Shown in pieces: positions 1-64,000 of a DNA stretch of 64,000 nucleotides; positions within the stretch are counted from its first letter, which is position 1; the number at the start of each line of letters is the position of its first letter. Source of the stretch: Armatimonadota bacterium (GTDB taxonomy: Bacteria > Armatimonadota > UBA5829 > DTJY01); NCBI GenBank assembly GCA_017993055.1, contig JAGONM010000002.1, forward strand, positions 68,821 to 132,820. Direction: 5' to 3'. Made by a program: the position numbers and the translations under genes. A model generated the notes under the pieces. That model had not been told where the DNA came from. It did not search any database and saw nothing but the letters and a program-made list of their open reading frames with translations.

Positions 1-2
1 AC

Positions 3-437
3 ATGACCGTCGCCTCGTTCGTCGTGCTCGATCAGAACGCGCCGGTCGTCAGACGCCGGGCGTCCCTCCCCGTGAAGAAGACGGAGAGGTTCGCTGCCAA
101 ACCTGAGACGACGGAGCCGGACAAACCTGAGGCCGCCAACCAGCAGGCGAAGGGGTCGGTCGCACCCGTCGCGAGGCCCGCTGCAAGATCGGCCTCGAGT
201 CCGCCGGAGGCAAGGTCCCCCGTCAGACCCATGGCGAAGCCCGATCGTTCGGAACGCCCGCGTTCTGAGGAAACCACGTCAACTCGTCCGGAGAAGCCGG
301 CAAGGGCGAAGAACGGCAAATCCGACGCGGGTGAAGTGCGGACAGGCAGCAGAGCCGCGCCGTCGTCGGATGGGATGGATGCACAGACGATGGGCATTCG
401 CCGCGCTCCAAAGGAAGCCGGTGGAGGTGCGAAATGA
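3..437 (+). CDS. C-terminal fragment of a hypothetical Pro/Ala/Arg-rich low-complexity protein (gene starts upstream of window)
   Basis: ORF is open at window start. Its stop overlaps the next start (ATGA at 434-437), which suggests translational coupling into the secretin operon. No domain recognised. Confidence 0.3.
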   Translation: MTVASFVVLDQNAPVVRRRASLPVKKTERFAAKPETTEPDKPEAANQQAKGSVAPVARPAARSASSPPEARSPVRPMAKPDRSERPRSEETTSTRPEKPARAKNGKSDAGEVRTGSRAAPSSDGMDAQTMGIRRAPKEAGGGAK

Positions 438-1132
438 GCATGCTCGAACGCCTGCGCACGACGGAGATAACTCCCCGTAAGGCGGCCTATGCCGTGGCCG
501 CCATGGTGGTCGTGCTGGCCGGGTTGGTCTACGCAGTGAGCCGAATGGCCGCCGCGCCTCCGGGGCGGGAAGAACTCACGCCCGCCTCGCAGAGAGCCGG
601 CGGCGTCAGGGTCACCGTTGATGAGAAGAAGGCAGGCGCCGCGGCGCCCGAGGTCCGCCCCCAAGTCGGCGATCCCTATGCCGTCATCGCGCAGAGGAAT
701 CTCTTTCAGGCCGTGAACGTCGGCGCTTCGGCCGCGTCGGGCGGCAACCAGTCGAGGGGCGCCTCCGGCGCGACGAGGCCGACCCCGGCACCCTCTCCGG
801 TTCTGCCGCCGATGCCGGTCGCCCCGATGGGCAACATTGACGAGACCAGGAAGAACGTCGCGTTCACGGGTTCGGTGAGAATAGGGGGCGTCGAGCAGGC
901 ACTGATCGAGAACCTGCAGACCAAGGAGTGGCGCTACGTGAGCCAGGGTCAGAGCGCTTTCGGCTACCGGGTGATGACGGTCAGCCCGCAGTTGATCGTG
1001 CTGGAGAAGAACGGCCTGCAGTTCGCTCTCTCGATCGGTGAGAACAAGACCGACGCCCCGCCCGCCGCTGCGAAACCGGGCGGCGATCAGAAACCTGAAG
1101 GGGGCGGCCCTAAACCGCAGCCGAGCGGCTGA
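434..1132 (+). CDS. putative pilus/secretion-system assembly protein (PilP/GspC-like): N-terminal TM helix, Pro-rich linker, C-terminal beta domain
   Basis: N-terminal hydrophobic helix (AAYAVAAMVVVLAGLVYAV), then a Pro/Ala-rich low-complexity region and a short C-terminal folded region. Lies immediately upstream of a secretin on the same strand. Confidence 0.35.
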   Translation: MSMLERLRTTEITPRKAAYAVAAMVVVLAGLVYAVSRMAAAPPGREELTPASQRAGGVRVTVDEKKAGAAAPEVRPQVGDPYAVIAQRNLFQAVNVGASAASGGNQSRGASGATRPTPAPSPVLPPMPVAPMGNIDETRKNVAFTGSVRIGGVEQALIENLQTKEWRYVSQGQSAFGYRVMTVSPQLIVLEKNGLQFALSIGENKTDAPPAAAKPGGDQKPEGGGPKPQPSG

Positions 1133-1164
1133 CGCGATGCGCGTCTCATAGGAAGGAAACAGAT

Positions 1165-3519
1165 ATGCGCCGACTGTCAATCATATTCGTAGTACTCGTC
1201 TCGTCGGGCCTCTTCGCGCCGGCCCTCGCCCAGAACGCCGGAGGCAGGCGCCCCGGCGCCGGCGGTATGCCTCCGGCCTCGGTGGGTCAGCTCCCGGGCC
1301 TTCCGGGTCAGGCGGACTCGGAGCCTGCGGGTCGGCCGAACCCCGCGGCGACTAGGGTCTCGATGAGTTTCGACAAGGCCGACGTCATCAGCGTCGTCAA
1401 GTTCATTAGCACGGCGAGCGGGGTTCCCATAGTGTGCGATCCCGCCCTAACCGGCAACGTGACCATCGTCAGCCAGAAGGAGATCCCGCTCGCGGATGCC
1501 TATGAGGTCGTCAACGCCGCGCTTCGCGTGAGGGGTTACCTGATGGTCGGCACGTTCGAAGACAAGGTCATCCGCGTGGTCCCGCTGAAGAAGGCGGTCT
1601 CCGACCAGGCCGTCGTTCAGGAGGGTAAGGATCCGGGATCCATCGTTCCCAGCGACAACATGGTGACGCAGGTCATGCCGCTGGAGTACATCAGCGCCCT
1701 GAAACTGAAGGACGATCTCAAGCCCCTCATTGATGAAGCCCAGGCGAGCTGCGTTGCCATTACGACGACGAACACCCTTATCGTTACGGACAACGCCGGA
1801 AATATCAGGCGCATCGCGGAGATCGTGAAGGCGCTCGACAAGGACACATCCGACGTGATCGAGGTCGAGGTCTACCAGTGCAAGCATTCGAGCGCGGACA
1901 GCCTTGCCGAGACGCTCACCCAAATCTACCAGCTGAAGCCTGCCGGCGCGCCCGGTCAGCAGCAACAGCAGCAGAGAGGTCAGGAAGGCCAGCAGCAGCA
2001 GGTCAAGAGCGACGACGGCATCATCACCCTCAAGGGTGAGATACGCCTCGCGCCGGATACGCGCACCAACAGCCTGATCATCTCGTCCTCCCGGGAGAAG
2101 ATCAAACTCGTGCTCGACACCCTCAAGAAGCTCGATGTTGACACCGAGCCAGAGGTCAAGGCGAAGGTTTTCGCCCTGCAGTACGCTGACGCGAATATGG
2201 TCGCCACCCAACTCAACAATCTCTTCGAGCAGCCGCAGGGCGGCGCCGACACCAGCGGCGGTCGTCGCAATCCCTGGGACTTCTGGTACGGTGGAGGCCG
2301 GGGCCAGGGCACGCCGACCGGGTACGCCGGCCTGAAGCGCAATGTCATAGTCGCCGATATCCGCACCAACTCCGTGATCGTTACGGCTACGGAGCAGAAC
2401 ATGAAGGCGTTCGAGGACATGATCAGGGAACTCGATGCGCCGAGGGTCATTAGCGATATCACCCGCATCTTCTCGCTCAAGTACGCGGCGGCGGTTGACC
2501 TGGCGGACAGCCTGAACCGTCTGTTCCGAGGCGAGTACCGCCGAACGGGCAGCTTCTTCGACTTCATGATGGGCAACCAGAGTCGGGATGAGGGCGGCCC
2601 CCTCGATCAGTTGAGGAACATCACGGTCGTGGCCGAGGAGAAGACGAACTCCCTGCTGGTCACTGGGCCGGCGCAGGTGTTCGGTGCGATCGAGAAGATC
2701 ATTGAGCAACTCGACCGGCGGACCGCCCAGGTCTACATCGAGGTCGCCATCGTGGATGTCACCCTCGACGACAGCACCAAGTTCGGCATCGAGTGGACGT
2801 GGAGCAGCAAGGAGACCGCGCCGGACGGCACTCCGGAGCAGACTGGGAGCACCGGGTTCAAGCTCTCGGACATAACGACCGGCCTCAAATACAGCGTGAT
2901 CAGCGACAACCTGAAGGGCCTCCTGCAGGCGCTCCAGACGCGGTCCAACGTGAAGGTCTACTCGACGCCACGGATCACGACCGCCGACAATGTCGAGGCG
3001 ACGATCAGCATCGGCAAGGAGGTGCCTTACATCTCGTCCTCACAGGACACGAACGCGGGCAATGTCCTTCGTTCCGTGGAGTTCAAGCCGGTCAACGTCT
3101 CCCTGGTCGTTACGCCCCACGTCAACGAAACCACCGATGTGATCGCGCTCGACGTGCTGCAGACGATAGACGAGATCATCGGCAACGAGCCCGAAATGAA
3201 CGCGCCAATCATCGCCAGCAGGCGGGCGGAGACTTCCATACTCGTGAAGGACGGGCAGACGATCGTCATCGGAGGTATCATCAAGGAGAACCGCCAGAGG
3301 GTCACTACGGCGGTCCCGATCATCTCGCAGATCCCGCTGATCGGTGAGCTGTTCAAGTCCCGGGACTGGAAGAACGAGAAAAGCGAGCTGATGGTCTTCC
3401 TGACACCGCATATCCTGGTTGATGACGATGCGATAAGCGTGCTCACTGAAGAGACCAGGAATGAGCTCACCAATAAGCCGAAGGTGGATGAGAAGGAGTT
3501 CAGCGCTCCCAAGGAGTAA
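1165..3519 (+). CDS. outer-membrane secretin, GspD/PilQ family (type II secretion / type IV pilus)
   Basis: Signal peptide MRRLSIIFVVLVSSGLFAPALAQ. N0/N1-type domains (NTLIVTDNAGNIRRIAEIVKALD). C-terminal secretin signature (TPRITTADNVEATISIGKEVPYI ... QTIVIGGIIKENRQRVTTAVPIISQIPLIGELFKSRDWKNEKSELMVFLTPHIL). RBS GGAAGGAAA 8 nt upstream of ATG. Contains a poly-Q linker (QQQQQQRGQEGQQQQ). Confidence 0.9.
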   Translation: MRRLSIIFVVLVSSGLFAPALAQNAGGRRPGAGGMPPASVGQLPGLPGQADSEPAGRPNPAATRVSMSFDKADVISVVKFISTASGVPIVCDPALTGNVTIVSQKEIPLADAYEVVNAALRVRGYLMVGTFEDKVIRVVPLKKAVSDQAVVQEGKDPGSIVPSDNMVTQVMPLEYISALKLKDDLKPLIDEAQASCVAITTTNTLIVTDNAGNIRRIAEIVKALDKDTSDVIEVEVYQCKHSSADSLAETLTQIYQLKPAGAPGQQQQQQRGQEGQQQQVKSDDGIITLKGEIRLAPDTRTNSLIISSSREKIKLVLDTLKKLDVDTEPEVKAKVFALQYADANMVATQLNNLFEQPQGGADTSGGRRNPWDFWYGGGRGQGTPTGYAGLKRNVIVADIRTNSVIVTATEQNMKAFEDMIRELDAPRVISDITRIFSLKYAAAVDLADSLNRLFRGEYRRTGSFFDFMMGNQSRDEGGPLDQLRNITVVAEEKTNSLLVTGPAQVFGAIEKIIEQLDRRTAQVYIEVAIVDVTLDDSTKFGIEWTWSSKETAPDGTPEQTGSTGFKLSDITTGLKYSVISDNLKGLLQALQTRSNVKVYSTPRITTADNVEATISIGKEVPYISSSQDTNAGNVLRSVEFKPVNVSLVVTPHVNETTDVIALDVLQTIDEIIGNEPEMNAPIIASRRAETSILVKDGQTIVIGGIIKENRQRVTTAVPIISQIPLIGELFKSRDWKNEKSELMVFLTPHILVDDDAISVLTEETRNELTNKPKVDEKEFSAPKE

Positions 3520-3551
3520 AGCACAGTAAGGCGAAGTCGCAGTTAACAGCC

Positions 3552-3583
3552 AGATGGCCTCGGGCTTCCGTCCGAGGCCATCT
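3552..3583 (+). terminator. putative intrinsic terminator hairpin after the secretin gene
   Basis: Inverted repeat AGATGGCCTCGG-(8 nt)-CCGAGGCCATCT 30 nt after the stop codon. It is followed by TCGGTTCGGGCTTC, only weakly U-rich, as is typical of high-GC genomes. Confidence 0.4.
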
Positions 3584-3612
3584 CGGTTCGGGCTTCACAA
3601 GGAGAGACGACC

Positions 3613-4854
3613 ATGAAAGAACCTGGGAGCAAAGCGACATTGACTCGAAGGCGCTTCCTGCAGGCCGGCGGCGCGGCGTTGGTCGGCATGACCGTAGCGC
3701 CCCGGATCGTGACGGCTCAGTCGGAGAGGAGTGCATCCGTGAAAAAGGTACGCATCGGCATAGTCGGCGGGAGGTTCGGCGCGACGTTCCAGTTCCACGA
3801 ACACCCGGACTGCGTGGTTCAGGCCGTCAGCGATCTCCGGGCCGACAGGCTGGAGACCCTTGTCAAGACCTACGGCTGCACGAACACCTATCCCTCGCTC
3901 GAAGAGCTCATCAAGGCGAAGGATATAGACGCCGTCGGGGTTTTCACCGGCGCGCCCGATCACGTCCGCCACGCCGTCGCATGTATGAGGGCGGGCAAGC
4001 ACGTGATCAGCGCCGTCCCCGCGTGCATGACGCTCGACGAGGCGGAGGACCTGCTCGACACCGTGAAGTCCACCGGCCTGAGCTACATGATGGCGGAGAC
4101 GAGCTACTGGCACCCCGCCGTCATCACCGCGCGTCAGTGGATGACGGAAGGCAGGTTCGGCGAGATCTTCTACACGGAGGCCGAGTATCACCACCCAGGC
4201 CTCGATGTGCTCTACGTCGAGGACGGACAGAGAACCTGGCGCTACGGACTCCCGCCGATGAACTACCCGACCCACTGCACCGCCTACCTCGTCGGGGTGA
4301 CCCGGGAGCGGCTTACAAAGGTCTCATGCACCGGCTGGAGCGACGGCACTCAGTACTACAAGGACAATCAGTACAAGAATCCCTTCTGCAACGAGACCGC
4401 GTTCTTCACGACGGACAAGGGACACGGTTTCCGCGTGGCTGTATACTGGAACGTCCCGGCCCGCGGCACCGAGCGGGGCCAGTGGTACGGTTCGAAAACG
4501 AGCCTGTTCGATCCGAATCCCAACGGAGTCGGGGCGGTGATAATCAGGTCCGGCAAGCAGACTGAGAAGGACGATGCCGGTTTCGTCCGCGATCTGCCTG
4601 ATTTCGAGCAGTATGCCCTGCCCGAATACTGGAAGACCGACATGCTCCCCGAGCCGCTTCGCCATGAAAGCGGACACGGCGGATCGCACACCTTCATCAC
4701 CCACGAGTTCATTGACGCTCTCGCGCACGATCGCACGCCCGCCGTCAACATCTACGAGGCGCTCGCTATGACGGTGCCTGGCATCGTGGCTCACAAGTCG
4801 GCCCTGCAGGGAGGGAGGCAGCTCAGGGTTCCGCAGTTCGATCCGAAGGCATAG
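3613..4854 (+). CDS. TAT-exported Gfo/Idh/MocA-family NAD(P)-dependent oxidoreductase
   Basis: Twin-arginine signal (TRRRFLQAGGAALVGMTVAPRIVTA). Rossmann start IGIVGGRFGATFQFH. Typical Gfo/Idh/MocA length and C-terminal alpha/beta domain. RBS AAGGAGAGA upstream. Confidence 0.8.
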   Translation: MKEPGSKATLTRRRFLQAGGAALVGMTVAPRIVTAQSERSASVKKVRIGIVGGRFGATFQFHEHPDCVVQAVSDLRADRLETLVKTYGCTNTYPSLEELIKAKDIDAVGVFTGAPDHVRHAVACMRAGKHVISAVPACMTLDEAEDLLDTVKSTGLSYMMAETSYWHPAVITARQWMTEGRFGEIFYTEAEYHHPGLDVLYVEDGQRTWRYGLPPMNYPTHCTAYLVGVTRERLTKVSCTGWSDGTQYYKDNQYKNPFCNETAFFTTDKGHGFRVAVYWNVPARGTERGQWYGSKTSLFDPNPNGVGAVIIRSGKQTEKDDAGFVRDLPDFEQYALPEYWKTDMLPEPLRHESGHGGSHTFITHEFIDALAHDRTPAVNIYEALAMTVPGIVAHKSALQGGRQLRVPQFDPKA

Positions 4855-4907
4855 GTGCAAGTCGTGGCAGCACGAGTCCCATCTGTCCCATCGTTCCCAT
4901 ACGTCTC

Positions 4908-6032
4908 ATGACGCCGACCGCCGAACTCGCGCTCGACACCATCCACCAGCGTCCGGTGAAGGGCATCCCATCCTGGCTGCTCAATGTCATGGAACACGCC
5001 CACATCGAGCGAATCGCCGGCGTCGCTCCGGGTGACTACGTCAGATGCCCGGAGGAGGTCTACCTCGCGATGCAGCGTGCCCTCGGCACATGCCTCCTCG
5101 ACCAGTACATTCCCGAGAACCCGCTCACCATGGGCGACCACGGCTTCCAGGGCAAGGCTCACGGCGTCACAACCGGCGCTGAGGGAATCGTCCTCGACGG
5201 CATGCTCGTGGACTCGCCGGAAGCAGTCGTCGAGCACATGGAGCGGTTCGTCCTCCCGAAGCTCGTATCCGCTGCTGAGGACTACGATGAGGACGCGAGG
5301 GTGGGGCAGATCCTCGCCAGTGAGCGCGCGATCCAGGAGAAGCTCGGCCCTTCGATCCTGAAGGGTCCGTACGGATTCATCGCCTTCCCCGGCTTCGCCT
5401 ACGGAACCTACGGCTATGTGAACTACTTCTCCGCATACGCCCTCTATCCCGACGTGATCGAGAAGCACTTCTCCCTCCAGGCCGATCTCGCGCTCCGGAA
5501 CAACCGGGCCGCCGCCCGCGCGTTCGTCGAGGGAGACCTCCCGCCGCTCTACCGCCTCGATCATGACATGGCGGACTCGCGAGGCACGCTGGTGAACGTC
5601 GAATCGCTCGACCGCCTATGGTTTCCGCACTTCGCGCGATGCCTCGAACCCGTCCTGAAGACCGGTGTCCGCCTGATCTGGCACTGTGACGGCAACCTGG
5701 TGGAGATGGTTCCGCGCCTGCTCGATGCCGGGCTCAGCGGGTTCCAGGGGTTCCAGTACGAGGACGGCATGGACTACGAGCGCATCTGCCGGATGAAGGA
5801 CCGCGAGGGCCGCGACCTGCTCATCATCGCCGGCTCATCGGTCACGCGCACACTCCCCATGGGCACGCCCCCCGATGTCAAGCGCGAACTCGACTGGCTG
5901 GTCGAACGCGGCCCACGGACCGGCCTCTTCCTCGGCGCATCTAGCTCCATCGTCCCCGGAGTCCCCTGGGAGAACCTCCGCACCCTCATCGAAGGCATGC
6001 AGTACTACCGCAAGCATGGCCGTTCCACGTAG
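4908..6032 (+). CDS. uroporphyrinogen decarboxylase (URO-D)-like family protein (MtaA/UroD-fold), function unknown
   Basis: C-terminal region (RLIWHCDGNLVEMVPRLLDAGLSGFQGFQ ... DLLIIAGSSV) matches the URO-D/methyltransferase 'I-H-CG-N' barrel signature. Length about 370 aa. Confidence 0.5.
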   Translation: MTPTAELALDTIHQRPVKGIPSWLLNVMEHAHIERIAGVAPGDYVRCPEEVYLAMQRALGTCLLDQYIPENPLTMGDHGFQGKAHGVTTGAEGIVLDGMLVDSPEAVVEHMERFVLPKLVSAAEDYDEDARVGQILASERAIQEKLGPSILKGPYGFIAFPGFAYGTYGYVNYFSAYALYPDVIEKHFSLQADLALRNNRAAARAFVEGDLPPLYRLDHDMADSRGTLVNVESLDRLWFPHFARCLEPVLKTGVRLIWHCDGNLVEMVPRLLDAGLSGFQGFQYEDGMDYERICRMKDREGRDLLIIAGSSVTRTLPMGTPPDVKRELDWLVERGPRTGLFLGASSSIVPGVPWENLRTLIEGMQYYRKHGRST

Positions 6033-6171
6033 GAGTCGGGTGTTGGGGAATAGGTGCTGGGTCGGCTTACGGTTGATACCCCGAATCAGCCATCCTGCAG
6101 GAGACAGATCGTTTCATGGCGAATGATGTCGAGGTGTGCGCTGCTTAGGAGCACCGGTGGAGGAACTACCC

Positions 6172-6837
6172 ATGCGCTATCCCGCCTTGATCGAGCTTCA
6201 GAAGGAAGTTGTGGCGTGCCGTGCAGCGGCGATCGCCGACGCATCGAACGAGTGTCATGCCGTCACCAAGTACAAGTGCGCAGGTGACTGCGGCCCGATG
6301 ATCACAGTACCTTGGGCTGACCAGATCGATTATCCGGTTCAGGTGCTGACGGTGGGCATCAATCCCAAGTGGACAGACCATCCGGATGAGGCGCAGAAGC
6401 GCATACCTAGAGGAGAGATCGACGGGCCGAAGGCTTTCGACAAATACAAGGAGACCATTCTGAGCGGCTTGCCCGAGGGGACGGGTGTCGCTCACGTCGA
6501 ATTGGTGCAGTGTGGAAGCAAGTACGGAAGACAGGCCAATCGGGTGATCGGCACTTGTCGCAAGAAGTTCTTTGACAAAGTGGTAGCCGAAGTGAAGCCC
6601 AGGGTGATAGTGCCGATAGGAAAGTGGGCATGCGAGCATCTGTACTGGTACAACACGGCTAGCGGCAAGTCCGGTCGTCCCTGTGGCAGCATGCGAGCGC
6701 GACACGGTACGAGCGATCGGGCATGTATCGCCGGGCATGAGTGTGCTATCGTGTTTGTCCTCCAGCCCAGCTGCGGGGTTTCGCACGAAGAGCGGCGAAC
6801 CGCCCGAGAGAGGATCGCCCAGGTGTTTATAGGCTGA
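6172..6837 (+). CDS. uracil-DNA-glycosylase-superfamily-like protein (GINP-motif; possibly DUF1643/MUG-like), in a lower-GC islet
   Basis: Start refined to the second Met (RBS GGAGGA 7 nt upstream). Motif VLTVGINPKW resembles UDG-superfamily motif A (GINPG in MUG/TDG). The C-terminal ~50 aa look degenerate. Codon usage and GC are visibly lower than in flanking genes. Confidence 0.35.
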   Translation: MRYPALIELQKEVVACRAAAIADASNECHAVTKYKCAGDCGPMITVPWADQIDYPVQVLTVGINPKWTDHPDEAQKRIPRGEIDGPKAFDKYKETILSGLPEGTGVAHVELVQCGSKYGRQANRVIGTCRKKFFDKVVAEVKPRVIVPIGKWACEHLYWYNTASGKSGRPCGSMRARHGTSDRACIAGHECAIVFVLQPSCGVSHEERRTARERIAQVFIG

Positions 6838-6853
6838 GTGCTGCCGGCCCGTA

Positions 6854-6874
6854 CATCGCCACTGAGTGGCGATG
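6854..6874. repeat. GC-rich hairpin CATCGCCAC-TGA-GTGGCGATG downstream of the UDG-like gene
   Basis: Perfect 9-bp stem seen directly in sequence. No U-tract on the + strand, so function uncertain (weak terminator or islet boundary). Confidence 0.4.
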
Positions 6875-6886
6875 CAGAATGTCGCC

Positions 6887-6920
6887 AAAATGAAAACGGG
6901 ATGGAGTGCAACTCCATCCC
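6887..6920 (-). terminator. intrinsic terminator of the 14-kb hdr/glt/met operon (hairpin + U-tract on - strand)
   Basis: Perfect 10-bp stem GGGATGGAGT-GCA-ACTCCATCCC at 6898-6920. On the - strand it is followed immediately by GTTTTCATTTTGG (complement of 6887-6897). Lies 43 nt downstream of the metV stop. Confidence 0.55.
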
Positions 6921-6962
6921 GAACAACACCAGTCACACTCTACACTCACCACTCCCGACTCC

Positions 6963-7643
6963 TCACTTCTCAATCCGCTGGTCCTCGCGGACGATCTTCC
7001 TCGCGCCGCCTTCGTGCGACTTCGACCAGTTGGCGAGGGGAGCGGGCTCGGCAAGGCGGTCGAGTTGTCCGAGCGCCTTCAGGCGGTCGTAGATCAACTG
7101 CCAGGCGCAGTCCATGTCCGGGTCAACCTCGCATTTCCCCTCGCGAGCGCCGCCGCACGGGCCGCTGAGCTGTGCCTTCGAGCAGCGGGTGATCGGGCAG
7201 ACCGCGCCGTAGCTCCCGAGCACGCACGTCCCGCATCCGACGCACTTCTCGGTCCAGATTCCCTGCTGCTGCAGGAGTCCCATGAACAGCGTATCGAGTC
7301 CGGCGTAGACCGGCTTGTTCGGGAACCGCTCCGCGATCGCCTGAACGCCGACACCGCATCCGAGAGAGAGCACCGCGTCGGCCTCGAGTATCTCGTCGAG
7401 CGCGTCCTCGATGAACTGGTTCTCGCACTGGCGCTCGATTGTGGCCTCGACGATCGTCTGTTCCGACGCGCCCTTGTCCGTCTTGTTCGCGATCCTGAGC
7501 GCGGAACTGATCATCCCGACCTCGCGCTCTCCGCCCGCTAGGCAGACGGTTACGCAAGTGCCGCATCCGAGCACGAGCACGCGCGGGTAATCGGCGAGCA
7601 AGGCCTTCAGGTCCTGTATGTGTTTGCGGTGAGCAACGATCAT
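6963..7643 (-). CDS. metV: methylene-tetrahydrofolate reductase small subunit MetV-like (zinc-ribbon/MTHFR_C-type Cys-rich protein)
   Basis: Cys motifs LGCGTCVTVC, LGCGVGVQ, CVGCGTCV, CPITRCSKAQLSGPCGG...GKCEV are typical of the MTHFR C-terminal-like MetV of acetogen MetFV-HdrABC-MvhD clusters. Start moved from the track start (7679) to ATG at 7643, which has a perfect AAGGAG RBS 6 nt upstream and leaves the 7677-7699 hairpin intergenic. Confidence 0.65.
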   Translation of the reverse strand: MIVAHRKHIQDLKALLADYPRVLVLGCGTCVTVCLAGGEREVGMISSALRIANKTDKGASEQTIVEATIERQCENQFIEDALDEILEADAVLSLGCGVGVQAIAERFPNKPVYAGLDTLFMGLLQQQGIWTEKCVGCGTCVLGSYGAVCPITRCSKAQLSGPCGGAREGKCEVDPDMDCAWQLIYDRLKALGQLDRLAEPAPLANWSKSHEGGARKIVREDQRIEK

Positions 7644-7676
7644 GTCAGACTCCTTTGGGGGAGTGGTCGAGGCCGT

Positions 7677-7699
7677 CATGCTGAACCAAGTTCAGCATG
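7677..7699. repeat. near-perfect palindrome CATGCTGAAC-CAA-GTTCAGCATG in the mvhD-metV junction (intra-operon stem-loop / operator-like)
   Basis: 10-bp arms with 3-nt loop, read directly. A closely related motif recurs at 16584-16634 inside the same operon. Confidence 0.6.
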
Positions 7700-7715
7700 A
7701 CAACGTCCATTACTC

Positions 7716-8132
7716 CTATACTCCAACGCGGACCGGATTCGGTCCCAGGCGCTTGATTCTCTCCGTCATTGTCTCGACTATCTCCGCGAAGCGGTTGCCC
7801 TCAGCCGAAGAGAGGTTGAACATCTCCAGCCGATCGCCCTCGATGCCGGCTTCGGCGAGTACTTCCTTCGCCAGACCGACCCGCTTCTTCGCGTAGAGAT
7901 TGCCCTCCTCGAAGTGGCATCCTCCCTCGAGGCAGCCAGCGACTATCACGCCGTCCACGCCGTTCTCGAAGGCCTTCATGACGTAGTCTATGTCCACCTT
8001 CCCGGTGCACGGGAGGCGCAGGACGCGCACATTCGGCGGATACTGCAGGCGTGTCGAGCCGGCGAGGTCCGCCGCCGCGTATGCGCAGTAATGGCAGCAG
8101 AGAGCAAGGATTCTCGGCTCGAAATCAGTCAT
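7716..8132 (-). CDS. mvhD: MvhD/FlpD-like [2Fe-2S] electron-transfer subunit (methyl-viologen-reducing hydrogenase delta-subunit family)
   Basis: RILALCCHYCAYAAAD ... LPCTGKVD ... AGCLEGGCHF is the characteristic FlpD/MvhD Cys pattern. 138 aa. Start overlaps the hdrA stop. Confidence 0.8.
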   Translation of the reverse strand: MTDFEPRILALCCHYCAYAAADLAGSTRLQYPPNVRVLRLPCTGKVDIDYVMKAFENGVDGVIVAGCLEGGCHFEEGNLYAKKRVGLAKEVLAEAGIEGDRLEMFNLSSAEGNRFAEIVETMTERIKRLGPNPVRVGV

Positions 8133-11100
8133 CAGCGAGTCACCGCCTCCAGGAGGGCTTCGATTGCGGCCTCCAACTGTTTGTCAGTGAAGTTCCGGAG
8201 CTGGATCGCCTTCGCCGGGCAGGCCGCCGCGCAACTTCCGCAGCCCATGCACTTCGCCGCGACGATCTCCACCCTGTTCTTGCCGTTGACCTCGCTGATC
8301 TCGGGGGCGTCGTAAGGGCAGACCTTCACGCAGGTAAGGCATGAGACGCATTTCCGAACGTCCACGTGGCTCACCTGGCCACCGACGACCATAGTCTTCT
8401 TGCTCAGGATCGTCGCAGCGCGTCCCGCGGCCGCTCGTCCCTGCTGGATGTTCTCCATCGTCGTCTTCGGCGAGTGGGCGCTTCCGCAGAGGAAGATGCC
8501 CTCCGATGCGAAGTCCACCGGCCGAAGCTTCACATGCGCCTCGAGGAAGAACCCGTCCGCGTTGATCGGTATCTTCGCAAGCTCCGAGACGTCCACGTTG
8601 TCGGTCGCGGGCGAAGTGCCTGTCGAGAGAACGAGCAGATCGACCGCCAGGTCCATCGGGACGCCGAGGTCGGGCTCGGTGAACTTGATCCGGAGCGACC
8701 CATCGTTCGAGACCTCGGGCGGCTGCTCGGGATCGTACCGTACGAAGAGCACGCCGAGCTCACGCGCCTTCTGGTAGAGCAGTTCGTTCGATCCGTACGT
8801 CCGCATGTCGCGATAGAGAACGAGTACGTTCGCGCTCGGACTCTGTTCCTTGATGCGGATCGCGTTTCTCACGGCGTCAATGCAGCACATTCGGCTGCAG
8901 AACGGCCGCTCTTCATTGCGGGAGCCGACGCACTGGATCATGGCGACAGTCGGCTTGTCGGACAGCTTGAGATCGCCGGACGCGAGCCTCTTCTCCATCT
9001 CTCGCTGAGTCATTACTCTGGCGTCGTGGCCGTAGAGGTACTCGGTCGGGGCGTACTCCGTGCCGCCGACGGCGACTATCAGGACGCCGTGCTCGACCTT
9101 CTTCGGTCCCTCAGGCGCCTCAATCTCGCTCTCGAACTCCCCGACATGGCCCGAAAGCGTGTCGAGCTTCGACGAGAGATACGTCGAGATCAGCGGATGC
9201 TCCTCGACCATCTTGACCAGTCGTGCGAGCAGTTCCGTCTCCGCGGATCCCTTCAGTCGGCCCCCGAGCGCGTCGGTTTTCTCGACCAGATGCACGCGGA
9301 ATCCCTGATTCGCGAGGGAAATCGCTGCCGTCATTCCGCTCGGGCCGCCTCCGAGAACGAGCGCAGACTGAGTGACCGGCAGCTCCTCGCTCGTGAGCGA
9401 TGTCAATCTCGACGCGCGGGCGACGGCCATTCGCACGAGATCAATGGATTTCTCGGTCGCGGCTTCGGGATCGGCCGAATGCACCCACGAGCATTGGTCG
9501 CGGATGTTCGCCATGTCTACTAGGAACGGGTTCAGGCCGCACTCCCTCGCCGTATCTCGGAAAAGCGCCTCGTGAGTCCTCGGCGTGCAGGACGCGACGA
9601 GCAGGCGGTTGAGGTGATGCTCCTCGATCAATTCCTTGATTCGATCCTGCGTGTTGTCGGCGCAGGCGTAGATCGCGTTCTCGGCATAGGCGACGAACGG
9701 CATGCCTTTCGCCGCCTCGACTACCTTCTCGACATCGACGACCGACGAAATGTTCGTGCCGCAATGGCATATGAACACGCCGATCCTCGGCGGCGCATCG
9801 GCGAAATCGTGTTCGCGCGGATAAGTCTTCTCGACGACCATCGTGCCACGGGCGGGCGCAAGAAGCTCCATCGCCATCGCCGCAGCCGCGCTCGCCTGTG
9901 CGACGGTCTCGGGAATGTCCTTCGGCTCCTGGAACGCGCCGGCGACGAAGACACCGTTCCGAGACGTCGCCACCGTGCCGTCGGTCTGGCAGAATCCGCA
10001 CTCATTGATCTGGACGCCGACCGCGCCCGCGGTCCGGATCGCTTCATCGCTCGGCCTTATGCCGGTCGAGAGCACCACGATGTCGAACTCTTCGTCCACC
10101 GGGACTCCGTCCTTGATGTAGGAGAGCCTGAGCGACTTCGAGCCCGGCATCTCGACGACGCGAGAGACCATGCTCCGCTCGAACCGGACACCGTCGGTCT
10201 TCGCGCGCTCGAAGTATCTGTCGAAATCCTTGCCGTACGCGCGGATATCCGTGTAGAAGATCGTTGCGTCGAGTTCGGGGGAGTGGCTCTTCGCCACGAC
10301 CGATTCCTTGATCGCCGCCATGCAGCAGACCGCCGAGCAGTACGGCTTCTCGCTCGACACATCTCTTGAGCCGACGCACTGAATGAAGGCGATGCGCTTG
10401 GCCTCCTCGCCGTCGGACGGCCTGATCACGTGCCCGCCGAACGGCCCGCTCGCGGAGAGAATGCGCTCGAACTGTACGTTGGTGACGACGTTGGGATACC
10501 TCCCGAAGCCGAACTCGCCGCGCAGTCGAGCGTCGAACTCCTCGTATCCGGGCGACAGGATGACCGCACCGACCTCGATGTCGCGGACGGTGTCCTTCAT
10601 CTCGTGGTTGATCGCTTTGGGCTGGCACGCCTTCACACACTCCATGCACTCGCAGCAGATCCCGCAGGCGAGGCATCTCTCCGCCTCGGCGATCGCATCC
10701 GCGACCGCATAGCCCCTGGCGTGATCGGCCTCGACCCTGACGCTCTTCATGCGCTTCTCGCGGTACTGGGCTCTCTCCAGGTTGCGGTGATCGTCGTCGG
10801 TCCAGATGCGCGAATCGGGCTCGCGCCCCTCGGCGAGGTCTTCACCGTTGATGAACCTGTCTATTGATACGGCCGCCCGGATTCCCGCGCCGACCGCCTC
10901 GCTCAAGGTCCCTGCACCCGCGCACACGTCGCCGCCCGCGAAGATGCCCGGCTTGTTGGTGGCGAGGGTGATCGGGTCGACCTTGAGCAGGCCCCACTTG
11001 TTCAACTCGATCTCCGATCCCTCGCAGAATGCGAGGTCCGGCGTCTGGCCCGTCGCCACGACGGCCTCGTCGAATTCTATCATATGCTCGGAGCCCTCGA

Positions 11101-12517
11101 CGGGCTCGGGCCTTCTGCGGCCGGACGCGTCGCGCTCGTCAGAAAGCTTCATCTTGAGGCATTCGATCCCGGTGAGGACGCCGTCCTTGCCCACGAACCG
11201 CTTTGGGTTCGTGAGGAAGACGAACTTCACGCCCTCTTTGATCGCGTCCTCGACCTCCACCGGGTCGGCGGGCATCTCGCGCTTCGTCCGGCGGTAGACG
11301 ATCGTCACTTCGTTCGCGCCGAGCCGGAGCGCGGTGCGTGCGATATCCATTGCCGCGTTGCCAGCTCCGATGACCGCGACCTTCTTGCCGATCTCGACCT
11401 TCTCGCCGAGGTTGACCTGCTTGATGAACTCGATGCCGGGCCGAACGCCCTTGAGGTCTTCGCCCTCGATGCCGAGCCCCGAACTCTTCTGCGCGCCGAC
11501 TCCGACGAAGACTGCCTCGTAATCCTTCAGCAGGTCGTCGAGGGTCAGCCCGGGCCCGACCGGCGTGTCATACTTCACCTCGACGCCGAGATCGAGGATG
11601 TGGCCAATCTGGTCGTCAAGAATGTCTCTGGGAAGTCGGAAGTCGGGGATGCCGGCCCTCATCATGCCGCCCGGGACCGGAAGCGCCTCGAGGATCGTGA
11701 CGCCGTATCCCTTGCGCGCGAGGTAGTCCGCCGCGCCGAGTCCCGCCGGACCGCATCCGATGATCGCGACCCTCTCGGATCGGCTGACAGGAGCGTTCTC
11801 AGTGGTGCCGGCCGGAGCCTGATCGAGCGCGAACTTCTTCAGCTCGCGGATCGAGACCGGATCGCCGTATCGTCCCTGCTGGCATTCGGCCTCGCACGGG
11901 CGATGGCAGACGTAGCCGCAGATGAGGGGCAGGGGATTATCCTTGCGGATGATCTCCGCCGCCTCAGCGAACTTGCTCTTCGCGATCAACGCTATATACG
12001 CCTGAGCGTTCTGGCCCATTGGACACGCCGACACGCACGGCGGGCGCTTGCGTTTGTCGATGACGTGAGCGTTCGGGACCGCCTGCGCGGTAATCTTGTG
12101 GATCGCGGTCGTTTTGCTCAGCCCGCGGTTGAAGTCGTCCGGCACCATGACGGGGCAGACTTTCTCGCAGTCGCCGCACGCGTTGCACTTCTCGATGTCC
12201 ACGAAGCGGGCCTTCTGCCGCACCTTCACGCGAAACGCACCGGGCTCGCCGCTCATCTCTTCGATCTGTGACTGAGTAAGGATCTCGATGTTCAGATTGC
12301 GAGCTGCCTCGACGAGCTTCGGCGAGACGATGCAGGTGGCGCAGTCCCCGGTCGGGAAGGTCTTGTCGAGTTGCGCCATCTTCCCGCCGATGGTCGGCGA
12401 CTTCTCGACGAGGTAGACCCTGAACCCCGAGTTGGCGAGGTCGAGCGCCGACTGAATCCCGGCGATTCCGCCTCCACACACCATTACTGCGCCAACCGTA
12501 TTCTTGTCCGTACTCAT
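8132..12517 (-). CDS. hdrA: giant HdrA-type flavoprotein fusion: HdrA FAD/Fe-S module + embedded GltD/NfnB-like NAD(P)H-FAD module + second HdrA-type module + C-terminal 2x[4Fe-4S] ferredoxin
   Basis: N-terminal GAVMVCGGGIAGIQSALDLANSGFRVYLVEK (FAD). HdrA inserted Cys motif TFPTGDCATCI. GltD/NfnB-like block (DNPLPLICGYVCHRPCEAEC ... RVAIIGCGPAGLGAADYLARKG ... VAVIGAGNAAMDIAR). Two HdrA signatures FIQCVGSRDVSSEKPYCSAVCCMAA and MIQCVGSRNEERPFCSRMCCIDA. Second FAD fold ALVLGGGPSGMTAAISLANQG. C-terminal CVSCLTCVKVCP / CMGCGSCAAACP. 1461 aa. Confidence 0.85.
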   Translation of the reverse strand: MSTDKNTVGAVMVCGGGIAGIQSALDLANSGFRVYLVEKSPTIGGKMAQLDKTFPTGDCATCIVSPKLVEAARNLNIEILTQSQIEEMSGEPGAFRVKVRQKARFVDIEKCNACGDCEKVCPVMVPDDFNRGLSKTTAIHKITAQAVPNAHVIDKRKRPPCVSACPMGQNAQAYIALIAKSKFAEAAEIIRKDNPLPLICGYVCHRPCEAECQQGRYGDPVSIRELKKFALDQAPAGTTENAPVSRSERVAIIGCGPAGLGAADYLARKGYGVTILEALPVPGGMMRAGIPDFRLPRDILDDQIGHILDLGVEVKYDTPVGPGLTLDDLLKDYEAVFVGVGAQKSSGLGIEGEDLKGVRPGIEFIKQVNLGEKVEIGKKVAVIGAGNAAMDIARTALRLGANEVTIVYRRTKREMPADPVEVEDAIKEGVKFVFLTNPKRFVGKDGVLTGIECLKMKLSDERDASGRRRPEPVEGSEHMIEFDEAVVATGQTPDLAFCEGSEIELNKWGLLKVDPITLATNKPGIFAGGDVCAGAGTLSEAVGAGIRAAVSIDRFINGEDLAEGREPDSRIWTDDDHRNLERAQYREKRMKSVRVEADHARGYAVADAIAEAERCLACGICCECMECVKACQPKAINHEMKDTVRDIEVGAVILSPGYEEFDARLRGEFGFGRYPNVVTNVQFERILSASGPFGGHVIRPSDGEEAKRIAFIQCVGSRDVSSEKPYCSAVCCMAAIKESVVAKSHSPELDATIFYTDIRAYGKDFDRYFERAKTDGVRFERSMVSRVVEMPGSKSLRLSYIKDGVPVDEEFDIVVLSTGIRPSDEAIRTAGAVGVQINECGFCQTDGTVATSRNGVFVAGAFQEPKDIPETVAQASAAAAMAMELLAPARGTMVVEKTYPREHDFADAPPRIGVFICHCGTNISSVVDVEKVVEAAKGMPFVAYAENAIYACADNTQDRIKELIEEHHLNRLLVASCTPRTHEALFRDTARECGLNPFLVDMANIRDQCSWVHSADPEAATEKSIDLVRMAVARASRLTSLTSEELPVTQSALVLGGGPSGMTAAISLANQGFRVHLVEKTDALGGRLKGSAETELLARLVKMVEEHPLISTYLSSKLDTLSGHVGEFESEIEAPEGPKKVEHGVLIVAVGGTEYAPTEYLYGHDARVMTQREMEKRLASGDLKLSDKPTVAMIQCVGSRNEERPFCSRMCCIDAVRNAIRIKEQSPSANVLVLYRDMRTYGSNELLYQKARELGVLFVRYDPEQPPEVSNDGSLRIKFTEPDLGVPMDLAVDLLVLSTGTSPATDNVDVSELAKIPINADGFFLEAHVKLRPVDFASEGIFLCGSAHSPKTTMENIQQGRAAAGRAATILSKKTMVVGGQVSHVDVRKCVSCLTCVKVCPYDAPEISEVNGKNRVEIVAAKCMGCGSCAAACPAKAIQLRNFTDKQLEAAIEALLEAVTR

Positions 12518-12526
12518 ACTCGTACT

Positions 12527-13384
12527 CTACCTCGCCAACACTCTCGACGGGTCCGTCATCAACTTCCCGATTCCCAGCTCGTCGTCGGAGAGTCCGAACG
12601 CGTGCCCCAGAAGCTGGGTGAAGTAGAACACCGGCAGGCCGAACTGCTCGCCGGTCGCCTTTTCGATATCCGACTGCCGCAGATCGAGGTTCGTCTGGCA
12701 GAGCGGGCAGGCCACCGCGATGCAGTCCGCTCCGCTCTCCTTGGCCATCCGCAGGATCTCGCCGCTAAGGCGCTTGACGGTGTCGGTTCGCGTGATAGAG
12801 AAACTCGCGCCGCAGCACTCCGTCTTGTACGGCCATTCGATCGGCTCCGCGCCCGCGGCCTCCAGGAGAATTTCCATCAACTGCGGGTCCTCCGGGTGGT
12901 CGGCGATGCTGAGTTCGCTCGGGCGGGTGAGTAGACAGCCGTAGTAGCATGCGACCCTCATCCCGCCGAGGGAGCGCGTGACCGCGTCCTTGACTTCCTT
13001 GGGGCCGATGTCCTCCAGAAGCACCTGCAGCAGATGCCGCACCCTGACCTTGCCCTCGTACTCGCGCCCGATCGTCTTCGCCACCTCAGCGCGCAGCGAC
13101 TCATCCTCTCTTATCGCAAGGTTCGCCGAAGCGAGCCGTCCGTAGCAGGCCGCGCAGCACACGACTACGTCCTGACCGGCGTCCTCGGCGATCGCCAGGT
13201 TTCGGGCTGGAAGCGACGCCGCCAGCAGAGGATCCGTGGCATGAGCCGGAGACGATCCACAGCACGTCCAGCCGGGAATCTCCTCGAGCCTGACTCCGAG
13301 CGCCTTGGCGACTGCGAGTGTCGAGGCCTGGAAGTCCGAAGCCGTCGATTCGAGCGAGCATCCCGGGAAGAAGGAGTATTTCAT
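12527..13384 (-). CDS. hdrB: heterodisulfide reductase subunit B-like (two CCG domains)
   Basis: CCG-domain Cys signatures WTCCGSS, VVVCCAACYG, CYYGCLLTRP, ECCGASFS, ACPLCQTNLD. 285 aa. Confidence 0.85.
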   Translation of the reverse strand: MKYSFFPGCSLESTASDFQASTLAVAKALGVRLEEIPGWTCCGSSPAHATDPLLAASLPARNLAIAEDAGQDVVVCCAACYGRLASANLAIREDESLRAEVAKTIGREYEGKVRVRHLLQVLLEDIGPKEVKDAVTRSLGGMRVACYYGCLLTRPSELSIADHPEDPQLMEILLEAAGAEPIEWPYKTECCGASFSITRTDTVKRLSGEILRMAKESGADCIAVACPLCQTNLDLRQSDIEKATGEQFGLPVFYFTQLLGHAFGLSDDELGIGKLMTDPSRVLAR

Positions 13385-13944
13385 CGCCGTGCCCTCCTTG
13401 CGTTCCGGACTCTCTCAAAGATCGAGGCCACCGCGCCGCGTCCCTCGGTCGATGGCGGGAGAAGCTTCATCTTGCCCTTCAGCAACATCGACGGGAACTT
13501 GGCGAGATCGCTCCAGAAGTCTCTCGCCCGGAGCTTGTATACGGCCATGAGCCCGAGTTCATACGACCGGCCGAACCGCTTCACCGAGCCGAGCATCGTC
13601 TCGTTGAAGATCTTCACGCGTTCCAGGTCGCCGGGCGCCGACTCCGCCATCGAGCGCAGAGCATCCACCAGGGCAGGGGTATCAACCTGCATCGGGCAGC
13701 GCGACACGCAGGTGTTGCACGATATGCACGCCCAGATCGCCTTGCTCTCGAGGATCTGCTTCTTCATCCCCAGCGCGGCCATCCGGTTGAGCTGATGCGG
13801 AAGGATATCCGTCTCTTGGCGCATCGTGCAGCCCGACGAGCATCTTCGGCACTGCAGGCAGAGCGTCAGGTTCAGCCGCCCTTCAGGGTCGACCTCCCTG
13901 AGCAGGCCATTGTCTATCCTCTCAATGGTGATTGTCTTACTCAT
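13381..13944 (-). CDS. hdrC: heterodisulfide reductase subunit C-like (2x[4Fe-4S] ferredoxin)
   Basis: CLQCRRCSSGCTM and CISCNTCVSRCPM motifs. Start refined to ATG at 13944 (MSKTITIE...), which overlaps the upstream gene stop by ATGA. The longer track ORF would run 111 nt into the upstream CDS. Confidence 0.75.
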   Translation of the reverse strand: MSKTITIERIDNGLLREVDPEGRLNLTLCLQCRRCSSGCTMRQETDILPHQLNRMAALGMKKQILESKAIWACISCNTCVSRCPMQVDTPALVDALRSMAESAPGDLERVKIFNETMLGSVKRFGRSYELGLMAVYKLRARDFWSDLAKFPSMLLKGKMKLLPPSTEGRGAVASIFERVRNARRARR

Positions 13945-16558
13945 CTGATCCCTTACCAGCGTTCGAATCATCGTCCACGTGGCCGACGACCCCGACCTTC
14001 GACGCCGGAGCGACCTTTCGGTAGACCTTCGCCGGCTCGCGAAGTTCTCCGTCAACCGTCAGCAGCCGGGAGACCGGGATGCCGAAGAGTTGCTCGTTGT
14101 CCTCGAGATACGGCAGGATCAGCTTCCAGTCCGCATCTGACAACTCGCGGTACTCGCCGCCGTTGAGCTGTTCGTCGTCGCACAGCCGATGCGGGTCTCG
14201 GACGTAGATCGCTCCACCCGAGGCCAGCGAGAACAGGTTCGAGCCGGAGTACGGCGTCTCCAGGTCGGTGACGTTGCCGTCATCATCGAACTTGATGCCG
14301 TTCAGTATGACGAACCCCCCGCCCGTGAGCGGATCGCCCGCCATGAATGATTCCGCCAGGAAGTCGAGGCATGTGCCGTTGATGACCGCTTTCGGCCGTC
14401 CCACGCCGTTGATCAACGGTCGTCCGGCGGCGTTGCCCTTGACGAAGACCTTGCCGCCCTTCGCGCCGTACATGAACGTCTGGCCGACGTCGCCGTGGAT
14501 CACGAGGCGGCCTTCCTTGATGATCTGGCCGACCTGGTCTTGGGCGTTCCCATGAACGATGACCGTCATGCCGTCGAGGCCCGAGCCTAGGTAGTCGCCG
14601 GTGCTCCCGTAGGCGTCTATGGTGACATCGTGCGTCGCCGGGCCGAACCCGCAGCCGAGGAACCTCTGCCCCACGTAGCCGTGGCAGATGAACCGCTTCC
14701 ATCCCAGTTCCTCAGCTCTGACCACCAGCCGGGAGTCGCAGTCGTCGCCCTCGGGCGGGAAGTCGTGCGCGTTCACGACGAGCACTTCCTCCGGGCCAGT
14801 GGGGGCGCGGAGCGCATCCCTGGTCTCCCAGTCGATGCGCGCATATACTGAAGAGGGTTCTCCGGCGATAGACGGCATGGACTCGAAGACCGCTCTCAGG
14901 CATCCGTTCAGCAGCTGGAGGATCGTGCTTCGCTTGGTCGTTCCGGTCGGATACCGGCGGTCGATCAAGAGAGTCAGTCCGTTGATCGCGGCCGTGCGCT
15001 CGGAGTCAGTCATCGGACCGGCGGCCAACTCGGAGCACAGGCTCACCAATCCCTTCATCTCCGCCGTCAGAGCCGCCGACTTCCCGGCCTCGAAAAGCGC
15101 GAATCCGGTCTCATCAGCAAGAATCTCGGCGGTCGCGTGTCCCAGTCTGCAATCCGCGATCTGCAGTCTGCAGTCCGGCCTCTCGCCCGCCTTGACTGTC
15201 TTCTGCCTTCCAAACTTATCCACGCAGGAGAGCTTGTAGCCGCCGTTGCCGTCCGGACTCACGTTGAAGATGAACGATCCGCCGTCGGTGTAGCTTCCTC
15301 CGCGGGCGTTCCAGTACTCATCGGCGACCGTGCAGAACCGACTGTCTTCCTTCGCCAGGCTCGCGAGTGTGGCGTCGATGGCTTGCTTTTCGCTGCAGAC
15401 AAGGCCGATCTGCACCTCGCCGTCCTGGATCGCGAACACCTGAGGCCGAAGCATCGCCGTGTCCGTGATGCCTAGGAGTTGGAACGCATCGTTCGCCGCG
15501 TCGTTGCGTGCAATGATGAAGAACCACGGACCGTCCGGCGAGCCGTGGATGTGGCTCGTCTGGATGCGGTGGTACGGGTCCTTCTTCGCTTCGGGCAGCA
15601 TATCGAAGTCGCGCTCCATCGTAGGCGCAAGGCCCTCGATGATGTACTCCAGCGGGTACTTGTACACACGGTTCCAGAGGTCAAACACGAGGATCGAGAC
15701 CTCGGTGTCCGTCAGGAAGAGCGGCCTGATGTTCCTCTGAGCCAAGTACTCGGTTACCGAATAGTAGTTCGCGAAGTCGCCGTTGTGGACCAGCGCCTCG
15801 TTCAGCCCGCAGAACGGGTGAGCGCCGCCGGGATGCCAGACTCGACCGCGAGTCGGGTATCGCTGGTGGGCGATCCAGACGTGCGCCTTGAAATCCTCGA
15901 GCTTGTAGTATGTGACGATCTGCTCGGCATAGCCGACGATCTTGAGGATCAGCATGTTCCGTCCCTGCGAGAGGACGAAAGCCTGCTTGTCACCGAGCGA
16001 TGCGTAGTACTTCGAGTTGAGCTCGAACGAGTTCTGGTTGACGAACTCATCCTCGATGTCTCGTGCCGGCAGTCCGGCCAGGCCGCGCTCGTCGGCAAAC
16101 TTCTTGATGGCATCGGGCTTCGCGCGCACGAAGTACTGCATGACGTCCGGCGGCTGGACCTCCATGCCCGGGATATCGTGGAAATCCTCGATTCGCGGGA
16201 TCATCTGCGCGTGGTCGACGTTGAACATCGGGTTGATGAACTCGGCTTCGACGGCGTTACGGCAGGCAGGATCGAGAAGTGCGATCTGCAGGATGTAGTC
16301 ATCCCGCAGAATCTCTTTCGAGACCCCAAGCCGCTCGGCATCGAGCCCGACGGCCGCGATGCCTCCGCCCTTACCGTTGCCGCGGTTGTGCATCTGGACA
16401 GACGGCTCGTAGATGTGCCTGCCGCTTACCGGGATGCTGCACGCGAACCCGGTGACCCCGCAGCCGCCTTCCTCCTCGGTGTGAGGAGGCTGCTGGCATT
16501 TCCATCCGTCCATCATCCAGCGTCGGCTCTCTAAGATTCTCTTCGCGAAATCGTTCAT
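13937..16558 (-). CDS. glutamate-synthase-like fusion: N-terminal class-II glutamine amidotransferase domain (GltB1-type) + C-terminal GXGXG domain (GltB3-type)
   Basis: N-terminal GGCGVTGFAC (Ntn Cys) ... HQRYPTRG ... LVHNGDFANY are GATase-2 motifs. C-terminal GCGFGPATHDVTIDAYGSTGDYLGSGLDGMTVIVHGNAQDQVGQIIKEGRLVIHGDVGQTFMYGAKGGKVFVKGNAAGRPL is the glutamate-synthase GXGXG domain. 873 aa. Confidence 0.75.
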   Translation of the reverse strand: MNDFAKRILESRRWMMDGWKCQQPPHTEEEGGCGVTGFACSIPVSGRHIYEPSVQMHNRGNGKGGGIAAVGLDAERLGVSKEILRDDYILQIALLDPACRNAVEAEFINPMFNVDHAQMIPRIEDFHDIPGMEVQPPDVMQYFVRAKPDAIKKFADERGLAGLPARDIEDEFVNQNSFELNSKYYASLGDKQAFVLSQGRNMLILKIVGYAEQIVTYYKLEDFKAHVWIAHQRYPTRGRVWHPGGAHPFCGLNEALVHNGDFANYYSVTEYLAQRNIRPLFLTDTEVSILVFDLWNRVYKYPLEYIIEGLAPTMERDFDMLPEAKKDPYHRIQTSHIHGSPDGPWFFIIARNDAANDAFQLLGITDTAMLRPQVFAIQDGEVQIGLVCSEKQAIDATLASLAKEDSRFCTVADEYWNARGGSYTDGGSFIFNVSPDGNGGYKLSCVDKFGRQKTVKAGERPDCRLQIADCRLGHATAEILADETGFALFEAGKSAALTAEMKGLVSLCSELAAGPMTDSERTAAINGLTLLIDRRYPTGTTKRSTILQLLNGCLRAVFESMPSIAGEPSSVYARIDWETRDALRAPTGPEEVLVVNAHDFPPEGDDCDSRLVVRAEELGWKRFICHGYVGQRFLGCGFGPATHDVTIDAYGSTGDYLGSGLDGMTVIVHGNAQDQVGQIIKEGRLVIHGDVGQTFMYGAKGGKVFVKGNAAGRPLINGVGRPKAVINGTCLDFLAESFMAGDPLTGGGFVILNGIKFDDDGNVTDLETPYSGSNLFSLASGGAIYVRDPHRLCDDEQLNGGEYRELSDADWKLILPYLEDNEQLFGIPVSRLLTVDGELREPAKVYRKVAPASKVGVVGHVDDDSNAGKGSDE

Positions 16559-16583
16559 GTTATCTCACTACGACCGTCGTGCC

Positions 16584-16634
16584 GAACTTGGTTCAGCATC
16601 CACGGGATTGATCCTGAGTCAAGTTCAGGATGAC
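16584..16634. repeat. two copies of the GAACTTGGTTCAGCAT / CAAGTTCAGGATGAC palindromic motif family in the gltB2-gltB1/3 junction
   Basis: 16584-16599 GAACTTGGTTCAGCAT is identical over 16 nt to the reverse complement of the 7677-7699 element. 16611-16634 ATCCTGAGTCAAGTTCAGGATGAC contains CAAGTTCAGGATGAC, versus CAAGTTCAGCATGAC at 7688-7702. Both sit in a 91-nt gap between translationally uncoupled genes of the same operon. Confidence 0.6.
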
Positions 16635-16649
16635 GGTCCTTGCCGTTCG

Positions 16650-18188
16650 TCAACGCTCGTAGTCCGCATGCTCGAGGAGATCGGATCTCCCTCGAAGCTC
16701 CTTGATATCCTTCATGCCGAACCTGCTCAGTATGTCCACGAGTTGAGTGCGCCACGCGTTCAGCATGTTGATCAGCCGCTGCGTCGCCCACTCGAGCGTC
16801 ATCTTCTCGACCATCTCCGGGTTCGTGGATGCGATGCCTCGCGCGCATCCCTTGCCGCTCTCGCACCTGGCGCAGCGTATACATCCCAGTGCGACCATCT
16901 CCGGCGTGCCTATCACCACACCGTCCGCCCCGAGGGCGATCGCCTTCGCCAGGTCCCACGGCGTGCGCACCCCGCCTCCGACGATGAAGGCCACCTCGTC
17001 CCGGATGCCTTCCTCGACCAGGAAAGTGTGCACCTTGGAGATCGCGTATTCTATCGGCATGGCAATGTTTTTCTTTGCGATCTCTGGGGCAGCTCCCGTC
17101 CCGCCATAACTCCCGTCGAGGTGGATGATGTTTGCGCCTGCGTGATAGGAGCCGACGGCAACCATGTCCACGTCAACCGGGGTCGAGACCTTGCACGAGA
17201 CGAGCGCTCGCGGGTTGATGTGCTTTATCCAGTCCAGATGCTTCTTGTGGTCCTCGACGGAGTAGACGCTGTGGAAAGGGAACGGCGAGAAGAGCGGGGT
17301 CCCCGGCACTGCCTCGCGCATCAGGGCGACGGCGGGCGTATTCTTGTCGCCGAGCAGATGTCCGCCGAGGCCCGGCTTCGCTCCCTGCGCGTACTTGAAC
17401 TCGACAATCGGCGCCATACCGATCGTCTCCTCGCGCACGCCGAACAGGCCCGTCGCCACCTGGGTGATCATGTGCTCGCTGTACGGGAACAGCCGCTCGG
17501 GATAGCCTCCCTCGCCTGTACAACTGAACGTGTTCCATGCCATCGCCGCCCGGGCCTTGGCCAGCATGGTGATGGGGCTGACGGAGCCGAACGACATGCC
17601 GCCGCCGTAGACGGGGATGTCTATGGTGATCTCCGGCCTGCCGTCCTTGCGTTTGTTCAGTTCGATCGAGGTGTTGATCTCGGACGGGTCGGTACGCGGG
17701 CCGCTCTCGGGGAACAGGAACCGCATTCGGTCGAAGCCGCCCCCGGAATTGCCGAACTCCGCCTCCAGTTCTCCGTCGGGCACCTGCCCGGTCTCGGCCA
17801 TGTGCCAGTTGCAGAGTATCAGGTCGGCGGTCCACCGGTAGTCCCCGAGCGACTTGTAGATCGGGGTAGTCTCGATGCGGAGCGCCTTCTGAGGGCAGAT
17901 TACGACGCAGTACGTCCCGTTCGCCTTGCACTTCTCGGCGGTGCACAGATGATCCAACCCGCTGAGGAAGTCCACGTAGCCTTCTCGGCGCACGTGAACG
18001 CCGCGCGGGCAGACCTCGATGCACTTCCCGCACTTGATGCATGCCGCGCTCCGTTGGATGCGGTACTTGCTGAGGTTGTTCCGGAACCTGTCGGGCGCCG
18101 GACGGACCTCGCGCTTCGGGGGGTATTCCACCCCGAGATCCGCAACTTTCCCCGTATGTATCCTGCCTGGATCTATGGTCGAAGCCAT
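16650..18188 (-). CDS. archaeal-type glutamate synthase FMN/Fe-S subunit (GltB2-like) with N-terminal 2x[4Fe-4S] ferredoxin domain
   Basis: N-terminal CIKCGKCIEVCP ... CVVICP. FMN/synthase domain motifs GGGMSFGSVSPITMLA, IIHLDGSYGGTGAAPE, IVGGGVRTPWDLAKAIALGADGV, and a Cys cluster CIRCARCESGKGC. 512 aa. Confidence 0.8.
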   Translation of the reverse strand: MASTIDPGRIHTGKVADLGVEYPPKREVRPAPDRFRNNLSKYRIQRSAACIKCGKCIEVCPRGVHVRREGYVDFLSGLDHLCTAEKCKANGTYCVVICPQKALRIETTPIYKSLGDYRWTADLILCNWHMAETGQVPDGELEAEFGNSGGGFDRMRFLFPESGPRTDPSEINTSIELNKRKDGRPEITIDIPVYGGGMSFGSVSPITMLAKARAAMAWNTFSCTGEGGYPERLFPYSEHMITQVATGLFGVREETIGMAPIVEFKYAQGAKPGLGGHLLGDKNTPAVALMREAVPGTPLFSPFPFHSVYSVEDHKKHLDWIKHINPRALVSCKVSTPVDVDMVAVGSYHAGANIIHLDGSYGGTGAAPEIAKKNIAMPIEYAISKVHTFLVEEGIRDEVAFIVGGGVRTPWDLAKAIALGADGVVIGTPEMVALGCIRCARCESGKGCARGIASTNPEMVEKMTLEWATQRLINMLNAWRTQLVDILSRFGMKDIKELRGRSDLLEHADYER

Positions 18189-18200
18189 CTAAAACCCCTG

Positions 18201-19556
18201 TCAGATCTGAACTTTCCGTGTTCCGAAGATCGGGCCGAAGCAGTCCCGTTCCAGGTCCTCGAAGAACATCGCACGGCCGACTTCCCCGCGGAGCCGTCGA
18301 ACCTCGCGTATGCCCATCGCCCCCATCATCTCCAGCAACTGGCTGTGCCACGCACCGATCAGGTTCACGATCCTCTGAACGGCGTAGTCGTGATCAATGT
18401 CCGCCAGCCCGACCGGGCACTGGATACCTTCGGTGCAGTTCCTGCACACCCGGCACTCGAGGGCAATCATCAGCGGGATGTCAACTGCAACCGCATCGGC
18501 GCCGCAGATTATCGTTTTTGCCACATGTTCGGCGAGCGCGATCCCACCACTGGAGACGATCGTAACGGCATCCCGGTTTCCACGTTCGACGAAAGCCTGG
18601 TGGAGCGCCTGCACGGCCCTTGTGATGTGAGTTCCGTCGGTTGCGTTCCCGTGCCAGTCGGCACAGGAGTGGATCGCATCTACGCCTTGTTCCGTGAGTT
18701 CGAGTGCCCGTGCGATCGAGTCGGCACCGAGCGGTAGACGCACCATGGCGACCAGATCACCGTTGGCCTCTCTTGCCTGTCGGACCTGTCGGACCACGTC
18801 GGACGAGTCGGACCATTCCACGAGTGGCGCGCCCGAAGGGATGGCGCCGTCTCTCACGTGCGGTGCGGCCGCATCGTGATCCATCTGCGTATCGGTTACT
18901 GCCCGTGTTCCCAGCGCCTCGGCGGCGTCGAGCATCGCTCTCGTCACCTGCTCCGACGGGGTGTGCCAGGGCAGGAGGTCGAAAAGGATCGGAATCGGCA
19001 CGTCAATCTGTGTCGGATACGGCTCAGCAAGCGAACCATCGGGGTTGAACGAGAGCGACGGGAGTTTCCTGCCGATCTCGACCTGCGTGCTGATGTACTC
19101 CCTGCCGTGGATTCCGTCGCGCGTCGGGCGGACGATTTCCGACATGTCGGTCAGGATCGCGTCGAACCCCGGGCCCATGAACGGGCCGGCGTAACCTGCG
19201 CCCGACACGGGTATCCTGCCGGTCTCTGCCTGGAACCAGGTGCCGGATATGATGTCCGGCGTCCAGACCCCGTCGCCAAGCCCCTCGAACTCCGGGTTGA
19301 CCTCCTGGGTCAGCAGGCCTTTTGTGCAGGATTGCACGCAGCAGAGGCATCCCTTGCACTCGTAGAGGTAGTCAACGTAGTCGCTTGCGCCCTGAAGCCT
19401 GTCGCGCTCACCGTCGTATACGCTGTAAGCGCACTCCCGCTTCACGCAGTTGTGGCAGGCGGAGCAGTCCTCTCTCCAGTCAACTATCCCGTATTTGCCG
19501 ATCACCTTGTGTTTCGGCGGCGCCTGCGCAGTGTGGATATGGTACTTGGCCGGCAT
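18201..19556 (-). CDS. divergent GltB2-like paralog (ferredoxin + glutamate-synthase-like TIM barrel with degenerate FMN/active-site motifs)
   Basis: Same architecture as 16650-18188 (N-terminal CSACHNCVKREC ... CKGCLCCVQSC, C-terminal CRVCRNCTEGIQC, SSGGIALAEHVAKTIICGADAV). The GGGMSFG and DGxxGGTG motifs are not recognisable. Confidence 0.55.
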   Translation of the reverse strand: MPAKYHIHTAQAPPKHKVIGKYGIVDWREDCSACHNCVKRECAYSVYDGERDRLQGASDYVDYLYECKGCLCCVQSCTKGLLTQEVNPEFEGLGDGVWTPDIISGTWFQAETGRIPVSGAGYAGPFMGPGFDAILTDMSEIVRPTRDGIHGREYISTQVEIGRKLPSLSFNPDGSLAEPYPTQIDVPIPILFDLLPWHTPSEQVTRAMLDAAEALGTRAVTDTQMDHDAAAPHVRDGAIPSGAPLVEWSDSSDVVRQVRQAREANGDLVAMVRLPLGADSIARALELTEQGVDAIHSCADWHGNATDGTHITRAVQALHQAFVERGNRDAVTIVSSGGIALAEHVAKTIICGADAVAVDIPLMIALECRVCRNCTEGIQCPVGLADIDHDYAVQRIVNLIGAWHSQLLEMMGAMGIREVRRLRGEVGRAMFFEDLERDCFGPIFGTRKVQI

Positions 19557-19557
19557 G

Positions 19558-20406
19558 CTACTTCAGACCCTTCAGAACTTCAAGGGCGAGTGTGGGATTT
19601 CCGCCGATCACGTGGATGCCGCGGACGCCTTCGATGCCCTTGAGGAAGGCGGCCGTCTTCGCGGCCGAATCGGCCCCGACCGCCGAGGTATCCGGTATGT
19701 CGAGCCCCCGGAATTTCGCGACCATTGCCGACGCCTCCTCCGCAGACTCCAGCGGCATGACGGAAGCGATCACGCACATCTTCTCATGGATGCCGCGCGC
19801 TCTGACGAGGCCCATCCACTCCTCGAAGCGATTGGTGTTGAATACGGGTTGGGTGATGACGAAATCGGCTCCGAGAGCTGCCGCCCTGTCGAGTGTGATG
19901 ACCTGCAGATCAAGCGGGTCCGAGAACGGGTTGGTCTCCACCCCGAGCAGCATCTCGACCGGAGCATCCAGGGGTTCACCGTCGGAGAGTCTTCCGCCCC
20001 TTCTCATGGTGTCGGCCACTTGAACGAGCTGCAGGGGGTCTATGTCGTAGACTCCTCTTGCGTCGCCGGCCGATGTCAAAGTCTGATGCTTGCCTGCGAG
20101 GCAGAGGATGTTGCGTATGCCCATCGAGGCCGCCCCCAGCAAGGTTGACTGGAGGGCGATCCGGTTGAGGTCGCGTGTCAGGATGTGTAGGATCGGCTCG
20201 GCTCCCGCTTCCAGGACATGCCCGCATGCGGCGAGGCTGCTCATGCGGGGGCCGTCCTCGCTCTCGATGACGTTGACTGCGTCCACGAGAGCGTTGAGCC
20301 GGGTCGCGCACTCCTTGATTCCGGCCGCGTCCGCGCCTCTCGGCGGGTGGCACTCGCCCGTGACTACGAACTTACCGCCCTTTACTGCCTGCGCCAGATC
20401 ACTCAT
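19558..20406 (-). CDS. metF: 5,10-methylenetetrahydrofolate reductase catalytic subunit (acetogen/MetF-type)
   Basis: About 280 aa TIM barrel with FVVTGECHPP, LLGVETNPF, DFVITQPVFNTNRFEEW motifs typical of MTHFR. 2-nt gap to the upstream gene. Confidence 0.8.
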   Translation of the reverse strand: MSDLAQAVKGGKFVVTGECHPPRGADAAGIKECATRLNALVDAVNVIESEDGPRMSSLAACGHVLEAGAEPILHILTRDLNRIALQSTLLGAASMGIRNILCLAGKHQTLTSAGDARGVYDIDPLQLVQVADTMRRGGRLSDGEPLDAPVEMLLGVETNPFSDPLDLQVITLDRAAALGADFVITQPVFNTNRFEEWMGLVRARGIHEKMCVIASVMPLESAEEASAMVAKFRGLDIPDTSAVGADSAAKTAAFLKGIEGVRGIHVIGGNPTLALEVLKGLK

Positions 20407-20798
20407 TCAGTCACCTCGTCTGCGAAACGCGTCATCTCATCAACCGCCGAGTCGAAACTGCGCGGCTCCATACTGCCCGGCTGGAACATCCGGACGCAGT
20501 CGGGACCCAGGCCCGATTCTGTAAGATACTCGCGTGCGGTCTCCATGCGCTTGCCGGCCCTCAAATTCCCCTCCAGCAACCTGCACTCGCCTTCGGGGCA
20601 GGCGAGCAGGCATACCTTGGAAGCGCCGCCCTCGAATGCCTTCAGGATGTAGCGGGGGTCAATCCGCCCGCTACACGGCACCGGTTCGATCGCGACGTCG
20701 GGCCGATGTCCCAGCTTCGCCAGCGAATCCGGGACCCGTCCGTTCGGAACGGAGTTGCGGCAGTAGTACACGCGGACAGCTATTCGGTCTCCCTGCAT
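20403..20798 (-). CDS. mvhD: second MvhD/FlpD-like [2Fe-2S] subunit, first gene of the operon
   Basis: RIAVRVYYCRNSVPNG ... PCSGRIDPRYILKAFEGGASKVCLLACPEGECRL is FlpD/MvhD-like. Start set to the in-frame ATG at 20798, because the track start at 20840 is GTG on the printed sequence. Stop overlaps the metF start (ATGA). Confidence 0.7.
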   Translation of the reverse strand: MQGDRIAVRVYYCRNSVPNGRVPDSLAKLGHRPDVAIEPVPCSGRIDPRYILKAFEGGASKVCLLACPEGECRLLEGNLRAGKRMETAREYLTESGLGPDCVRMFQPGSMEPRSFDSAVDEMTRFADEVTE

Positions 20799-20831
20799 AT
20801 TCGGTGTCCCCGTCTCCCAGACAATGCAAAG

Positions 20832-20871
20832 CCCACCCACAATCCACCTGTCCCGGTGGTACTATGGGTGG
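20832..20871 (-). promoter_or_regulatory. structured 5' leader of the operon (nested hairpins CCCACCCA...TGGGTGG / CCACC...GGTGG)
   Basis: Nested inverted repeats read directly. They lie between the predicted promoter (about 20960-20988) and the mvhD2 ATG (20798). Confidence 0.35.
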
Positions 20872-20959
20872 ACTCCCAATCGTCCTTCCTGGGCAAGACT
20901 GCGGTGAATCACTCAGGCCAGATCACGCACGCGGCCGCCGTCGGCCACGCTGCAGAGAC

Positions 20960-20988
20960 AGTATACGCTACACTGGAGCGGATGTCAA
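20960..20988 (-). promoter_or_regulatory. sigma70-like promoter of the hdr/glt/met operon (TTGACA-17 nt-TATACT on - strand)
   Basis: Reverse complement of 20983-20988 is TTGACA. Reverse complement of 20960-20965 is TATACT. Spacer is 17 nt. Located about 160-190 nt upstream of the first ATG, in a 180-nt gene-free gap. Confidence 0.45.
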
Positions 20989-21020
20989 CTGCTGAGGCAC
21001 GCTCGAGGAGTCCGGGCCGC

Positions 21021-21446
21021 CTACGGCGACTTGGCGAAGTAGTACCCTGCGTCTTCATAGATGAGAATGGTGACGACCCCGTACCTGTAGACCACCGGTC
21101 TGTGCCAGTTCGTGCGCTTGGGCTTGGGCAGTAGGCGGTTTCCCCAGAAATCGAGCGTCTGCATGTAGTCGTTCAGGCAGGTCGCCGGATGGCCGGAACT
21201 GCGGTCGACCGACCATTGCCCCGTATGCTTCCAGGGCTTTCCCGTCTTTGGCGTAAACGTCTGCTCGTACGTGCCGTTGGCCCCCAGCACAAGCTTCTCC
21301 GTCGCCAGCACGGTCCCGCTGTACGGCGAGTAGGTCACAGTGTAAGTTCCTGGCATGGCGCTGTCCGGCACTTTTGGATCAATGCCGCAGCCGATGATGA
21401 GCATGAGCAGAATCAACATCGAAACCGACTGCATGTACCTCCGCAT
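21021..21446 (-). CDS. hypothetical lipoprotein
   Basis: Signal peptide + lipobox (MLILLMLIIGCG). No recognisable domain. 22-nt gap after GH116, so likely co-transcribed with it. Confidence 0.5.
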   Translation of the reverse strand: MRRYMQSVSMLILLMLIIGCGIDPKVPDSAMPGTYTVTYSPYSGTVLATEKLVLGANGTYEQTFTPKTGKPWKHTGQWSVDRSSGHPATCLNDYMQTLDFWGNRLLPKPKRTNWHRPVVYRYGVVTILIYEDAGYYFAKSP

Positions 21447-21467
21447 GACGATGCCTCCTTGAGAGGA

Positions 21468-24170
21468 CTATGTCTCTGCGATCTCCATCGCATCTCCGGC
21501 AGAGAGAGTCAGCGGCCTGTCGAAAACTACCGATCGCCCCTCGATACGTGCCTCGACCGATCCCGACGGTACGGTTATCTTGAGATCGCCGTCCGGTAGG
21601 TCGGACAGGTCCAGTTGCCTGATCACTTGTTTCCCGTAGAGCACTTCGAAGCGGAACGCCGCGTCCCCGAGGTTCTGGGAGTAGGTGCCCCATCCGGTTC
21701 CGGTCGACCAGAAGGTCTGATACTCCTGCGGACTTAGCTTGGGCGAGAATCCGATCCGTCCTTGAGGCAGATCGAAGGTGAAACCGTCGAGCGCGAGCTT
21801 CACCGACCACGAGGCCATCGCGCGGGCGTAGTGATGACCGCACTCGACCTCGTTCCAGGGATTCCGGTTGTCCCCTCGATACCGCTCCGTCACGCCCTTG
21901 ACGATCGCGAGTCCCTCCTCGATCAGACCCTCATAGATCAAGTGAGCCGCGACGTGGAACTCGATCCCCGTCCATACCTCGTCCGAGTAGACGAAGGGCA
22001 GGGTGGGGCGGTTTCCGTGCGGCCATGAGCAGAGGAGCAGGCCCGGCTCATCGTTCAGCGCGTAAACGCGCTGGACGTTGCTGAATTGGCCTACCCTCTG
22101 CAGAAAGTTGTACTTGAAGACAGATTCCACGGCGGTCCGAACGCGCTCCGGGTCGAGGATGTAGCCGATTCCTGCCACATGGGATGCCCACTGGCCGAGG
22201 AGCTGGTCGGAGAGGCATCCCGCGCCGTACTGGTACTTCGGGCAGGCGTCGCCATCAGACAGCGCCGCGGCTCTGCCACCGGGCGACTTCTTGCACTCGC
22301 ACTCCGGCCCGCATGCTTCCGCGGGGCTCTTGAGGAAGTCGGGGACCTCCACTCCATCGATTACCTCCACCCTCTGGATGTAGTACTCACCGTTCCATAG
22401 GTCGCCCTCGACCCTGTACCGGCCGCTCTCGTAGATTGTGAGGTACTCCTGGGCCTTGTCGTCTTCGCCCAGGTAGAGGGCGATCTCCGAGCAGGCCCTC
22501 AGTGCCCCGAGGTACATCGCCGTGCACATCGTGTTCGGGCCGTAGAACTCGATGTCGTAAGTGTTGTGCTGCTCGCCCTCCATGACGCCGTCCTTGTTCG
22601 GGTCCCAGGGCGAGTCCATGCTCCGTCCGCGGCTTCTGTCGGATGGCGGGGCCATCTTGTCGGGGGTCATCGTCCAGGCGTATTCGAGCGCGAGCTTGAC
22701 CTTCGGCCAGATCTCCTTGAGGAACTTGTCATCGCCGGAGAGCTTCCAGTCGCGGTGGACCTGGATGATAGCGCCCATCTGACCGTCGGCGCACGGCTTG
22801 AAGTCCCAGAGCCCCGATCCCGGCGGGAGTTGACTCCGGAACGCCATGTTGCCCGTGTCGCGCGTATTGCGCAGGAACTCGGTCCGGCGCATGGTGCGCT
22901 CGAGCTCCGGGAAGAGGAACGCCACCGCTTGCTCGTAATTCCATACATGTGTGCAGTTCCCGTGGCAGCAGCCGCCGGCATCGTGGCAGCCCTCCCAGCC
23001 GAAGAAGTTTCCGTCGGCCAGCAGGAAGCAGGTCGGGGAGCGCATGATGCTCGCCTGGCTCGTGATCGCCTCCAGGACGTAGCCGGGCATCGTGCTCGAG
23101 AAGATGGTATTCCTCCAGCGGCCGGTTTCCTCGCGCAAACGGTCGAGGTTCTTCGTCACGTATTGGGCCACTGACCATGCACTCTCGAAGTGGGAGATAT
23201 ACGTGTCGAGCGGCTCGGGATCGGTGACACCCGCGGGAGGCCACGGGTTTGCCATCTTGGGGAAGTGCCAGGTGATGAAGACGGGAATCGTAACCGATCC
23301 GCCCGCCGGGATCGTCGCGCGCATGGCGAGCGACGCGATGTCGGGCGCACCTGATGCCGGCTCCGTGTCCAGTACCGGCTTCAGTCGGCCGTCGGAGGCG
23401 AAGTCGTCCCAAAAGATGTGGCATTTGTCCCACCATCCGCCGCGGTACCAGCGGGTCTGGACGTCGGGATCCTTCCACGTTGTAGTCAGCGCCAGAGTGC
23501 CGGAGATCGGTTGCGCGGGATCGGCATCGGGATGCGAGAAGTAGATGCCCTTCATCCTGCCGACCGCCTGATAGGCGTTGGTCGCCCCGTTGCCGATGGG
23601 ATTCTTGTTCTCGTCGAGCTTTGTGACCGGATTCTGCATCGAGGCCGCGAGTGAAATCTCGACCGGTTTGTCGGACGGATTGGTGAATGTCCACTCGTAG
23701 ATCCCGACCGGCAGCGCGCTGTCCTTCACATTGAGCGGGATGAACGGGTTCCACGCGGTCAGCTTGGCGGTCACCGGCATCTCGGGGTCGGAAAGCTCGA
23801 CAGTCGCGACCGGATACTCACCCTTGAACGATGCCGTCTCGAAGCGCGCGACTCCCTGAAGCTGGTTCTGCGGCTCGCCGAACCCGCTGCGGTAGGGTGG
23901 GGGCACCTTGCCCTCGAGGATCTTTGCCACCGGTTCGCCGCCCTCGGACTTGGCCCACAGGGCGAAGAACGTGAACGGGATGATATTCCCCTTCGCGGGC
24001 CTATTGAATATCTCGAAGTCGCGAAGGTTGCCCCGTCCCCCGAGGCTGATCGTCCCAGTGCCGATCCCTCCGATCGGGAACGCGATCTCGGTGAGCTGCC
24101 TCCCCCTGAAGGTTCTCTGTGGCCCGGAAGCCATCAGTTCCTTGCGCGTGTATGTGACGGACTTAGGCAT
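21468..24170 (-). CDS. glycoside hydrolase family 116-like (GBA2-type beta-glucosidase/glucosylceramidase)
   Basis: N-terminal IAFPIGGIGTGTISLGGRGNLRDFEIFN is typical of the GH116 N-terminal domain. The large C-terminal (alpha/alpha)6 catalytic region follows. 900 aa. Confidence 0.7.
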   Translation of the reverse strand: MPKSVTYTRKELMASGPQRTFRGRQLTEIAFPIGGIGTGTISLGGRGNLRDFEIFNRPAKGNIIPFTFFALWAKSEGGEPVAKILEGKVPPPYRSGFGEPQNQLQGVARFETASFKGEYPVATVELSDPEMPVTAKLTAWNPFIPLNVKDSALPVGIYEWTFTNPSDKPVEISLAASMQNPVTKLDENKNPIGNGATNAYQAVGRMKGIYFSHPDADPAQPISGTLALTTTWKDPDVQTRWYRGGWWDKCHIFWDDFASDGRLKPVLDTEPASGAPDIASLAMRATIPAGGSVTIPVFITWHFPKMANPWPPAGVTDPEPLDTYISHFESAWSVAQYVTKNLDRLREETGRWRNTIFSSTMPGYVLEAITSQASIMRSPTCFLLADGNFFGWEGCHDAGGCCHGNCTHVWNYEQAVAFLFPELERTMRRTEFLRNTRDTGNMAFRSQLPPGSGLWDFKPCADGQMGAIIQVHRDWKLSGDDKFLKEIWPKVKLALEYAWTMTPDKMAPPSDRSRGRSMDSPWDPNKDGVMEGEQHNTYDIEFYGPNTMCTAMYLGALRACSEIALYLGEDDKAQEYLTIYESGRYRVEGDLWNGEYYIQRVEVIDGVEVPDFLKSPAEACGPECECKKSPGGRAAALSDGDACPKYQYGAGCLSDQLLGQWASHVAGIGYILDPERVRTAVESVFKYNFLQRVGQFSNVQRVYALNDEPGLLLCSWPHGNRPTLPFVYSDEVWTGIEFHVAAHLIYEGLIEEGLAIVKGVTERYRGDNRNPWNEVECGHHYARAMASWSVKLALDGFTFDLPQGRIGFSPKLSPQEYQTFWSTGTGWGTYSQNLGDAAFRFEVLYGKQVIRQLDLSDLPDGDLKITVPSGSVEARIEGRSVVFDRPLTLSAGDAMEIAET

Positions 24171-24372
24171 GGTACTCCTGCTCCTTCTCTACAAAAGTTC
24201 GGGCGAGAGTTTCACTCCCGCCCATGATACCGGTGTTCGCCCCAGCCCCAGGAGACTGAAGTCACGGCCACAAAGGCGCGAAGTCCGCCTCCGTGGAGTG
24301 GGTGCTTCAGTATCCGCAGGGACAATTCGTGCAGTTGTTGCCCCGGTTTCAACCGCCCGGATGATTTCGAGG

Positions 24373-25425
24373 CTACACTCCCTTACGCAGCTTGATGTAA
24401 TGCCGCGCCACCTTCAGATCTTCGAGCGCCTCGGGCGCGTCGCAGAGTGGCTTCATCTCACCCTTGACCGCCGCCACGAAGTTCATGGCCTGCTGCCTCA
24501 TCGCGTGGACCCACGGGAGCATCGGAACGATCGTCTCCGGAGTCGCGCCGCCTCCCGGGTCGCGCATGATCTCGACCGTTCCGGCGCGGTTTGAAGCCAG
24601 TGGAGCGGGGAGCGTGAGCTTGATGTAGCCGTTCTCGAACGCGATCAGCGCGGATTCCTGCCAGTCTACCGTAGTGCGGTACGGGGTCATCTCGATCACG
24701 CCGGTGACGCCGCTCTCGCTCTGGGCCGCGAGCATCACGCCGGTCGGATCGGCATAGGTGACCTGATACCGCTCGCCGAGCAGGTGGGCCATCAGGTTCA
24801 CCTGGTGGATGTAGTAGTTCACGAACGCGATGTAGGCCTTGTAGGTCTCATCGTCCATGTCGTCGGCGGGCGGATCGAACTCCAGCGGCGGGACCGGCTC
24901 GTTGATGCCTATGTGGCCGAGGAAGCCGTTGGCCACCCAGTCTCCGGCGGGCATCAGGATGCGGACGTATTTCAGCTTGCCAAGTTCGCCGGACGCCTTC
25001 AGACGGTCGATCTCAGCCTTGGCGTACATCGTGGCCGGATCGCTTCTCTTGTGGTAGCCGACCATGTGCCATGTCTTCCCGGCCTTGAGCGCCTTGATGA
25101 TCTTCTCGCCGGCCTCGATCGAGCCCGCGAGCGGCTTCTCCGTGAAGATCGGGATGCCAGCCTTCGCCAGATCGGAGATCAGCACTCCATGCCGCGTGAA
25201 CGGCTGGGACGCCACGATGCCGTCGAGCTTCTCGTTCGCCAGCATCTCCTCATGGTTCTTGTAGACCTTCGGGATGCCGTATCGTTCGCCGACCAGCTTC
25301 CCCTGCTGCTCTTTGACCTCCGCGATCGCGACGACCTCGCATTCCGGGACCGTCACGTAGTTCCTGAGATGAGCGCACTGGCCCATCCCGCCGACGCCGA
25401 CAAAACCTATCCGTACCTTGTCCAT
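24373..25425 (-). CDS. Gfo/Idh/MocA-family oxidoreductase (cytoplasmic)
   Basis: MDKVRIGFVGVGGMGQCAHLRNY Rossmann start, EKPLA motif. 350 aa. Confidence 0.8.
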   Translation of the reverse strand: MDKVRIGFVGVGGMGQCAHLRNYVTVPECEVVAIAEVKEQQGKLVGERYGIPKVYKNHEEMLANEKLDGIVASQPFTRHGVLISDLAKAGIPIFTEKPLAGSIEAGEKIIKALKAGKTWHMVGYHKRSDPATMYAKAEIDRLKASGELGKLKYVRILMPAGDWVANGFLGHIGINEPVPPLEFDPPADDMDDETYKAYIAFVNYYIHQVNLMAHLLGERYQVTYADPTGVMLAAQSESGVTGVIEMTPYRTTVDWQESALIAFENGYIKLTLPAPLASNRAGTVEIMRDPGGGATPETIVPMLPWVHAMRQQAMNFVAAVKGEMKPLCDAPEALEDLKVARHYIKLRKGV

Positions 25426-25513
25426 GTGTCATCTCCGTTCAAATGGAATCAAGGTTTACCTTTCGACTGCCTGCCTGTAAATCCTCCCGCCGAATTCGTC
25501 GGAAAACAAGTGC

Positions 25514-25541
25514 TTGACAGCGCCGGAATAAGTGATAGAAT
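25514..25541 (+). promoter_or_regulatory. sigma70-like promoter TTGACA-16 nt-TAGAAT driving the serine-hydrolase/XRE module
   Basis: TTGACA at 25514-25519 and TAGAAT at 25536-25541, in a locally AT-richer 235-nt intergenic region. An AGGAGA RBS precedes the ATG at 25660. Confidence 0.5.
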
Positions 25542-25659
25542 TCTAACATGATGTGGCAAATACATCACTCACCTGCTGACCTTTGCTTTGAGCTTCATCT
25601 ACTTCTCGTTTCGAGGGCTCAGGCAGTGAGGACTCACTGGTCGGGATAGGAGAACACTG

Positions 25660-26994
25660 ATGCTGATAGGTTTCCTTGCTTTCGAACTGATTCTGCTGCT
25701 GCTAGGACTGGCGATGCTGGTGCGTCCGAAGGCGGCCAATGTCCTCGAACGGCGAGTGCTGTGCGCATTGCGCATCAGGAAGCGGGAGTCGCGAGACCGG
25801 CCGATCCCCAAGTGGCACAATGTGGTTACGGTCATCCTGGGCGCCGTCGTGGTCGCGTTTGTCATCAGCGATTGGTCGGGCCTGCGGGTATGCTCTCTGG
25901 GTGTGGAGGTGCCCATGGTCACCTCCGGACCGCTGTCACCGGAGTCCGCGAAGCGGATCGATGATCTTGTCGTTCCAGAGATCAGGTCCGGCAAGCACGT
26001 CGGGATGGTGGTAGGCATCATAGACGGTGACAGGACTTGGACGCGTGGCTATGGCCGTAAGTCCACAGGACTCGGCGATCCCCCGGACGGAGACAGCATC
26101 TTCGAAATCGGTTCCATGACCAAGACCTTTACCTGCACCGTGCTCTCGGCCATGGTTGAGAGGGGCCGGGTACGACTCGATGATCCCGTCGGACGCTATC
26201 TTCCATCGTCTGTTCACGTTCCAACGTATGGGTCGAAACAGATCACGCTGGAGATCCTGGCGATGCACACGTCCGGCCTGCCCCGCGTGGCCGACAACAT
26301 GGGGCTTGCCTCTGACTTCAGCGATGATCCATATGCCGACTACCGTGATGAGCAGCTGTACGAGTTCCTTAACACTCACAAGCTGAGGAAGAATCCCGGG
26401 GCAGAGCATGAATACTCCAATCTTGGAATGGGGCTGCTCGGACTGGCGCTTTCTCGCGAGACAGGTGTCAACTATGAGCAGATGGTTACCGGGCTTGTCT
26501 GCAAGCCTCTCGGGATGCGGGATACCACCGTCACGCTTTCCGATTCGCAGAGAGGCAGGCTTGTCCAGGGCTATGCCGTACAGGGTCGGCTGGGGAACAT
26601 ACTCCTCACCGTTCCATCGCGGAACTGGAGCTTCCAGGACTGCACCGCTGGCGCCGGAGCGCTGAAGTCCACAGCAAACGACATGCTCAGATATCTGCAG
26701 GCGAACATGGCTGCGCCCGGCGGCGATCTGGGGCAGGCACTGCAGATCGCCCATACGCCGAGACTCAAGATAGATGATGCAGAGAGCGTAGGGCTTGGTT
26801 GGTTCATGCTCAATGTTCCGTGGGCGGACGAACCGGTGATCTGGCACAACGGCGGCACAGGCGGATATTGCAGTTTCGTGGGCTTCTGCAAGAAGCGGCG
26901 GCTCGGCGTGGTGGTCCTTGCCAACTCAGCCACCGATGTTGATATCACCGCGCTTCGCATACTGAAGGCCCTGATCAGGAGAAGCGGCCAATGA
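25660..26994 (+). CDS. membrane-anchored serine hydrolase of the beta-lactamase/transpeptidase (class C/PBP-like) fold
   Basis: Two N-terminal TM helices, then SxxK active-site motif ([10 protein letters not shown]), with YSN and HNGGT-type downstream motifs (HNGGTGGY). Confidence 0.75.
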
Positions 26995-27191
26995 AGACCC
27001 GTATGCCGGAACTCAGAGCGCGCCACGGGTTGACGCAGGAGCAGCTTGCGAAGATGGTGGGCGTCCAGCGAGAGACGATCGTGCACCTGGAGAAGGGGCG
27101 GTACAACCCGTCGCTGAGGCTCGCGCACAAGATCTCGCGCGCCCTGCAGAGCACCGTCGAGGAGGTCTTCAGCTTTGAGGATGAGGACTGA
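26991..27191 (+). CDS. XRE-family helix-turn-helix transcriptional regulator (Cro/C1-type)
   Basis: 66 aa. [41 protein letters not shown] is a canonical XRE HTH. Start overlaps the hydrolase stop (ATGA). Confidence 0.8.
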
Positions 27192-27215
27192 CAGGTCCCA
27201 TCAGTCCCATCTGTC

Positions 27216-28643
27216 CTATTCCGTCTTTGCCGTCGCCAGCTTCCCGAACCGGTTCGCGATCGCCAGCGCCGGGTCGACCGGCACGTCAGCCGGGACGACA
27301 TCCTTCGGGATGTCGATGATCGGGAGCGCCTGGGGCTGCTTGCCGCCGAACTGAGGCAGCCACTTCGCCTCCGCCGCGAACATCTCCCGCGCCATTTCTC
27401 TCGCCTCATAGAGCGTGCAGACCGCCCCCGTCAGCGGATCGAGCGCCACCGCCTGAGCCGCGAGTTCCGTATCGCCGGTCAGTGCCGCCTCAGCGGTCAA
27501 CTGCTGCACGATCACGTTTGTCATGTTGCACGCCGCGAGTTGAGGCGGAAGGTCGCCGACCACCGTCGGATGCAGGCCCATGCGGTCGATGAACATCGGC
27601 ACCTCGACGCAGCACCCGTTCGGCAGGTTCGTGATGAACCCATCGTTCCGCACGTTGCCGTTCAGCCGGAAGATGTTGCCGGTCTCCTTCGCCTCCATGA
27701 TGTAGGAGCAGTATTCGGCGCTTCGCGGGGTCAGCTTCTTCGACTCGATGCTGAGCGGGTCGGTGTTCCTGAACTTGTCCTCGAGCATCCGGCCGTACTT
27801 GTAGTACGCGCCCGACGCGCCGCCGAAGTCCGGCATATCGCAGTAGAGGTCGAGCGCCTTCTTGTTCTTGCGGAACCAGGGCAGGTACTCGGAGAGGTGG
27901 CCGGTGCTCTCGGTCATGAAGTAGCCGAAATGCCGGTAGACCTCGCCTCGGACCTTCTCGTTGATGTAGTACTCGGGCTTCTCGAACTTCTCGCGCAGGA
28001 TCGGGTAAAGATCCTTGCCGTCCTTCTCGAGCCTCAGGAACCACGCCATGTGGTTGATCCCGGCGGCGAGGTAATCAATCTCCTCCTTCGGAACGCCGAC
28101 GTATCCGGCGATCAGGTCCATCGTCGTCTGGACGCCGTGGCAGAGTCCGACGAACTGCAACTTGGGGACTGTGCCGAGCGCCCAGCAGTTCGCCGCCATC
28201 GGGTTCGCGTAGTTCAGCATGATGGCGTCGGGGCACAGCTCCATCATGTCGTTGGCGATGTCTACCAGGACCGGGATCGTCCTCAGCGCCCGGAAGATGC
28301 CACCCGGGCCGAGCGAGTCGCCGATGCACTGGTCGACGCCGTACTTCAGCGGGATCTCCCAGTCGGCCTGGAATGCATCCATCCCTCCGATCTGGATCAT
28401 GATGACCACGTAGTCGGCGCCGTCGAGCGCCTGCCGACGATCGGTGGTCGCAGAGATCCTCGACGGAAGGTTGTTCTCCCGCACGACGTCCTTCGCGAAC
28501 GCCTCCATCTTGCGGAGTCGGTCCTCCGCCGGGTCCATCAGGGCGAACTCGCTCGCCTCCAGGGCGGGCGTGGCCATGATGTCGTTCATCAGCGTCTTGG
28601 TGAATATGACGCTTCCCGCGCCGATCATTGCGATTTTGGGCAT
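27216..28643 (-). CDS. glycoside hydrolase family 4 (NAD+/Mn2+-dependent alpha-glucosidase/alpha-galactosidase-type)
   Basis: MPKIAMIGAGSVIFT N-terminal NAD-binding fold, and GLCHGV ... INHMAW motifs typical of GH4. Confidence 0.85.
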   Translation of the reverse strand: MPKIAMIGAGSVIFTKTLMNDIMATPALEASEFALMDPAEDRLRKMEAFAKDVVRENNLPSRISATTDRRQALDGADYVVIMIQIGGMDAFQADWEIPLKYGVDQCIGDSLGPGGIFRALRTIPVLVDIANDMMELCPDAIMLNYANPMAANCWALGTVPKLQFVGLCHGVQTTMDLIAGYVGVPKEEIDYLAAGINHMAWFLRLEKDGKDLYPILREKFEKPEYYINEKVRGEVYRHFGYFMTESTGHLSEYLPWFRKNKKALDLYCDMPDFGGASGAYYKYGRMLEDKFRNTDPLSIESKKLTPRSAEYCSYIMEAKETGNIFRLNGNVRNDGFITNLPNGCCVEVPMFIDRMGLHPTVVGDLPPQLAACNMTNVIVQQLTAEAALTGDTELAAQAVALDPLTGAVCTLYEAREMAREMFAAEAKWLPQFGGKQPQALPIIDIPKDVVPADVPVDPALAIANRFGKLATAKTE

Positions 28644-28688
28644 ATCAGGAACCTCCTTCGGAGTAATGGAGTCATGGACTACTTGGTC

Positions 28689-29669
28689 TCAGATCGATTT
28701 TCCTGCGACCTTGAGCACGCCGAGCGCGTCCGCCGTAACCCACTCGTTCATGCGTGTCTTGCTGACCTTGCCCCAGGAGACGGTCTCGCCTCGTCCACTG
28801 AGGTCTTTCGTCACGGCGTAGAACCGCTCCTCCGCCGGCCAGCCGCCGTCCGGGAGGCGCTTCGATTCCAGGAGATCGAGCGCATCGGCGCACCGGGGAT
28901 CGGAGATGTACCCGCCCTCGGCCATCACCTTCAGCCCGAACAGGATGTCGTACCGCCAGTAGCAGGGGTAATGCAGCCGCACGAACTGCGGGTTCATCAC
29001 CCCGCCATCGCTGATCCGATGAAACAGCCGGCGGCTCAGGAATACCTCCGCGGCCCGATCCGCTGCCTGTTTCGCCTGCTTGTCACCCGTCGCCTGGGCA
29101 TACGCTATCAGCCCTCGGAGCGGGATCAGCGTCTCCCAGAACGACGAGGTATCGGCCTCGGGATTCTTGTCGCAGTTCCAGCCGCCGTCCGGCCACTGAG
29201 TCTTGATCAACAACTCGGCGAAATCATGGCATCGGTCGCTGATCAGTCCCAATGCCACCGTGGAGAAGAGCGCATTCCCCGGCAGAGATGCGCAGAACCT
29301 GGCCCTGCCGTTGAGGCGATTGGGCCACTTGCCTTCACAGAACTGCTTGCTGACCAGCGGGCCGAAATCGAAGTCCTGCACCTGATCCCGCATCGGGATC
29401 AGCTCCGGATCGCCAGTCGGATATCCGATATCCGCCAGATGCGCGAAGACCCAGTGAGCGCCCTTCCACTTCTTGTAGGTCTGGTTCTGCCTGAAGATCC
29501 GGCCGCTCTCGTCGCGGTTGCTCAGGAGCGCGCGCACCCTCGGCGAGTCCTTGACCTTCCGCCGAAGGTCTGCCAGCGAATCCTCCGCATCTCCGAGCAC
29601 CCGGCTCCGTACCTTCCACCGGATCGAAGGCTCATCAGATGCCAGGAGTCCGTCGACGATCTCGGACAT
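28689..29669 (-). CDS. alpha/alpha-toroid repeat protein (prenyltransferase/squalene-cyclase-like QW repeats), function unknown
   Basis: QW-type motifs IKTQWPDGGWN and RLPDGGWP. Start refined to MSEIVDGLL (1-nt gap to upstream gene). No signal peptide. Confidence 0.4.
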   Translation of the reverse strand: MSEIVDGLLASDEPSIRWKVRSRVLGDAEDSLADLRRKVKDSPRVRALLSNRDESGRIFRQNQTYKKWKGAHWVFAHLADIGYPTGDPELIPMRDQVQDFDFGPLVSKQFCEGKWPNRLNGRARFCASLPGNALFSTVALGLISDRCHDFAELLIKTQWPDGGWNCDKNPEADTSSFWETLIPLRGLIAYAQATGDKQAKQAADRAAEVFLSRRLFHRISDGGVMNPQFVRLHYPCYWRYDILFGLKVMAEGGYISDPRCADALDLLESKRLPDGGWPAEERFYAVTKDLSGRGETVSWGKVSKTRMNEWVTADALGVLKVAGKSI

Positions 29670-29670
29670 T

Positions 29671-30183
29671 CTAGCCCTTGTCCTTGTTGGCTTCCCGGAA
29701 CTCCTGCGCTCGGCGGGAGCACTCCTCGCCGAGCCACGACCACGCGCGGCGTTTCCGGTCATCCTTCCAGAACTCTTCCTGTTCGGCCAGCCATGCTTTC
29801 GTGCCGATCTTCTTCCTGCGGCGCAGGTTCTCGACGCACTGGTTATGCGTGCGCCAGATCGGGTCGAACGTGAACTGAATCAGCCTCGTGCACGGAAGTT
29901 CCTTGCAGTCGGCGCAGCTCTCGAGCTTCCTGCTGTTGACGCACTTGGCGATGTCGCAACCGTCTTCATGCCCCTGGCCGATGCACTTGCCGCAGTCGCA
30001 CCTGCACCCGTGGCAAACATCATTCAGGTAGTCGCCGCAGACCCCGCAATAAAGCCCGCACGGGGCAGCACGGAGTTCTTTCTCATCCATCAGCTTCTCT
30101 TCCTCTCCCTGTGCCGCTGCAGCATGAGCTGCAAGGCCGACTGCGGTCGCTCCCACGCCTCTGAGGAATCCGCGTCTGTCCAC
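29671..30183 (-). CDS. TAT-exported cysteine-rich protein (DUF3795-like Cys pattern)
   Basis: RRGFLRGVGATAVGLAAHAAAA twin-arginine signal, followed by CGLYCGVCGDYLNDVCHGCRCDCGKCIGQ ... CADCKELPC. Confidence 0.5.
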   Translation of the reverse strand: MDRRGFLRGVGATAVGLAAHAAAAQGEEEKLMDEKELRAAPCGLYCGVCGDYLNDVCHGCRCDCGKCIGQGHEDGCDIAKCVNSRKLESCADCKELPCTRLIQFTFDPIWRTHNQCVENLRRRKKIGTKAWLAEQEEFWKDDRKRRAWSWLGEECSRRAQEFREANKDKG

Positions 30184-30194
30184 CGTTGGTGCCT

Positions 30195-31382
30195 CTACTT
30201 CACTCCGACCTGTTCCGGGCCGAGGTTCTTGAATAGGTAGAGGCCCTCTTTCCCCGGCGCGACGATGTCGAGCTTGCCGTTGCCGTCAATGTCGCCGACC
30301 CACATGTAGATCCCGGTGCCGGACGCCTGGCCCTTCTTGCCGTAGTCGATCACGCACTTGGTGAACGACTCGCCGTTCCACTTGAAGTACCAGAGGCCGA
30401 CTATGTCCGTCTCGCCCGCCTCGTGCCCGCAGTGAGCGCGGAACCTGTTGCCGGTAACAAGCTCCTTCTCGCCGTCGCCGTCTATGTCTACCCAGATCAT
30501 GTCGTGATACTGCGAGAACCAGGGATCAATCGGATGCTTGGTCCAGGTGCGAGTGCCGTCGGCGTTGTCCTTGCGGGTATAGTAGTCGAGACCGTAACCG
30601 TGCGCCTGGCCGACGACGATCTCATTCACTCCGTCGCCGTTGACATCGGCCGCGATCATCGGCACGCTCGCGCCCCCGAAATTCCATTCCTGGTGGAACT
30701 TGTACTCGCCGGTGAGTGGGTCGCCCATCGGTTCCCACCAGCCGGTCGGGGTGATGAAGCATCCCTTGCCGTTGCCTAGCACGTCGCCGAACCCCAGACC
30801 GTGCCCCTGCGGCTCCTTGCTGATGACATACTCCTTGAACGCGCCGCCCTCGAGCTTGTAGACCCGGAGCGGGTTGCCCGGCGTGTTGGGCACGATCTCG
30901 ATCTGCCCGTCGCCGTCTACGTCCCAGCCGCGGGTCGTCTCGATAGAGCCGACTTGCGCGATGTCGTGCTTCGCCCACTCGACCGGCTTGCCTTTGGGGT
31001 TCTCGATCCAGGAGAGCGTCTGACCCCACCATCCGCCGGTGACGAAATCCATGTAGCCGTCGCCGTTCACGTCCATGGGGATCGTCGAAAAGTCGTCGAA
31101 GTACTCGTCCGCCGCCTGGACATCCCGCAGCTTGTGCTTAGTCCAGTTCGGCGCTTCGTACCAGAATCCGCCGCAGACGATGTCCAGCTTGCCGTCGTTG
31201 TTGACGTCGAAGGCACCCGCAGACTCGTACGCGCCGTCGTCTATCTTGATCTTCTCCCACTCGATCCTTCGCATGTTCCGTTGTCCTCCCGATTTATCAT
31301 CTGCGGCGCTGAGAATGCCGGCGACCGTCAGTATACCAATGCAGATTGCGACCATCAGCCTCATGATTCCTACTCCTCCCAC
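30195..31382 (-). CDS. secreted FG-GAP/VCBS-type beta-propeller repeat protein
   Basis: Signal peptide. Repeated DxNxDGxxD-type loops (DVNNDGKLDIV, DVNGDGYMDFV, DVDGDGQIEIV, DVNGDGVNEIV, DIDGDGEKELV, DIDGNGKLDIV). Confidence 0.6.
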   Translation of the reverse strand: MGGVGIMRLMVAICIGILTVAGILSAADDKSGGQRNMRRIEWEKIKIDDGAYESAGAFDVNNDGKLDIVCGGFWYEAPNWTKHKLRDVQAADEYFDDFSTIPMDVNGDGYMDFVTGGWWGQTLSWIENPKGKPVEWAKHDIAQVGSIETTRGWDVDGDGQIEIVPNTPGNPLRVYKLEGGAFKEYVISKEPQGHGLGFGDVLGNGKGCFITPTGWWEPMGDPLTGEYKFHQEWNFGGASVPMIAADVNGDGVNEIVVGQAHGYGLDYYTRKDNADGTRTWTKHPIDPWFSQYHDMIWVDIDGDGEKELVTGNRFRAHCGHEAGETDIVGLWYFKWNGESFTKCVIDYGKKGQASGTGIYMWVGDIDGNGKLDIVAPGKEGLYLFKNLGPEQVGVK

Positions 31383-31385
31383 AGG

Positions 31386-33434
31386 CTATTCCGCGCTGTC
31401 TATCGCTCGCGCTGCCGTCAAGCGCTCCACGTTGGCCCTGAACAGCCGATCGTACCGACTCTGCAGTTCGGACCGCAACCCCGGATCCGACGTGACGACG
31501 ACCATGCGGGCGACGTCAACCGTGCCGAGTGCCAGGTTCAGCTTCGAACCGGTCTGATCGTGATGAACGTCGTGGATGCCGTGCCAGTCGATCTCGAAGA
31601 CCGACTTCGCGCTCAGCCACTTGGGCAGGTCAACGCTCACCTGCGCATCCGCGACCGGCTGGATCACGATCCCCAGCCGGTCGGAAGCATAGTTATCGTT
31701 GACGATCAGGAGCACCATCGCGTCGGTTCCAGCGATGAGTGCGCGAGTCCACAGCCACCGTGAAGCGTTCGTCGGCACCCGAGCGGGGCAACTGCGCGTG
31801 AGGATCGGGCCGGCGGTTCGCACTTCCGCGCCGAGCAGCCCGATTGCATGCCAGAGCACCTTCGCTTCCGGCTCGTCGGCCATGCACCCGGACGAACCGT
31901 CGCCGCCCTTCGCTGATGGTACCAGCCACCAGTACGAGAAACTCGTCGCTCCGGATGCAAGGGCATAGTAGAGTTCGATGCGCTTCTCCTCGGGAGTCGC
32001 GAATCTGAACACCTTGTCGCCCTTGATCAGCTTTGTGCAGTTCAGCATCAGGTGCAGCGGCTTGGGCGCGCAGGAGGAGCGGCATACCGACCCGACGGCG
32101 TAGACGAACGTGGCCTTGGAGTAGTGGGGGATCATGCCGGGCTTCGTCCAGTACGCCTGCGCCAGCCTGGTCTGCATGTACGGATCGGCGGCGAAGATGT
32201 CCGGGAGCTGGCCGTACACGTACCAGTTGTCGGGCTTGAAGGTCATATCTACGTTCAGCATGTTCGGTACGGACTGATCGGCCTGCCTCAGGGTCTCTGC
32301 ATGCTCGACGAGCCCTTGTCCGATCGCGCCGACCCTCGACTGCGGTGGGAGTCTCTCGATCCTGAAGTCGGCGGTGTCCGGCTCGTCGGCAAGATACCAT
32401 GCGTGGGCTCCGGGCCACGCCTTCTCCGGCTCGCCGACAATCATCTTGATGCCGAGCGACTTCATCGCCTGCACGCCTTCTGCGCTCTTCATGTAGGCCC
32501 TCACCGCGTCCGAGCCGATGATCTCCATCTGCATGTTGATGTTGTGCACGCCCATATCGGTCACGTGCGCCCGGCCGAGTTTCAGATCCGATTCCTTCCC
32601 CGGCTTTGCGCCCCAGACGCCGTATATCAGGTCGTCGGCGTAGGCGCGAATCCCTGAGATTGCGGTCGTGGCGTCGTCGTGAACCGTCTGGAAACTGTGG
32701 TATGAACCGCGGGCAAGTGGCGATTTCGGCTTGATGACGATCGGCGTTATCCCGAGTGCCGGATCCCTGCCGATGGCGGACTGCGCCGTGACATCCATGC
32801 CGTCCATCAGGACTTTGCTGACTCCGCCGGAGTGGACATAGAGGTAGACCCGATCGAGGCCCTCAGAGAAGGAGATGCCATCGACCCGCGGCTGGACCTT
32901 CATCGGCACAGTCAAGTCCTCCATGCCCGCGGATGTCTTGACCGCCAGCTGGAGGCTCGCGGAGGGAGTGTGTCTCAGTCGGATAGTGATCTCGCCGGTC
33001 GCCGACGGAGCGATCGTGCGCGGCTCGATCTTGTACCAGATCGGCTCGCCCGCCTCGATAAGCGACTTCCGCTCGGCCTCAGTCAGATCCGAGAAGAAGA
33101 TGCTCGCGGCATAGGCGACTCCCTTGTACTTGCGCTCCCTGTTGAACGCAATCGCCCTATTCAGACCTATTCCGCCGAGCATCACATCATCAACGGTGAT
33201 AGGTCGAGTAGCCGTGTTCTTGAGGTAGACGTGGCACGATCCGCCGAGCGCGCGCCGGATCGCCTCGTCGTCCATCTGTTCCTGGGTTCCCAGTTCGATA
33301 AGGCTGCTGTCACTCCAGAAGTGCGCGTACTGCGGGAACGGGATGTCCGCGACCCACGAGGCACCGATCACCGCCGCGCCGACGGATGACGCGAGACACA
33401 GGAACGCGATAGTCGCGATCAAGAAGAGTCTCAT
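31386..33434 (-). CDS. secreted hypothetical protein, paralog A of an unrecognised ~685-aa family (possible glycan-active enzyme)
   Basis: Signal peptide. Clear paralogy to 34442-36508 (e.g. YYALASGATSFSYWWL vs YYAIGNGAKGLSYWWF; LLGAEVRTAGPILTRSCPA vs LLGAEVRTAGEIITGSCPA). No family recognised by eye. Confidence 0.5.
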   Translation of the reverse strand: MRLFLIATIAFLCLASSVGAAVIGASWVADIPFPQYAHFWSDSSLIELGTQEQMDDEAIRRALGGSCHVYLKNTATRPITVDDVMLGGIGLNRAIAFNRERKYKGVAYAASIFFSDLTEAERKSLIEAGEPIWYKIEPRTIAPSATGEITIRLRHTPSASLQLAVKTSAGMEDLTVPMKVQPRVDGISFSEGLDRVYLYVHSGGVSKVLMDGMDVTAQSAIGRDPALGITPIVIKPKSPLARGSYHSFQTVHDDATTAISGIRAYADDLIYGVWGAKPGKESDLKLGRAHVTDMGVHNINMQMEIIGSDAVRAYMKSAEGVQAMKSLGIKMIVGEPEKAWPGAHAWYLADEPDTADFRIERLPPQSRVGAIGQGLVEHAETLRQADQSVPNMLNVDMTFKPDNWYVYGQLPDIFAADPYMQTRLAQAYWTKPGMIPHYSKATFVYAVGSVCRSSCAPKPLHLMLNCTKLIKGDKVFRFATPEEKRIELYYALASGATSFSYWWLVPSAKGGDGSSGCMADEPEAKVLWHAIGLLGAEVRTAGPILTRSCPARVPTNASRWLWTRALIAGTDAMVLLIVNDNYASDRLGIVIQPVADAQVSVDLPKWLSAKSVFEIDWHGIHDVHHDQTGSKLNLALGTVDVARMVVVTSDPGLRSELQSRYDRLFRANVERLTAARAIDSAE

Positions 33435-33435
33435 C

Positions 33436-34440
33436 CTAGAACTCCTGCCACACCCGCAACTGCTCCGTGGAGGATATGAACGACGCGGTGGGCTTCTCCT
33501 GTGACCAGTCTACCTCGCCGAACCGGATGTACCCGCCGGAGACGCATGCGAGCAGCGCGCGGCTCCCCCGCTCCTTCACGACTTCGACGCCTCCTGAGTC
33601 CTTCCAGAACTCCCGGCGAGTTTCGAGATCGAAGCAGTCCATCCGGTCGCTTGCGAAGACCCAGTTGCGTACCGACGTGCCTCGCATCGTCAGGTTCGCC
33701 GTAAGCAGCCAGCGCCCGCCTCGGTTGACCAGCAGGTTCGACTCAAGGCTGCCTTGGGGATGCCCGCCCTCGAGTCGTGGCTCATATCCGTTTGCAGGTC
33801 CGACCAGTATCGGCCCATGGTCCTCCCATTCGACGAGATTTGCCGAACCGGCGAGTGCGATGCACGTCGCGCCCTCGCGCGTGTTCGCGGTGTACGTCAT
33901 CCAGACGCGGCCGTCGTGCTCCAGGAGATGGGGATCGCGGCAGCTCGATATGCTGTCTGCGCGCCAGAACGCCCAGGCCTTGTCTTTGCACGGCGATATC
34001 GGATTGCCCTCCCAGCGTTCCCATTCACAGAGGTCGTCGCTGAACGCCAGGCCGATGTCCTGTGAAATGTGCTCGTTGACGCCCGTGTAAGCCATCACGA
34101 ACCGATCTCGGTGCCGGAGGATCGTCGGCGCCCAGACATGCGCGCCCTCCCAGGTCCCCGGACGGATGAGCATTACGGGGTCGTGTACTTCCCACTGGAG
34201 GAAGTCGGGGGTGCTCGCGTGGCCGAAGTAAATCTCGTTGCCGGGGTGGAAGGGCGTGCCCTCGGCGAGCCGGCGCTCGATATAGAAGAAGTGGTGACGG
34301 CCATGGTGCTCGGCGGTCGCGAAGTCGGCCACATTGCCGCTCACCGGCCGAAAACCCTGCCCGACGATATCGAGGGCAGGGCGGCGGTATTTCTCCATCC
34401 GCATCGCGAAGAGAGTCTTCTCGAACTCGATGTTGTTCAT
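33436..34440 (-). CDS. five-bladed beta-propeller glycoside hydrolase-like protein (GH32/GH43/GH130 furanosidase-type fold)
   Basis: HHFFYIER and RDPH motifs and W-rich blades, reminiscent of the GH32/43 beta-propeller. No signal peptide. 2-nt gaps to both flanking paralogs. Confidence 0.5.
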   Translation of the reverse strand: MNNIEFEKTLFAMRMEKYRRPALDIVGQGFRPVSGNVADFATAEHHGRHHFFYIERRLAEGTPFHPGNEIYFGHASTPDFLQWEVHDPVMLIRPGTWEGAHVWAPTILRHRDRFVMAYTGVNEHISQDIGLAFSDDLCEWERWEGNPISPCKDKAWAFWRADSISSCRDPHLLEHDGRVWMTYTANTREGATCIALAGSANLVEWEDHGPILVGPANGYEPRLEGGHPQGSLESNLLVNRGGRWLLTANLTMRGTSVRNWVFASDRMDCFDLETRREFWKDSGGVEVVKERGSRALLACVSGGYIRFGEVDWSQEKPTASFISSTEQLRVWQEF

Positions 34441-34441
34441 C

Positions 34442-36508
34442 CTACCGGCCGAGGATCTTCGCTGTGTTCGCCGCGTACTTGCCCTCGTACTCCTTCTGCA
34501 GGCGGTCGCGGAGGGCCGGGTCGGATGTGATCAGGACGAATCGGCTGATATCCACCTTGTCGAACGTAATGGTCACCTTCGAACCGTTGCGCTCCCACGC
34601 CATGCCTGTGACTCCACGGTGTGTTACCTCCATCACCCCTGCCGGATCGAGCCACGCCGGAATCTCGATCGTCACCGATGCTTTCTCGACGGGTTTGTAC
34701 ACCGTGCCGACCCGATCACACGCGACATCGTCGTTGACGACCACAAGCGCGATGGTATCGGCGCCCGACAGCAGTGTGCGAGTCCACAGCTCCTTAGGCG
34801 CCTCGACGTTCAAGTCCGCTGGACAACTTCCGGTGATGATCTCGCCGGCCGTCCGCACTTCGGCTCCCAGGAGGCCGATCTCCTTCCAGAGCGCCTTCGC
34901 TTCAGGCTCGTCCGTGCCGAGCCCCACGCAGTTCACGTCGGGCGCGAACCACCAGTACGAGAGGCCCTTCGCGCCGTTGCCGATCGCGTAGTAGACCTCC
35001 ATGCGCTTCTCCTCCGGGGTTGGGTATCTACCCTTCTGGCCCTTCTTCTCGTCCTGGTATCTCGTCGAGCAGAGGATCACGTGAAGGGGCTTCGGTTGGC
35101 ACGATGACTGCGAGATGGTGGTGACCGCGCTGACGTACGTCGGCTTCGAATGTACCGCCAGCGTGCCGGGGTGGTTGAAGTACGTCTGATCGAGCTGCTC
35201 CGGGTAATATGGGTCAACGCATGGGATGTCTGCGAGTTGGTGATACATGTACCAGTTCTCGGGTTTGTAGGTGTTGTCTATATTGAGCAGCAGGGGGACT
35301 CTCGGGTTGTGTTCCCGCAGCGCCCCGGACCACCGGATCAGCCACATGCCGAGCGATCCGAGTCGGTCCCACGCTTCGAGTGCGTCCGTCGCCACGTCGT
35401 GAGCATCAGGCTCGTCCTGCACGAAGAAGAACGTCGGATCGTACGGGCCGACATCCCAGGTGGTCATCCGGCCCATGCCGAGCGTCTTGCAGAACTCCCA
35501 TCCTTTCTCGCTCACGAAGAAGCTGTGTCCGGCGTGGGTGGAGTGGCCCATGTGGCAGTTGATGTTGTGCGCGGCCCAGTCGGTCAGGTATTCCTTCCCC
35601 ACCTTCTCGGAACTGCCGCCGCCGCGTCCTCCGCCCCACATTCCGTATACCATTTCACGGCCCCAGGCGCGGGTGCCCGCGACCGCTGCCGAGCCGTCCG
35701 GGTAGGTGACCTTGAGGTTCTGGTACGACATCCATTCCAGCGGAGACTGGAGCCGCAAGACTATAGGGCTGATGCTCTGCGATTCGTCCCAGGCGATCTT
35801 GCACGAGGACGTCAGGTCCTTGCCGTTCAGGAAGACCTTAGTCGGCCTCATTCCGGTCCCCGGGTGCTTCGGGTAGAGGTAGATTGTCGAGAGGTCGGGG
35901 CTGAAGCTGATGGTGGCGAAACGAGGCTGGCTGCGGTCGGTCTCGACCACGGTGGATAGCGATACGTTCTCGCCGATGATGCCGACGGTGAGCTTGTCAA
36001 GCCTCGGAGCGCGCTTCATCCTGATCACGATTTCGCCCATGCCGTGCGAGGGGATTACCCTCGGCTCGGCTCTCCACCAGGCAGGCCATCCGGCTTCCTT
36101 GAGAAGCTCGATCTGCTTCTGCGGCAGTCCGGAGAGCAGGATGCTTGCCCCGTACTTGTCTTCGGGGCTCTCGGTCACGTCGGTTACGCCGATTCCCTGA
36201 GAGAGCTTGATGCCCCCTATAGTAACGTCCTTGATCGCGAGCCTGTCGAAGCTGCTGTTCCTGACGTAGACGAAAAGGTACCCCCCGAGAGGCATCCCGG
36301 GGCGCGCGTAGAGCAGCTTGCTGCCGTCAGGCCCCTTGAGCGACCATCCTTCCTGCCAGAGCGGCATGAACTCGGGAAACGGCTCGTCCGCGAAGTATGC
36401 CGACCCCACTACCACCGGTTGGGCGACCGCCATGGCGGCGATGCAGGCAATCAGAACCATCGTTGCCACAACAATCCTTGTTCTCATATCAAGTCTCCTC
36501 AGAGTCAC
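34442..36508 (-). CDS. secreted hypothetical protein, paralog B of the same ~685-aa family
   Basis: Signal peptide/TM (IVVATMVLIACIAAMAVA). Collinear similarity to 31386-33434 along the full length. Confidence 0.5.
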   Translation of the reverse strand: MTLRRLDMRTRIVVATMVLIACIAAMAVAQPVVVGSAYFADEPFPEFMPLWQEGWSLKGPDGSKLLYARPGMPLGGYLFVYVRNSSFDRLAIKDVTIGGIKLSQGIGVTDVTESPEDKYGASILLSGLPQKQIELLKEAGWPAWWRAEPRVIPSHGMGEIVIRMKRAPRLDKLTVGIIGENVSLSTVVETDRSQPRFATISFSPDLSTIYLYPKHPGTGMRPTKVFLNGKDLTSSCKIAWDESQSISPIVLRLQSPLEWMSYQNLKVTYPDGSAAVAGTRAWGREMVYGMWGGGRGGGSSEKVGKEYLTDWAAHNINCHMGHSTHAGHSFFVSEKGWEFCKTLGMGRMTTWDVGPYDPTFFFVQDEPDAHDVATDALEAWDRLGSLGMWLIRWSGALREHNPRVPLLLNIDNTYKPENWYMYHQLADIPCVDPYYPEQLDQTYFNHPGTLAVHSKPTYVSAVTTISQSSCQPKPLHVILCSTRYQDEKKGQKGRYPTPEEKRMEVYYAIGNGAKGLSYWWFAPDVNCVGLGTDEPEAKALWKEIGLLGAEVRTAGEIITGSCPADLNVEAPKELWTRTLLSGADTIALVVVNDDVACDRVGTVYKPVEKASVTIEIPAWLDPAGVMEVTHRGVTGMAWERNGSKVTITFDKVDISRFVLITSDPALRDRLQKEYEGKYAANTAKILGR

Positions 36509-36540
36509 TTGTCCGCAGGCGGCAGTCTGCGGAGTTCAGT

Positions 36541-38040
36541 CTATCTGCCGTACCGCTTTTCCAACTCCTCCGCGTGATGCGCCCGTCCGGACGTGCGGAG
36601 GCGCTTGCAGTACTCCTCGAGCGCACCGCGCGTGTGCAGAGGCCCACCCTCGCGCATGACGGTCCAGAGCGGATCGACGTTCGTCTGCGATGTTGCCATC
36701 ATCTCTGCCTGCCACTCGTGGAGCAGCCCCTCGGCGTACTTCACTATGTCCGAATGCTCCTCGGCTAGGTTGCTCGTCTCATGCGGGTCGCTCTCGACGT
36801 TGAACAGCATTTCCGGCGGGAAGTCCTTGAGACCGTCATGGTAGGTGCGGATCATGATCCACGGCCCGAATCGGACGGCTCGCTGGCAGCTCCACGCGCA
36901 CTGGCTCACGACGAGGTATTCGTGCCCCGACGGCGTGCCGTCTCGGAGCGTCGGCGCATAGCTCTTCCCGTCCCAGACCGGCGGGATCGGCTGACCGAGC
37001 AGTTCGGCCATCGTCGGCGGGAGGTCGAGGTTGTAGTGGAACGCCTCGTCCACCGTGCCGCTCTTCATCCCCGGCCAGCGGACGATCATCGGAATGCGGG
37101 ATGTGCACTGATCGGCGGTCTGATGATCGCCGTAGACGTTCAACTCTCCCAGGTTCTCCCCGTGGTCGGAACTGACCAGGATCACCGTGTCATCGAGCAC
37201 ACCTTCGTCGGCAAGGGCATTCAGCACCTGGCCGATATGGTCGTCCATGTACCTGATGCCAGTATCGTACCCGTTTATCCAGCGCACCCAATCCCGATGC
37301 GTCTTGATTTCCGTCGGGACACGGGGCCACTTGTAGTCCTGCGGGACATCCATGTGGATCGGCTCGCAGGCGCTGTGCGGACCGTAGCTCGCGCGGTGCT
37401 CTCGGATGATCTCCTCGGTCATCCAGGCGGGCGTCGGATCGTTCTCGAACGGCTCGCCGTATTCCATCGGTGCGCGGTAAGGCGTGTGCGGATCCCACAG
37501 GTTGAGCTGCAGGAACCAGTTGTCCTGTTTGGCGTTCCGGTCGATCCATTCGAGCGCGTGCGGAGTGACCTCATCGGCGCTCTCTAGGCCGCCCTTGCCC
37601 GGGTTCACCATCTCATTGAAGCCGGTATAGAACCACCAGGCGGAGTGGCGCTCGGCGAACGGGCTGATGGAGATCGTTCGGAATCCGGCGCGTCGGAGCA
37701 TGCTCATCCAGGCAGTCGACGATGCTGCGGTGCGGAACATCCGGCTCTCGCCCTGGATGAACGGGTCGGCGGCGGTCCCTCCGTGGCCGACGACTCCGGT
37801 ATGGATACCGAACCGGCACGCATACAGCGCCGACCTCGACGGCAGGCACGGAGCGTCCGGCGTGTAGTACTTCTCGAAACGCACGCCCTCCGATGCGATC
37901 CGGTCGAGATTCGGCGATGTGTTTCGATGGTATCCGTAGCAGCCCAGATGGTCCGGACGCAGGGTATCCAGATCGAGATAGAGAATCCTCAACGATCTTC
38001 CTCCAACTCTCCTGAGCCCCGTGCGTCCTATCGGTCCCAT
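36541..38040 (-). CDS. formylglycine-dependent sulfatase (arylsulfatase family)
   Basis: ILYLDLDTLRPDHLGCYG, then the C-x-P-x-R FGly motif CLPSRSALYA. Start refined to an internal Met to remove a 44-aa Arg-rich extension. Confidence 0.8.
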   Translation of the reverse strand: MGPIGRTGLRRVGGRSLRILYLDLDTLRPDHLGCYGYHRNTSPNLDRIASEGVRFEKYYTPDAPCLPSRSALYACRFGIHTGVVGHGGTAADPFIQGESRMFRTAASSTAWMSMLRRAGFRTISISPFAERHSAWWFYTGFNEMVNPGKGGLESADEVTPHALEWIDRNAKQDNWFLQLNLWDPHTPYRAPMEYGEPFENDPTPAWMTEEIIREHRASYGPHSACEPIHMDVPQDYKWPRVPTEIKTHRDWVRWINGYDTGIRYMDDHIGQVLNALADEGVLDDTVILVSSDHGENLGELNVYGDHQTADQCTSRIPMIVRWPGMKSGTVDEAFHYNLDLPPTMAELLGQPIPPVWDGKSYAPTLRDGTPSGHEYLVVSQCAWSCQRAVRFGPWIMIRTYHDGLKDFPPEMLFNVESDPHETSNLAEEHSDIVKYAEGLLHEWQAEMMATSQTNVDPLWTVMREGGPLHTRGALEEYCKRLRTSGRAHHAEELEKRYGR

Positions 38041-38080
38041 ATGTCCCACGGGACGGACGTGACGTATGGGACTTAGGTGT

Positions 38081-39487
38081 CTACTCCCTCGCCACCAGGG
38101 CGCTGCACCCCGGCGCGTCGGCCTGCTTCGCGCAGACGCCCAGCAGATAGTCCGGGAATCCGCCCTGTGCATCCTCGACCCCGAGTTGATAGAGGCGCTT
38201 TACCTGATCGGGATGCTCGTCCGCGATGTTCTTCGACAACCCGGGGTCGGAAGTCCTGTCGAACAGGAATCCGCCCGTGCCGTCAATCTTGATGTTCAGC
38301 CACCAGCGGTAGTCCATCACCGTGATCGCCGTACCCCATGCTACCGTTACGTGCTCTCTGATCTTGGATTCTCCGGAGACCGCGGCCTTCCAGAACGGCC
38401 GACCGTCGAACGGCTCCGGCGGATTCGCGCCCGCGAACTGCAGAACCTGTCCCGCGAGGTCGGTGTGCTGCACGAAGAGACTGCTTCTGATGCCCGCGCC
38501 GACGCCTTCGGGATGCCGGATGATGAGCGGCACGTCGTAGACCGACGGGTGCGACGGATATCCGCGCTTGCCGAGGAAGTCGTTGTCGCCGATCGAGTGG
38601 CCGTGGTCGGCGGTCACGATCAGTATCGTGTTCTCGAGGAGTCCGAGGGCACGCATGGTCTCATAGAGGTGGCCTAACCACCGGTCGCACATCGTCACCA
38701 GGCCGCTGTAGTTTGCCCGGGCGCGTTTCAAGAGCTCCGGGGGCATGGTAGTCGTGTCCATATAGCCCGAGATCACCCATTCAGGGCCGTCGGTCGGATC
38801 GTACATCCTGCGGTAGTGCTCCGGCACGAACCAGGGCTCGTGCGGGTCGAAGCTCTCGATCGTGAGGAAGAAGTTGTCCGAGTCCCGGTTCTGTTCGAGC
38901 CATCTTGCCGACTCGATCAGTACGCGGGGCGCGAAGTAGTCCTCTTCCTTGTCGCGGCCGTACATGTTCTTGACGCACTGACGGATGAACGGGGTCCGGT
39001 ACTCGTTGTGAAACTCCTTCGGAAGCCACCGATACAGCTCTTCGTCGGTCGGTTCGGGGCCGCTCCGGTACTTGTCCGTCTCCTGACCGCGAAGGAACAT
39101 CCACTGATCGAAGCCCCGCCAATAGTTCTTCGACGGCTTGAACTGATGGTAGACGTCGGAGATCATCGCGGTCCGGTAACCGTTCTCATTCAGGACTTCC
39201 GCAAGGGTCGGTTGATCCTCCGGTATCGGGCCCCATCCCGGCGCGCCGACGAAGTCGCCCTTGAGCCGGAAGTCGCCGAGGTGGAACGGGTAGACCCGCC
39301 TGCCCGTGTAGAGCGCGCGCCGGGTCGGAAGAGTGGGGAGCGACTCGGGGTACATCGCGTCCACCACGAGCGATTCCCCGGCCAGCGCGTCCAGATGTGG
39401 CGTCTGGACCTTGCCCCAGGGCGGCTCCCCGTAGCACCCTACGCAGTCCTTCCTCAGCGAATCGAAGACCAGCAGTATGATGTTCAT
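38081..39487 (-). CDS. sulfatase-family (alkaline-phosphatase superfamily) protein with Thr replacing the FGly-forming Cys/Ser (T-L-P-T-R)
   Basis: IILLVFDSLRKD ... ESLPTLPTRRALYTGRR aligns to the C/S-x-P-x-R-xxx-LxTGR signature of the neighbouring sulfatases, but with Thr at the nucleophile position. No signal peptide. Confidence 0.7.
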   Translation of the reverse strand: MNIILLVFDSLRKDCVGCYGEPPWGKVQTPHLDALAGESLVVDAMYPESLPTLPTRRALYTGRRVYPFHLGDFRLKGDFVGAPGWGPIPEDQPTLAEVLNENGYRTAMISDVYHQFKPSKNYWRGFDQWMFLRGQETDKYRSGPEPTDEELYRWLPKEFHNEYRTPFIRQCVKNMYGRDKEEDYFAPRVLIESARWLEQNRDSDNFFLTIESFDPHEPWFVPEHYRRMYDPTDGPEWVISGYMDTTTMPPELLKRARANYSGLVTMCDRWLGHLYETMRALGLLENTILIVTADHGHSIGDNDFLGKRGYPSHPSVYDVPLIIRHPEGVGAGIRSSLFVQHTDLAGQVLQFAGANPPEPFDGRPFWKAAVSGESKIREHVTVAWGTAITVMDYRWWLNIKIDGTGGFLFDRTSDPGLSKNIADEHPDQVKRLYQLGVEDAQGGFPDYLLGVCAKQADAPGCSALVARE

Positions 39488-39546
39488 TCAACTCTCTCCC
39501 TGTCAGTTTCTCCCTGTCTTCCGGCATCCTTCCGTGCTTCCGTGTT

Positions 39547-40638
39547 CTACGGGTTGGGCAGTCTCAGCTCGACCGGGAGCATCTTCGTGAACTCCTTGTG
39601 CGGCTCGGTCTGATACCAGTAGGTCGTCGAGGACCAGTCGTCGCTCCGGTCGTTCGCATGCCCGTGCTCGATCGAGACGCGGATGTTCTTTTTGAACGGC
39701 ACCGGGTCGAGGATGTGATAGCGGTAGACGCATACCTTGCCCCACTCGTTCCAGCCCTGATCGAGTTCGCTCCAAGCCTGACCGTTGTAGAGGAACGCGT
39801 TCTGCTGCATTCCCCACGCCTGGGCAAGGTAGTCCTCGCTCCCCGTGCCGTGCATGTCCGGCGGCCACTGACGCTCCCCGTCGCGGTCGATGAAGATCAT
39901 GTCGTCGCCCTCACCCCACCAGCCCTTCTGAGTGTGATCGATGGAGAAGTTCACGCCGACGTAGTGCCCGATCCCCTCGGCTTCGAGGATCAGGTAGTTG
40001 TCCTTGTCGCTGAGGTTGATGCCCTCGGGACCTTTGTGGCGCTGGTGGAACGCTTGTGAGGCCCAGACGCTGCCCTCGCCGGTCCAGCCGTCGCACGGGT
40101 TCTCCCTGCGCCACTTCGCGTGGAAGTAGAGTGTGTCGTCTCCCAGCGACTGGTGCTTCTGGTAGTCGATGTAGAAATAGAATGCGTGCACCGGCTCGGT
40201 CTGCTCGTTGACGATCTCGACGCGTGCGTGTTTGCGGAACGGCATCTGGAACCAGCAGTTCATCGCCACTCCGCCGCCGACTACGCACTGCTCGAAGCAG
40301 CTCGTATTGAACGGCGCGCACTGGTAGGAGTACGTCCGCGCATGGCCGAGCCCGAAGAAGTCGCCGACCGGCGTCTCGACCGACGGCGTCTTCTCGCCGT
40401 CCCAGTACATCCGCAGGATGAGCTTCCGCAGGTAGAGCGGATCAGGCGATGCGATGGTGAACCAGATGTGGCTGATAGCGCCCGGGCCGTCAATCTCGGC
40501 AAGCACCTTCGCCTCTCCCGGCTCGATGCGCCAGGCATCGGCATTGCGCCCGGATACGTCGTAGCTGCTCACACGTCCGACACTGAAATCCCTGGCCGTC
40601 GTGAGCGAAGACAGCATGTTGCACGGAACGATTGCCAT
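39547..40638 (-). CDS. DUF2961 / glycoside hydrolase family 172-like protein
   Basis: ISHIWFT and GTGSEDY motifs characteristic of DUF2961 (GH172: difructose-dianhydride hydrolase / alpha-D-arabinofuranosidase type). 363 aa, cytoplasmic. Confidence 0.7.
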   Translation of the reverse strand: MAIVPCNMLSSLTTARDFSVGRVSSYDVSGRNADAWRIEPGEAKVLAEIDGPGAISHIWFTIASPDPLYLRKLILRMYWDGEKTPSVETPVGDFFGLGHARTYSYQCAPFNTSCFEQCVVGGGVAMNCWFQMPFRKHARVEIVNEQTEPVHAFYFYIDYQKHQSLGDDTLYFHAKWRRENPCDGWTGEGSVWASQAFHQRHKGPEGINLSDKDNYLILEAEGIGHYVGVNFSIDHTQKGWWGEGDDMIFIDRDGERQWPPDMHGTGSEDYLAQAWGMQQNAFLYNGQAWSELDQGWNEWGKVCVYRYHILDPVPFKKNIRVSIEHGHANDRSDDWSSTTYWYQTEPHKEFTKMLPVELRLPNP

Positions 40639-40674
40639 AGATAGTCCTCCAAGAAGCAGATAACGGTACGGCCT

Positions 40675-40739
40675 GTCATTCTGAGCGAAGCGAAGAAATC
40701 CGAGATTGCCGCGAGATCCTTCGCTTCGCTCAGAATGAC
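40675..40739. repeat. 21-bp perfect inverted repeat GTCATTCTGAGCGAAGCGAAG ... CTTCGCTTCGCTCAGAATGAC (23-nt spacer) between sulfatase and GH172 genes
   Basis: Read directly. No U-tract on either side, so not a canonical terminator. Candidate operator, REP-like element or RNA-processing hairpin. Confidence 0.6.
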
Positions 40740-40752
40740 CATTCGACGAAGA

Positions 40753-42138
40753 TCAGCCGTTTACCTCGCGGAACTGGCGGTCGTCGGTCCGAAGTCTGAA
40801 GTCGAGCAGTTCGTGTCTCAAGCGCCGGACCTCTCCGATTGTGTCCGGCCGCCCCGCGAGGTTCAGCGATTCGGTCGGATCCTCGGCCAGGTCAAATAGC
40901 TGGAGCACGTCATTGCGGGTGTTCACTGTCATCTTCCATCGGCCGTCGGAGATCATGGCGCGGTCAAAAATCTCGCTGACGACTACCGAGGATCCGACCG
41001 CCGATCCGTCGAGCGCTGGATGGACCGCCCGCCCGAAGACGTTGGCTCGAGGCTCGCATCCGGCGGCATCGAGCAGCGTGGCCGTCAGATCGGTGAGCGA
41101 CACGAGGCTGTCGGATTTCATGGGTGCAGGGACCCCTCCGGGCGGACGAATGATCGCCGGCACATGAGCCGAAGACTCAAAGAATGTCTCCTTGTGGCAC
41201 CTGCCTTTGTCGCCTGCCATCTCGCCGTGATCGCTCCAGAAGAGCACCCACGAATCCTCTCCCCTGGTCCCGTACCATGCTTCCAGGACGCGACCCATGA
41301 CCGTATCCACATGCTCGACCTTCGCCGAGTAGAGGGCTCGGAGGCGCGCGAACTGCTCGGGAGTCGTGTCCATATGATGGCCCATAAGCTTCTGATGGAA
41401 CTCGAGCGCCGGTCCGCTGAGCCATTCGGGCGCGGGATCGCGGGGCAGGGGAGGCGGCATGCCCTCCGGCGGATACGTGTCGAAGCGCTGCGGCGGGTCC
41501 CACGGATTGTGTGGGCCGCCGATCCCGACGAACAGATACAGCGGCTGGGATCGGTCGGACGACGCGATGTACTCGACCGCCTGCATGCCGATGAAGTCGT
41601 CGGCATGTTTGCCGTCCGGGAGCGGGGAAGGCCAATGCGCGAGGTCCCAGCCGACTTCCTTGCGCCTGCGGTAGTCTTCGAGGAAGAGATCGAGGATGCC
41701 GTTGGCCTCGAAGAAGTCCGTGAGGATGGACCTGGTGGTCTGCGTCGAGAGCGGCCCGGTGCACTCCCGGATGTCGTCCCATCCCAACGCACGCATGTAG
41801 GGCTCCTCCGAGCGGAGGTCCTTGCTGCCGCCGTGCGGATAGAGATGGCTCTTCCCGACGTGGCACGTGCGGTATCCTGCTTCCTTCAGGGCGTGCAGGC
41901 AGGAGTCGCCCGTGTCCGGCAGCCGGCCGATATTGTCCCACATGCCGAAGTTGTGCGGGTACATGCCGGTGAGGAACGAGGCCCGTGCCGGCATGCATAT
42001 CGGGGAGGTGGTGTAGCATCGGTCGAGTGTTAGTCCCTGGGCGGCGAGCGAATCGAGCGCCGGCGTTCGGACGTGCGGAACGCCGATCCAGTCGAACCGG
42101 TGCTGGTCTGTCATCAGGACGAGAATATCCTTCGGCAT
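40753..42138 (-). CDS. formylglycine-dependent sulfatase
   Basis: ILVLMTDQHRFD ... SPICMPARASFLTG (C-x-P-x-R). No obvious signal peptide. Confidence 0.85.
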   Translation of the reverse strand: MPKDILVLMTDQHRFDWIGVPHVRTPALDSLAAQGLTLDRCYTTSPICMPARASFLTGMYPHNFGMWDNIGRLPDTGDSCLHALKEAGYRTCHVGKSHLYPHGGSKDLRSEEPYMRALGWDDIRECTGPLSTQTTRSILTDFFEANGILDLFLEDYRRRKEVGWDLAHWPSPLPDGKHADDFIGMQAVEYIASSDRSQPLYLFVGIGGPHNPWDPPQRFDTYPPEGMPPPLPRDPAPEWLSGPALEFHQKLMGHHMDTTPEQFARLRALYSAKVEHVDTVMGRVLEAWYGTRGEDSWVLFWSDHGEMAGDKGRCHKETFFESSAHVPAIIRPPGGVPAPMKSDSLVSLTDLTATLLDAAGCEPRANVFGRAVHPALDGSAVGSSVVVSEIFDRAMISDGRWKMTVNTRNDVLQLFDLAEDPTESLNLAGRPDTIGEVRRLRHELLDFRLRTDDRQFREVNG

Positions 42139-42246
42139 GTGCTGCTCCTGCTCGTATTCCTAATCGTAATCGTACTCGAATCCGGGCGAAGCATTGGCGA
42201 TGCGATTCGGGCACTCGGTGCTCACCGATGGGCTAATGCTTCGCCC

Positions 42247-43683
42247 CTACAGGTTATGTCGTGCGGCAACCTCCAGTGGCATCTCGCGCGGGTCCCCGCC
42301 CGGCCCCGGCCAGCGGAGACCGACATCCCTCACTCCAACTCCGAGCAGCCTCCTGCATAGCTCCAGGGTCAGCCGCTCACCTACGTCACTCAGGGAAGAA
42401 TCCTCAAACCGGTTGTGCAGTTCGTCGGGGTCGGTACCAAGATCATACAACTCGCAGGCGTCATCAGAGTAGACGGAAAGCTTGTATCTGCCGTCGGACA
42501 GCATGGCGCCCGGGCCGAAGTTGTTCGGCATGAACGGCGCCTTCTGGTGCTCGCCAAACGGACCGGGCCACGTCGGGGCCTGCATCCCGGCCTCGACGAG
42601 CACCGTCTCCCGTCCTTCATTGAGCCTCTTCTCGGCCAGCCGCTCATGGAGCGATTCCCCGACGAACGTCGGCGGCCGCTCGATCCCGCAGGCCTCGAGG
42701 ATCGTCGGCGCGAGGTCTATTTCCTCGACCAGGCCCTTGAAAGTGCCCCGGTACAGTCCGTCCGGGTGACGCATTATGAAGGGAATCCGAGTCAGCGGCT
42801 CGTAGAAGACGCCGATCTTGTGAAACGCGCCTTGGTTACCCAGCAGTTCCCCGTGATCTGACATGAATACCACCAGCGTATCCTTGTCGTGTCCCGTCTC
42901 GGCAAGCGCATCGAGTATCTTCCCCACCGCATCGTCTATGTACCTGATCTGCCCCATGTACGCCGCGATCGCCCGCCTGATCTCATCATCCGTCGCCTCG
43001 GACGCCCGGCTGTTGGCCTGCCAGTTCGTGAGCCGCCGGGGTTTCCCGGTTCCGCCGCCTTCGCGGTACATCGGGGGAATCTCGATCTCGTCGCGATCGA
43101 ACATGGAGAAGTACGGCTCCGGGCAGGTGAACGCGGGGTGGGGGTCCTGCCAGTTCACCCAGAGCAGGAACGGCTCATTGGTCTTCCGAAGGAATCCGAC
43201 TGCCTCGTCCGCCAGCGCGCCGGTCAGGTTGAGGTGGTAATCCGGCTCCATGGGGAACGCGTCAAACGAACGCTTGTACCGGGGATGGTCGTCATAATTC
43301 CCGGCGCAGGCTTCATGTAACTCGTCCCATATTTCCGGCAGTTGCCCGCTGCTGAAGCAGTGGTTCTTGCCGAACATGGCGGTTCGATGGCCCGATTCCT
43401 TGAGCGAGCGTACGAGGTTCGGGACCGCGTAGTCTACCGTCGAGCCGTAGTTCCGATGTCCGTGCTCCGACATGCGAGTGGACGTGACGAAGCTGATCCT
43501 GCTCGGCCCGCACAAGGGAGCCGCGCAGTACGCCCGGTCGAGCCGGACTCCCTCCGCGGCCAGGCGATCAATGTTCGCCGTGCCGACTGTCGGATGGCCG
43601 TAGCACGTCAGGTAGTCGGCCCGCAACTGATCGGGGCAGAGTATCAGCACATTCAGTGGCCTGGGAGCATTTCCATTCTTCAC
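42247..43683 (-). CDS. formylglycine-dependent sulfatase
   Basis: VLILCPDQLRAD ... APLCGPSRISFVTS (C-x-P-x-R). Confidence 0.85.
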   Translation of the reverse strand: MKNGNAPRPLNVLILCPDQLRADYLTCYGHPTVGTANIDRLAAEGVRLDRAYCAAPLCGPSRISFVTSTRMSEHGHRNYGSTVDYAVPNLVRSLKESGHRTAMFGKNHCFSSGQLPEIWDELHEACAGNYDDHPRYKRSFDAFPMEPDYHLNLTGALADEAVGFLRKTNEPFLLWVNWQDPHPAFTCPEPYFSMFDRDEIEIPPMYREGGGTGKPRRLTNWQANSRASEATDDEIRRAIAAYMGQIRYIDDAVGKILDALAETGHDKDTLVVFMSDHGELLGNQGAFHKIGVFYEPLTRIPFIMRHPDGLYRGTFKGLVEEIDLAPTILEACGIERPPTFVGESLHERLAEKRLNEGRETVLVEAGMQAPTWPGPFGEHQKAPFMPNNFGPGAMLSDGRYKLSVYSDDACELYDLGTDPDELHNRFEDSSLSDVGERLTLELCRRLLGVGVRDVGLRWPGPGGDPREMPLEVAARHNL

Positions 43684-43686
43684 TGT

Positions 43687-45222
43687 TTACATCTTAGGGC
43701 CCGGCTTGCCGGGATAGTTCGGGGTGTACATGACCTTCTCCTTGCGGATCTGCAGTTCCCCGTCCTTCACGAACCGCTCGTCGCGCTCAGAGAAGTGCTT
43801 CACCAACTCGCGCCGCCAGTACCTCACCGTCTTGGCGTAGTCCGGATCGGCTGCCAGATCGTGAAGCTCGCCCCGATCATTCTCCAAGTCGAAGAGCTGC
43901 TCACTGCCGTCGAAGGCGTGGAAGATGTACTTCCAGCGCCCGTCGGTCAGGCCGGCCCAGTTGTTCTCGTTGCTGTAGCAGACGTCGTGCTCGATGTCGA
44001 CGTACTCCCGCCAGCCGGATGTTTCGCCTCTGATCAGCTTGAGCATGCTGTCGCCGTCAACGCTCTCGGGGATCGGCGCTCCCGCCGCATCGAGAAACGT
44101 CGGCAGGACGTCTCTCAGTTCGACTACCTGGCCGATCCTCTGACCGCGTCTGGCATGGATTGCCATGTCTCTGCCCCAGCGGACGAGCATCGGGACGTGC
44201 GCCGATCCCTCATATGGATACGACTTCCGCCAGTGATGGTGGTCGCCGAGCATGTCGCCGTGATCGCCGGTCCAGATGATCAGAGTATTCTCCAGCGTGC
44301 CCTTCTTTCCGAGCGCCTCGAGGATGCGGCCGACCTGCTCGTCTATGAACGTGACCGAGCCGTAGTAGCCGCGCCGCGACTTTTTCGCCTGCGCGACGCC
44401 GAATTCGCCGTGCCACGAAGTGAAGTTCTTCGGGTCGCCCTGCGCGTACTCCCCGGCCCAGTCGCCGACATAGGGCTCCGGCATGTCGTCCTCGTCGTAC
44501 ATGTCCCAGAACCGTTTTGGCGGGTCGTAGGGGCTGTGAGGTCGGGCGAACGAGACCTTGAGCATGAACGGCTCGTGCCGGTCGTACTTCTCGATCCAGT
44601 CCACAGCCGTATCCCCGGTCCAGCGAGTGGGGTGGAGGTCCTCGGGCAGGGCGTACTTCCCCGAGCGATAATCGTTCCAGCCGATGCCGGTCGAGTCGGG
44701 ATCGAGATCGGGGGCCTTCTCCTTGAACCACTGCCGATAGTCGCTGATGAATCCCGGCTGCGCGCGGCCCGACTCATCGAGCAGCCCTCCCTGGAAGCCG
44801 TGCAGGTTCCGCTGCGGGTGATAGTGGCACTTGCCGATGACGAACGTGTAGTACCCCGCGTCGTTAAGCGCGCGCGGCATCTCGAAGGGATAGCGCTCGG
44901 CAACCTGCCCGAAGCCGATCTGGCCGTGGTGCCACGGCGACTGGCCGGTCAAGAGCGCCGCTCGCGCGGGGATGCAGGTCGGAGTAGTGCTGTACGCGTT
45001 CGTAAACATCGCGCCTTCCCTGGCGATCCGGTCGAGGTTCGGCGTCTTGATGACCTTGTTCCCTGCGCAGCCGATGCAGTCCCATCGGTGCTGATCGGTC
45101 ATCAGGAACAGGATGTTGGGCTTCTTGCCGGATGGTGCTTCCTCAGCCGCGAGAGCGCCCGTTGACAGCGCCGCCAGTCCCACTCCTGCTATCTTCATGA
45201 ACTCTCTCCTGGTCGGTTTCAT
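43687..45222 (-). CDS. TAT-exported formylglycine-dependent sulfatase
   Basis: RREFMKIAGVGLAALSTGALAA twin-arginine signal. ILFLMTDQHRWD ... TPTCIPARAALLTG. Confidence 0.85.
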   Translation of the reverse strand: MKPTRREFMKIAGVGLAALSTGALAAEEAPSGKKPNILFLMTDQHRWDCIGCAGNKVIKTPNLDRIAREGAMFTNAYSTTPTCIPARAALLTGQSPWHHGQIGFGQVAERYPFEMPRALNDAGYYTFVIGKCHYHPQRNLHGFQGGLLDESGRAQPGFISDYRQWFKEKAPDLDPDSTGIGWNDYRSGKYALPEDLHPTRWTGDTAVDWIEKYDRHEPFMLKVSFARPHSPYDPPKRFWDMYDEDDMPEPYVGDWAGEYAQGDPKNFTSWHGEFGVAQAKKSRRGYYGSVTFIDEQVGRILEALGKKGTLENTLIIWTGDHGDMLGDHHHWRKSYPYEGSAHVPMLVRWGRDMAIHARRGQRIGQVVELRDVLPTFLDAAGAPIPESVDGDSMLKLIRGETSGWREYVDIEHDVCYSNENNWAGLTDGRWKYIFHAFDGSEQLFDLENDRGELHDLAADPDYAKTVRYWRRELVKHFSERDERFVKDGELQIRKEKVMYTPNYPGKPGPKM

Positions 45223-47404
45223 TCTGACTCCTGACTTCTGCGTTCCCCCACTTCGGCATCACCCAGCAATACGCCGTATATCGCATCTCGCTCCATGCGA
45301 GTTCCGGGAGTGGATGGCCCGCGAAGAGCGGCGTCTCCACCGGCGTGAACTGCACCCGCACCCGGACTGCCGACTTCCCCTCGGTAAGCTTCCTAGGGAT
45401 GATGAACTCATCGTCGCGGAAGCGCCGGTTCGACTCGATAACGTTGTGCTCCGTCGCGCCGAGTTCGCCCTTCGCGTCGGAGTAGACGCAGGTGTTCGAG
45501 CCCGCGAGATACCATGTCCCCGCGCGCATCCAGTCCGACTTGCCGAACTCCGAGACGTAGACCTCCGCCCGCTGGTTCGGGTACGAGTAATCGAGCTTCC
45601 GGCGGAGGAGCACGCCCTTGTTCTCCGGCACCAGCTTCAGCGTGAACTCCGAAGTCCCCTTCGTGACGCGGCCAATATCCGTCTCCGCGGGGTAGATCTC
45701 CTTGCCATCCAGCGTATCCGGCCCCCATTCATATCGAGAGGTGACTTCCACCGGCGCGGACGTATCAGGCGACGAGTACTCGTGCGCTCTCTCGCTCTCC
45801 ATGTCGCCGATGTCCATCTCATCCGTCTTGATGAGCGAGGCACTCGGCAGCCCGTACCAGTATACGACGCTCTTGTAGTGCTCCTTCGAGTCGTTCAACG
45901 CTCCGTGCTCGAACTGAATGCGCGCGTTCTTACCGAACGGGAAGAGGTCGGCCAGAAGGAACCGGTACTCCGAGTGGATCAGGTCTTCCGGGCACTTCGC
46001 CTCTTCGGGCTTCCGAGCGCCGACCGGATGGCCCGCGAGCGGAAGGGTCATCGTCCGGCCGCCCCAGTAGTCGCCGCCGCCTCCCCATTCCTCGCTGCCC
46101 GTGCCCTGTGCCTGGGGAGTCCGACTGTCGTCGAAGAAGAATCGGGGATCGCCCTCGAGGGTATTAAGCACTCCACGGTGCGTGAAGATGAAGCTCGTGC
46201 CGACGAAGCTTCCCGACCAGTCACCGCCGCCCTCGACCTTCGTCGTATCAAGGAAGACCATGTCTCTCCCAAGCTCCGGGGTGGGGTGGTCGCCGTAGGT
46301 CGCATGGAAGTAGCCGACGTGGTTCGGCGGATCGCTGTACGGCTCGAAACGCACCTTCCAGCGGACGTCGAGGATATCCGCCGACTCAATGCCCGCTAGC
46401 TCTATCTTCGCCGACTTGAAGAACGGCATCGGGAAGTAGCACGCCATGTGGATTCGCTCGGCGTCGAACCGCACGTTCATCGGGAATCCCTTGACCAGGT
46501 ACTCGTTGTCGTCGCGGTTGTAGAACGTTCCTGCGCCGAAGAAGAGGGCGAGGGGGGCATCGACTGACGGGTGTTCCCTGCCGTCCCAGGTGATCTTGAG
46601 CCTTACGTCCGAGAGCGCAAGTGCGTGCTCTTTCGGTGCGGAGAACTGCAGTTCGCGGATCATACTCGGACCGGTCAACTCAATGAGGGTAAGGGTCTTG
46701 CCCTTCGGTATCGAGGTAGTCCGCGATGTCCCTGCATAGCGGGTAACCGGATCGGGGTCGTTTCCCGACCTCGAGATCAGGTCGAGCACGTCCTTCGACG
46801 GGGGCGTCTTGCCGTCCCACGACTTGATCGGCTGCGAGAGGTTCGCGCCGGGATCGAAGAGGTGATAAAGGTAGTAGCCGGTGCCGTACCGCGTTCGGGT
46901 GTACGCCATGCGGAACGAATCCTCGAACGGGATCGGGACCCACATCAGGTCCGCGCCTTTGGTCGTCGCCCAGGTCCACGTCAACGGGTTGGGGAAGAGC
47001 TTCTCGGGGAGGAAGACCGAGCCCTCGAGCGGCTTCGTCGGGTCTGCGGTGCTCGACTCCCTGACGATGTGGTCGCCGCCGTCCACCTCGTAATGCCAGG
47101 GGCTTCCGTGCCAGTGATTGTACCGCGCGAAGTAGAGGATACCCGGCCCGACGGTATCGAGAGTTACGCTGAAGTCATCGGCGAGCTGATACAGGAAATG
47201 GCTCGCGTCGGCCGACCGATTCCCGCCCGTCCGATCGTAGGTACTGCGCATGTAGGCCCGTACGCCGATCCGCTGGTACGGCCACCGCTCCCACATCCGA
47301 TACGCGTCGAGTCCCACCGGCACCATCGGCGTTTCATCAGCTTTCGCCGCCAACGTGGCCAGCAGAACCATGACGAGGATCAGCACTCCATGTCCCATTC
47401 CCAT
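45143..47404 (-). CDS. large secreted DUF2961/GH172-domain protein (753 aa)
   Basis: Signal peptide MGMGHGVLILVMVLLATLAAKA. DUF2961-type GTGSEEWGGGGDYWGG motif in the middle. Its 3' end overlaps the downstream sulfatase start by about 80 nt, out of frame. Confidence 0.6.
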   Translation of the reverse strand: MGMGHGVLILVMVLLATLAAKADETPMVPVGLDAYRMWERWPYQRIGVRAYMRSTYDRTGGNRSADASHFLYQLADDFSVTLDTVGPGILYFARYNHWHGSPWHYEVDGGDHIVRESSTADPTKPLEGSVFLPEKLFPNPLTWTWATTKGADLMWVPIPFEDSFRMAYTRTRYGTGYYLYHLFDPGANLSQPIKSWDGKTPPSKDVLDLISRSGNDPDPVTRYAGTSRTTSIPKGKTLTLIELTGPSMIRELQFSAPKEHALALSDVRLKITWDGREHPSVDAPLALFFGAGTFYNRDDNEYLVKGFPMNVRFDAERIHMACYFPMPFFKSAKIELAGIESADILDVRWKVRFEPYSDPPNHVGYFHATYGDHPTPELGRDMVFLDTTKVEGGGDWSGSFVGTSFIFTHRGVLNTLEGDPRFFFDDSRTPQAQGTGSEEWGGGGDYWGGRTMTLPLAGHPVGARKPEEAKCPEDLIHSEYRFLLADLFPFGKNARIQFEHGALNDSKEHYKSVVYWYGLPSASLIKTDEMDIGDMESERAHEYSSPDTSAPVEVTSRYEWGPDTLDGKEIYPAETDIGRVTKGTSEFTLKLVPENKGVLLRRKLDYSYPNQRAEVYVSEFGKSDWMRAGTWYLAGSNTCVYSDAKGELGATEHNVIESNRRFRDDEFIIPRKLTEGKSAVRVRVQFTPVETPLFAGHPLPELAWSEMRYTAYCWVMPKWGNAEVRSQNETDQERVHEDSRSGTGGAVNGRSRG

Positions 47405-47425
47405 TGCTCCTTTGCTCCTGGACTC

Positions 47426-48709
47426 CTAATCCTTCGGCTCGTTGTTGACGACGATTGCCTTGTCGCCGATCTCGTTCTCCACCTTCACCCCGAGTTCGCC
47501 GTTGTTCTCGGAGATGATGGCGTACTTCAATCCCTTGCCGAGCAGGATGTCGGTTCGCGGGCCGCCCTCGAAACTGCATCCGCGAACCTGGAGGCGTCCC
47601 GCATCCGCCTCGACGAGCGGTTTGAGCGCCCCGTGCGGGCTGCTCAGGTAGCAGTCGGAGAGCGACGTGAAGTTTTGGTTGTGCGAGACGACGTTCTGCA
47701 CCGCCGGCCCCCAGAACGAGCAGTTGACGAGCCGCACCGAGCCCTTGCAGGTCGGCGGGATCTCGATCTGGATCGGGTTCTCGCCAGCAAACGCTACGAA
47801 CTGCCCACCGGTGATCAGCAGCCCCATGTTCTGGATCTCCTCGACGACGATGCACCTCTGTGCCCAGTCGGCGCCGATCCCGGTGAACTGCCCGTTGCAC
47901 GCGCCGCTCGTGGTCCGAATGAACCTGTAGCCGATATTCACCGGGAAGACGAACGTATTGTTCACATATTCCCAGTCGGTTCGCCCGAAGATGAACGCCT
48001 CGCAGTTGTCTATCATATACTTGTTGACGATCTCCGCGTTGCCGCCGACCTCGCCCGCCCACCACCAGTGGCCGTGGAACTGCACGTTGTCTATCCGCCC
48101 GATGTCCGTGCAGGCGTCAACGAAAATCCCCCGGCGGAGAACGCATCCGTATACGCTCCGGATGCGGTGGCGGACGTTCGGCTCGGGCCCGACCTTGATG
48201 CCGTTGTAGCTGTTGACGAGCGTCACATTCTCGACGGTGTTGTCGATCCCCTTGAGGTGGAAGGTCCAGGAGTAGGGGCGGATGTCGGTCACTTTCTGCT
48301 CGGGGTAGTATACGGTGACGCCGCTTACCGATGTGCAGTCGACCATCTCGAAGAGGGCGGGGGCGTCCTCCTTGTCGCGCCCCCCGGTCGCGAGGATGAT
48401 CGATCCTTTGAGCGGCTCACTGTACTGGGGCGCGTTGGCTGCTCCCTCGACGTGAACGCCCGCGGGGACGTTGAGGCTCCCCTTGACCAGGTACTTCCCG
48501 GGCGGGAGGTATACCCTGCCGCCGAGTTTCGATGCCGAGTCCATCGCCGCCTGGATCGGTGCGGTGTCGTCGGTCGTGCCGTCGGCCCTCGCGCCGAAGT
48601 CCTTCACGCTGAATATGCCTTCGAGCATGGGTCTGTCCTCCGCGGGCGATGCCGATGACGTCAACGCTGCCAGGATCACCGCCGCCGGTATCAGGAATAG
48701 TGTCCGCAT
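47426..48709 (-). CDS. secreted right-handed beta-helix protein (pectate-lyase-3/GH28/GH55-like)
   Basis: Signal peptide. FSVKDFGARADGTTDDTAPIQAAMD is the typical N-terminal cap of the pectate-lyase-superfamily beta-helix. Repetitive NxxG/VxN rungs follow. Confidence 0.6.
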   Translation of the reverse strand: MRTLFLIPAAVILAALTSSASPAEDRPMLEGIFSVKDFGARADGTTDDTAPIQAAMDSASKLGGRVYLPPGKYLVKGSLNVPAGVHVEGAANAPQYSEPLKGSIILATGGRDKEDAPALFEMVDCTSVSGVTVYYPEQKVTDIRPYSWTFHLKGIDNTVENVTLVNSYNGIKVGPEPNVRHRIRSVYGCVLRRGIFVDACTDIGRIDNVQFHGHWWWAGEVGGNAEIVNKYMIDNCEAFIFGRTDWEYVNNTFVFPVNIGYRFIRTTSGACNGQFTGIGADWAQRCIVVEEIQNMGLLITGGQFVAFAGENPIQIEIPPTCKGSVRLVNCSFWGPAVQNVVSHNQNFTSLSDCYLSSPHGALKPLVEADAGRLQVRGCSFEGGPRTDILLGKGLKYAIISENNGELGVKVENEIGDKAIVVNNEPKD

Positions 48710-48858
48710 GTGTTCCTCCTAGTCCGACTCTATATCTTCTGTTCGCCCAGCCGGTACGCATGCCCTCCATGATGCTTGACATCACTCCCCTCCGGTGTTA
48801 GTCTTGTGTTACTACGAACGCACTACGGCATTGTCCGTTGACCTTGGGAGTGGGACAT

Positions 48859-50292
48859 ATGACCAACGGATACACGCGCCGCTGCTTCCTGGCAGGATTG
48901 GGAGCGTCGGCTGCGAGCCTTGCATTGTCGCCCTATATCTCCGCCGAGTCTCGCCCCAACATACTGCTGATCACCGCCGACGACATGGACTACCATTCCC
49001 TCGGCGCGACCGGCTGCAAGGTCACGAACATCACGCCGAACCTCGATGCCCTCGCGAAGCAAGGTGTGCTCTTCACCCAGGCGCACGTCACCTCCGCCGT
49101 CTGCCAACCCTGCCGGTCCGTGCTCATGACCGGGCGATTCCCTCACGGGAACGGAGCGATGGGGTTCGAGCCTATCAACCCCGAGGTGCCGACCCTCCAG
49201 CAGGCGCTGAACAAGGCCGGCTACCTGAACGGGATTATGGCGAAGGTCGGTCATCTGCGCCCGCAGGAATGCTTCATGTGGGACTTCGTCGCCGACGCCA
49301 AGGAGTTGGGTCAGGGTCGCGATCCCGATCTCTACTACAAGTCCTCGAAGCAGTTCTTTGAGCGCGCGAAGGCCGAGGGCAAGCCGTTCTTCATGATGGC
49401 GAACTCCCAGGACCCGCATCGTCCATTCGCAGGAAGCGCAGGTGAGGGTGCCACCGCGGAGAAGCGCAAGATCGCCGGATTCCCGGGCGCATCTCGGACC
49501 TACAAGCCGGAGGAGATCGCCATCCCCGACTTCCTGCCCGATCTGCCGGACGTGCGCAAGGAGATGGCGCAGTACTACACCTCTGTCCACCGCTGCGACG
49601 AGATCGTCGGCCAGGTCCTGCGCGCCCTCAGGGAGAGCAGCCTGGAGGAGAACACCGTCGTCTTCTTCCTCAGCGACAACGGCATCTCTGAGCCCTTCGC
49701 CAAGACGAATTGCTACCGGGTGAGCACTCAGACACCGCTGATCGTCCGCTGGCCGGGGAAGATCAAGCCCGGGCGGAACGATGACGACCTCGTGTCGGGG
49801 ATCGACTTCATGCCGACGGTGCTCGATATCGCTGGGATCAAGCAAGTCGCGGGCATGGACGGCCGCTCATACCTCCCGTTGCTGAAGGGGCAGAAGGAAG
49901 CCGGGCACGACAAGGTCTTCACGTTCCTCTTCGAGACATCGGCGAAGAAGGAGTTCCCGATGCGCTGCGTGCGGACGAAGAGGTACAGCTATCTGTACAA
50001 CGCCTGGTCGGACGGGAAGACTCAGTTCCAGAACGAGCCGATGGGCGGACTCGCGTGGAAGGCGATGGTCGCCTCCGCCGACCCCAAGATCAAGGAGCGG
50101 GCCGATTTCTTCCTCCGCCGCGTGCCCGAGGAGTTCTACGACCTGGAGTCCGATCCCGGCGAGCGGAAGAACCTGATCGCCGATCGGAAGTACAAGGAGC
50201 AGATCGCCACTATGCGCGCCGAGATGCTCGATATGATGGAGTCCACCAGGGATTCCGTCATCTACAGGTTCAGGAAGCAGATTGGGAAGTAA
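48859..50292 (+). CDS. TAT-exported formylglycine-dependent sulfatase
   Basis: RRCFLAGLGASAASLALS twin-arginine signal. ILLITADDMDYH ... SAVCQPCRSVLMTG. Start refined to the second Met. Confidence 0.85.
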   Translation: MTNGYTRRCFLAGLGASAASLALSPYISAESRPNILLITADDMDYHSLGATGCKVTNITPNLDALAKQGVLFTQAHVTSAVCQPCRSVLMTGRFPHGNGAMGFEPINPEVPTLQQALNKAGYLNGIMAKVGHLRPQECFMWDFVADAKELGQGRDPDLYYKSSKQFFERAKAEGKPFFMMANSQDPHRPFAGSAGEGATAEKRKIAGFPGASRTYKPEEIAIPDFLPDLPDVRKEMAQYYTSVHRCDEIVGQVLRALRESSLEENTVVFFLSDNGISEPFAKTNCYRVSTQTPLIVRWPGKIKPGRNDDDLVSGIDFMPTVLDIAGIKQVAGMDGRSYLPLLKGQKEAGHDKVFTFLFETSAKKEFPMRCVRTKRYSYLYNAWSDGKTQFQNEPMGGLAWKAMVASADPKIKERADFFLRRVPEEFYDLESDPGERKNLIADRKYKEQIATMRAEMLDMMESTRDSVIYRFRKQIGK

Positions 50293-50311
50293 GAAAGGAT
50301 TGTCTCGCCCC

Positions 50312-51691
50312 ATGGAACGCATCTTGTTGGCCCTCTGTCTTGTCGGTCTCGTATTGTCTTCCGTCGCCGCCCAGGATGCCTCGGTCCGCAAGGAGGACGG
50401 CTACCGGGGAATCTGGTACGCCAATCAGGCCTCGAACGACGAGTATGTGTGGAAATACAGCGGCGGACTCGGCACATACACCGCGAACCACGTCCCGATT
50501 GCCGTCTACGTTCCCGAAGTCAACAAGACGTTCTTCGTCTACGGCGGCTCGAAACCGATCGACCAGACCAACCGGCTGCTCGAGATGGTCTCCTACTACG
50601 ATCACAACACCGGGACCGTACCGAAGCCGACCCTGATCCGGGAGAAAGGCACCGATGACGCTCACCACAATCCTGCGCTGACCATCGACAAGGATGGATA
50701 CCTCTGGGTATTCTGTGCCTCTCACGGCGGCAAGGACGGGTTCATCTACAAGAGCAAGTCGCCGTACTCGATAGACGGTTTCGAACTCGTCATGCAGCGC
50801 GAGTTCTCATATCCGCAGATCTGGTACTTCGACGACTTCGGGTTCGTGTTCATATTCACCAAGTACACCCGCGGTCGGGAGCTGTATGTGAGCACCAGCA
50901 AGGACGGCATCACCTGGACGCCCGATCAGAAATATGCCGGCTTCGACGGACACTACCAGTCGAGCTGGAAGTGGGGGAACAAGGTCGGCACATCGTTCAA
51001 CTGGCACCCTCCGGTCGGCGGTTTGAACGCGCGAACGAACCTCTACTACATGGAGACACGCGACTTCGGCGCCACCTGGGCGGACGCAGCGGGCAAGAAG
51101 CTCGATATTCCCTTGAGCGATCACGTGAACGGCGCCCTCGTCCGCGACTACCAGAAAGAGGGCTGGCTCGTCTACATCAACGACGTCAACTACGACAGAG
51201 AGGGCAACCCGATCATCTTCTACAACCTCAGCAAGGGATATGAGTCCGGCCCCGCGTTCGGCGAGCGCGTCATGATGACCGCTCATTGGACTGGCGTGGA
51301 TTGGGACTACAGTGAGGTGACGAAGACCGACCACAACTACGACATGGGCTCGCTCTACGTCGAGGCCGACGGCTCCTGGCGAGTGATTGCTCCGACGGTC
51401 GGACCGCAGCCTTGGAGCACCGGCGGCGAGGTGGGTATGTGGAAGTCGAGCGATCAGGGCAGGACGTGGCGCAAGATCCGCAACCTGACCCCGAACAGCG
51501 AAATGAACCACCATTACGTACGCCGCGTGCTCGACGCTCATCCCGACTTCTATGCGTTCTGGGCGGACGGGCATGCGTTCAAACTCTCGGAGTCGAGCCT
51601 CTACTTCTCAAACAGGTCCGGCACCGCCGTCCGTGTCCTCCCCGAGAAGATGACTCGGGACAATCAGAAACCGCGACTTAGAAAGCGATGA
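50312..51691 (+). CDS. secreted BNR/Asp-box beta-propeller protein (sialidase-like fold)
   Basis: Signal peptide (MERILLALCLVGLVLSSVAA). Asp-box-like STSKDGITWT and canonical SSDQGRTWRK. Confidence 0.5.
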   Translation: MERILLALCLVGLVLSSVAAQDASVRKEDGYRGIWYANQASNDEYVWKYSGGLGTYTANHVPIAVYVPEVNKTFFVYGGSKPIDQTNRLLEMVSYYDHNTGTVPKPTLIREKGTDDAHHNPALTIDKDGYLWVFCASHGGKDGFIYKSKSPYSIDGFELVMQREFSYPQIWYFDDFGFVFIFTKYTRGRELYVSTSKDGITWTPDQKYAGFDGHYQSSWKWGNKVGTSFNWHPPVGGLNARTNLYYMETRDFGATWADAAGKKLDIPLSDHVNGALVRDYQKEGWLVYINDVNYDREGNPIIFYNLSKGYESGPAFGERVMMTAHWTGVDWDYSEVTKTDHNYDMGSLYVEADGSWRVIAPTVGPQPWSTGGEVGMWKSSDQGRTWRKIRNLTPNSEMNHHYVRRVLDAHPDFYAFWADGHAFKLSESSLYFSNRSGTAVRVLPEKMTRDNQKPRLRKR

Positions 51692-51793
51692 TTTGATACC
51701 ATGGGAGTGCCTTGTGCCGCTGACAAGACCGTGGCTGGCGGCACGAGGCGCTCCCATGCAACCTGTAGCGTTGACCGCATCCGGGAGGAACGA

Positions 51794-53302
51794 ATGTCCG
51801 ACAAGCGCCCGAACATACTTCTGATCACCAGTGACCAGCAGCACTACGACACGCTCGGCGTCACCAATCCCAGGATCAAGACGCCCGCGCTCAACCGATT
51901 GTGCTACGAGGGCACGCGGTTCGACCGCGCCTACTGTCCGAATCCCGTCTGCACGCCGACCCGGGCGACCCTTATAACGGGAGTCTATCCCTCGCAGCAC
52001 GGCGCGTGGACGATCGGATGCAAGCTCCCGGAGGATGTCCCGACCGTCGGCGGTATCTTCCAGCGGAATGGATACGCGACCGGTCTCATCGGCAAGGCGC
52101 ACTTCCAGCCGCTCAAGTCCCAGCCCGGCAGCGAGTCAATCGAGTGCCAGCCGATCCTGCGCGACCTCGACTTCTGGCGCAAGTTCCACGGCCCGTGGTA
52201 CGGGTTCCAGCATGTCGAGACCGCCCGGAATCATGCGGACGAATCTCACGCCGGCCAGCACTACGCTATCTGGATGGAGGAACAGGGCCTCAAGAACTGG
52301 CGGGACTACTTCTGGAAGTGGCCGGAGAACGAACCGAAGCGCGAGCATAGCTGGGACCTGCCCGAGGAGTTTCATTACTCCCGATGGACAGCCGATCGCT
52401 CGATAGCATACATGGAGAAGTGCACGCAGGAGGACAGGCCCTTCTTCCTGTGGAGCAGCTTCCAGGATCCTCATCCGCCGTATCTCGTGCCCGAGCCGTG
52501 GGCCTCGATGTACGATCCCGCCGACATGGTTCCCGGCAGGCTCACGCCCGGCGAGCACGATCTGAATCCGCCGCACTTCGGCAAGACGCAGGAGGCCAAG
52601 CCCGACTTCTCTATGTACAAGGAGACCTTTGGGGCGCACGGCTTCCACTCTCATCTGATCAGCGAAGATGCTCTGAAGAAGGACATGGCGATCTACTACG
52701 GCATGATCAGCCTGATGGATCACCACATCGGCCGCATCTTCGAGTCGCTCGACCGCCTGGGAATCGCCGACAACACGATGATCGTCTTCAGCACCGACCA
52801 CGGCCACTTCCTCGGTCAGCACGGTCTTCGAGCGAAGGGTGCATTCCACTACGAGGACATGATTCGTGTGCCGATGATCGTCTGGTATCCCGGCCATGTG
52901 GCCCAGAACGCCGTCTGCTCCGACCTCCAGAGCCTGGTGGACTTCGCGCCGACCGCCCTCGGAGTGGCGGGCATCGAAGTCCCCGGCTTCATGACCGGCG
53001 TCAACCAGTTCGACGCATGGTGCGGCCGGGAGAAGGCTCCACGGGAGCACATCATCGTCGAGAACCGCCACGAGCCGACGCTCGTTCACCTGCGCACCTA
53101 CGTGGACGAGCGATACAAGATCACCGTCTACCGCGACAAGGACTACGGCGAGTTGTTCGATCTCCAGGAAGATCCGGGCGAGGTCCGCAACCGGTGGAAT
53201 GATCCGTCGTATGCCGGCATCAAGTCGGAACTGTTCCTGAGGTTCTTGCAGGCGGCTCTCCAGGATGAGCCGACGCGGATGCCGCGCATCGCGGGGGCGT
53301 GA
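51794..53302 (+). CDS. formylglycine-dependent sulfatase, apparently cytoplasmic (no signal peptide)
   Basis: ILLITSDQQHYD ... NPVCTPTRATLITG. Start refined to MSDKRPNIL. Neither this nor the longer track start gives a signal peptide. Confidence 0.8.
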   Translation: MSDKRPNILLITSDQQHYDTLGVTNPRIKTPALNRLCYEGTRFDRAYCPNPVCTPTRATLITGVYPSQHGAWTIGCKLPEDVPTVGGIFQRNGYATGLIGKAHFQPLKSQPGSESIECQPILRDLDFWRKFHGPWYGFQHVETARNHADESHAGQHYAIWMEEQGLKNWRDYFWKWPENEPKREHSWDLPEEFHYSRWTADRSIAYMEKCTQEDRPFFLWSSFQDPHPPYLVPEPWASMYDPADMVPGRLTPGEHDLNPPHFGKTQEAKPDFSMYKETFGAHGFHSHLISEDALKKDMAIYYGMISLMDHHIGRIFESLDRLGIADNTMIVFSTDHGHFLGQHGLRAKGAFHYEDMIRVPMIVWYPGHVAQNAVCSDLQSLVDFAPTALGVAGIEVPGFMTGVNQFDAWCGREKAPREHIIVENRHEPTLVHLRTYVDERYKITVYRDKDYGELFDLQEDPGEVRNRWNDPSYAGIKSELFLRFLQAALQDEPTRMPRIAGA

Positions 53303-54342
53303 GGCGATTCCAGATGATGACACGCCGGGAGTTCGTGAAGCTGGCTGGAGGCGCCTCGGCAGGCTTGGTCATGGGTCTGTCCCCGGCTGGCCCGGCACAA
53401 GGGAGGGATACGATGCGGTTTGAGACTCGCGGAGTGGTGATATCGCCGGACGATCTGACGCTCGACTGGCCGGAGCGAGCAGCGCGAGCCGGGCTCACGG
53501 TGATTGCGCTGGGCGGGGCGCCATCGTGGTTGGTCAGTTTCGTCGGCACGAGTTCGGGCAAGTCGTTCCTGGCGCAATGCCGGAAGCTGGGTATCGAAGT
53601 CGAGTATGAGATGCACGCGATGTTCGAACTGCTCCCGCGATCGCTGTACGACGAATCTCCCAGCCTGTTCCGCATGGATGACGACGGCCGGCGGGTGCGG
53701 GAAGGCAACCTCTGTGTACATTCGGAGCGGGCGCTGGCGATCGTCTGCCGCAATGCGGTGAGGATCTGCCGGTTGCTGAGACCGACGACCCACCGCTACT
53801 TCCTGTGGTCCGACGACGGCCTGCCCGGATGCCGATGTCCGAAATGCCGCGAGTTCTCGGACAGCGAGCAGGCCTTGATCGTTGAGAACAGAATGCTGCG
53901 GGAGATCAGGAAGCTCGACAGCAAGGCTAGCCTGGCGCATCTGGCATATACGCGGACCTTGAGCGCGCCTGTGAAGGTCAAGCCATGCCCCGGGATCTTC
54001 CTGGAGTTCGCGCCCTTCACTCGAAGTTACAAGGCACCGCTCTCCGATCCATCGAACAGCCCGGACCGTGACGCGCTGGATGCCAACCTGAAGGTTTTCT
54101 CCGCCTCCGATGCCCACGTGCTTGAGTACTGGCTCGACGTCTCCCTCTTCTCGTCATGGAAGAAACCGGCCGTCCGGCTTCCGTTCGACGAGAGTCTGCT
54201 CAAGGAGGATTTGTCCGCGTACGCGGAACGGGGCATCAGAAGCGTGACGACCTTCGCGGTCTTCATGGACGCGGAGTACGTCAGGAGCCATGGAGATCCG
54301 CCGATAGAGATCTACGGGCGTGCCCTTCGGGCCGCGAGATGA
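53299..54342 (+). CDS. TAT-exported hypothetical protein (possible TIM-barrel glycan-active enzyme)
   Basis: MTRREFVKLAGGASAGLVMG twin-arginine signal. No family recognised. Translationally coupled to both flanking genes. Confidence 0.45.
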   Translation: MRRFQMMTRREFVKLAGGASAGLVMGLSPAGPAQGRDTMRFETRGVVISPDDLTLDWPERAARAGLTVIALGGAPSWLVSFVGTSSGKSFLAQCRKLGIEVEYEMHAMFELLPRSLYDESPSLFRMDDDGRRVREGNLCVHSERALAIVCRNAVRICRLLRPTTHRYFLWSDDGLPGCRCPKCREFSDSEQALIVENRMLREIRKLDSKASLAHLAYTRTLSAPVKVKPCPGIFLEFAPFTRSYKAPLSDPSNSPDRDALDANLKVFSASDAHVLEYWLDVSLFSSWKKPAVRLPFDESLLKEDLSAYAERGIRSVTTFAVFMDAEYVRSHGDPPIEIYGRALRAAR

Positions 54343-55715
54343 AACCGACGTGCAGCAGGCGCGATTTCCTCATCGGCGCTTCCGCCGCACTCGTGGCGGC
54401 GTCTGGAACGCGCGCCGAGGAAAAGGGTGTAACGATCATGAACGACACCAAGGCCATTCTGGACCGCGAGATCCTGCGCTCGGGGTCCGATTACGTTGTC
54501 TACGTGCCGGGCAGCCTCGACGGTTCGACCTTCGACACCGGCAACGAGCACTTCCTCGTGTTCGACGGCCCGGACGGCTCGCTGATGTGCGTCTGGACGC
54601 AGAGCAGCTATGAGGGAGCAGGGGATCACCGCATCGTCTTCGCCCGCTCGGACGATGAGGGCAAGACCTGGACGCCGCCGAAGCGTCTCGTCGGTCCGAA
54701 GAAGCCCGGCGACGGGCATATGTCGAGTTGGGGCTTTCCGATCACCTCCACGTCCGGGCGGATCTACGTTATCTACAACCAGTACCAGGGCATTGACGAC
54801 GTCGTCCACCAGCACACCGGTACGATGGACTGCCTCTACAGCGACGACATGGGCATGTCGTGGTCCCAGCCTCAGACGATTCCCATGAAGCGCAGCCCTC
54901 ACGACCACACCGATCCCTCCGTGCCGAGCAACTGGATCGTGTGGCAGAAGCCGATCAAGGATCTGAAGGGCAGGTGGTTCACCGGCTTCTCTCGCTGGGT
55001 CAGCAAGGCGGTACGCACTCCCCCTCACAACAAGTCATGGACTGCTTGGGAGACGGTCGTGGAGTTCATGCGCTTCGAGAACATAGACTCGAATCCCGAG
55101 CCGAAAGACATCAAGATTACCTGTTCTGCCTGGGGAGATGATGCGCTCCGGGTGCCGCACTACACGAATCCGCTGCTGAGTATCGCCCAGGAGCCTAGCC
55201 TGGTGCGCCTGCCCGACACACGGCTCTTCTGCACGATGCGCACGATGGCAGGCTGCGTCTGGTACAGCCTCTCCGACGACGACGGCAAGACGTGGTGCGC
55301 TCCGAGGCCGCTCCTCCGCAGGGATCACGGGCTTCCCGTCCTGCAGCCTCTCTGCTGCTGCCCTATCTACGAGTATTCGCCGGGTCGGTACATTCTGCTG
55401 CATCACAACAACGATGGTCGCGTAGACGGGCATGCCGCCGAGGAAACTCACTTCAACCGCCACCCCGCGTTTGTCGCTCTAGGCGAGTTCCGTCCGGGAG
55501 CCGAGCAGCCGATCTGGTTCAGCGAATCGAAGCAGCTTATGGACAACGGCGGTCAGGGCATCGGTCCGCTGAACCGCCTCGACATAGGCGTCTATCCGAG
55601 CGTGACGAATCGCAAGGGCAACTTCGTCTTGTGGCACCCCGACCGGAAGTTCTTTCTCCTCGGCAAGAAGATCGCGGACGAGTGGCTGATCGATCTCCGC
55701 GTGCCGCATCCGTAG
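54339..55715 (+). CDS. exported BNR/Asp-box beta-propeller protein (sialidase/GH33-like)
   Basis: Start refined to MKPTCSRRDFLIGASAALVAASG (ATGA overlap with upstream stop). Three Asp-boxes: SDDEGKTW, SDDMGMSW, SDDDGKTW. Confidence 0.65.
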   Translation: MKPTCSRRDFLIGASAALVAASGTRAEEKGVTIMNDTKAILDREILRSGSDYVVYVPGSLDGSTFDTGNEHFLVFDGPDGSLMCVWTQSSYEGAGDHRIVFARSDDEGKTWTPPKRLVGPKKPGDGHMSSWGFPITSTSGRIYVIYNQYQGIDDVVHQHTGTMDCLYSDDMGMSWSQPQTIPMKRSPHDHTDPSVPSNWIVWQKPIKDLKGRWFTGFSRWVSKAVRTPPHNKSWTAWETVVEFMRFENIDSNPEPKDIKITCSAWGDDALRVPHYTNPLLSIAQEPSLVRLPDTRLFCTMRTMAGCVWYSLSDDDGKTWCAPRPLLRRDHGLPVLQPLCCCPIYEYSPGRYILLHHNNDGRVDGHAAEETHFNRHPAFVALGEFRPGAEQPIWFSESKQLMDNGGQGIGPLNRLDIGVYPSVTNRKGNFVLWHPDRKFFLLGKKIADEWLIDLRVPHP

Positions 55716-55742
55716 TCCTGGCTCTACCTCCGTCCTCGGCCA

Positions 55743-55771
55743 GTTCTCGCGAGAACCAGGTAAATTTACCT
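55743..55771. promoter_or_regulatory. two adjacent perfect 14-bp palindromes GTTCTCGCGAGAAC and AGGTAAATTTACCT followed by TTTT (terminator and/or operator pair upstream of the S8 protease gene)
   Basis: Both palindromes are exact and sit 2 nt apart. ATTTTCG follows. They lie about 30 nt after the sialidase-like stop and about 100 nt before the protease ATG. A possible -35/-10 (TTGTCA-17-TACATA) occurs at about 55789-55817. Confidence 0.45.
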
Positions 55772-55868
55772 GATTTTCGCCCGCAATGTTGTCACTGAGC
55801 GAATCCCTGGGTACATAGGACATAGCTTGTACTAGCGATCTGCCCTGCCAGCAGACACTTGCTCGGTC

Positions 55869-58331
55869 ATGAAACACCGTCTTCGATCAATACTTCTGGC
55901 ATGTATCCTATTGCTGGCAGGGGCTGAGGCTGCGTTCTCCGGATCAGCAGACTTCCCTCTCGCCTGCGCCGACCCGATGCTGCGCTTCGCATCCGCGATG
56001 ACGACGTCGGAGAGGGACACGTTCGTCCACGGATTCAATGCCCCCGACATTGCAGAAGACGACCTTGGCGTTGTACTCGACTTCTCCGGCGATGTCCGGG
56101 AACTTCGTGCGCTTGGAGTGACGACGCGAACCCACTTGGACTCACTGATCACCGCCACCGTCCCCTTGGACCGACTCGATGCGGTTGCTTCGCTGCCCGG
56201 CATGAAGTACATGCGGCTCGGAAGGCGGTTCCAGCCGATGCTGAACCTCAGCGTGCCGGACACGCGAACCTCCGACATCCGTTGGGGCATTCCTCCAAAC
56301 TGGAGTGGCTACACCGGCAAGGGCGTCGTTGTCGGCGTTGTGGACCTCGGGATCGACGTCAATCACGCGGACTTCCGAGATGCTCGAGGCGGGAGCCGCA
56401 TTCTCTTCCTATGGGATCAGACAACCGGCGTGTCCGGGGCAAATCATCCGGCTCCCTACAACTACGGCACTGAGTGGACCAAGGTGCAGATCAATGCTGG
56501 CCTCTGTACCCAGGTAGATACGGGAGGCCACGGGACATCCGTTGCAGGCATCGCTGCAGGGAACGGCTCCGCTACAGGCAACGGATGGCCGGCGTACCGT
56601 TACGTGGGCATGGCTCCGGAAGCCGACCTGGTTGTCGTGAAGTGCACTCTGACTGACGTGGCCATCATTGATGGCATGAACTATATTAAAAGCAAGGCCG
56701 CCTCCCTGGGCAAGCCCTGTGCTATCAACCTGAGCATCGGCACACATATGGGCGCCCATGATGGGACCGACCCGGTTGAGCGTGCGATAGACCAGATCGT
56801 CGGTCCCGGAGTCGTCGTCTGTACCGCCACCGGCAACAGCGGCACTACCGATCCCACCCGGTACGTCCACGCAGTATGGACGTTGCCCGCGAAGAACGCC
56901 CAGGTGACCGCCGGCTTGGGCGTCTCCGCGACGCGCTCGAATCCATTCTATATGGATATCTGGTACGAGGGTGAGGACTCTATTGACCTCAGTGTGACCA
57001 CTCCGAACGGTTACAGCGTGACGAGGCAGACGGGTCAGACCACCGGCGGCTACCAGTCTACGCCCGACGGGGGCATCTGGATTGACAACGCTTCCGGAGG
57101 TGTGTACCCGTACAATGGGGACCGCGAGTGTATGGTCGTAGTACAGAACGCCGTGTCCGGGGCCTGGTCCGTCACCGCAATCGGCAGGACTATCGTCTCC
57201 GGGGGCAAGTGCGATGCTTGGATAGAGGCCGGACAGAATGTCTTCTGGTCGTCATACGGGACTAACGCGGGTTCCTGCACGGTGCCGAGCACATCCAACT
57301 CCGTGATCGCAGTCGGTGGTTACCAGACCAAAACACAATGGACGAATCCAAACGGCACACTTCAGGGCTGGATGGGCAGCCTTGGCGCGTTCTACACCGC
57401 GACCGGGGCCGGGCCGACCCGGGATGGTCGTCAAAGGCCGGAGCTGTGTGTCCCCAGCACCAGGATCGCATGCAGTTTATCCACGAACTTCGCAGCTAAC
57501 CCGGACAATATTGTGGAGGACGGCGTTCATCTCGTTCAGGGAGGCACCAGCATGGCTTCTCCGCACATGACCGGAGCGGCCGCCCTCTGCCTGCAGCGCG
57601 ACCCGACTGCAACGGCTTCCGACGTCAAGAACGCCGTTATCTCAACCGCCCGCGGCGATCTGTTCACCGGGCAGGTGCCGAACGAATGTTGGGGTGCAGG
57701 CAAACTCGATGTTTCGGCCGCGATTGATCTGGTGGCGCTCTATACAGACATCGGTACCGCCAGGATTCAGCCCGCCGGCACTCCAGTCAAGCTCCCTGCG
57801 CAGGTGGTGAGTGCCGGGCTCAGTCAGTTCTCAGACAGGTTCTACATCGAGAGCCCGGACAGAAGCGCTGGCATCCAGGTTCGCACCGGCGCGGGAAGCG
57901 GTATTCAGGCGGAGGAAGGCGGCAGAGTGACGGTGTACGGGCATGTCGGGATTGCCGACGGGGAACGCGCGGTGCTCCGACCTACGGTCACTCCGGCAGG
58001 CAGCGGCACTGTGCCGGGACCGCTCGCGCTGCCCAACGGATCGGTGGGCGGCGCTTCGGTGGGCGAAGTGCCCGGTGTTTCGGGCAGGGTCGGCCTCAAC
58101 AACGTAGGATTGCTTGTGAGGGTCTACGGCAAGGTCACGAACCTGGGAGCGGATCACTTTCTCTTGGCTGACGGTTCTTCCCAACCGTTGAAGATTCTCT
58201 GCCCGGGTCTCTCGAAGCCCACGGTCGGCAAGTACGCCTTGGTCACGGGCATCAGTACGCTGAGTTTCGACGGTTCCGCCACGGTGCCGGTCGTTCGAGT
58301 GCGCAAGCAGTCGGATCTGAAGTACTACTGA
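55869..58331 (+). CDS. secreted subtilisin-like serine protease (peptidase S8) with C-terminal beta-sandwich extension
   Basis: Signal peptide. Catalytic triad contexts VGVVDLGID (Asp), GGHGTSVAG (His), GGTSMASPH (Ser). A ~165-aa C-terminal domain is shared with the convergent metallophosphoesterase. Confidence 0.85.
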   Translation: MKHRLRSILLACILLLAGAEAAFSGSADFPLACADPMLRFASAMTTSERDTFVHGFNAPDIAEDDLGVVLDFSGDVRELRALGVTTRTHLDSLITATVPLDRLDAVASLPGMKYMRLGRRFQPMLNLSVPDTRTSDIRWGIPPNWSGYTGKGVVVGVVDLGIDVNHADFRDARGGSRILFLWDQTTGVSGANHPAPYNYGTEWTKVQINAGLCTQVDTGGHGTSVAGIAAGNGSATGNGWPAYRYVGMAPEADLVVVKCTLTDVAIIDGMNYIKSKAASLGKPCAINLSIGTHMGAHDGTDPVERAIDQIVGPGVVVCTATGNSGTTDPTRYVHAVWTLPAKNAQVTAGLGVSATRSNPFYMDIWYEGEDSIDLSVTTPNGYSVTRQTGQTTGGYQSTPDGGIWIDNASGGVYPYNGDRECMVVVQNAVSGAWSVTAIGRTIVSGGKCDAWIEAGQNVFWSSYGTNAGSCTVPSTSNSVIAVGGYQTKTQWTNPNGTLQGWMGSLGAFYTATGAGPTRDGRQRPELCVPSTRIACSLSTNFAANPDNIVEDGVHLVQGGTSMASPHMTGAAALCLQRDPTATASDVKNAVISTARGDLFTGQVPNECWGAGKLDVSAAIDLVALYTDIGTARIQPAGTPVKLPAQVVSAGLSQFSDRFYIESPDRSAGIQVRTGAGSGIQAEEGGRVTVYGHVGIADGERAVLRPTVTPAGSGTVPGPLALPNGSVGGASVGEVPGVSGRVGLNNVGLLVRVYGKVTNLGADHFLLADGSSQPLKILCPGLSKPTVGKYALVTGISTLSFDGSATVPVVRVRKQSDLKYY

Positions 58332-58376
58332 GAGGCAGCCTCGTGTGGAAGCAGTCCCTCCTACTCAAGCAGGGCG

Positions 58377-59882
58377 CTAAGGGGCATACACCGAGATATC
58401 CGACTGGCTCCGGGGGCGCAGCGCCGGTATTATGTTCGCACCCGCAGTTCTGCTCGATGCAATCCCGGTCACTCGTACTATGGAGTTCAGCGCAGGCAGC
58501 GTTATGTCACTTCCAGCCGGACGTCCGCCGCAGTACACCTGCAAACCAGTCTGTCCCGAACCGTCCTGCAGGCCGCACCCGTCATCCATGTAGAAGTATT
58601 TCAGCGTGGTGTTGACGTGAGTCACGATTCCCCACACTCGAACCAGAAGCCCCGTGCTGTTCAGATTGGGATTGCCGCTTACTCCGGGGGTAAACTCGTT
58701 CAGCGGACCTCCGGACACGTCCCTCGTCAGCATCCCTACAGGCTCGGGTACGGGATAGGGCAGCGCAATGGGAGTGACCGTTGGGGTGTTGATCACCCGT
58801 TCGCCGTTTGAAGTGCCGAGCGTCCCTTGTACGAGTGTGCCCGTTCCATCGGCTACCGACAGCCCGGATCCATACACCTTGATCGCAGACGATCGGTCGG
58901 CTTCCTCGATGTAGAACGTCGAGGCTAACTGGTTCGTGCCGGTGGTAACGGTCTTACCGCTCAGGGATACCGCTGAACCATCCGGTAGTTGCTTGACCGC
59001 CGAGATCGTTACCTCAGGAGGCGGTGGGAGCGAATAGGACCATGTGTCCAGCACGCCACCCGTATCGTTCTTGGCCTGGCATGATACGCTGAGGCCACTG
59101 ATATCAACCAGCACGTAGTGGTAGGCCGATATCGCACCCGGAGGGGCCGCGTAGAGTGGCGCGCCGCAGGAGCCGTTGATCACCTCGTAGATGCTGCCGT
59201 GCAGCGATCTCGAATACAGGTGCTCGTGGCCCGTAAAATACATCCTGACGCCGGCATTGGTCATGATGCTCCAGAAGTCGTCCCTCTCAGCGGGGTATGT
59301 GTCGAGCGAACTTCCGATGTGGCCGTCAACAGGATATGCGGGCTCGTGAGCCATGACGAATCTGTGCGGCTTCAGCGTGGCCGCGAGGTCGGTGATCAGC
59401 CACGATCTCTGCACGCGGTGGTTCTCACCGTAGTGGTTGCTGTTCAAACCGACGAAATGAGCGTTCTCGTGGTCGAATGAGAACACGGTTTCCGAGTATA
59501 CGGTCGGACCGTTCGTCGGCATATTGACTTTGGCGCGTATGACGTTCTCCGACGTTGCGGTCGATACCTCGTGATTGCCGGGTACGAAATACCATGGGCA
59601 GTTGAGGGTATTCATGACGCTCAGCCATGTGTCCATCTGGGACGCCAACGTCGCGTCGGAACTCGACCCGTTCACTGCATCACCCTGGAATATGACCAGA
59701 TCGGCGTTCTCCAGGTTGACAAGGCCTACAATTTTTGTCAACTCGGCTGTATTGACGCCGTTGTCGCTTCCGCGGCTGTCCGCCATCGAAACGAACTTCC
59801 AGGCAAAGGCCGGGGCTAACGATGCCGCGAACAAGACGACGATGAGCGGTGCGAAACTCGGTTTTCGGGTCATATCCTTCAT
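58377..59882 (-). CDS. secreted calcineurin-like metallophosphoesterase with the same C-terminal ~165-aa domain as the S8 protease
   Basis: Signal peptide (start refined to MKDMTRKPSFAPLIVVLFAASLAPAFA). Motifs GDAVN, GNHE, GHEH. C-terminal region FYIEEADRSSAIKVYG...PTVTP...GLLVRVWG aligns with FYIESPDRSAGIQVRTG...PTVTP...GLLVRVYG of the protease. Confidence 0.75.
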   Translation of the reverse strand: MKDMTRKPSFAPLIVVLFAASLAPAFAWKFVSMADSRGSDNGVNTAELTKIVGLVNLENADLVIFQGDAVNGSSSDATLASQMDTWLSVMNTLNCPWYFVPGNHEVSTATSENVIRAKVNMPTNGPTVYSETVFSFDHENAHFVGLNSNHYGENHRVQRSWLITDLAATLKPHRFVMAHEPAYPVDGHIGSSLDTYPAERDDFWSIMTNAGVRMYFTGHEHLYSRSLHGSIYEVINGSCGAPLYAAPPGAISAYHYVLVDISGLSVSCQAKNDTGGVLDTWSYSLPPPPEVTISAVKQLPDGSAVSLSGKTVTTGTNQLASTFYIEEADRSSAIKVYGSGLSVADGTGTLVQGTLGTSNGERVINTPTVTPIALPYPVPEPVGMLTRDVSGGPLNEFTPGVSGNPNLNSTGLLVRVWGIVTHVNTTLKYFYMDDGCGLQDGSGQTGLQVYCGGRPAGSDITLPALNSIVRVTGIASSRTAGANIIPALRPRSQSDISVYAP

Positions 59883-60083
59883 CTCCGCCGCCTCCGGACG
59901 GGTCGGGCGGGAGTCCACGATCTTATCTACATTCTACATCATTTTTGCCGTATTTCCCATCAGTAATAATACCTGACGTTCCGAGCGGGGTGCTGTGTCG
60001 AGAGGGAACTTGCCCTGTCGCGCAGAACGAATGAGCGACTACCCGGCGGAACTGAGTAGCCTGCCAATACGCGGAGAGCGAGA

Positions 60084-60572
60084 ATGCCTGTATTCGACGA
60101 CAGATCGCTGATCGAGTTTCTGAGACGTTCGTATTTCGTCACGGATGGTCTCTGGTTCGTCAAGGTCGAGGAGGCGCACGGCTACGATGACGCCATGAGA
60201 CTGGACGAGCACGTGTGGGAAGTCGTCCCGAAAATTCAGGCGCGGAAGGCAGTGGAGATTCTGAAGCTGAAGGGCGACTCGCTGGCCGAGATGGCTCTCT
60301 GCCTCGAACTGAAGTTTGCCTCGGAGGGTCACGCGTACCGGGTCGCCGAGAACTCTGCGGATCGTGTGGTTGTCGAGATCACTGAGTGCCCTTGGTTGGA
60401 AGCGCTGCGGAAGTCGGGCAGGGACGGACTGGCCCTCGACGTGTGCAACCGAATCTGTCTTCGTGAAGCGGTGGTCTGGGCCGCGGAGTTCGATACCGAA
60501 CTGTCGGTCGAGTTCGAAGAACGGCTGTCGGACGGAGGTTCGATCTGCAGGCTGGTGTTCTCGCGCCCGTGA
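60084..60572 (+). CDS. small cytosolic protein resembling the L-2-amino-thiazoline-4-carboxylic-acid (ATC) hydrolase family
   Basis: Pattern ITECPW...GLALDVCNRICLRE...WAAEF...GGSICRLVF resembles the T-C-x...C-x2-C...H/S-C-D-F-R core I recall for ATC_hydrolase-family proteins. Low certainty. Confidence 0.35.
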   Translation: MPVFDDRSLIEFLRRSYFVTDGLWFVKVEEAHGYDDAMRLDEHVWEVVPKIQARKAVEILKLKGDSLAEMALCLELKFASEGHAYRVAENSADRVVVEITECPWLEALRKSGRDGLALDVCNRICLREAVVWAAEFDTELSVEFEERLSDGGSICRLVFSRP

Positions 60573-60617
60573 ATCCGGATTGGTGATGCTCCGCGTGACC
60601 GGGCAGGTCCGCGATGG

Positions 60618-61118
60618 TTACTTCACCTTCCCGGCCAGCAGGAACGCCACCTTGCGGTAGATGCGTTGCACATCGTCGGAGTCCAGGTTGTATTGTTCGG
60701 CGACCGTCTCGAATGCCCTGGTGTGGGTGCCGAGAGACTCGACGTCTACGATGTCGCGGTTCATGTCCACGTCAAGGCCTGGACGCTCCGACCTCATCTC
60801 TTTCACTACGGCTGCGAAGACCCTTCCCTCGAAAGGCATCACTTCCGGCGTCACATACCTGTTGCGCGAGTTGAGACGCACGTCGAACACGTCTTCCGGC
60901 GGCGGCGTGCGGTCAATGTATCGCCCGTAGAAGTCGGTCTTGACCGCCCAAACTAAGCCAGCAGTAAGAAAGAACGCATAAAGAATGGTAAGCACGGCCT
61001 TCGCCCGCGACTTCCGCGGTGACTTCCACAGCATGAACAAGCCCAGCGGGGCGAAGACGACCAGCGCAGGCAGGATCAGCCAGAAGCTGTACCAAGGTTG
61101 CTTTTTCCTCATGAGCAA
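60618..61118 (-). CDS. hypothetical two-TM membrane protein
   Basis: Two hydrophobic helices at the N-terminus (WLILPALVVFAPLGLFMLW; VLTILYAFFLTAGLVWAV). No domain recognised. Confidence 0.45.
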   Translation of the reverse strand: MLMRKKQPWYSFWLILPALVVFAPLGLFMLWKSPRKSRAKAVLTILYAFFLTAGLVWAVKTDFYGRYIDRTPPPEDVFDVRLNSRNRYVTPEVMPFEGRVFAAVVKEMRSERPGLDVDMNRDIVDVESLGTHTRAFETVAEQYNLDSDDVQRIYRKVAFLLAGKVK

Positions 61119-61289
61119 TCGCCCTCCGGGAAGCGCGCCGTCCCAGTAGTCTGCTTCCGGATTCTACCATTATTATCGGATGAGCGGCAACAATGTATCA
61201 GGCCGAAGGCCTGGAGGAAACCGCGCGGCACGCATGGAAATACCGATAGTGTGCGCTCGCGTCCCAGAGCGGTGCGGCTGGCGGTATCC

Positions 61290-62177
61290 ATGCTCAAACG
61301 AGACAAACACCTTACCATAATCGCGTTTCTCCTCCCGGCGGCGCTTCTCTATGCGGGGTTCTTCCTCTTCCCGATGGCGCAGGCGTTCTATATCGCCATG
61401 TTCCGATGGCGGGGGCTATCCATGAACAGAGAGTTCGTCGGCCTCGAGAATTTCCGCGAATTGCTCTTTCGGGATCCGATCTTCTGGAAGGCCCTTCAGC
61501 ACAACCTGATCTTCATGGTCGTCGCGCTCGTGATCATCATCCCGGTTGCTCTGTTGATCGCGGTTGCGCTGAGCAAGAAGGTGCGGGGCTCCGAGACGTA
61601 TCGCGCGGTCTTCCTGTTCCCCAACATAATATCCGTAGTCGCCGTCGCGGTTCTCTGGTCGTTCATCTATCACCCTCGTATGGGTATCCTGAACGCTTTT
61701 CTGAAACTGGTCGGCCTCGAGCAGTTTGCGTCCACCGGTTGGCTCGGCGAGCCGGACCTGGCCCTTCCCGCGCTGATCGCCACCACAATCTGGTACTCGA
61801 TGGGTTTCTACATCGTTCTGTTCCTTGCCGGTGTCCAGAGCATCCCGCAGACCTTCTATGAGGCCGCGTGCATTGACGGCGCTAGCAACTGGCAGTCATT
61901 TCGCCATGTGACTCTCCCGCTGGTGTGGGAGATCCTGAAGATGGCGATCGTCTACCTGATTATTCACACGCTCAACATCTTCGGACTGGTGTTCATCATG
62001 ACCGACGGCGGTCCGGACAACCAGACGGAGGTGATGCTGAGCTACCTGTACCGTCTGGCCTTCGAGGAGAGCAACTTCGGCTATGCGACGGCGCTCGGAG
62101 TCGTCGCATTCATACTTATATTCATCATCTCGATCACCTCCATCCGCCTGATGCGGAGGGAAGTGGTGGAGTACTAG
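61290..62177 (+). CDS. ABC transporter permease, carbohydrate type (MalF/UgpA-like)
   Basis: Six TM helices. EAA loop EAACIDGASNWQSFRHVTLP. Start refined to MLKRDKHLTIIAFLL to remove a 64-aa non-membrane extension. Confidence 0.8.
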   Translation: MLKRDKHLTIIAFLLPAALLYAGFFLFPMAQAFYIAMFRWRGLSMNREFVGLENFRELLFRDPIFWKALQHNLIFMVVALVIIIPVALLIAVALSKKVRGSETYRAVFLFPNIISVVAVAVLWSFIYHPRMGILNAFLKLVGLEQFASTGWLGEPDLALPALIATTIWYSMGFYIVLFLAGVQSIPQTFYEAACIDGASNWQSFRHVTLPLVWEILKMAIVYLIIHTLNIFGLVFIMTDGGPDNQTEVMLSYLYRLAFEESNFGYATALGVVAFILIFIISITSIRLMRREVVEY

Positions 62178-62198
62178 CGAGGAGTCCCACGGTAGGCT

Positions 62199-63062
62199 AT
62201 GCGAGGACGCGCAACGACGAACCGACTCTCGGCATTCGGCCTCCTGAAGAGCGTATTGCTCCACGGGATGTTGCTTCTGTATGCGGCGATCGTCATCTAC
62301 CCGATGATCTGGCTCGCCTCGGCGTCTCTCAAGACCTCGATCGAGCTGTTCGAGAATCCCTGGTCGCCCCCCTCGGCCGCGCAGTGGGCGAACTACGCGA
62401 AAGCATGGACGGAGGCGGGCATCGGGCAGTACTTCATGAACAGCGTGTTCGTGACGGCCGTCTCGATGTTCTTCATACTGCTCATCGGCTCGATGGCGGC
62501 CTATGCTCTCGCCCGGTTCGTATTTCCAGGCAGCGGGGCCGTGCACACGGTCTTCGTCAGCGGCATGATGTTCCCCGTCTTCCTGAGCATCGTCCCCCTG
62601 TTCCTGCTGCTCAGAAGCCTGGGCATGTGGAACAACTACTTCGGCCTGATCACCGCCTATGTGGCCTACTCGCTGTCGTTCACTGTCTTCATCATGACCG
62701 GCTTCTTCAAGACGCTTCCCGGCGAACTTGCGGAGGCAGGGCTGATAGACGGCTGCTCGCACTTCTCGGCCTTCTGGCGAATCATGCTTCCTCTTGCCAA
62801 GCCCGGGCTGATCACCGCAGGGATATTCAACTTCTTCGGTATCTGGAACGAGTATCCCCTGGCTCTCGTCATCATTGCCGACAGCAAGCTCCGCACACTA
62901 CCGCTCGGGATCGCCAATCTGCTGATGGTTCAGCACTACGAGACGGACTGGGGCGCGCTCTTCGCGGGGCTCGTAATGGTGATGCTGCCGACGCTCATCG
63001 TGTACATGTTCTTCCAGCGTCAGATCACCGCCGGGCTCACCGCGGGGGCGCTCAAAGGATAA
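62199..63062 (+). CDS. ABC transporter permease, carbohydrate type (MalG/UgpE-like)
   Basis: TM helices. EAA-type loop [24 protein letters not shown]. Immediately follows the first permease. Confidence 0.8.
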
Positions 63063-63066
63063 CGAT

Positions 63067-63591
63067 ATGTCACAAGTCCTGCGCGCGTGGTCTCTCATCC
63101 GGGACATCCCGGATTTTCCGAAGCCGGGTATCATCTTCAAGGACATCACGCCCGTCCTGCAGGACCCGGCGGCTCTGGCCGAGGTTGTGGACGCGATGAG
63201 CGAGTACGCTTCTGAGACCAAGCCGGACGTGATCGTCGGAATCGAGTCGCGGGGCTTCATCCTGGGCGCGCCGGTGGCGGTCAGGCTCGCAAAGGGCTTC
63301 GTGCCGGTCCGCAAGATCGGGAAACTTCCCCACCAGACCGTCAAGTGCGAGTACGCCCTCGAGTACGGCACGAACACCGTCGAGATGCACCGTGATGCCA
63401 TCCGCCCCGGCCATCGGGCGCTCGTCATTGACGATCTTCTCGCGACCGGCGGCACGGCGTCGGCGTCGGCCCGGCTCATCGAGGAACTCGGCGGCCTGGT
63501 GGTCGGGTTGTCTTTCCTCGTCGAACTCGACTTCCTCAGGGGGCGCGACCAACTCCGTGGCTACGATATCAAGAGCTTCATCAGGTACTGA
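63067..63591 (+). CDS. apt: adenine phosphoribosyltransferase
   Basis: 174 aa. PRPP-binding motif [16 protein letters not shown] and [14 protein letters not shown]-terminal motif typical of Apt. Confidence 0.9.
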
Positions 63592-63609
63592 TTGGCATCG
63601 AACTCCGCG

Positions 63610-63638
63610 TTGACAAGCCCCAGGCTCTGTGGTACAAT
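63610..63638 (+). promoter_or_regulatory. consensus sigma70 promoter TTGACA-17 nt-TACAAT for the tRNA array
   Basis: TTGACA at 63610-63615. TACAAT at 63633-63638. The first tRNA starts 15 nt downstream. Confidence 0.6.
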
Positions 63639-63652
63639 CCTGTTACCAACGT

Positions 63653-63738
63653 GGGGATGTGGCGGAATGGCAGACGCGCTTGGTTGAGGGCCAAGTGCCC
63701 GCAAGGGCATGAGAGTTCAACTCTCTCCATCCCCACCA
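63653..63738 (+). tRNA. tRNA-Leu (anticodon GAG), type II with long variable arm, CCA encoded
   Basis: Acceptor GGGGATG/CATCCCC. Anticodon stem CTTGG/CCAAG with loop TTGAGGG. Long variable arm GTGCCCGCAAGGGCAT. T-arm GAGAG-TTCAACT-CTCTC. Discriminator A + CCA. Confidence 0.85.
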
Positions 63739-63746
63739 GGCCTGAC

Positions 63747-63821
63747 GGGCGATTGGCTCAGGGGGAGAGCGCTTCCTTCACACGGAAGAGGTCGTTGGTT
63801 CAAATCCAACATCGCCCACCA
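63747..63821 (+). tRNA. tRNA-Val (anticodon CAC), CCA encoded
   Basis: Acceptor GGGCGAT/ATCGCCC. D-arm GCTC...GAGC. Anticodon stem CTTCC/GGAAG with loop TTCACAC. T-arm GTTGG-TTCAAAT-CCAAC. Discriminator A + CCA. Confidence 0.85.
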
Positions 63822-63827
63822 ACAGAT

Positions 63828-63902
63828 GCGGGAGTAGTTCAGTGGTAGAGCACCTGCTTCCCAAGCAGGTTGTCGCGGGTTCGAATCCCGTCTCCCGCTC
63901 CA
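63828..63902 (+). tRNA. tRNA-Gly (anticodon CCC), CCA encoded
   Basis: Acceptor GCGGGAG/CTCCCGC. D-arm TAGTTCAGTGGTAGAGCA. Anticodon stem CCTGC/GCAGG with loop TTCCCAA. T-loop TTCGAAT. Discriminator U, as expected for Gly. Confidence 0.85.
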
Positions 63903-63905
63903 TGA

Positions 63906-63980
63906 GGCGTGGTACCCAAGTGGTAAGGGAGCGGTCTGCAAAACCGTTATGCACGAGTTCGAATCTCGTCCACGCCTCCA
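63906..63980 (+). tRNA. tRNA-Cys (anticodon GCA), CCA encoded
   Basis: Acceptor GGCGTGG/CCACGCC. Anticodon stem GCGGT/ACCGT with loop CTGCAAA. T-loop TTCGAAT. Discriminator U, as expected for Cys. Only 3 nt after tRNA-Gly. Confidence 0.8.
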
Positions 63981-64000
63981 TCCATCTTCTTTACGCCTAG

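Follow-up and report, generated by a model that had tools for sequence, protein, structure and literature searches.

The locus raises the question of whether a probable glutamate synthase (GltS), whose genes are enclosed within those of a module resembling an Hdr-type methylene-THF reductase (MTHFR), functions together with it or is just encoded next to it. In the window, the 64-kb stretch of DNA analysed here, ten tightly packed minus-strand genes (positions 6963-20840), whose reading frames are free of internal stops, are arranged 5'→3' as mvhD2-metF-gltB2'-gltB2-gltB1/gltB3 fusion-hdrC-hdrB-hdrA-mvhD-metV. This content and order, proposed in a first-pass annotation of the sequence, is borne out by an ORF check and by Pfam and NCBIfam profile searches of each product, which confirmed all domain assignments. 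With refined starts, the intergenic distances in operon order are -4, +1, +12, +91, -8, -4, +9, -1 and +36 nt, and overlapping stop and start codons, such as those of gltB1/gltB3 and hdrC (-8 nt), suggest co-translation. A sigma-70-like promoter, TTGACA-17 nt-TATACT (20960-20988, minus strand; 11/12 match), is located in the intergenic region upstream of mvhD2 and is the only promoter-like site within positions 6000-22000. Between this promoter and mvhD2 lies a 5' leader of ~155 nt (20799-20959, minus strand), in which an Rfam E-value scan recognised no RNA element (a chance-level miRNA match only); no sigma-54-like site was found. At the other end, 42 nt past the metV stop, an intrinsic-terminator-like hairpin of 11 bp (7 GC) is followed by TTTTCATTTT (6887-6921, minus strand). 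The numbers of promoter- and terminator-like sites are not above the shuffled expectation, and the evidence for these elements is their position and strength only. Of the promoter-to-terminator unit that had been proposed, the two flanking elements are present, and we infer that one transcript carries all ten genes. The flanks of the operon are occupied by glycosidases and sulfatases, and nitrogen genes flanking the operon are absent from the 64-kb window.

The three glt genes encode proteins that together resemble a rearranged GltS alpha subunit. The FMN (synthase) subunit GltB2 (16650-18188, minus strand; Pfam Fer4 and Glu_synthase, 9.2e-90) has an N-terminal ferredoxin domain of the 2x[4Fe-4S] type and aligns with residues 856-1170 of the A. 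brasilense GltS alpha subunit (9e-48). In comparison with the structure 2vdc_A, the Gln, Lys and Arg of the motif AQGAK...R are kept, of which the Lys and Arg are 2-oxoglutarate binders. The active-site motif reads AQGAKPGLGGHLLG against AQGAKPGEGGQLPG in canonical GltS (E to L, Q to H and P to L), and throughout the GltB2 family His replaces the Gln of GGQL. At the canonical [3Fe-4S] motif Cx5Cx4C the three canonical cysteines are joined by a fourth, giving CxxCxxCx5C, which likely binds a [4Fe-4S] cluster. Neither AQGAKPGLGGHLLG nor CxxCxxCx5C varies among 74 orthologues, and the exact chemistry of GltB2 could differ from that of GltS, given the active-site changes and the four-Cys motif. 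GltB2' (18201-19556, minus strand) is an Fe-S-rich paralogue of the FMN subunit, with a Pfam Glu_synthase match (2.4e-16) in its C-terminal half only and a weak Glu_syn_central match. Besides two Cys clusters at its N terminus it has a TIM barrel and the motif CxxCxxCx5CP, with cysteines that are invariant among relatives. In the AF2 model the barrel (residues 160-410) is confident, and Foldseek matches it to FMN alpha-hydroxy-acid oxidases and GltS alpha subunits; GltB2' may be a stand-in for the GltS central domain or an electron relay.

The third member, the 873-aa GltB1/GltB3 fusion (13937-16558, minus strand; Pfam GATase_6, 2.9e-5, and GXGXG, 1.8e-15), begins with a 32-aa propeptide and an Ntn (class II) glutamine amidotransferase with Cys33, joined by a variable linker to a GXGXG beta-helix. 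The amidotransferase motifs GGC33GV, HN259G260 (HNGDFANY) and TD284TE are invariant in 61 sequences; they correspond to the N-terminal Cys nucleophile, the Asn-Gly oxyanion hole and the Asp for binding the amino group of glutamine. The AF2 model (pLDDT 80.6) shows residues 620-800 as a beta-helix and, among PDB entries, matches GltS alpha subunits best (1ea0_A, 8e-12), followed by GlmS and PurF. Profiles, alignments and fold matches thus agree with the first-pass annotation in placing these genes in the glutamate-synthase family. The archaeal three-polypeptide form that it had named is, on the other hand, not the form found here. As in archaeal GltB1/GltB2/GltB3, the amidotransferase and FMN polypeptides are separate, the FMN subunit carries an N-terminal ferredoxin domain and there is no classical beta subunit; unlike in archaea, GltB1 and GltB3 are fused and an extra, degenerate GltB2 paralogue is present, and in all relatives the fusion and GltB2' are always found. 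The trio shares with GltBD and ferredoxin-GltS (PDB entries 1ea0, 6s6s and 1ofd) the Ntn amidotransferase with a propeptide-masked Cys1, the GXGXG beta-helix, the FMN domain with the 2-oxoglutarate Lys and Arg and, in the system as a whole, a GltD-type FAD/NAD(P)H module. It differs from these enzymes in the splitting and permutation of the alpha subunit (GltB2', GltB2 and GltB1/GltB3), in a four-Cys motif where they have the [3Fe-4S] motif, in its additional ferredoxin domains and in the GltD-like module, which is part of HdrA instead of a free beta subunit.

The remaining genes encode the putative electron-input module. HdrA (8132-12517, minus strand; HdrA2 model, 4e-283; GltD-type models, ~1e-105) is of the long, Moorella-type form ('HdrL') and comprises 1461 residues. 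PDB alignments to 5odc_A and to NfnA/GltD chains define two HdrA-like halves, the first (residues 12-156 and 621-834) split by a GltD/NfnB-like FAD/NAD(P)H module (~157-620), and the second (909-1455) with an N-terminal domain and a C-terminal ferredoxin domain. Three FAD GxGxxG motifs and one GAGNAA motif are present; E684 and K737 in the first half are the equivalents of the bifurcation signature E356/K409 of MtHdrA, and the second half has E1175 and R1217 instead. This architecture matches that of the long HdrA of M. thermoacetica, in which an extra TrxR-like domain is interrupted by a GltD domain and the C-terminal half lacks the inserted ferredoxin domain (PMC9430772). The embedded GltD/NfnB-like module that had been noticed is therefore real, although not special to this operon, being published for M. 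thermoacetica HdrA (PMC9430772) and for 'HdrL' (PMC2702500). HdrB (12527-13384, minus strand; Pfam CCG, 4.1e-25; TIGR03288, 7e-63) has two CCG domains of the non-cubane [4Fe-4S] type with both CX(n)CCG...CxxC motifs intact, and the retention of these disulfide-reducing cluster motifs hints at a further substrate. HdrC (13381-13944, minus strand; 187 aa; Fer4_17/Fer4_8, TIGR03290) is a 2x[4Fe-4S] subunit with two CxxCxxCxxxC motifs; its most likely start is ATG 13944, 8 nt inside the end of gltB1/gltB3, instead of TTG 14055 as first assigned. MvhD (7716-8132, minus strand; Pfam FlpD over the full length, 5e-50; NF045873, 6.8e-53) is a canonical [2Fe-2S] MvhD. The divergent MvhD/FlpD-like small Fe-S protein MvhD2 (20403-20798, minus strand; 131 aa; Pfam FlpD, 1.3e-23) keeps only four cysteines, aligned with MvhD ligand positions; its start is most likely ATG 20798, with a possible extension to GTG 20840. 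MetV (6963-7679, minus strand; Pfam PF12225 (MTHFR_C/DUF5981), 1.1e-34), the Fe-S/zinc subunit of MetVF-type MTHFRs, contains 13 cysteines, including CxxCxxxC and CxxCxxC motifs, and no solved structure of a relative was found. The MetF-like flavoprotein (19558-20406, minus strand; Pfam MTHFR, 1.2e-18; MTHFR half of PRK08645, 6.7e-41) has an acetogen-type MTHFR fold.

The gene order hdrC-hdrB-hdrA-mvhD-metV is that of the Hdr-type (type IV) MTHFR HdrCBA-MvhD-MetVF of Moorella thermoacetica and Sporomusa ovata (PMC9430772; PMC5736913), with which the present system shares the long HdrA, MetV, the acetogen-type MetF and intact HdrB and HdrC motifs. Unlike in those acetogens, metF is at the front of the operon and its product lacks the pterin-binding Asp, the operon contains an additional mvhD and three glutamate-synthase genes as insertions, and the host is a polysaccharide-degrading Armatimonadota MAG, with no Wood-Ljungdahl genes within the 64 kb. 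HdrL of sulfate reducers and type III HdrA of archaea have a similar GltD-like insert with MvhD and HdrBC as neighbours, but their clusters partner other proteins (Fe-S proteins, POR, hydrogenase) (PMC2702500, PMC5947623, PMC12054007). The F420-linked GltS clusters of ANME partner FrhB-like proteins instead of MvhD, MetV and Hdr (PMC9012536). The MvhAGD-HdrABC and Fdh-Hdr complexes of methanogens (PDB entries 5odc and 7bkb) have in common with the present system the E356/K409 HdrA flavin, the MvhD adaptor and the non-cubane HdrBC clusters; in contrast, no hydrogenase, formate dehydrogenase or CoM-S-S-CoB metabolism is present here, and HdrA is a covalent pseudo-dimer.

From the observed gene content, motifs, folds, synteny and decay of MetF residues we infer the formation of a complex, its donor and the direction of electron flow as well as, more speculatively, bifurcation. 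The reading that we prefer, to which we give an even chance, is that the operon encodes one functional unit in which an Hdr/MvhD/MetV module derived from an Hdr-type MTHFR oxidises NAD(P)H and feeds a glutamate synthase. One part would be a glutamine-dependent synthase formed by GltB1/GltB3, GltB2 (FMN, Fe-S) and the paralogue GltB2'; the other, comprising HdrC, HdrB, the long HdrA, MvhD and MetV with MvhD2 and the MetF-like flavoprotein, would be an electron-input module derived from the Moorella-type 'Hdr-type' MTHFR, whose organisation it still has. NAD(P)H would be oxidised at the GltD-like FAD module inside HdrA, from which electrons would reach the HdrA flavin with the bifurcation signature and then, via MvhD, MvhD2, MetV and the ferredoxin domains of GltB2' and GltB2, the FMN of GltB2. 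There, 2-iminoglutarate, derived from 2-oxoglutarate and ammonia released from glutamine, would be reduced to glutamate. For this acceptor we estimate from textbook free energies an E0' of roughly -50 to -100 mV. NAD(P)H is probably the donor, as suggested by the GltD-type module with its GAGNAA motif, by two loci (L087 and L088) in which NuoE/NuoF/NuoG-like proteins take the place of that module, at its insertion point, while the rest of the cluster is kept, and by analogy with the Moorella HdrA of the same architecture, which oxidises NADH (PMC9430772).

The preferred reading draws in part on the conservation of the cluster. The trio is strongly conserved as a module, with occurrences in at least 596 species-representative genomes, and a search for the gene order in other genomes, as had been suggested, shows the same ten genes in identical order in at least seven phyla (Armatimonadota, Chloroflexota, Planctomycetota, Acidobacteriota, Hydrogenedentota, Sumerlaeota and a deltaproteobacterial MAG). 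Among the informative genome loci, i.e. those with at least 5 kb upstream of the trio, the trio is accompanied by MvhD in 49 of 56, by MetV with or without MetF in 42 of 56 and by an HdrA-type protein in 15 of 56; the metagenome replicate loci give 37, 33 and 14 of 38, respectively. At least four different gene orders link the trio to MvhD, MetV or Hdr. All three of the examined HdrA homologues at 52-53% identity lie in a cluster of the ten-gene type, and the HdrA subfamily (at least 50% identity) occurs, among the loci examined, only in the GltS/MetV cluster. The trees of MetF, MetV and MvhD share the same grouping, which indicates that the cluster was inherited as a unit. At the level of sequence, the coupling of GltS to Hdr/MvhD/MetV that the first-pass annotation had proposed is thus strongly backed by cross-phylum synteny and several independent gene orders.

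The same data bear on the most resilient alternative, that an Hdr-type MTHFR and a ferredoxin-dependent GltS, with MvhD2 as its own Fe-S subunit, are two independent enzymes which are co-regulated and exchange no electrons. In 12 informative loci (7 genome, 5 metagenome) the trio is accompanied by MvhD alone, and in 6 loci by no partner, so that the synthase can exist without adjacent Hdr or MetV genes and might simply use ferredoxin. GltB2 and GltB2' have ferredoxin-type domains of their own, and MetVF enzymes accept reduced ferredoxin in vitro (PMC9430772). However, the association survives changes of gene order (at least four orders) and spans at least seven phyla; in the ten-gene type the glt and hdr genes stand between metF and metV, and five loci contain MvhD, MetV and the trio without metF within 10 kb. 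Furthermore, MetF loses its folate residues yet stays in the operon, which is hard to explain by selection for a free-standing MTHFR. MvhD-family proteins are, in addition, known as HdrA-associated adaptors in the Mvh-Hdr and Fdh-Hdr complexes. Two independent enzymes are considered unlikely.

The fate of MetF also bears on the supercomplex envisaged in the first-pass annotation, a bifurcating or confurcating assembly with two real acceptors, methylene-THF at MetFV and 2-oxoglutarate plus glutamine at GltS. All parts of both reductases are encoded together, in two loci (L050 and L110) the trio and Hdr genes are surrounded by two complete sets of MetVF, and MetF of the window keeps Glu18, the equivalent of the catalytic Glu28. 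Yet of the residues E18, K106 and Q186, equivalent to E. coli E28, D120 and Q183, the second is a Lys at the position of the pterin-binding Asp. In E. coli MTHFR, D120 binds the pterin N3 and exo-NH2, and the D120N variant retains 0.3% of kcat and 0.01% of kcat/Km (PMC11094777). The E/D/Q triad is kept in only 8 of the 31 MetF proteins of the ten-gene type, as against 45 of the 46 others, which are encoded with metV immediately upstream or, in one case, after the trio without Hdr genes. Among MetF proteins of the ten-gene type, the D120 position is occupied by T, Y, W, K, R, Q, H or N, which points to relaxed selection; MetF is decaying in this arrangement, and methylene-THF is probably no longer a good substrate of the window protein. 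The demands for glutamate and for methyl groups are, moreover, very unequal, and an obligatory 1:1 coupling seems implausible. The two-acceptor reading is thus weakened for this organism, and we regard it as improbable, more so than that of two separate enzymes. Under the preferred single-unit reading, the MetF-like subunit would be inefficient on methylene-THF and may persist as a flavin or scaffold subunit, and in lineages with an E/D/Q MetF the complex may still serve both acceptors.

Still less probable is that the trio is not a GltS at all, and instead a related amidotransferase/FMN enzyme, e.g. one resembling N-methylglutamate synthase or aminating another 2-oxo acid. The three substitutions in the active-site motif, the four-Cys cluster motif and the very divergent amidotransferase domain, with its marginal GATase_6 match, would be compatible with this. 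On the other side stand the 2-oxoglutarate-binding Lys and Arg, the GltS alpha subunits as best structural matches, the Fe-S domains and MvhD, which imply external electron input, and the genomic neighbours. Recurrent neighbours of the trio in 82 loci are GlnA (15), Amt (9), PII (9), CarA/CarB, PurF and a sigma-54 activator; GlnA, Amt and PII also adjoin the trio in 16 metagenome loci. Metagenome examples (L140, L110 and L097) have either Amt-PII-GlnA directly upstream of MvhD-MetV-MetF-trio or an Amt-PII pair ahead of the complete ten-gene cluster. As a type I GS, the neighbouring GlnA passes the TIGR00653 cut-off, and no gmaS, mgd or sarcosine-oxidase-like genes were seen among the recurrent neighbours. 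Because its recurrent neighbours are glnA, amt, PII, carAB and purF, the trio is very probably a genuine glutamate synthase. N-methylglutamate synthase needs no external electron input. The identity of the trio with that enzyme (MgsABC) is not supported, given the type I GS neighbour, the lack of gmaS, mgdABCD and sarcosine-oxidase-like genes among the recurrent neighbours, and the Fe-S domains and MvhD.

Finally, a methyl-THF-dependent glutamate synthase, in which MetF would oxidise methyl-THF and pass electrons through MetV, MvhD2 and GltB2' to GltB2 without Hdr chemistry, is thermodynamically feasible (-200 mV to roughly -50 to -100 mV) and would suit the 17 genome and 17 metagenome loci with MvhD-MetV-MetF-trio but no Hdr genes, where MetF keeps E/D/Q, but it is very improbable in view of the Lys at position D120 in the window, the five loci with MetV and without MetF, the repeated joining of HdrA-type genes in different forms (L018, L040, L082 and L087) and the lack of any evident physiological rationale for making nitrogen assimilation depend on the supply of methyl-THF.

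Returning to the single functional unit, the high potential of its acceptor means that the HdrA core could drive a parallel reduction of ferredoxin by flavin-based electron bifurcation. This step is plausible, but it is the least certain of the scheme. In its full form, the proposal would be that of a bifurcating glutamate synthase, in which electrons from NAD(P)H are split at the Moorella-type HdrA between 2-iminoglutarate (exergonic) and ferredoxin (endergonic), with a domesticated Hdr-type MTHFR as the electron module and MetF as a non-catalytic relay in many lineages; we hold this to be possible, albeit with clearly less confidence than the single functional unit as such. Glutamate synthesis is exergonic enough to proceed without bifurcation, which counts against the scheme, as do the HdrB cluster motifs with their hint at a further substrate, the departures of GltB2 from canonical GltS and the lack of nitrogen genes beside the operon in the window.

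In agreement with the first-pass annotation, which was not aware of a described system of this composition, the open-access literature searched yielded no earlier description of the cluster. Intact preparations of the Hdr-type MTHFR complex have never been obtained from S. ovata, and no second substrate of it is known (PMC9430772), which counts against the preferred reading. If the bifurcating glutamate synthase is real, it would be the first enzyme of nitrogen assimilation to bifurcate electrons and would provide a physiological partner for the enigmatic bacterial HdrCBA-MvhD-MetV module. The operon, conserved in many anaerobic phyla, suggests an undescribed and possibly energy-saving way of powering nitrogen assimilation.

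The operon consists of ten head-to-tail ORFs on the minus strand, extending from 20840 to 6963 without internal stops and separated, with refined starts, by -4, +1, +12, +91, -8, -4, +9, -1 and +36 nt. Profile searches bear out all ten gene assignments of the first-pass annotation: mvhD2 (an MvhD/FlpD-like protein), metF (acetogen-type), gltB2' (a degenerate Glu_synthase paralogue), gltB2 (ferredoxin and Glu_synthase, 9e-90), gltB1/3 (a GATase and GXGXG fusion), hdrC, hdrB (two CCG domains), hdrA (1461 aa), mvhD (canonical) and metV (PF12225). The hdrC and mvhD2 genes most probably start at 13944 and 20798, respectively. A sigma-70-like site with an 11/12 match, the sole such site in 16 kb, precedes the first gene (20988-20960), and a GC-rich hairpin of 11 bp plus T tract lies past the last gene (6921-6897); counts of promoter- and terminator-like sites are not above those of shuffled controls, and only the placement of these two is meaningful. 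The layout suggests that the ten genes are likely to form one transcript. The leader of ∼155 nt between the promoter and the probable mvhD2 start (20799-20959) has no Rfam match to a riboswitch or other known RNA. No sigma-54 promoter is found upstream of the operon, matches across the window being fewer than the chance count. Just upstream of the promoter lies a small ORF whose 141-aa product carries a lipoprotein-like signal (MRRYMQSVSMLILLMLIIGCG; 21021-21446, minus strand). Two plus-strand ORFs converge on the terminator, one URO-D-family-like with a weak match of 8e-7 (4908-6032) and one of 233 aa without family assignment (6136-6837). The URO-D family takes in corrinoid methyltransferases.

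The products of the three GltS-like genes, hereafter the trio, combine canonical and divergent features. In GltB1/3 the motif GGC33GV follows an N-terminal extension of 32 residues; in canonical GltS alpha subunits a propeptide precedes Cys1. The oxyanion motif HNG (258-260) and the sequence TDTE (283-286) do not vary among 61 homologues. The AlphaFold model of GltB1/3 (pLDDT 80.6, pTM 0.83) has glutamate synthase alpha subunits as its top structural matches, i.e., 1ea0_A (8e-12) and then 2vdc, 7mfm, 6s6s and 1ofd, with GlmS and PurF next. GltB2 (16650-18188) aligns to residues 856-1170 of A. brasilense GltS and has retained three residues of the 2-oxoglutarate site, namely Gln, Lys and Arg. 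Its active-site signature, family-wide AQGAKPGLGGHLLG, differs from the canonical AQGAKPGEGGQLPG, and a four-Cys CxxCxxCx5C motif is found where canonical enzymes have a three-Cys [3Fe-4S] motif; both features (residues 264-282 and 433-452) are invariant in 74 orthologues. An Armatimonadetes MAG encodes a protein 100% identical to GltB2'. GltB2' has retained two Cys clusters at its N-terminus together with the four-Cys motif of GltB2. Its AF2 model shows a confident FMN-type TIM barrel; the Fe-S N-terminus has a pLDDT below 50, and nothing was derived from that part. GltB2' may take the place of the GltS central domain or serve as an Fe-S relay. Giant proteins (P0391, P0420, P0450 and P0484; 2200-3150 aa) include a GltB1/3-like stretch of 32-39% identity and may be fused full-length variants of the trio synthase. 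A further Glu_synthase-like protein of 524 aa (PF01645, 6e-13; no NCBIfam match) is encoded upstream of glnA-mvhD-trio at locus L006 (2369-3943), and also occurs in four other surveyed loci (L002, L009, L048 and L052).

Alignment of the window HdrA to that of M. thermolithotrophicus (5odc_A) reveals a single flavin domain (residues 12-156 and 621-834) split by an insert (about 157-620), an HdrA N-terminal domain (909-1058), and the end of a second flavin domain with the C-terminal ferredoxin domain (1251-1455). The insert is a GltD/NfnB-like module with two Fe-S motifs, an FAD GxGxxG motif and a GAGNAA dinucleotide motif. This architecture equals that published for M. thermoacetica HdrA, a protein of 1487 aa with three sites for FAD and a single NAD(P)H site (Kremp et al., PMC9430772); in sulfate reducers it goes by the name HdrL (PMC2702500, PMC5947623), and in archaea by that of type III HdrA (PMC12054007). 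The HdrA fusion, singled out in the first-pass annotation, is thus of a type already described. In addition, hdrC-hdrB-hdrA-mvhD-metV matches gene for gene the Moorella cluster for the 'Hdr-type' methylene-THF reductase, of which the mechanism and second substrate are still unknown (PMC9430772). The first half of HdrA contains E684/K737, the equivalents of the E356/K409 Glu/Lys pair marking bifurcating HdrA flavins, and the second half has E1175/R1217. All three HdrA homologues looked up at 52-53% identity sit in a ten-gene-type cluster, and one at 47% identity lies in an unrelated hydrogenase/Hdr context. At L086 (1-22721) a different HdrL subfamily (47% identity) is accompanied by a NiFe hydrogenase, an FAD-linked oxidase, an LplA-like ligase, several pairs of HdrBC and another HdrL; this large island of Hdr genes is unrelated to the present cluster.

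The GltB1/3 fusion is highly conserved, with 58% identity or more across phyla among the matches listed, and is present in at least 596 species-representative genomes and on at least 556 metagenome stretches; its matches (E of 1e-30 or better) form 297 clusters at 50% identity. To survey gene order in relatives, the ten window proteins served as tblastn queries, and loci were counted where 5 kb or more of upstream sequence was available (56 from genomes and 38 from metagenomes). HdrA-type genes are present at 15 genome and 14 metagenome loci, while mvhD-metV-metF-trio without Hdr genes accounts for 17 of each. The remaining arrangements are mvhD-metV-trio (5 and 2), mvhD-trio-metV-metF (6 and 0), mvhD-trio (7 and 5) and the trio alone (6 and 0). 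The complete ten-gene order accounts for 10 of the 15 genome loci that have HdrA-type genes. MAGs with this exact order are labelled Armatimonadota, Dehalococcoidia/Chloroflexia, Planctomycetota (Phycisphaerales, Sedimentisphaerales), Acidobacteriota (Bryobacterales), Hydrogenedentes and Sumerlaeota, and one is deltaproteobacterial. Trees of MetF, MetV and MvhD show identical groupings, which indicates that the cluster travels as a unit. At one acidobacterial locus (L059, 12592-12692) the long hdrA directly follows gltB1/3; this locus lacks hdrC and hdrB, which may mean that HdrBC can be dispensed with or comes from genes elsewhere.

The window MetF is remote from solved methylene-THF reductases, with marginal PDB relatives, yet three functional positions align unambiguously; no solved relative of MetV was found. 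In E. coli MetF, E28 is the catalytic acid, D120 a bidentate ligand of the pterin N3 and exo-NH2, and Q183 a ligand of the pterin N1/NH8, and the D120N variant is left with 0.3% of kcat and 0.01% of kcat/Km (PMC11094777). The window protein has E18, K106 and Q186 at these positions. Among 77 MetF sequences from the surveyed loci and the window itself, Glu, Asp and Gln are all retained in 8 of the 31 of the ten-gene type, as against 45 of the 46 outside it (45 of these 46 have metV immediately upstream, and one follows an Hdr-less trio with no metV before it). In the ten-gene type the Asp is replaced by T, Y, W, K, R, Q, H or N, and substitutions of the Gln are frequent as well. Scatter of this kind in a retained gene points to relaxed selection on the folate chemistry, and judging from its residues the window MetF-like protein is unlikely to be an efficient methylene-THF reductase. 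Two loci (L050, 4885-21983, and L110) carry both complete sets, mvhD-metV-metF-trio-hdrC-hdrB-hdrA-mvhD-metV-metF, and keep the three residues in all four MetF copies. This duplicated arrangement may be the ancestor of the ten-gene order; ten-gene sequences form their own clade in neighbour-joining trees of MetF and MetV, which do not resolve a derivation in which one copy each of metV and metF was lost.

When all flanking ORFs of the surveyed loci are clustered, the recurrent neighbours of the trio besides Hdr, Mvh and Met genes are glutamine synthetase (15 loci), an ammonium transporter (9) and PII (9), together with CarA, CarB, PurF and a sigma-54 activator. The glutamine synthetase (GlnA) passes the TIGR00653 cut-off for type I enzymes, and the transporter (Amt) passes that of TIGR00836. 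Amt-PII-GlnA lies directly upstream of mvhD-metV-metF-trio at two metagenome loci (L118, L154), and Amt-PII pairs or GlnA precede complete Hdr-containing clusters at three others (L140, L110, L097); hence MetV and the Hdr genes, and not the trio alone, occur in ammonium-assimilation neighbourhoods. From these neighbours, the trio is predicted to be a nitrogen-assimilation enzyme. The possibility of an N-methylglutamate synthase was discarded on account of gene context.

No Wood-Ljungdahl or nitrogen genes are seen near the operon within the 64-kb window. Elsewhere in the window are genes for six sulfatases, for GH116, GH4 and GH32/43-like enzymes, for DUF2961 and BNR proteins, and for a secretin and a subtilase, a gene content that marks the host as a polysaccharide-degrading heterotroph. 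Genes for DUF2961, GH32/43-like and BNR proteins are interspersed among the six for sulfatases (36541-45222 and 51701-53302) in what looks like a sulfated-polysaccharide utilisation region. Four clustered tRNA genes are located at 63653-63977 on the plus strand.

In the best-supported reading, the operon would be a single functional unit in which the glutamate synthase is fed by an HdrCBA/MvhD/MetV module that oxidises NAD(P)H and either descends from the Hdr-type methylene-THF reductase or evolved alongside it. We infer complex formation, the donor, an electron path to the synthase through MvhD, MvhD2, MetV and GltB2', and bifurcation, in which the HdrA flavin bearing the signature would drive ferredoxin reduction by NAD(P)H with the GltS couple as high-potential branch. 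From textbook free energies, we estimate a potential of about -50 to -100 mV for the 2-oxoglutarate + glutamine / 2 glutamate couple. As this is above the potential of methylene-THF (-200 mV, PMC9430772), the couple would be excellently suited to such a branch in thermodynamic terms. The main rival explanation has the two enzymes sharing no more than their regulation, with GltS taking ferredoxin electrons through MvhD2; it is kept in play by the loci where the trio is accompanied by MvhD alone or by nothing. Two loci (L087 and L088) bear on the donor, as they keep mvhD2-metF-trio-hdrC-hdrB and have a changed NAD(P)H module (17300-21407 and 18014-21416, respectively). Here the GltD-like insert of HdrA is swapped, at the same insertion point, for NuoE-, NuoF- and NuoG-N-terminal-like proteins, the NuoE-like protein being fused to HdrA residues 1-123 and the NuoG-N-terminal-like Fe-S part to the remaining HdrA. 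The electron module is thereby akin to the BamGHI/Bfu type. Such an exchange between two modules that both oxidise NAD(P)H speaks for NAD(P)H as the donor. The complex serving both methylene-THF and glutamate synthesis, proposed in the first-pass annotation, is possible in lineages with an intact MetF and is disfavoured here, where MetF has K106. A methyl-THF-driven glutamate synthase is a minor alternative, as is a non-GOGAT chemistry of the trio.

All parts of the operon belong to known families, and the literature covers them separately, as HdrL, type III HdrA and Hdr-type methylene-THF reductase. A search of the open-access literature found no account of the conserved association between a split glutamate synthase and MvhD, MetV, MetF and Hdr, nor of MetF decay within such a cluster. 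We rate the operon product as a predicted HdrABC-MvhD-type complex with a new client enzyme. For ferredoxin-domain ('archaeal-type') glutamate synthases, for which the donor is not established, MvhD, MetV and HdrA with its NAD(P)H module are concrete candidates, which makes the question testable. In metagenomic surveys MetF, MetV, MvhD and Hdr are scored as markers of the Wood-Ljungdahl pathway or acetogenesis; GltS/Hdr clusters, in which MetF is often decayed, would be false positives. The bacterial HdrCBA-MvhD module would gain a second, conserved client and, if bifurcation holds true, energy would be recovered from ammonium assimilation by energy-limited anaerobes of many phyla, including Armatimonadota, Planctomycetota, Acidobacteriota, Chloroflexota, Hydrogenedentota, Sumerlaeota and Desulfobacterota.

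Follow-up and report, generated by a model that had tools for sequence, protein, structure and literature searches.

Does the palindrome that separates mvhD from metV in an operon of an Armatimonadota bacterium serve that operon as a control element, or is it repeat DNA inserted between two of its genes? The question arises from a preliminary description of the window (the whole stretch of 64,000 nucleotides analysed here), in which the palindrome was treated as a feature of this operon and explained either as a processing or stability stem-loop setting subunit stoichiometry or as a binding site for a dimeric regulator. The genes concerned and their flanking elements are the following:

19558-20406, minus strand, MTHFR gene
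18201-19556, minus strand, Glu_synthase-like gene
16650-18188, minus strand, Glu_synthase-like gene
16559-16649, minus strand, spacer of 91 nt between the Glu_synthase-like gene at 16650-18188 and the GXGXG gene; L075 and L076 lack this spacer and have the two genes overlapping
13937-16558, minus strand, GXGXG gene
same operon, minus strand, Fer4 gene and CCG (HdrB-like) gene
8132-12517, minus strand, gene for an HdrA-like fusion of 1461 aa
7716-8132, minus strand, mvhD (FlpD family; Pfam PF02662, E = 5e-50), with its UAG stop codon 13 nt ahead of the tag in the repeat unit (REP) described below
7644-7715, minus strand, mvhD-metV intercistronic spacer of 72 nt, present in this species only, with a new Shine-Dalgarno sequence AAGGAG at 7650-7655
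6963-7643, minus strand, metV (DUF5981, MTHFR C-terminal domain protein), 226 aa, from Pfam, gene calls and orthologue alignment
6886-6921, minus strand, intrinsic terminator of the operon, downstream of metV, made up of an 11-bp hairpin (CGGGATGGAGT/ACTCCATCCCG) and then UUUUCAUUUU

Comparison of sequences places the start of metV at the ATG at 7643, because an AAGGAG Shine-Dalgarno sequence stands 6 nt upstream of it, gene calls on ten independent contigs give a protein of 226 aa, and the N-terminus read from there, MIVAHRK, aligns with every orthologue. The start favoured from the beginning thus holds, and the annotation of the window is settled on this point; a longer metV ORF (start 7679) would begin within the 3' arm of the palindrome, which itself favours the start at 7643. 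The mvhD-metV gap had also been described as the only sizeable untranslated one at the 3' end of the operon; in the operon as a whole it has a counterpart, the 91-nt gap at 16559-16649.

A predicted hairpin with a tag at both ends and a related inverted dimer

The sequence CATGCTGAAC-CAA-GTTCAGCATG was read at 7677-7699, exactly where it had been reported. The palindrome is real, and its arms are longer than the 10 bp first ascribed to them: perfect arms of 12 bp, GTCATGCTGAAC (7675-7686) and GTTCAGCATGAC (7690-7701), enclose a 3-nt centre. This junction and the 91-nt spacer hold the following elements:

7674-7702, no strand assigned, REP unit of the CGTC-2 type with a tag at both ends, from sequence, architecture scan and RNA fold
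7660-7716, minus strand, imperfect stem extension GGAGU...ACUCC of 57 nt, with 27-nt arms that are 78% complementary, beginning at the mvhD stop codon
16575-16602, plus strand, degenerate canonical CGTC-2 unit, CGTC / GTGCCGAA / CTTGG / TTCAGCAT / CCA
16608-16635, minus strand, second unit of the dimer, CGTC / ATCCTGAA / CTTGA / CTCAGGAT / CAA

On the plus strand, 7674-7702 reads CGTC / ATGCTGAA / CCAAG / TTCAGCAT / GACA and, on the minus strand, which corresponds to the mRNA, TGTC / ATGCTGAA / CTTGG / TTCAGCAT / GACG. The unit is a perfect palindrome with 12-bp arms because its tail is replaced by the complement of the tag. The RNA hairpin of the core has a predicted folding energy of -19.5 kcal/mol (z = -7.3), and the 101-nt junction including the outer stem one of -38.8 kcal/mol (z = -3.3). 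No U-tract follows the hairpin on either strand and a terminator scan flagged nothing at 7674-7702; by contrast, the canonical terminator at 6886-6921 has UUUUCAUUUU after its hairpin. Transcription most likely reads through the element.

At the second site, the two units form an inverted dimer (16575-16635) with the tags outward, the tails inward and a 5-nt spacer (16603-16607). It is predicted to fold either as two small hairpins or as one long one, at -29.3 kcal/mol, and the same layout was found in L073, L059, L035, L062, L017, L064 and L081. Recurrence of the palindrome core at 16584-16634 had been noticed earlier and is borne out by a 21-mer match with two mismatches at 16579-16599 and an exact CAAGTTCAGSATGAC at 16620-16634. 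The suspicion that palindrome and repeats together were unlikely by chance proved sound as well: none of 100 dinucleotide-preserving shuffles reached three matches to the 21-mer, and none of 100 reached five matches to the 15-mer. In the 64-kb window there are three units at two sites, both of which belong to this operon; the other 51 kb contain no unit. Each site is flanked by tandem genes and begins 13-14 nt past the upstream stop codon, a distance typical of REPs.

Related operons lack the element at both junctions

The palindrome was absent at both junctions in five orthologous operons of related Armatimonadota. In L078, whose MetV is 88% identical, a gap of 2 nt separates mvhD from metV; L075, L076 and L077 (76-79%) have an overlap of 4 nt between the two genes; and in L074 (87%) and L080 (80%), the junction holds a gene for a four-helix-bundle protein (23S_rRNA_IVP) with flanking repeats of its own. 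L075 and L076 also have overlapping genes at the second junction, and L074 and L077 hold unrelated inserts there. Since the relatives lack the palindrome and their genes overlap or abut, these comparisons point to a species-specific insertion; from the same arrangement, the ancestral state would be one of coupled, overlapping genes, with the REPs gained in this species. The two odd gaps in an otherwise tightly packed operon would then be repeat insertions and not regulatory sites.

Within the species, ten contigs from several studies are 98.6-100% identical to the window, and the 72-nt spacer is 100% identical in all of them. At about 1% divergence, this identity is compatible with constraint, and over 72 nt it is not significant. 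The dimer shows two differences between strains, and one of them disrupts a stem pair; this dimer is now decaying.

The same sequence occurs beside unrelated genes in many phyla

The pattern TCATNCTGAACNNNGTTCAGNATGA, with 20 fixed bases, was scanned across 185,579 species represented by one genome each, and 63 loci were found against an estimated one or so expected by chance. The hosts include many Sphingomonadaceae, several Bacteroidota, Sulfurovum and another member of the Campylobacterota, a Treponemataceae MAG (Spirochaetota), a Thermodesulfovibrionia genome (Nitrospirota), a Syntrophorhabdus MAG and a Falkowbacteria MAG (Patescibacteria). An identical 27-mer is present at 14 loci of other phyla; in the form GTCATGCTGAAC-YWR-GTTCAGCATGAC, the 27-mer occurs in Armatimonadota, Bacteroidota, Alphaproteobacteria and Desulfobacterota-type MAGs. 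Some hosts carry more than one copy: Novosphingobium sp. ZW T3_23 has three loci, as does Sphingomonas jinjuensis, and a single Sphingobium replicon has four. A BLAST search against plasmids turned up copies on replicons of Sphingobium, Novosphingobium, Sphingomonas and Sulfurovum. Of these copies, 9 of 10 overlap no annotated feature; the one in Sulfurovum mangrovi sits inside an annotated 4Fe-4S gene.

Positions that the pattern left free proved to be structured. The base before TCAT is G at 57 of 62 loci and the one preceding it is C or T at all 62. At 50 of 62 genome loci (C:G 25, G:C 22, T:A 3), the two bases of the free stem pair are complementary, and another stem pair covaries, AT changing to AC with a compensating change of AT to GT. 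Outer stems far longer than chance accompany about 10 of the 62 genome copies, and several loci also hold single-tagged units and dimers arranged as in the window. In the transcript, the loop of both-ends-tagged copies reads CAA in five cases and TTG in four, and which way the central triplet points does not depend on the direction of transcription.

By crude ORF calls, 59 of the 63 loci are intergenic, 20 of them convergent, 27 tandem and 3 divergent, and 4 lie in ORFs; the distance to a stop codon is often 10-30 nt. The flanking genes are unrelated housekeeping genes, such as hutU and hutH, mutS and pcm, or nikR, and a search over the 63 loci for a recurrent neighbour gene or transposase returned none beyond syntenic sphingomonad genes. 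One intercistronic copy, 12 nt past a stop codon, is kept across Sphingorhabdus and Parasphingorhabdus. Searches of Rfam at gathering and permissive thresholds gave only chance hairpins (the first helix of Enterococcus RefA5 and miRNA precursors), and a full-text literature search for the literal sequence strings gave only primers. Resemblances to the DNA uptake sequences of Neisseria, to CsrA sites and to the 5' end of 16S rRNA were set aside as coincidental.

Viral contigs provided an independent sample. IMG/VR was scanned with GTCATNCTGAANNNNNTTCAGNAT, in which the first base of the tag, the loop, one pair of the stem and the tail are unconstrained, and yielded at least 120 loci with at least 164 units; canonical CGTC-2 units are common in these contigs. 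Among the 164 viral units listed, the tags are CGTC in 86 and TGTC in 61, the tails CCA (48), CTC (46), CTT (24) and CTA (23), and the loops CTTGT (71), CTCGT (22), CTTGA (13) and CTTGG (7). The free pair is complementary in 149 of these 164 units, with three pair types. Neither the both-ends-tagged form nor a GAC tail was found among the 164 viral units listed, which makes 7674-7702 an uncommon, atypical member of its kind. Among the matches listed, canonical units show a weak orientation bias (49 versus 30 loci, p = 0.04). A tailed-phage structural module was seen to hold dense CGTC-2 units in one orientation.

Probable assignment to the CGTC-2 family

REPs with a terminal CGTC, often altered to TGTC or CCTC, were described by Di Nocera, De Gregorio and Rocco (2013, BMC Genomics 14:522, PMC3733652). 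As set out in that survey, they have stems of 8-9 bp starting with A, T, loops of 4-5 nt and 3-nt tails near CCA; they occur mostly as inverted dimers, often of unlike units, some of which have lost the spacer and adjacent bases; and they are found between tandem or convergent ORFs, as a rule within 20 bp of the upstream one, with no transposase associated in that account. The hosts given there are Proteobacteria (mainly alpha, e.g. Sphingobium, Sphingomonas, Novosphingobium), Chlorobi, Bacteroidetes, Spirochaetes and Thermotogae, and Sulfurovum is among them. Over-long outer stems like those seen in our scan are likewise reported for some CGTC families (PMC3733652).

In the window, tags are found at 7674-7677 (CGTC, plus strand), 7702-7699 (TGTC, minus strand), 16575-16578 (CGTC, plus strand) and 16635-16632 (CGTC, minus strand). 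The stem ATGCTGAA/TTCAGCAT is perfect, ATCCTGAA/CTCAGGAT has one mismatch, and GTGCCGAA/TTCAGCAT is degenerate, with G in the first position, one wobble and one mismatch. The loops are CTTGG, CTTGG and CTTGA. As to tails, the dimer has CCA at 16600-16602 and CAA in its other unit, and 7674-7702 holds a paired GAC. Both sites are intergenic, between tandem genes and near the upstream 3' end.

Within the superfamily, the assignment to CGTC-2 is based on geometry, one encoded peptide and one orthologous gene. Additional file 3 of the same survey (PMC3733652) lists as CGTC-2 the REP-encoded peptide RHSELVSGS, residues 155-163 of the ferredoxin-like Sulfurovum protein SUN_0512, and back-translation of this peptide gives CGTC/ATTCTGAA/CTTGT/TTCAGGAT. 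In the Sulfurovum mangrovi orthologue of SUN_0512, a dimer occupies the same residues as RHSELVSGS: its first unit is CGTC/ATTCCGGG/CTTGA/CTTGGAAT/CTC, followed by 14 nt and by a second unit that is the reverse complement of TGTC/ATCCTGAA/CTTGA/TTCAGGAT/CTC. To the extent that the published description covers the family, an 8-bp stem with a 5-nt loop, the peptide and the orthologous gene fit CGTC-2. A canonical CGTC-2 unit would thus consist of a CGTC or TGTC tag, the stem ATSCTGAA, the loop CTTGN, the complementary stem and a 3-nt tail. The published copy number for S. chlorophenolicum (22 singles and 9 dimers in 4.4 Mb, about 40 units; PMC3733652) agrees with the low density seen here.

Combined, these observations indicate, with a probability that we put at about 85%, that the element is a REP of the CGTC-tagged superfamily, family CGTC-2, inserted twice, and thus a repeat that does not belong to the operon. 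Since it matches a known repeat family and was inserted in one species only, the palindrome is, as judged from these comparisons, ordinary repeat DNA and not a conserved operon control element. The preliminary description had named a REP-like dispersed repeat as the outcome that would speak against its view, and this is what was found: the sequence matches a published family and its dispersal is seen in other hosts. Its idea of a feature of this operon does not survive the absence of the palindrome from five orthologous operons and the presence of the 27-mer beside unrelated genes elsewhere. The proposed processing or stability stem-loop fares better in part, in that the predicted hairpin is strong and an effect on stability or expression is plausible, as for any REP; what falls away is the operon-specific role.

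Weighing of other explanations

An RNA element specific to this operon, which would set the stoichiometry of Hdr/MvhD/MetVF-type subunits by RNase processing or segmental stabilization, could be read from the intercistronic position at two junctions of one operon, the strong predicted hairpins, the spacer that is identical in ten contigs from several studies and the copy retained across Sphingorhabdus and Parasphingorhabdus. We consider it very unlikely, as all five related operons lack the element and have overlapping or abutting genes, the same sequence sits in unrelated contexts in many phyla, and the dimer is gaining stem-breaking substitutions between strains; moreover, a conserved complex would not require a device found in a single species to set its stoichiometry. 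For an intrinsic terminator or attenuator that would lower transcription of metV relative to the upstream genes, there is a stable hairpin directly past a gene end, and the family shows enrichment between convergent genes; in E. coli, BIME-type REP clusters can attenuate transcription. However, the absence of a U-tract on both strands and the silent scan speak against a Rho-independent terminator, and metV, the essential partner of metF in such operons, has its own canonical terminator at 6886-6921 and would be severed from its only apparent promoter by termination at the REP. Termination or attenuation at this site is therefore quite unlikely.

A palindromic double-stranded site for a dimeric transcription factor would account for the perfect 12-bp arms around a 3-bp centre and for a triplet orientation indifferent to transcription. 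Yet the site lies within the operon, past the 3' end of a gene, as loci of this kind elsewhere do (20 convergent and 3 divergent among the 63); no promoter-like site was found nearby by scanning, and no gene family recurs beside the loci. Canonical units are asymmetric, with the tag at one end and the tail at the other, and the stems covary, with G:C, C:G and T:A alternating at one pair and AT to AC matched by AT to GT at another. On account of the post-gene position, the asymmetry and the stem covariation, an operator was rejected, and the regulator site put forward at the outset is very improbable. Insertion of units into pre-existing hairpins was also considered, in view of the outer stems, much longer than chance, of about 10 of the 62 genome copies.

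A different account of how the DNA arrived would make the insert, of roughly 61-70 nt, a miniature transposon with a 9-bp target-site duplication, GGAGTATAG / GGAGTCTGA. Filled and empty sites can be compared here: the empty site in L078 reads GGAGCTTAG-AT-ATG, and the filled site has GGAGTATAG to the left and GGAGTCTGA to the right of the insert. Such a duplication would imply a mobilizer of the DDE type rather than of the HUH/RAYT type. However, its two copies agree at only 7 of 9 positions, a similarity that may be convergent because GGAG is needed on the right as a Shine-Dalgarno sequence and on the left in codons; no comparable duplication accompanies the second insertion, and JGI metagenomes, searched for longer copies of the insert, yielded none. 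The duplication is suggestive and, coming from one site only, carries little weight; a miniature transposon is unlikely.

Possible origin and effects on the mRNA

As a REP of the CGTC-2 family, the element would have entered this Armatimonadota species twice, each time at a junction whose genes had overlapped or abutted in the ancestor. One insertion would be the inverted dimer at 16575-16635, and the other what is now a tail-replaced unit at 7674-7702. The latter may plausibly derive from a dimer that collapsed by deletion between its near-identical units, with the outer tags and one loop kept.

REP hairpins are said, after work by Higgins and colleagues in 1988, to stop 3'-to-5' exonucleases and so to stabilize the mRNA segment upstream of them. 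By blocking such enzymes, the hairpin at 7674-7702 would stabilize the upstream hdr/mvhD part of the transcript relative to metV. With the insertion, mvhD and metV would also have lost their ancestral translational coupling, and translation of metV would start independently at the new AAGGAG. A REP that follows a stop codon by less than 16 nt can reduce translation of the upstream gene through ribosome stalling (Liang, Rudd and Deutscher, 2015, as reported in PMC12306157), and because the hairpin is within this distance of the mvhD stop codon, mvhD output may drop slightly through such stalling. These effects on the mRNA would be by-products of a largely neutral repeat and not evolved control of the operon; an effect on stoichiometry is plausible as a consequence of the element, not as the reason for its existence.

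The locus offers a clean example of a REP splitting a gene pair that would ancestrally have been overlapping and translationally coupled. Armatimonadota is added to the hosts of CGTC-type REPs as a new phylum, not among the five given for these repeats in the published survey (PMC3733652), and our scans also indicate Nitrospirota, Patescibacteria, Desulfobacterota-type MAGs and phage contigs as carriers. The closely related empty site may be of some help in understanding how CGTC REPs move. The identical 27-mer across phyla and the dense, one-orientation phage units could point to a further reading, which we hold to be unlikely: a factor that many hosts share, or that phages carry, would keep CGTC REPs uniform, and the both-ends-tagged variant would be more than a decayed repeat. 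If this were true, the pair of filled and empty sites, together with the 9-bp target duplication that it may contain, would give a starting point for studying CGTC REP insertion.

Comparison with known repeat families

The GTAG REPs and REPINs of E. coli, Pseudomonas and Stenotrophomonas are likewise short tagged palindromes that occur as singlets and inverted dimers and have the same preference for sites past the 3' ends of genes; their effects on mRNA decay and, at less than 16 nt from a stop codon, on translation are documented (PMC12306157). By contrast to GTAG REPs, which flank RAYT genes, CGTC REPs have no known transposase according to their description (PMC3733652). Membership of the GTAG REP/REPIN-RAYT system was rejected for the window element, which has the tag CGTC/TGTC and not GTAG; no recurrent neighbour gene was found over the 63 loci.

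Closer to the window units are CGTC-1, CGTC-3 and CGTC-4 (Neisseria dRS3, Rickettsia RPE-6 and RPE-4, and the 'VIAGLDPAIH' repeats of Rhizobiales), which, so far as they are characterized in the published description, share the tag, the AT start of the stem and the tail. CGTC-3 and CGTC-4 also have the CTTGA loop found in the window, as back-translated from VIAGLDPAI and VIPWLDHGI. Their stems differ from those of the window, being ATTCCCGC in CGTC-1, ATTGCCGGG in CGTC-3 and ATTCCGTGG in CGTC-4; moreover, the stem has 9 bp in CGTC-3 and CGTC-4, and the loop has 4 nt in CGTC-1.

With CGTC-2, as far as the published description of that family extends, the likeness comprises the tag, the 8-bp stem starting with AT, the 5-nt loop, the CCA-like tail in the units of the dimer and the inverted arrangement of that dimer, and also the low copy number and the 3'-end position between tandem or convergent genes; in keeping with the published lack of an associated transposase, no transposase recurs over the 63 loci. 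Sphingomonads, Sulfurovum, Bacteroidetes and Spirochaetes are hosts common to the published family and to the loci of our scan. The element at 7674-7702 departs from the family in its Armatimonadota host and in being tagged at both ends, without an unpaired tail, whereas its stem and loop sequence agrees with the CGTC-2 peptide RHSELVSGS.

Small elements at the operon junctions

The operon that carries the CGTC-2-type REP in its mvhD/metV spacer ends in a canonical intrinsic terminator, located together with a second hairpin in the 125-nt gap separating metV from a convergent plus-strand gene. In addition, a 21-codon ORF could be read from the sequence across the REP, ending 1 nt ahead of the metV start codon. 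Since its ATG lies just 2 nt past an AGGAG motif, this ORF is probably not translated.

Features of the window
6851-6876: second hairpin, 9 bp, CATCGCCAC/GTGGCGATG
6886-6921, minus strand: intrinsic terminator of the operon, 11-bp stem followed by UUUUCAUUUU
7645-7710, minus strand: 21-codon ORF, MDVVMLNLVQHDGLDHSPKGV*
40674-40740: 65-nt hairpin with perfect 21-bp arms, between two minus-strand genes
63653-63977: four clustered tRNA genes, at the window's right-hand end

Some orthologous operons of related Armatimonadota were found to carry other inserts at their junctions. In two relatives (L074 and L080) the mvhD/metV junction is occupied by a small four-helix-bundle gene, which in L080 matches PF05635 (23S_rRNA_IVP). 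The L074 insert, bounded by inverted repeats of the GGGTTATGGGTT / AACCCATAACCC type, appears from its sequence to hold a gene of the same kind. L074 also contains a long inverted repeat between the HdrA-like gene and mvhD, which from its sequence looks like a GTAG-type REP dimer, and in a third relative, L077, CACGAAA-type repeats flank the insert between the Glu_synthase-like and GXGXG genes. Different small mobile elements have repeatedly colonised these operon junctions.

Inserts in related Armatimonadota
L074 8890-8980: long inverted repeat, ends GTAGGAGG...CCTCCTAC
L074 9407-10001: insert at the mvhD/metV junction
L080 2232-2836: insert at the mvhD/metV junction, with the four-helix-bundle gene at 2295-2789
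L077 585-884: insert at the Glu_synthase-like/GXGXG junction

REP copies in other bacteria and in viral contigs

Four genomes of Sphingorhabdus and Parasphingorhabdus keep one orthologous intercistronic REP copy (L018 1738-1762; L038 3005-3029; L054 1385-1409; L056 3370-3394), preceded by a stop codon at 12 nt and followed by the next start at about 24 nt. The sole variable position inside the REP unit of these copies is the central loop base (T, C, A and C, respectively).

Among the matches listed in a scan of IMG/VR, two viral contigs carried canonical CGTC-2 units on one strand only: nine in IMGVR_UViG_3300028845_000195 (loci L127 and L104) and eight in IMGVR_UViG_3300010223_000008 (loci L120 and L151). 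This amounts to about one unit per 3 kb, bacterial chromosomes being far sparser. At L127, the units are placed between the terminase, portal, scaffold and major head genes, which run antisense to the tag strand. The presence of REPs within a phage structural operon may bear on the spread of the CGTC-2 family.

A hairpin possibly related to CGTC-2 units

The hairpin at 40674-40740 consists of TGTC-ATTCTGAGCGAAGCGAAG, 23 nt and the reverse complement, with a predicted folding energy of -41 to -44 kcal/mol. An Rfam search gave no match for it, and matches resembling its arms were found in plasmids of Hymenobacter, Calothrix, Novosphingobium and Palleronia. Like CGTC-2 units, it bears a TGTC tag and contains GTCATTCTGA, and each of its arms shows the 28-nt unit geometry of CGTC-2. 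Two units from a related family may make up this hairpin as a dimer.

Follow-up and report, generated by a model that had tools for sequence, protein, structure and literature searches.

Organization of the operon

The window, by which we mean the whole 64,000-nt stretch of DNA analysed, contains a ten-gene operon with the order mvhD-metF-three glutamate-synthase-like genes-hdrCBA-mvhD-metV. Coordinates are positions in the window, and all features described here lie on the (-) strand. Profile matches of the neighbouring genes are to Pfam families, except VhuD, PRK08645, TIGR03290 and TIGR03288, which are NCBIfam models. Upstream of the first gene is a sigma-70-like promoter (20960-20988, TTGACA-17-TATACT) that matches at 11 of 12 positions; it is the sole such site between 6000 and 22000, and as a consensus match only, one per 16 kb is not enriched relative to shuffled sequences (mean 2.8). 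The first gene, mvhD2 (20403-20840), encodes an MvhD/FlpD-like [2Fe-2S] protein (FlpD, E=1.3e-23; VhuD, E=9e-17). It is followed by a gene for a MetF-like methylenetetrahydrofolate reductase of 282 aa (19558-20406; MTHFR, E=1.2e-18; MTHFR part of PRK08645, E=6.7e-41), which has 32-52% identity to the MetF proteins adjoining HdrA-L in other loci.

Three GltB-like genes come next. A divergent TIM-barrel (FMN-domain-like) paralogue (18201-19556; Glu_synthase, E=2.4e-16) has an N-terminal 2x4-Cys ferredoxin-like motif, three groups of cysteines (C31/34/37/42, C67/70/72/73/77 and C368/371/374/380) and only remote PDB matches. The archaeal-type FMN subunit of glutamate synthase, with an N-terminal ferredoxin-like domain, is encoded at 16650-18188 (Glu_synthase, E=9e-90; GltB FMN domain of 1ea0_A/2vdc_A, E=9.4e-48). 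The third protein, of 873 aa (13937-16558), fuses a class-II amidotransferase-like domain to a GXGXG (GltB C-terminal/FwdC-like) domain (GXGXG, E=1.8e-15; GATase_6, E=2.9e-5); it carries 'CGVTGF' at residue 33, its PDB similarity is weak and its relatives are annotated as glutamate synthase domain 1/3.

The hdr genes begin with hdrC (13381-13944), encoding a 2x[4Fe-4S] protein with two CxxCxxCxxxC motifs (Fer4_17/Fer4_8; TIGR03290, E=2.9e-14). Its start is likely the ATG at 13944; the mechanical ORF reaches 14055, and homologues have 184-195 aa. HdrB (12527-13384) has two CCG domains (CCG, E=4e-25 over two stretches; TIGR03288, E=7e-63; CCG at residues 41-43 and 190-192). After hdrA-L (8132-12517) come mvhD1 (7716-8132; [2Fe-2S] MvhD/FlpD; FlpD, E=5e-50; VhuD, E=7e-53), whose start overlaps the hdrA-L stop by 1 nt, and metV (6963-7679), the last gene, for an MTHFR C-terminal-like Fe-S subunit (DUF5981, 'Methylene-tetrahydrofolate reductase C terminal', E=1.1e-34) with 42-72% identity to the MetV proteins adjoining HdrA-L elsewhere. 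An intrinsic-terminator-like hairpin (6897-6921), consisting of an 11-bp stem with 7 GC pairs followed by TTTTCATTTT, lies 42 nt past the metV stop. The genes hdrC, hdrB, mvhD and metV flank hdrA-L with gaps of at most 36 nt or overlaps, and the promoter-like and terminator-like sites bracket all ten genes; together, these features speak for a single transcription unit, with metF, metV and the GltB-like genes as members.

As the first-pass annotation had stated for the operon, we found no hydrogenase or formate dehydrogenase genes, either there or in the window as a whole. It had passed over MetF, MetV and the glutamate-synthase-like module; their presence in the operon indicates the probable targets of the complex. 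No dsr or other sulfur genes were seen in the window. Wood-Ljungdahl genes were not seen there either, and the host has the look of a polysaccharide-degrading heterotroph, so acetogenesis cannot be what the complex does physiologically.

Domain architecture of hdrA-L

The hdrA-L gene is a single unbroken ORF with an ATG start, and the predicted length of 1461 aa is confirmed. The protein is a tandem HdrA with an embedded GltD/NfnB-like cassette. Its Pfam and NCBIfam profile matches are of HdrA and GltD type, including NCBIfam PRK12771 (E=4.6e-157, residues 141-644) and Fer4_20 (residues 149-234). Aligning it to solved HdrA and NfnB/GltD proteins, a check proposed alongside the original annotation, mapped both the domain boundaries and the ligands.

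The first HdrA module is split in two. Its N part (residues 1-156; 12050-12517) aligns over residues 11-156 to residues 146-291 of Methanothermococcus thermolithotrophicus HdrA (5odc_A; 161 bits) and contains an FAD-binding fold (GGGIAG, 15-20), a DCATC motif in which C59/C62 correspond to HdrA Cys194/Cys197, and the first Cys motif of the inserted ferredoxin domain (CNACGDCEKVC, C111-C121). The C part (residues 621-904; 9806-10657) aligns over residues 621-895 to HdrA 293-572 (219 bits). It begins with the second Cys motif of the inserted ferredoxin domain (C621/624/627/631) and carries E684, CVGSRD...CSAVCC (714-732) and K737; E684 and K737 correspond to E356 and K409 of 5odc_A.

The second module opens with an N-terminal (MvhD-like) Fe-S domain (residues 905-1040; 9398-9805; 5odc_A 4-130, within a 197-bit stretch that pairs residues 906-1128 with HdrA 4-234), whose cysteines are C917, C919, C952, C977 and C1009. 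There follows a thioredoxin-reductase-like FAD domain (residues 1041-1380; 8378-9397; 5odc_A 131-234 and 318-568) with a second FAD fold (GGGPSG, 1056-1061), E1175, CVGSRN...CSRMCC (1196-1212) and R1217, and with neither an inserted ferredoxin domain nor a DCxxC motif. The C-terminal 2x[4Fe-4S] ferredoxin domain (residues 1381-1461; 8135-8377; Fer4_7/Fer4_9 at 1389-1438; 5odc_A 569-649) has CxxCxxCxxxC motifs at 1390-1400 and 1423-1433, with all 8 cysteines conserved; residues 1136-1451 as a whole align to HdrA 318-649.

Across 48 full-length relatives, no change was seen in the Fe-S cysteines (among them those of the module 1 N part and C917, C919, C952 and C977), the glycine motifs for FAD and NAD(P)H, R294, E684 or K737. 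Position 1217, that of the flavin-N5 lysine, is Lys in 41 of the 48 and Arg in hdrA-L, so the module 2 flavin may behave differently. The codon for C62 is TGA (selenocysteine) in six Desulfobacterota loci, which marks this residue as functional.

All motifs quoted in the first-pass annotation were located in the translation: the N-terminal HdrA FAD fold with its 4-Cys motif, the CxGxRD...CSxxCC-type signature twice (with CVGSRN in the second copy), the second FAD fold and the terminal 2x[4Fe-4S] ferredoxin. Its description of a duplicated HdrA core holds insofar as there are two HdrA modules, but the second is not a plain duplicate. It has an N-terminal Fe-S domain that module 1 does not, and is without the inserted ferredoxin domain and Cys197 motif of module 1. 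Judged from these features, the two halves are complementary, and this N-terminal-domain/Cys197 complementarity is the published pattern for fused HdrA and Moorella HdrA.

The embedded cassette

The cassette, a GltD/NfnB-like NAD(P)H-FAD-2x[4Fe-4S] unit (residues 157-620; 10658-12049), interrupts the inserted ferredoxin domain of module 1 precisely between its two Cys motifs. In methanogen HdrA, this location is the ferredoxin-reducing branch. Its borders are fixed by relatives of ~1010-1045 aa that are without the insert and align only to residues 1-155 and 623-1460. The block had been described as ~430 aa with two GxGxxG folds; its GltD/NfnB-like character and the first fold (GCGPAG, 254-259) stand, while its length is ~465 aa and the second motif is GxGxxA (GAGNAA, 384-389). 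The glutamate-synthase small-subunit signature reported earlier, DNPLPLICGYVCHRPCEAEC, is at residues 193-212. The 'EAxRCLxCG' Cys pair is found after the domain instead of ahead of it, an arrangement shared with StnC and NfnA.

Every residue that an NAD(P)H-FAD-2x[4Fe-4S] module requires is kept in 48 of 48 relatives: the ligands C161, C165, C204, C208, C212, C615 and C618 are unchanged, as are G254/G256/G259, G384/G386 and R294 (T. maritima NfnB R187). The cassette is nearer to the input modules NfnA (9n5u_A, E=2e-120), StnC (8oh5_C, E=1.8e-101) and NfnB (4ylf_B, E=2.5e-97) than to true GltD (2vdc_G, E=4.7e-60). Where beta-2 of the NAD(P)H fold ends, hdrA-L has YRR, as do all four solved GltD-type cassettes with printed alignments, namely NfnA (9n5u), StnC (8oh5), NfnB (4ylf) and NfnI (5jca); 15 of the 48 relatives have C-L-E instead. 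NfnABC, StnC and NfnB are described as NADPH-binding, and the YRR and GxGxxA motifs predict NADPH over NADH for hdrA-L.

Authenticity and distribution

The first-pass annotation had raised the concern that the long ORF might be an artefact, with a mis-assembly or frameshift joining separate hdrA, gltD and hdrA genes. Nothing in the data supports this a priori concern. More than 120 homologues of 1440-1650 aa, with 50-99% identity and the same domain order, come from independent assemblies, and a further ~45 full-length copies occur in species-representative genomes. Some copies lie in the complete genomes of cultured bacteria, of the genera Desulfotomaculum, Desulforamulus and Desulfoscipio (e.g. 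Desulfotomaculum nigrificans CP002736.1), and the junctions lie inside one ferredoxin domain of which both halves are conserved. A false merger is therefore rejected, its probability being negligible, and for practical purposes it is refuted; the gene is genuine.

All ten genes occur in seven loci from several phyla (L001, L002, L009, L030, L083, L085 and L086), and an eighth locus of this type, L084, is incomplete. The HdrA-L proteins of GltB-containing operons form one clade spanning several heterotrophic phyla. Many other HdrA-L proteins have the cassette and no GltB genes nearby, including those in Moorella-like metVF contexts, and for many relatives hdrCB and mvhD are the sole neighbours. 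Relatives that are without the insert also adjoin mvhD-metV-metF. The GltB-like trio is found elsewhere behind glnA and an mvhD gene of the mvhD2 type (L088-L090), and alone, without Hdr or GltD, in L087. A Ca. Hakubella protein aligns end to end with hdrA-L (48% identity), and a hdrA-mvhD-metVF-hdrCB cluster has been published for that organism. In the literature searched, this conserved ten-gene operon, which adds a glutamate-synthase-like module, seems to be undescribed.

Comparison with known systems

The giant HdrA type to which hdrA-L belongs has been described before, in sulfate reducers as well as in the acetogen Moorella (HdrL 2009; Mock et al. 2014; Kremp et al. 2022; Chadwick et al. 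2022; type III HdrA 2025). The earlier proposal of a pyridine-nucleotide-linked Hdr complex is thus supported, both by the cassette residues and by Moorella HdrA, but restates published work. One caveat applies to the idea that the NAD(P)H module makes a hydrogenase or formate dehydrogenase dispensable: the cassette is housed in the inserted ferredoxin domain, with two MvhD genes still present, and so does not simply replace the hydrogenase at the donor entry.

HdrA of Moorella thermoacetica (Moth_1194, YP_430051; 1487 aa, 162.8 kDa) is a subunit of the 'type IV' methylene-THF reductase MetFV-HdrABC-MvhD; it binds 2 FAD and is experimentally the NADH-oxidising site. Compared by its published description rather than by sequence, it matches hdrA-L domain for domain, and the spacing of its module 2 residues E1204/K1246 (42 residues) equals that of E1175/R1217, although its flavin lysine is Arg here. 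Both operons include hdrC, hdrB, mvhD, metV and metF. In Moorella, metF adjoins metV, whereas here it is at the far end of the operon with the three GltB-like genes in between; these and the second mvhD are four genes extra to the Moorella set. Moorella is an acetogen, unlike the present host as judged from the window. NADH was measured for Moorella HdrA and NADPH is predicted by motifs here; this discrepancy counts against our best explanation, as do the distant metF and the Arg at position 1217.

HdrL of Desulfobacterium is likewise a large HdrA, with a GltD-type NAD(P)H-binding domain joined to it; an mvhD gene follows, and a role in NADH entry to Hdr chemistry has been proposed. Relatives from Desulfobacterota align to hdrA-L over its full length (46-49% identity). 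HdrL1 and HdrL3 are selenoproteins. At the C62 position, relatives have TGA and hdrA-L has Cys. The genes linked to HdrL loci are dsr, fdh or hdrABC, whereas the hdrA-L locus is linked to metF, metV and GltB-like genes. Archaeal HdrA9-11 (ANME-1), or 'type III HdrA', has an NfnB/GltD insertion at the same site, likewise within the inserted ferredoxin domain. The 'type II' or HdrA3/4 tandem fusions show the same Cys197/N-terminal-domain complementarity. Unlike these archaeal types, hdrA-L has the insertion and the tandem fusion in a single chain. Its modules are also ordered the other way round from those of ANME HdrA3/4, where the first module carries the N-terminal domain. The partners differ as well.

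The best structural-sequence matches to residues 157-620, namely StnC of Sporomusa ovata Stn (8oh5_C), NfnA of NfnABC (9n5u_A) and NfnB of NfnAB (4ylf_B), share with the cassette YRR, GxGxxA, an Arg by flavin N5 and two [4Fe-4S] clusters. The StnC structure shows its version of the cassette as an NADPH entry that does not bifurcate and that supplies a linear Fe-S chain. The host protein of the hdrA-L cassette is HdrA, not a NuoG/FdhF-like protein, and it is without an NfnA(PyrK)-type or HydBC-type partner. Sporomusa ovata HdrA (942 aa) and the tandem HdrA-like BamE of Geobacter metallireducens also have two thioredoxin-reductase-like flavin modules per chain, but no GltD cassette; the NADH diaphorase activity of S. 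ovata HdrA is only weak.

Proposed function and alternatives

Domain order, insertion point, ligand conservation, and the operon and its conservation were observed directly. Our best explanation as a whole, which we consider probable, is that hdrA-L is the flavin/Fe-S core subunit and pyridine-nucleotide entry of a soluble Hdr-type complex. The polypeptide would act as its own HdrA dimer. Because module 1 has C62 and no N-terminal Fe-S domain, and module 2 the reverse, one [4Fe-4S] cluster is expected across the two. The cassette would bind NAD(P)H (NADPH by its motifs), one FAD and two [4Fe-4S] clusters. Its position between the cluster motifs of the module 1 inserted ferredoxin domain suggests a route in which the hydride of NAD(P)H is split into single electrons at the cassette FAD, and these travel over ~four [4Fe-4S] clusters, either towards the HdrA flavins or away from them. 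From there, electrons would reach MetV and MetF via HdrC and HdrB for methylene-THF reduction, and in this clade a second route probably leads through the second MvhD to the co-transcribed glutamate-synthase-like proteins. We infer this direction of flow, any bifurcation at either HdrA flavin, the NADPH specificity and the GltB-like association from sequence.

The cassette could instead serve chiefly the co-transcribed GltB-like glutamate synthase, as the small (beta) subunit that this enzyme otherwise lacks; the operon would then encode an Hdr-scaffolded NADPH-glutamate synthase with MetF/MetV as a second client. This differs from our explanation in emphasis and the two are not mutually exclusive; as the primary role, we think it unlikely. 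The operon encodes three GltB parts (the amidotransferase-like/GXGXG fusion, the FMN subunit and the paralogue) and no free-standing gltD, its sole GltD-like sequence being inside hdrA-L. The arrangement recurs across phyla with HdrA-L proteins of a single clade, and the trio behind glnA and mvhD fits nitrogen assimilation with MvhD-mediated electron supply. However, the same cassette is found in many HdrA-L proteins with no nearby GltB gene and resembles NfnA/StnC/NfnB (E=1e-97 to 1e-120) more than GltD (E=5e-60), two members of the trio have diverged strongly from characterised GltB, and the trio can occur alone.

Considerably less probable still is an HdrL-type NAD(P)H:disulfide reductase of the kind suggested for sulfate reducers, in which HdrB acts on a protein or small-molecule disulfide (DsrC-like or of another sort) and MetF, MetV and the GltB-like proteins are mere neighbours. 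In HdrB the two CCG motifs, which hold the non-cubane clusters at the disulfide site, are indeed intact, a published proposal has HdrL, together with MvhD and HdrABC, connecting NADH to DsrC or to sulfite reduction, and hdrCB and mvhD are the only neighbours in many relatives. Against it, the window has no sulfur genes, and the gene spacing and the promoter/terminator bracket favour a single unit with metF, metV and the GltB-like genes, a unit that is conserved across phyla.

The hdrA-L gene and its family

The gene that we call hdrA-L occupies window positions 8132-12517 on the minus strand as a single uninterrupted ORF of 1461 codons with an ATG start. This confirms the single ORF of the first-pass annotation, and all of the motifs quoted there were located by residue in the protein, HdrA-L. 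On the chain, Pfam and NCBIfam recognise three FAD folds, one Fer4_20 domain of the DPD/GltD type, a complete Pyr_redox_2 domain and, at the end, a dicluster domain. The strongest NCBIfam models are those for HdrA2/HdrA, which match four stretches with E-values down to 4e-283, and the GltD-like model PRK12771, which matches residues 141-644 (E = 4.6e-157). We divide the protein into a cassette resembling GltD and NfnB (residues 157-620), the HdrA module that it interrupts (module 1, residues 1-156 and 621-904) and a second HdrA module (module 2, residues 905-1461).

We reject the reading of this ORF as an artefact, because more than 120 homologues of 1440-1650 aa with equal Pfam content and 50-99% identity are found in the protein database, and because complete genomes of cultured organisms carry HdrA-L, for example Desulfotomaculum nigrificans CO-1-SRB (CP002736.1). 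The closest named relatives are proteins of Armatimonadota MAGs at ~75% identity. A genome scan found at least 597 relatives, and more than 20 phyla, including archaea, are represented among the matches listed.

Two complementary HdrA modules

The modules were aligned to the HdrA structure of Methanothermococcus thermolithotrophicus (5odc_A). Residues 11-156 correspond to 5odc_A 146-291, a stretch in which the thioredoxin-reductase-like flavin domain begins and which also includes the first of the cluster motifs in the inserted ferredoxin domain, and the alignment resumes after the cassette at residues 621-895 (5odc_A 293-572). In module 2, residues 906-1128 correspond to 5odc_A 4-234 and residues 1136-1451 to 318-649; this module begins with the N-terminal Fe-S domain, ends with the C-terminal 2x[4Fe-4S] domain and lacks the inserted ferredoxin domain. 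The motif LDKTFPTxDCxxC is kept in module 1, where C59 and C62 are the equivalents of Cys194 and Cys197, and is absent from module 2. The N-terminal Fe-S domain and the inserted and C-terminal ferredoxin domains are thus each found once per chain, divided between the modules, with C59/C62 and the inserted ferredoxin motifs belonging to module 1.

The first-pass annotation had described a duplicated HdrA core. A second core is indeed present, but the alignment to 5odc_A reveals complementary modules that do not match a simple duplication. In HdrA of methanogens, the cluster in the N-terminal domain of each protomer is completed by Cys197 of its partner, and Chadwick et al. have described the complementary loss of Cys197 and the N-terminal domain in fused HdrA and in the Moorella protein. 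Since Cys197 and the N-terminal domain are split between the modules in the same complementary way, the best reading of HdrA-L is that of a covalently linked HdrA pseudo-dimer.

Conservation was assessed across 48 full-length relatives of HdrA-L, some of them from metagenome contigs and the others from species-representative genomes. All of the HdrA-type Fe-S cysteines are invariant, including the CxGSRD...CSxxCC cluster ligands of both modules (C714/C727/C731/C732 and C1196/C1207/C1211/C1212, 48/48). A GxGxxG-type motif of the FAD fold is found twice, as GGGIAG (15-20) and GGGPSG (1056-1061), and both modules align to 5odc_A. The glycines G1056, G1058 and G1061 are invariant; in the module 1 motif two positions were tabulated and both vary, residue 16 being Gly, Ala or Ser and residue 19 being Ala in HdrA-L. 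The marker of the bifurcating flavin, Glu356/Lys409 in 5odc_A, is represented in module 1 by E684 and K737, both invariant in the 48 relatives, and in module 2 by E1175 (Glu in 38/48) but R1217. Position 1217 (window 8867-8869), the equivalent of the flavin-N5 residue K409, is Lys in 41 of the 48, Glu in four and Arg in the window and two related loci (L086 and L054). Judged by these residues, module 1 has the whole Glu/Lys flavin signature and module 2 a conservatively altered one.

Six Desulfobacterota loci (L013, L021, L024, L050, L052 and L055) have a single in-frame stop, a TGA at the position of C62 (window 12332-12334), and read DCAM* where the window reads DCATC. The TGA likely encodes selenocysteine at the cross-module cluster ligand. 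The TGA fits the selenoprotein HdrL and shows that the residue at C62 matters.

The embedded NAD(P)H-FAD cassette

The 464-residue insert (157-620) interrupts HdrA between 5odc_A residues 291 and 293, within the inserted ferredoxin domain. In the PDB it matches NfnA of NfnABC (9n5u_A, E = 2e-120), 9bov_A (7e-108), StnC (8oh5_C, 1.8e-101) and NfnB (4ylf_B, 2.5e-97; 5jca_L, 2.7e-88), with weaker matches to true GltD (~5e-60) and dihydropyrimidine dehydrogenase (1.5e-43). The Cys pair C615/C618, in 'AEAERCLAC', lies C-terminal of the cassette domain, as it does in StnC, NfnA and 9bov, whereas in NfnB the equivalent pair is N-terminal of the domain (residues 32-42). With C615/C618 placed after the domain, both ends of the cassette would meet at one cluster.

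The claim of an embedded NAD(P)H-FAD module stands, as the cluster ligands, the FAD and NAD(P)H glycines and the Arg near the flavin N5 are all present. C161, C165, C204, C208, C212, C615, C618, G254/256/259, G384/386 and R294 are invariant in the 48 full-length relatives, R294 being the equivalent of NfnB R187, which contacts the flavin N5. Variation is seen at C200 (Cys in 38/48), E209 (Glu in 44/48) and A389 (Ala in 47/48).

Shorter relatives of ~1010-1045 aa (L070, L074, L079, L061, L051 and L063) lack the insert and align to residues 1-155 and 623-1460 only, from which we take the cassette to be a discrete unit with those borders. Three of these six insert-less tandem HdrA genes adjoin mvhD-metV-metF, and cassette-containing and cassette-free forms coexist in type IV-like clusters.

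Members of the cassette family are defined as enzymes by their partners, namely GltB for GltD, NfnA/PyrK-like proteins for NfnB and the HydBC-like StnAB for StnC; no gene for a partner of the NfnA(PyrK) or HydBC type was found within the window, while the GltB-like genes of the operon encode possible partners. In the StnC structure, the homologous cassette takes in NADPH and feeds an Fe-S wire without bifurcating.

Nucleotide specificity

Where beta-2 of the NAD(P)H fold ends (residues 407-411, window 11285-11299), 33 of the 48 relatives, including the window protein, have Y-R-R and the other 15 have C-L-E. An acidic residue at this point of a Rossmann fold is the classical determinant of NAD. 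YRR is found in all four of the solved cassettes whose alignment was shown (NfnA, StnC, NfnB and NfnI), and NfnABC, StnC and NfnB have been described as NADPH-binding. Together with GxGxxA (G384-A389), YRR leads us to predict NADPH for HdrA-L, and the motifs suggest that the nucleotide is NADPH rather than NADH. The YRR/C-L-E split likewise suggests NADPH-type and NADH-type subfamilies, and offers the family a simple predictor of NADPH versus NADH that can be checked against the Moorella enzyme.

The operon

The gene hdrA-L is the eighth of a tightly packed 10-gene unit (window 6897-20988, minus strand), in which gaps are at most 91 nt and overlaps predominate. Transcription would begin with an mvhD-like gene (20403-20840), followed by a metF-like gene (19558-20406) and a trio of GltB-like genes, which encode a divergent GltB-like protein (18201-19556), a GltB FMN subunit (16650-18188) and an amidotransferase-like/GXGXG fusion (13937-16558). 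Genes six to ten are a contiguous hdrC-hdrB-hdrA-L-mvhD-metV, ending with metV at 6963-7679. The metF-like gene therefore lies upstream in one predicted unit, with the three GltB-like genes between, and a second mvhD is present. Two consensus matches on the minus strand frame the unit: a sigma-70-like site, TTGACA-17-TATACT, just upstream (20988-20960), which is the sole such site in 16 kb, and a strong terminator-like hairpin with a T-tract just downstream (6921-6897). A regulatory-RNA search found no SAM, THF or glutamine riboswitch and no T-box upstream of the operon; apart from tRNAs at the distant end of the window, its one hit was a chance match to a miRNA.

A metF directly 3' of metV, as in the Moorella order, was sought and is absent: the ORF there (6166-6936, minus strand) has no family and overlaps the terminator, and the metF-like gene is upstream. 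No solved structure was matched by sequence for the MetF or MetV of the operon. The first-pass annotation had noted that hydrogenase and formate dehydrogenase genes are missing from the operon, and this extends to the whole window, which also has no Wood-Ljungdahl genes.

The glutamate-synthase-like trio

The assignment of the FMN subunit is clear (Pfam E = 9e-90; PDB E = 9e-48), while the amidotransferase and GXGXG parts of the fusion are weak matches, with C33 as a possible nucleophile. GltB carries a 3-Cys [3Fe-4S] motif, and the trio has a 4-Cys motif in its place. The trio is a widespread unit in its own right and stands alone in one related locus (L087). In three others (L088, 4757-12631; L089, 1414-9337; L090, 2985-10628), which come from Desulfobaccales, Syntrophales and a proteobacterial MAG, a glutamine synthetase gene (glnA) and an MvhD/FlpD gene precede it, with carAB following in L090. 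The linkage to glnA supports the glutamate synthase assignment, and points to a role of the trio in glutamine/glutamate metabolism with electrons supplied through MvhD.

Distribution of the operon

The gene order mvhD-metF-gltB-like x3-hdrC-hdrB-hdrA-L-mvhD-metV recurs in seven other loci: L001 (unclassified bacterium, 74% identity), L086 (87%), L085 (59%), L002 (Sumerlaeota), L083 (Hydrogenedentes), L009 (Pirellulales) and L030 (Chloroflexi). An eighth, L084, is incomplete and consistent with this order. In a neighbour-joining tree, which serves as a first look only, the HdrA-L proteins of the 10-gene loci form one clade, apart from those in hdrA-mvhD-metV-metF contexts (~20 loci) or in contexts with hdrCB/mvhD only. 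The operon is thus found in Armatimonadota-like bacteria, Hydrogenedentes, Sumerlaeota, Planctomycetota and Chloroflexota, and we saw no sign of acetogenesis in the DNA covered.

The D. nigrificans CO-1-SRB locus (L091, 7001-14482 of the CP002736.1 stretch) has a different arrangement, hdrC-hdrB-hdrA-L (1480 aa) followed by genes for a 1007-aa tandem HdrA-like protein and an FrhB/FdhB-like protein.

Relationship to known systems

The nearest described system is type IV MTHFR, the MetFV-HdrABC-MvhD of Moorella. Mock et al. [quoted passage not shown] The third substrate of type IV MTHFR has been missing since 2014, and still was as of 2026. Kremp et al. (2022) give the Moorella HdrA, Moth_1194, as 1487 aa with E696/K750 and E1204/K1246. 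Compared by description, its published layout is that of HdrA-L: a tandem HdrA whose first module is split by a GltD domain, and whose second has an MvhD-like N-terminal domain and no inserted ferredoxin domain, as in module 2 here. The spacing of 42 residues between E1204 and K1246 is also that between E1175 and R1217. All six gene types of the Moorella unit are found in the window operon, although order and content differ. The Moorella type is marked by an NADH-specific diaphorase activity and by co-purification of HdrA with MetFV, HdrBC and MvhD, whereas the YRR and GxGxxA motifs of HdrA-L point to NADPH. There was no Moorella locus among the matches listed in the genome scan for HdrA-L; a homology search started from a Bacillota relative gave many Desulfotomaculia and no Moorella, and no protein with E696/K750/E1204/K1246 was found by search.

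HdrA-L aligns end to end with a protein of Ca. Hakubella (48% identity, 3% gaps). A cluster hdrA-mvhD-metVF-hdrCB has been published for Ca. Hakubella, and we infer that the aligned protein is its HdrA. HdrL of Desulfobacterium autotrophicum (Strittmatter et al.) is likewise a large fusion of HdrA and the glutamate synthase small subunit, with an NAD(P)H site and with mvhD following it; HdrL1 and HdrL3 contain selenocysteine where HdrA-L has Cys. HdrL is expressed in Syntrophobacter. A 2025 survey classes HdrA with a GltD insert as type III and tandem HdrA as type II, and proposes that ferredoxin is kept out by the insert, with the clusters put to a new use for NAD(P)H.

The reading of HdrA-L as part of an NAD(P)H-linked Hdr complex is therefore supported and already in the literature. 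It leaves knowledge of HdrA unchanged, as NAD(P)H-linked, GltD-containing and tandem forms have all been published. The value of HdrA-L is as a well-resolved example, with an exact insertion point, complementary modules and conserved ligands.

Proposed electron flow and coupling

The wiring elements are in place along the chain, and a direction of flow can be proposed from them. In the most likely mechanism, NAD(P)H, probably NADPH, would reduce the cassette FAD, and single electrons would travel to the HdrA flavins by way of four clusters, two in the cassette and two in the split ferredoxin domain. Modules 1 and 2 would be connected by the N-terminal-domain cluster that C62 completes; the clusters of the flavin domains would lead through HdrC/HdrB to MetV/MetF, and the docking site of the MvhD proteins would be the one C-terminal ferredoxin domain, as it is in methanogens.

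This bears on the proposal that an in-cis NAD(P)H-oxidising module makes the complex pyridine-nucleotide-linked. The pyridine-nucleotide link holds up, but the cassette sits on what is the ferredoxin-reducing branch in methanogens and not at the point of donor entry, so two coupling schemes are possible. NAD(P)H could be the sole donor and its electrons bifurcated, as proposed by Mock and Thauer. Alternatively, as has been proposed for Sporomusa and Moorella, electrons from NAD(P)H and from a second donor could be confurcated onto methylene-THF. The obvious candidate for an extra client in the 10-gene clade would be the probably co-transcribed MvhD-GltB-like module.

The most far-reaching version would join an Hdr-type MTHFR and an MvhD-dependent, archaeal-type glutamate synthase in one ten-subunit machine around HdrA-L. 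NADPH would enter through the cassette, and from the flavins, possibly by bifurcation or confurcation, one share of the electrons would go by way of HdrCB and MetVF to methylene-THF and another by way of the second MvhD and the GltB-like proteins to 2-oxoglutarate plus glutamine. We consider this unlikely on present evidence. A full-text search, a weak negative given its limited library, found no description of the 10-gene arrangement or of an mvhD-linked glutamate synthase. The conserved operon with its glutamate-synthase-like module and the NADPH-type motif are the two features for which we found no account, and we give a modest prior to their meaning an integrated machine. Predicted co-transcription of a type IV core with such a module and a second MvhD provides a testable candidate for the partner reaction. 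If the machine exists, it would make the glutamate-synthase module a concrete candidate for type IV MTHFR's 'unknown third partner', and non-acetogenic heterotrophs would have an Hdr-linked route of nitrogen assimilation. The operon suggests that Hdr complexes may serve anabolic, NADPH-dependent reductions.

Genomic surroundings

Past the terminator, window 4908-6837 (plus strand) holds a URO-D/MtaA-like gene (374 aa, weak Pfam match) and a 233-aa ORF without a family. On the other side of the operon, window 21468-55715 contains a dense carbohydrate-active set of seven sulfatases, GH116, GH4, GH32/43-like and DUF2961 proteins, together with BNR/sialidase-like and pectate-lyase-like proteins and GFO/IDH/MocA oxidoreductases. 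This gene content suggests a host that degrades sulfated polysaccharides. The remaining window genes also include a secretin, and four tRNA genes are clustered at the window end (63653-63977, plus strand).
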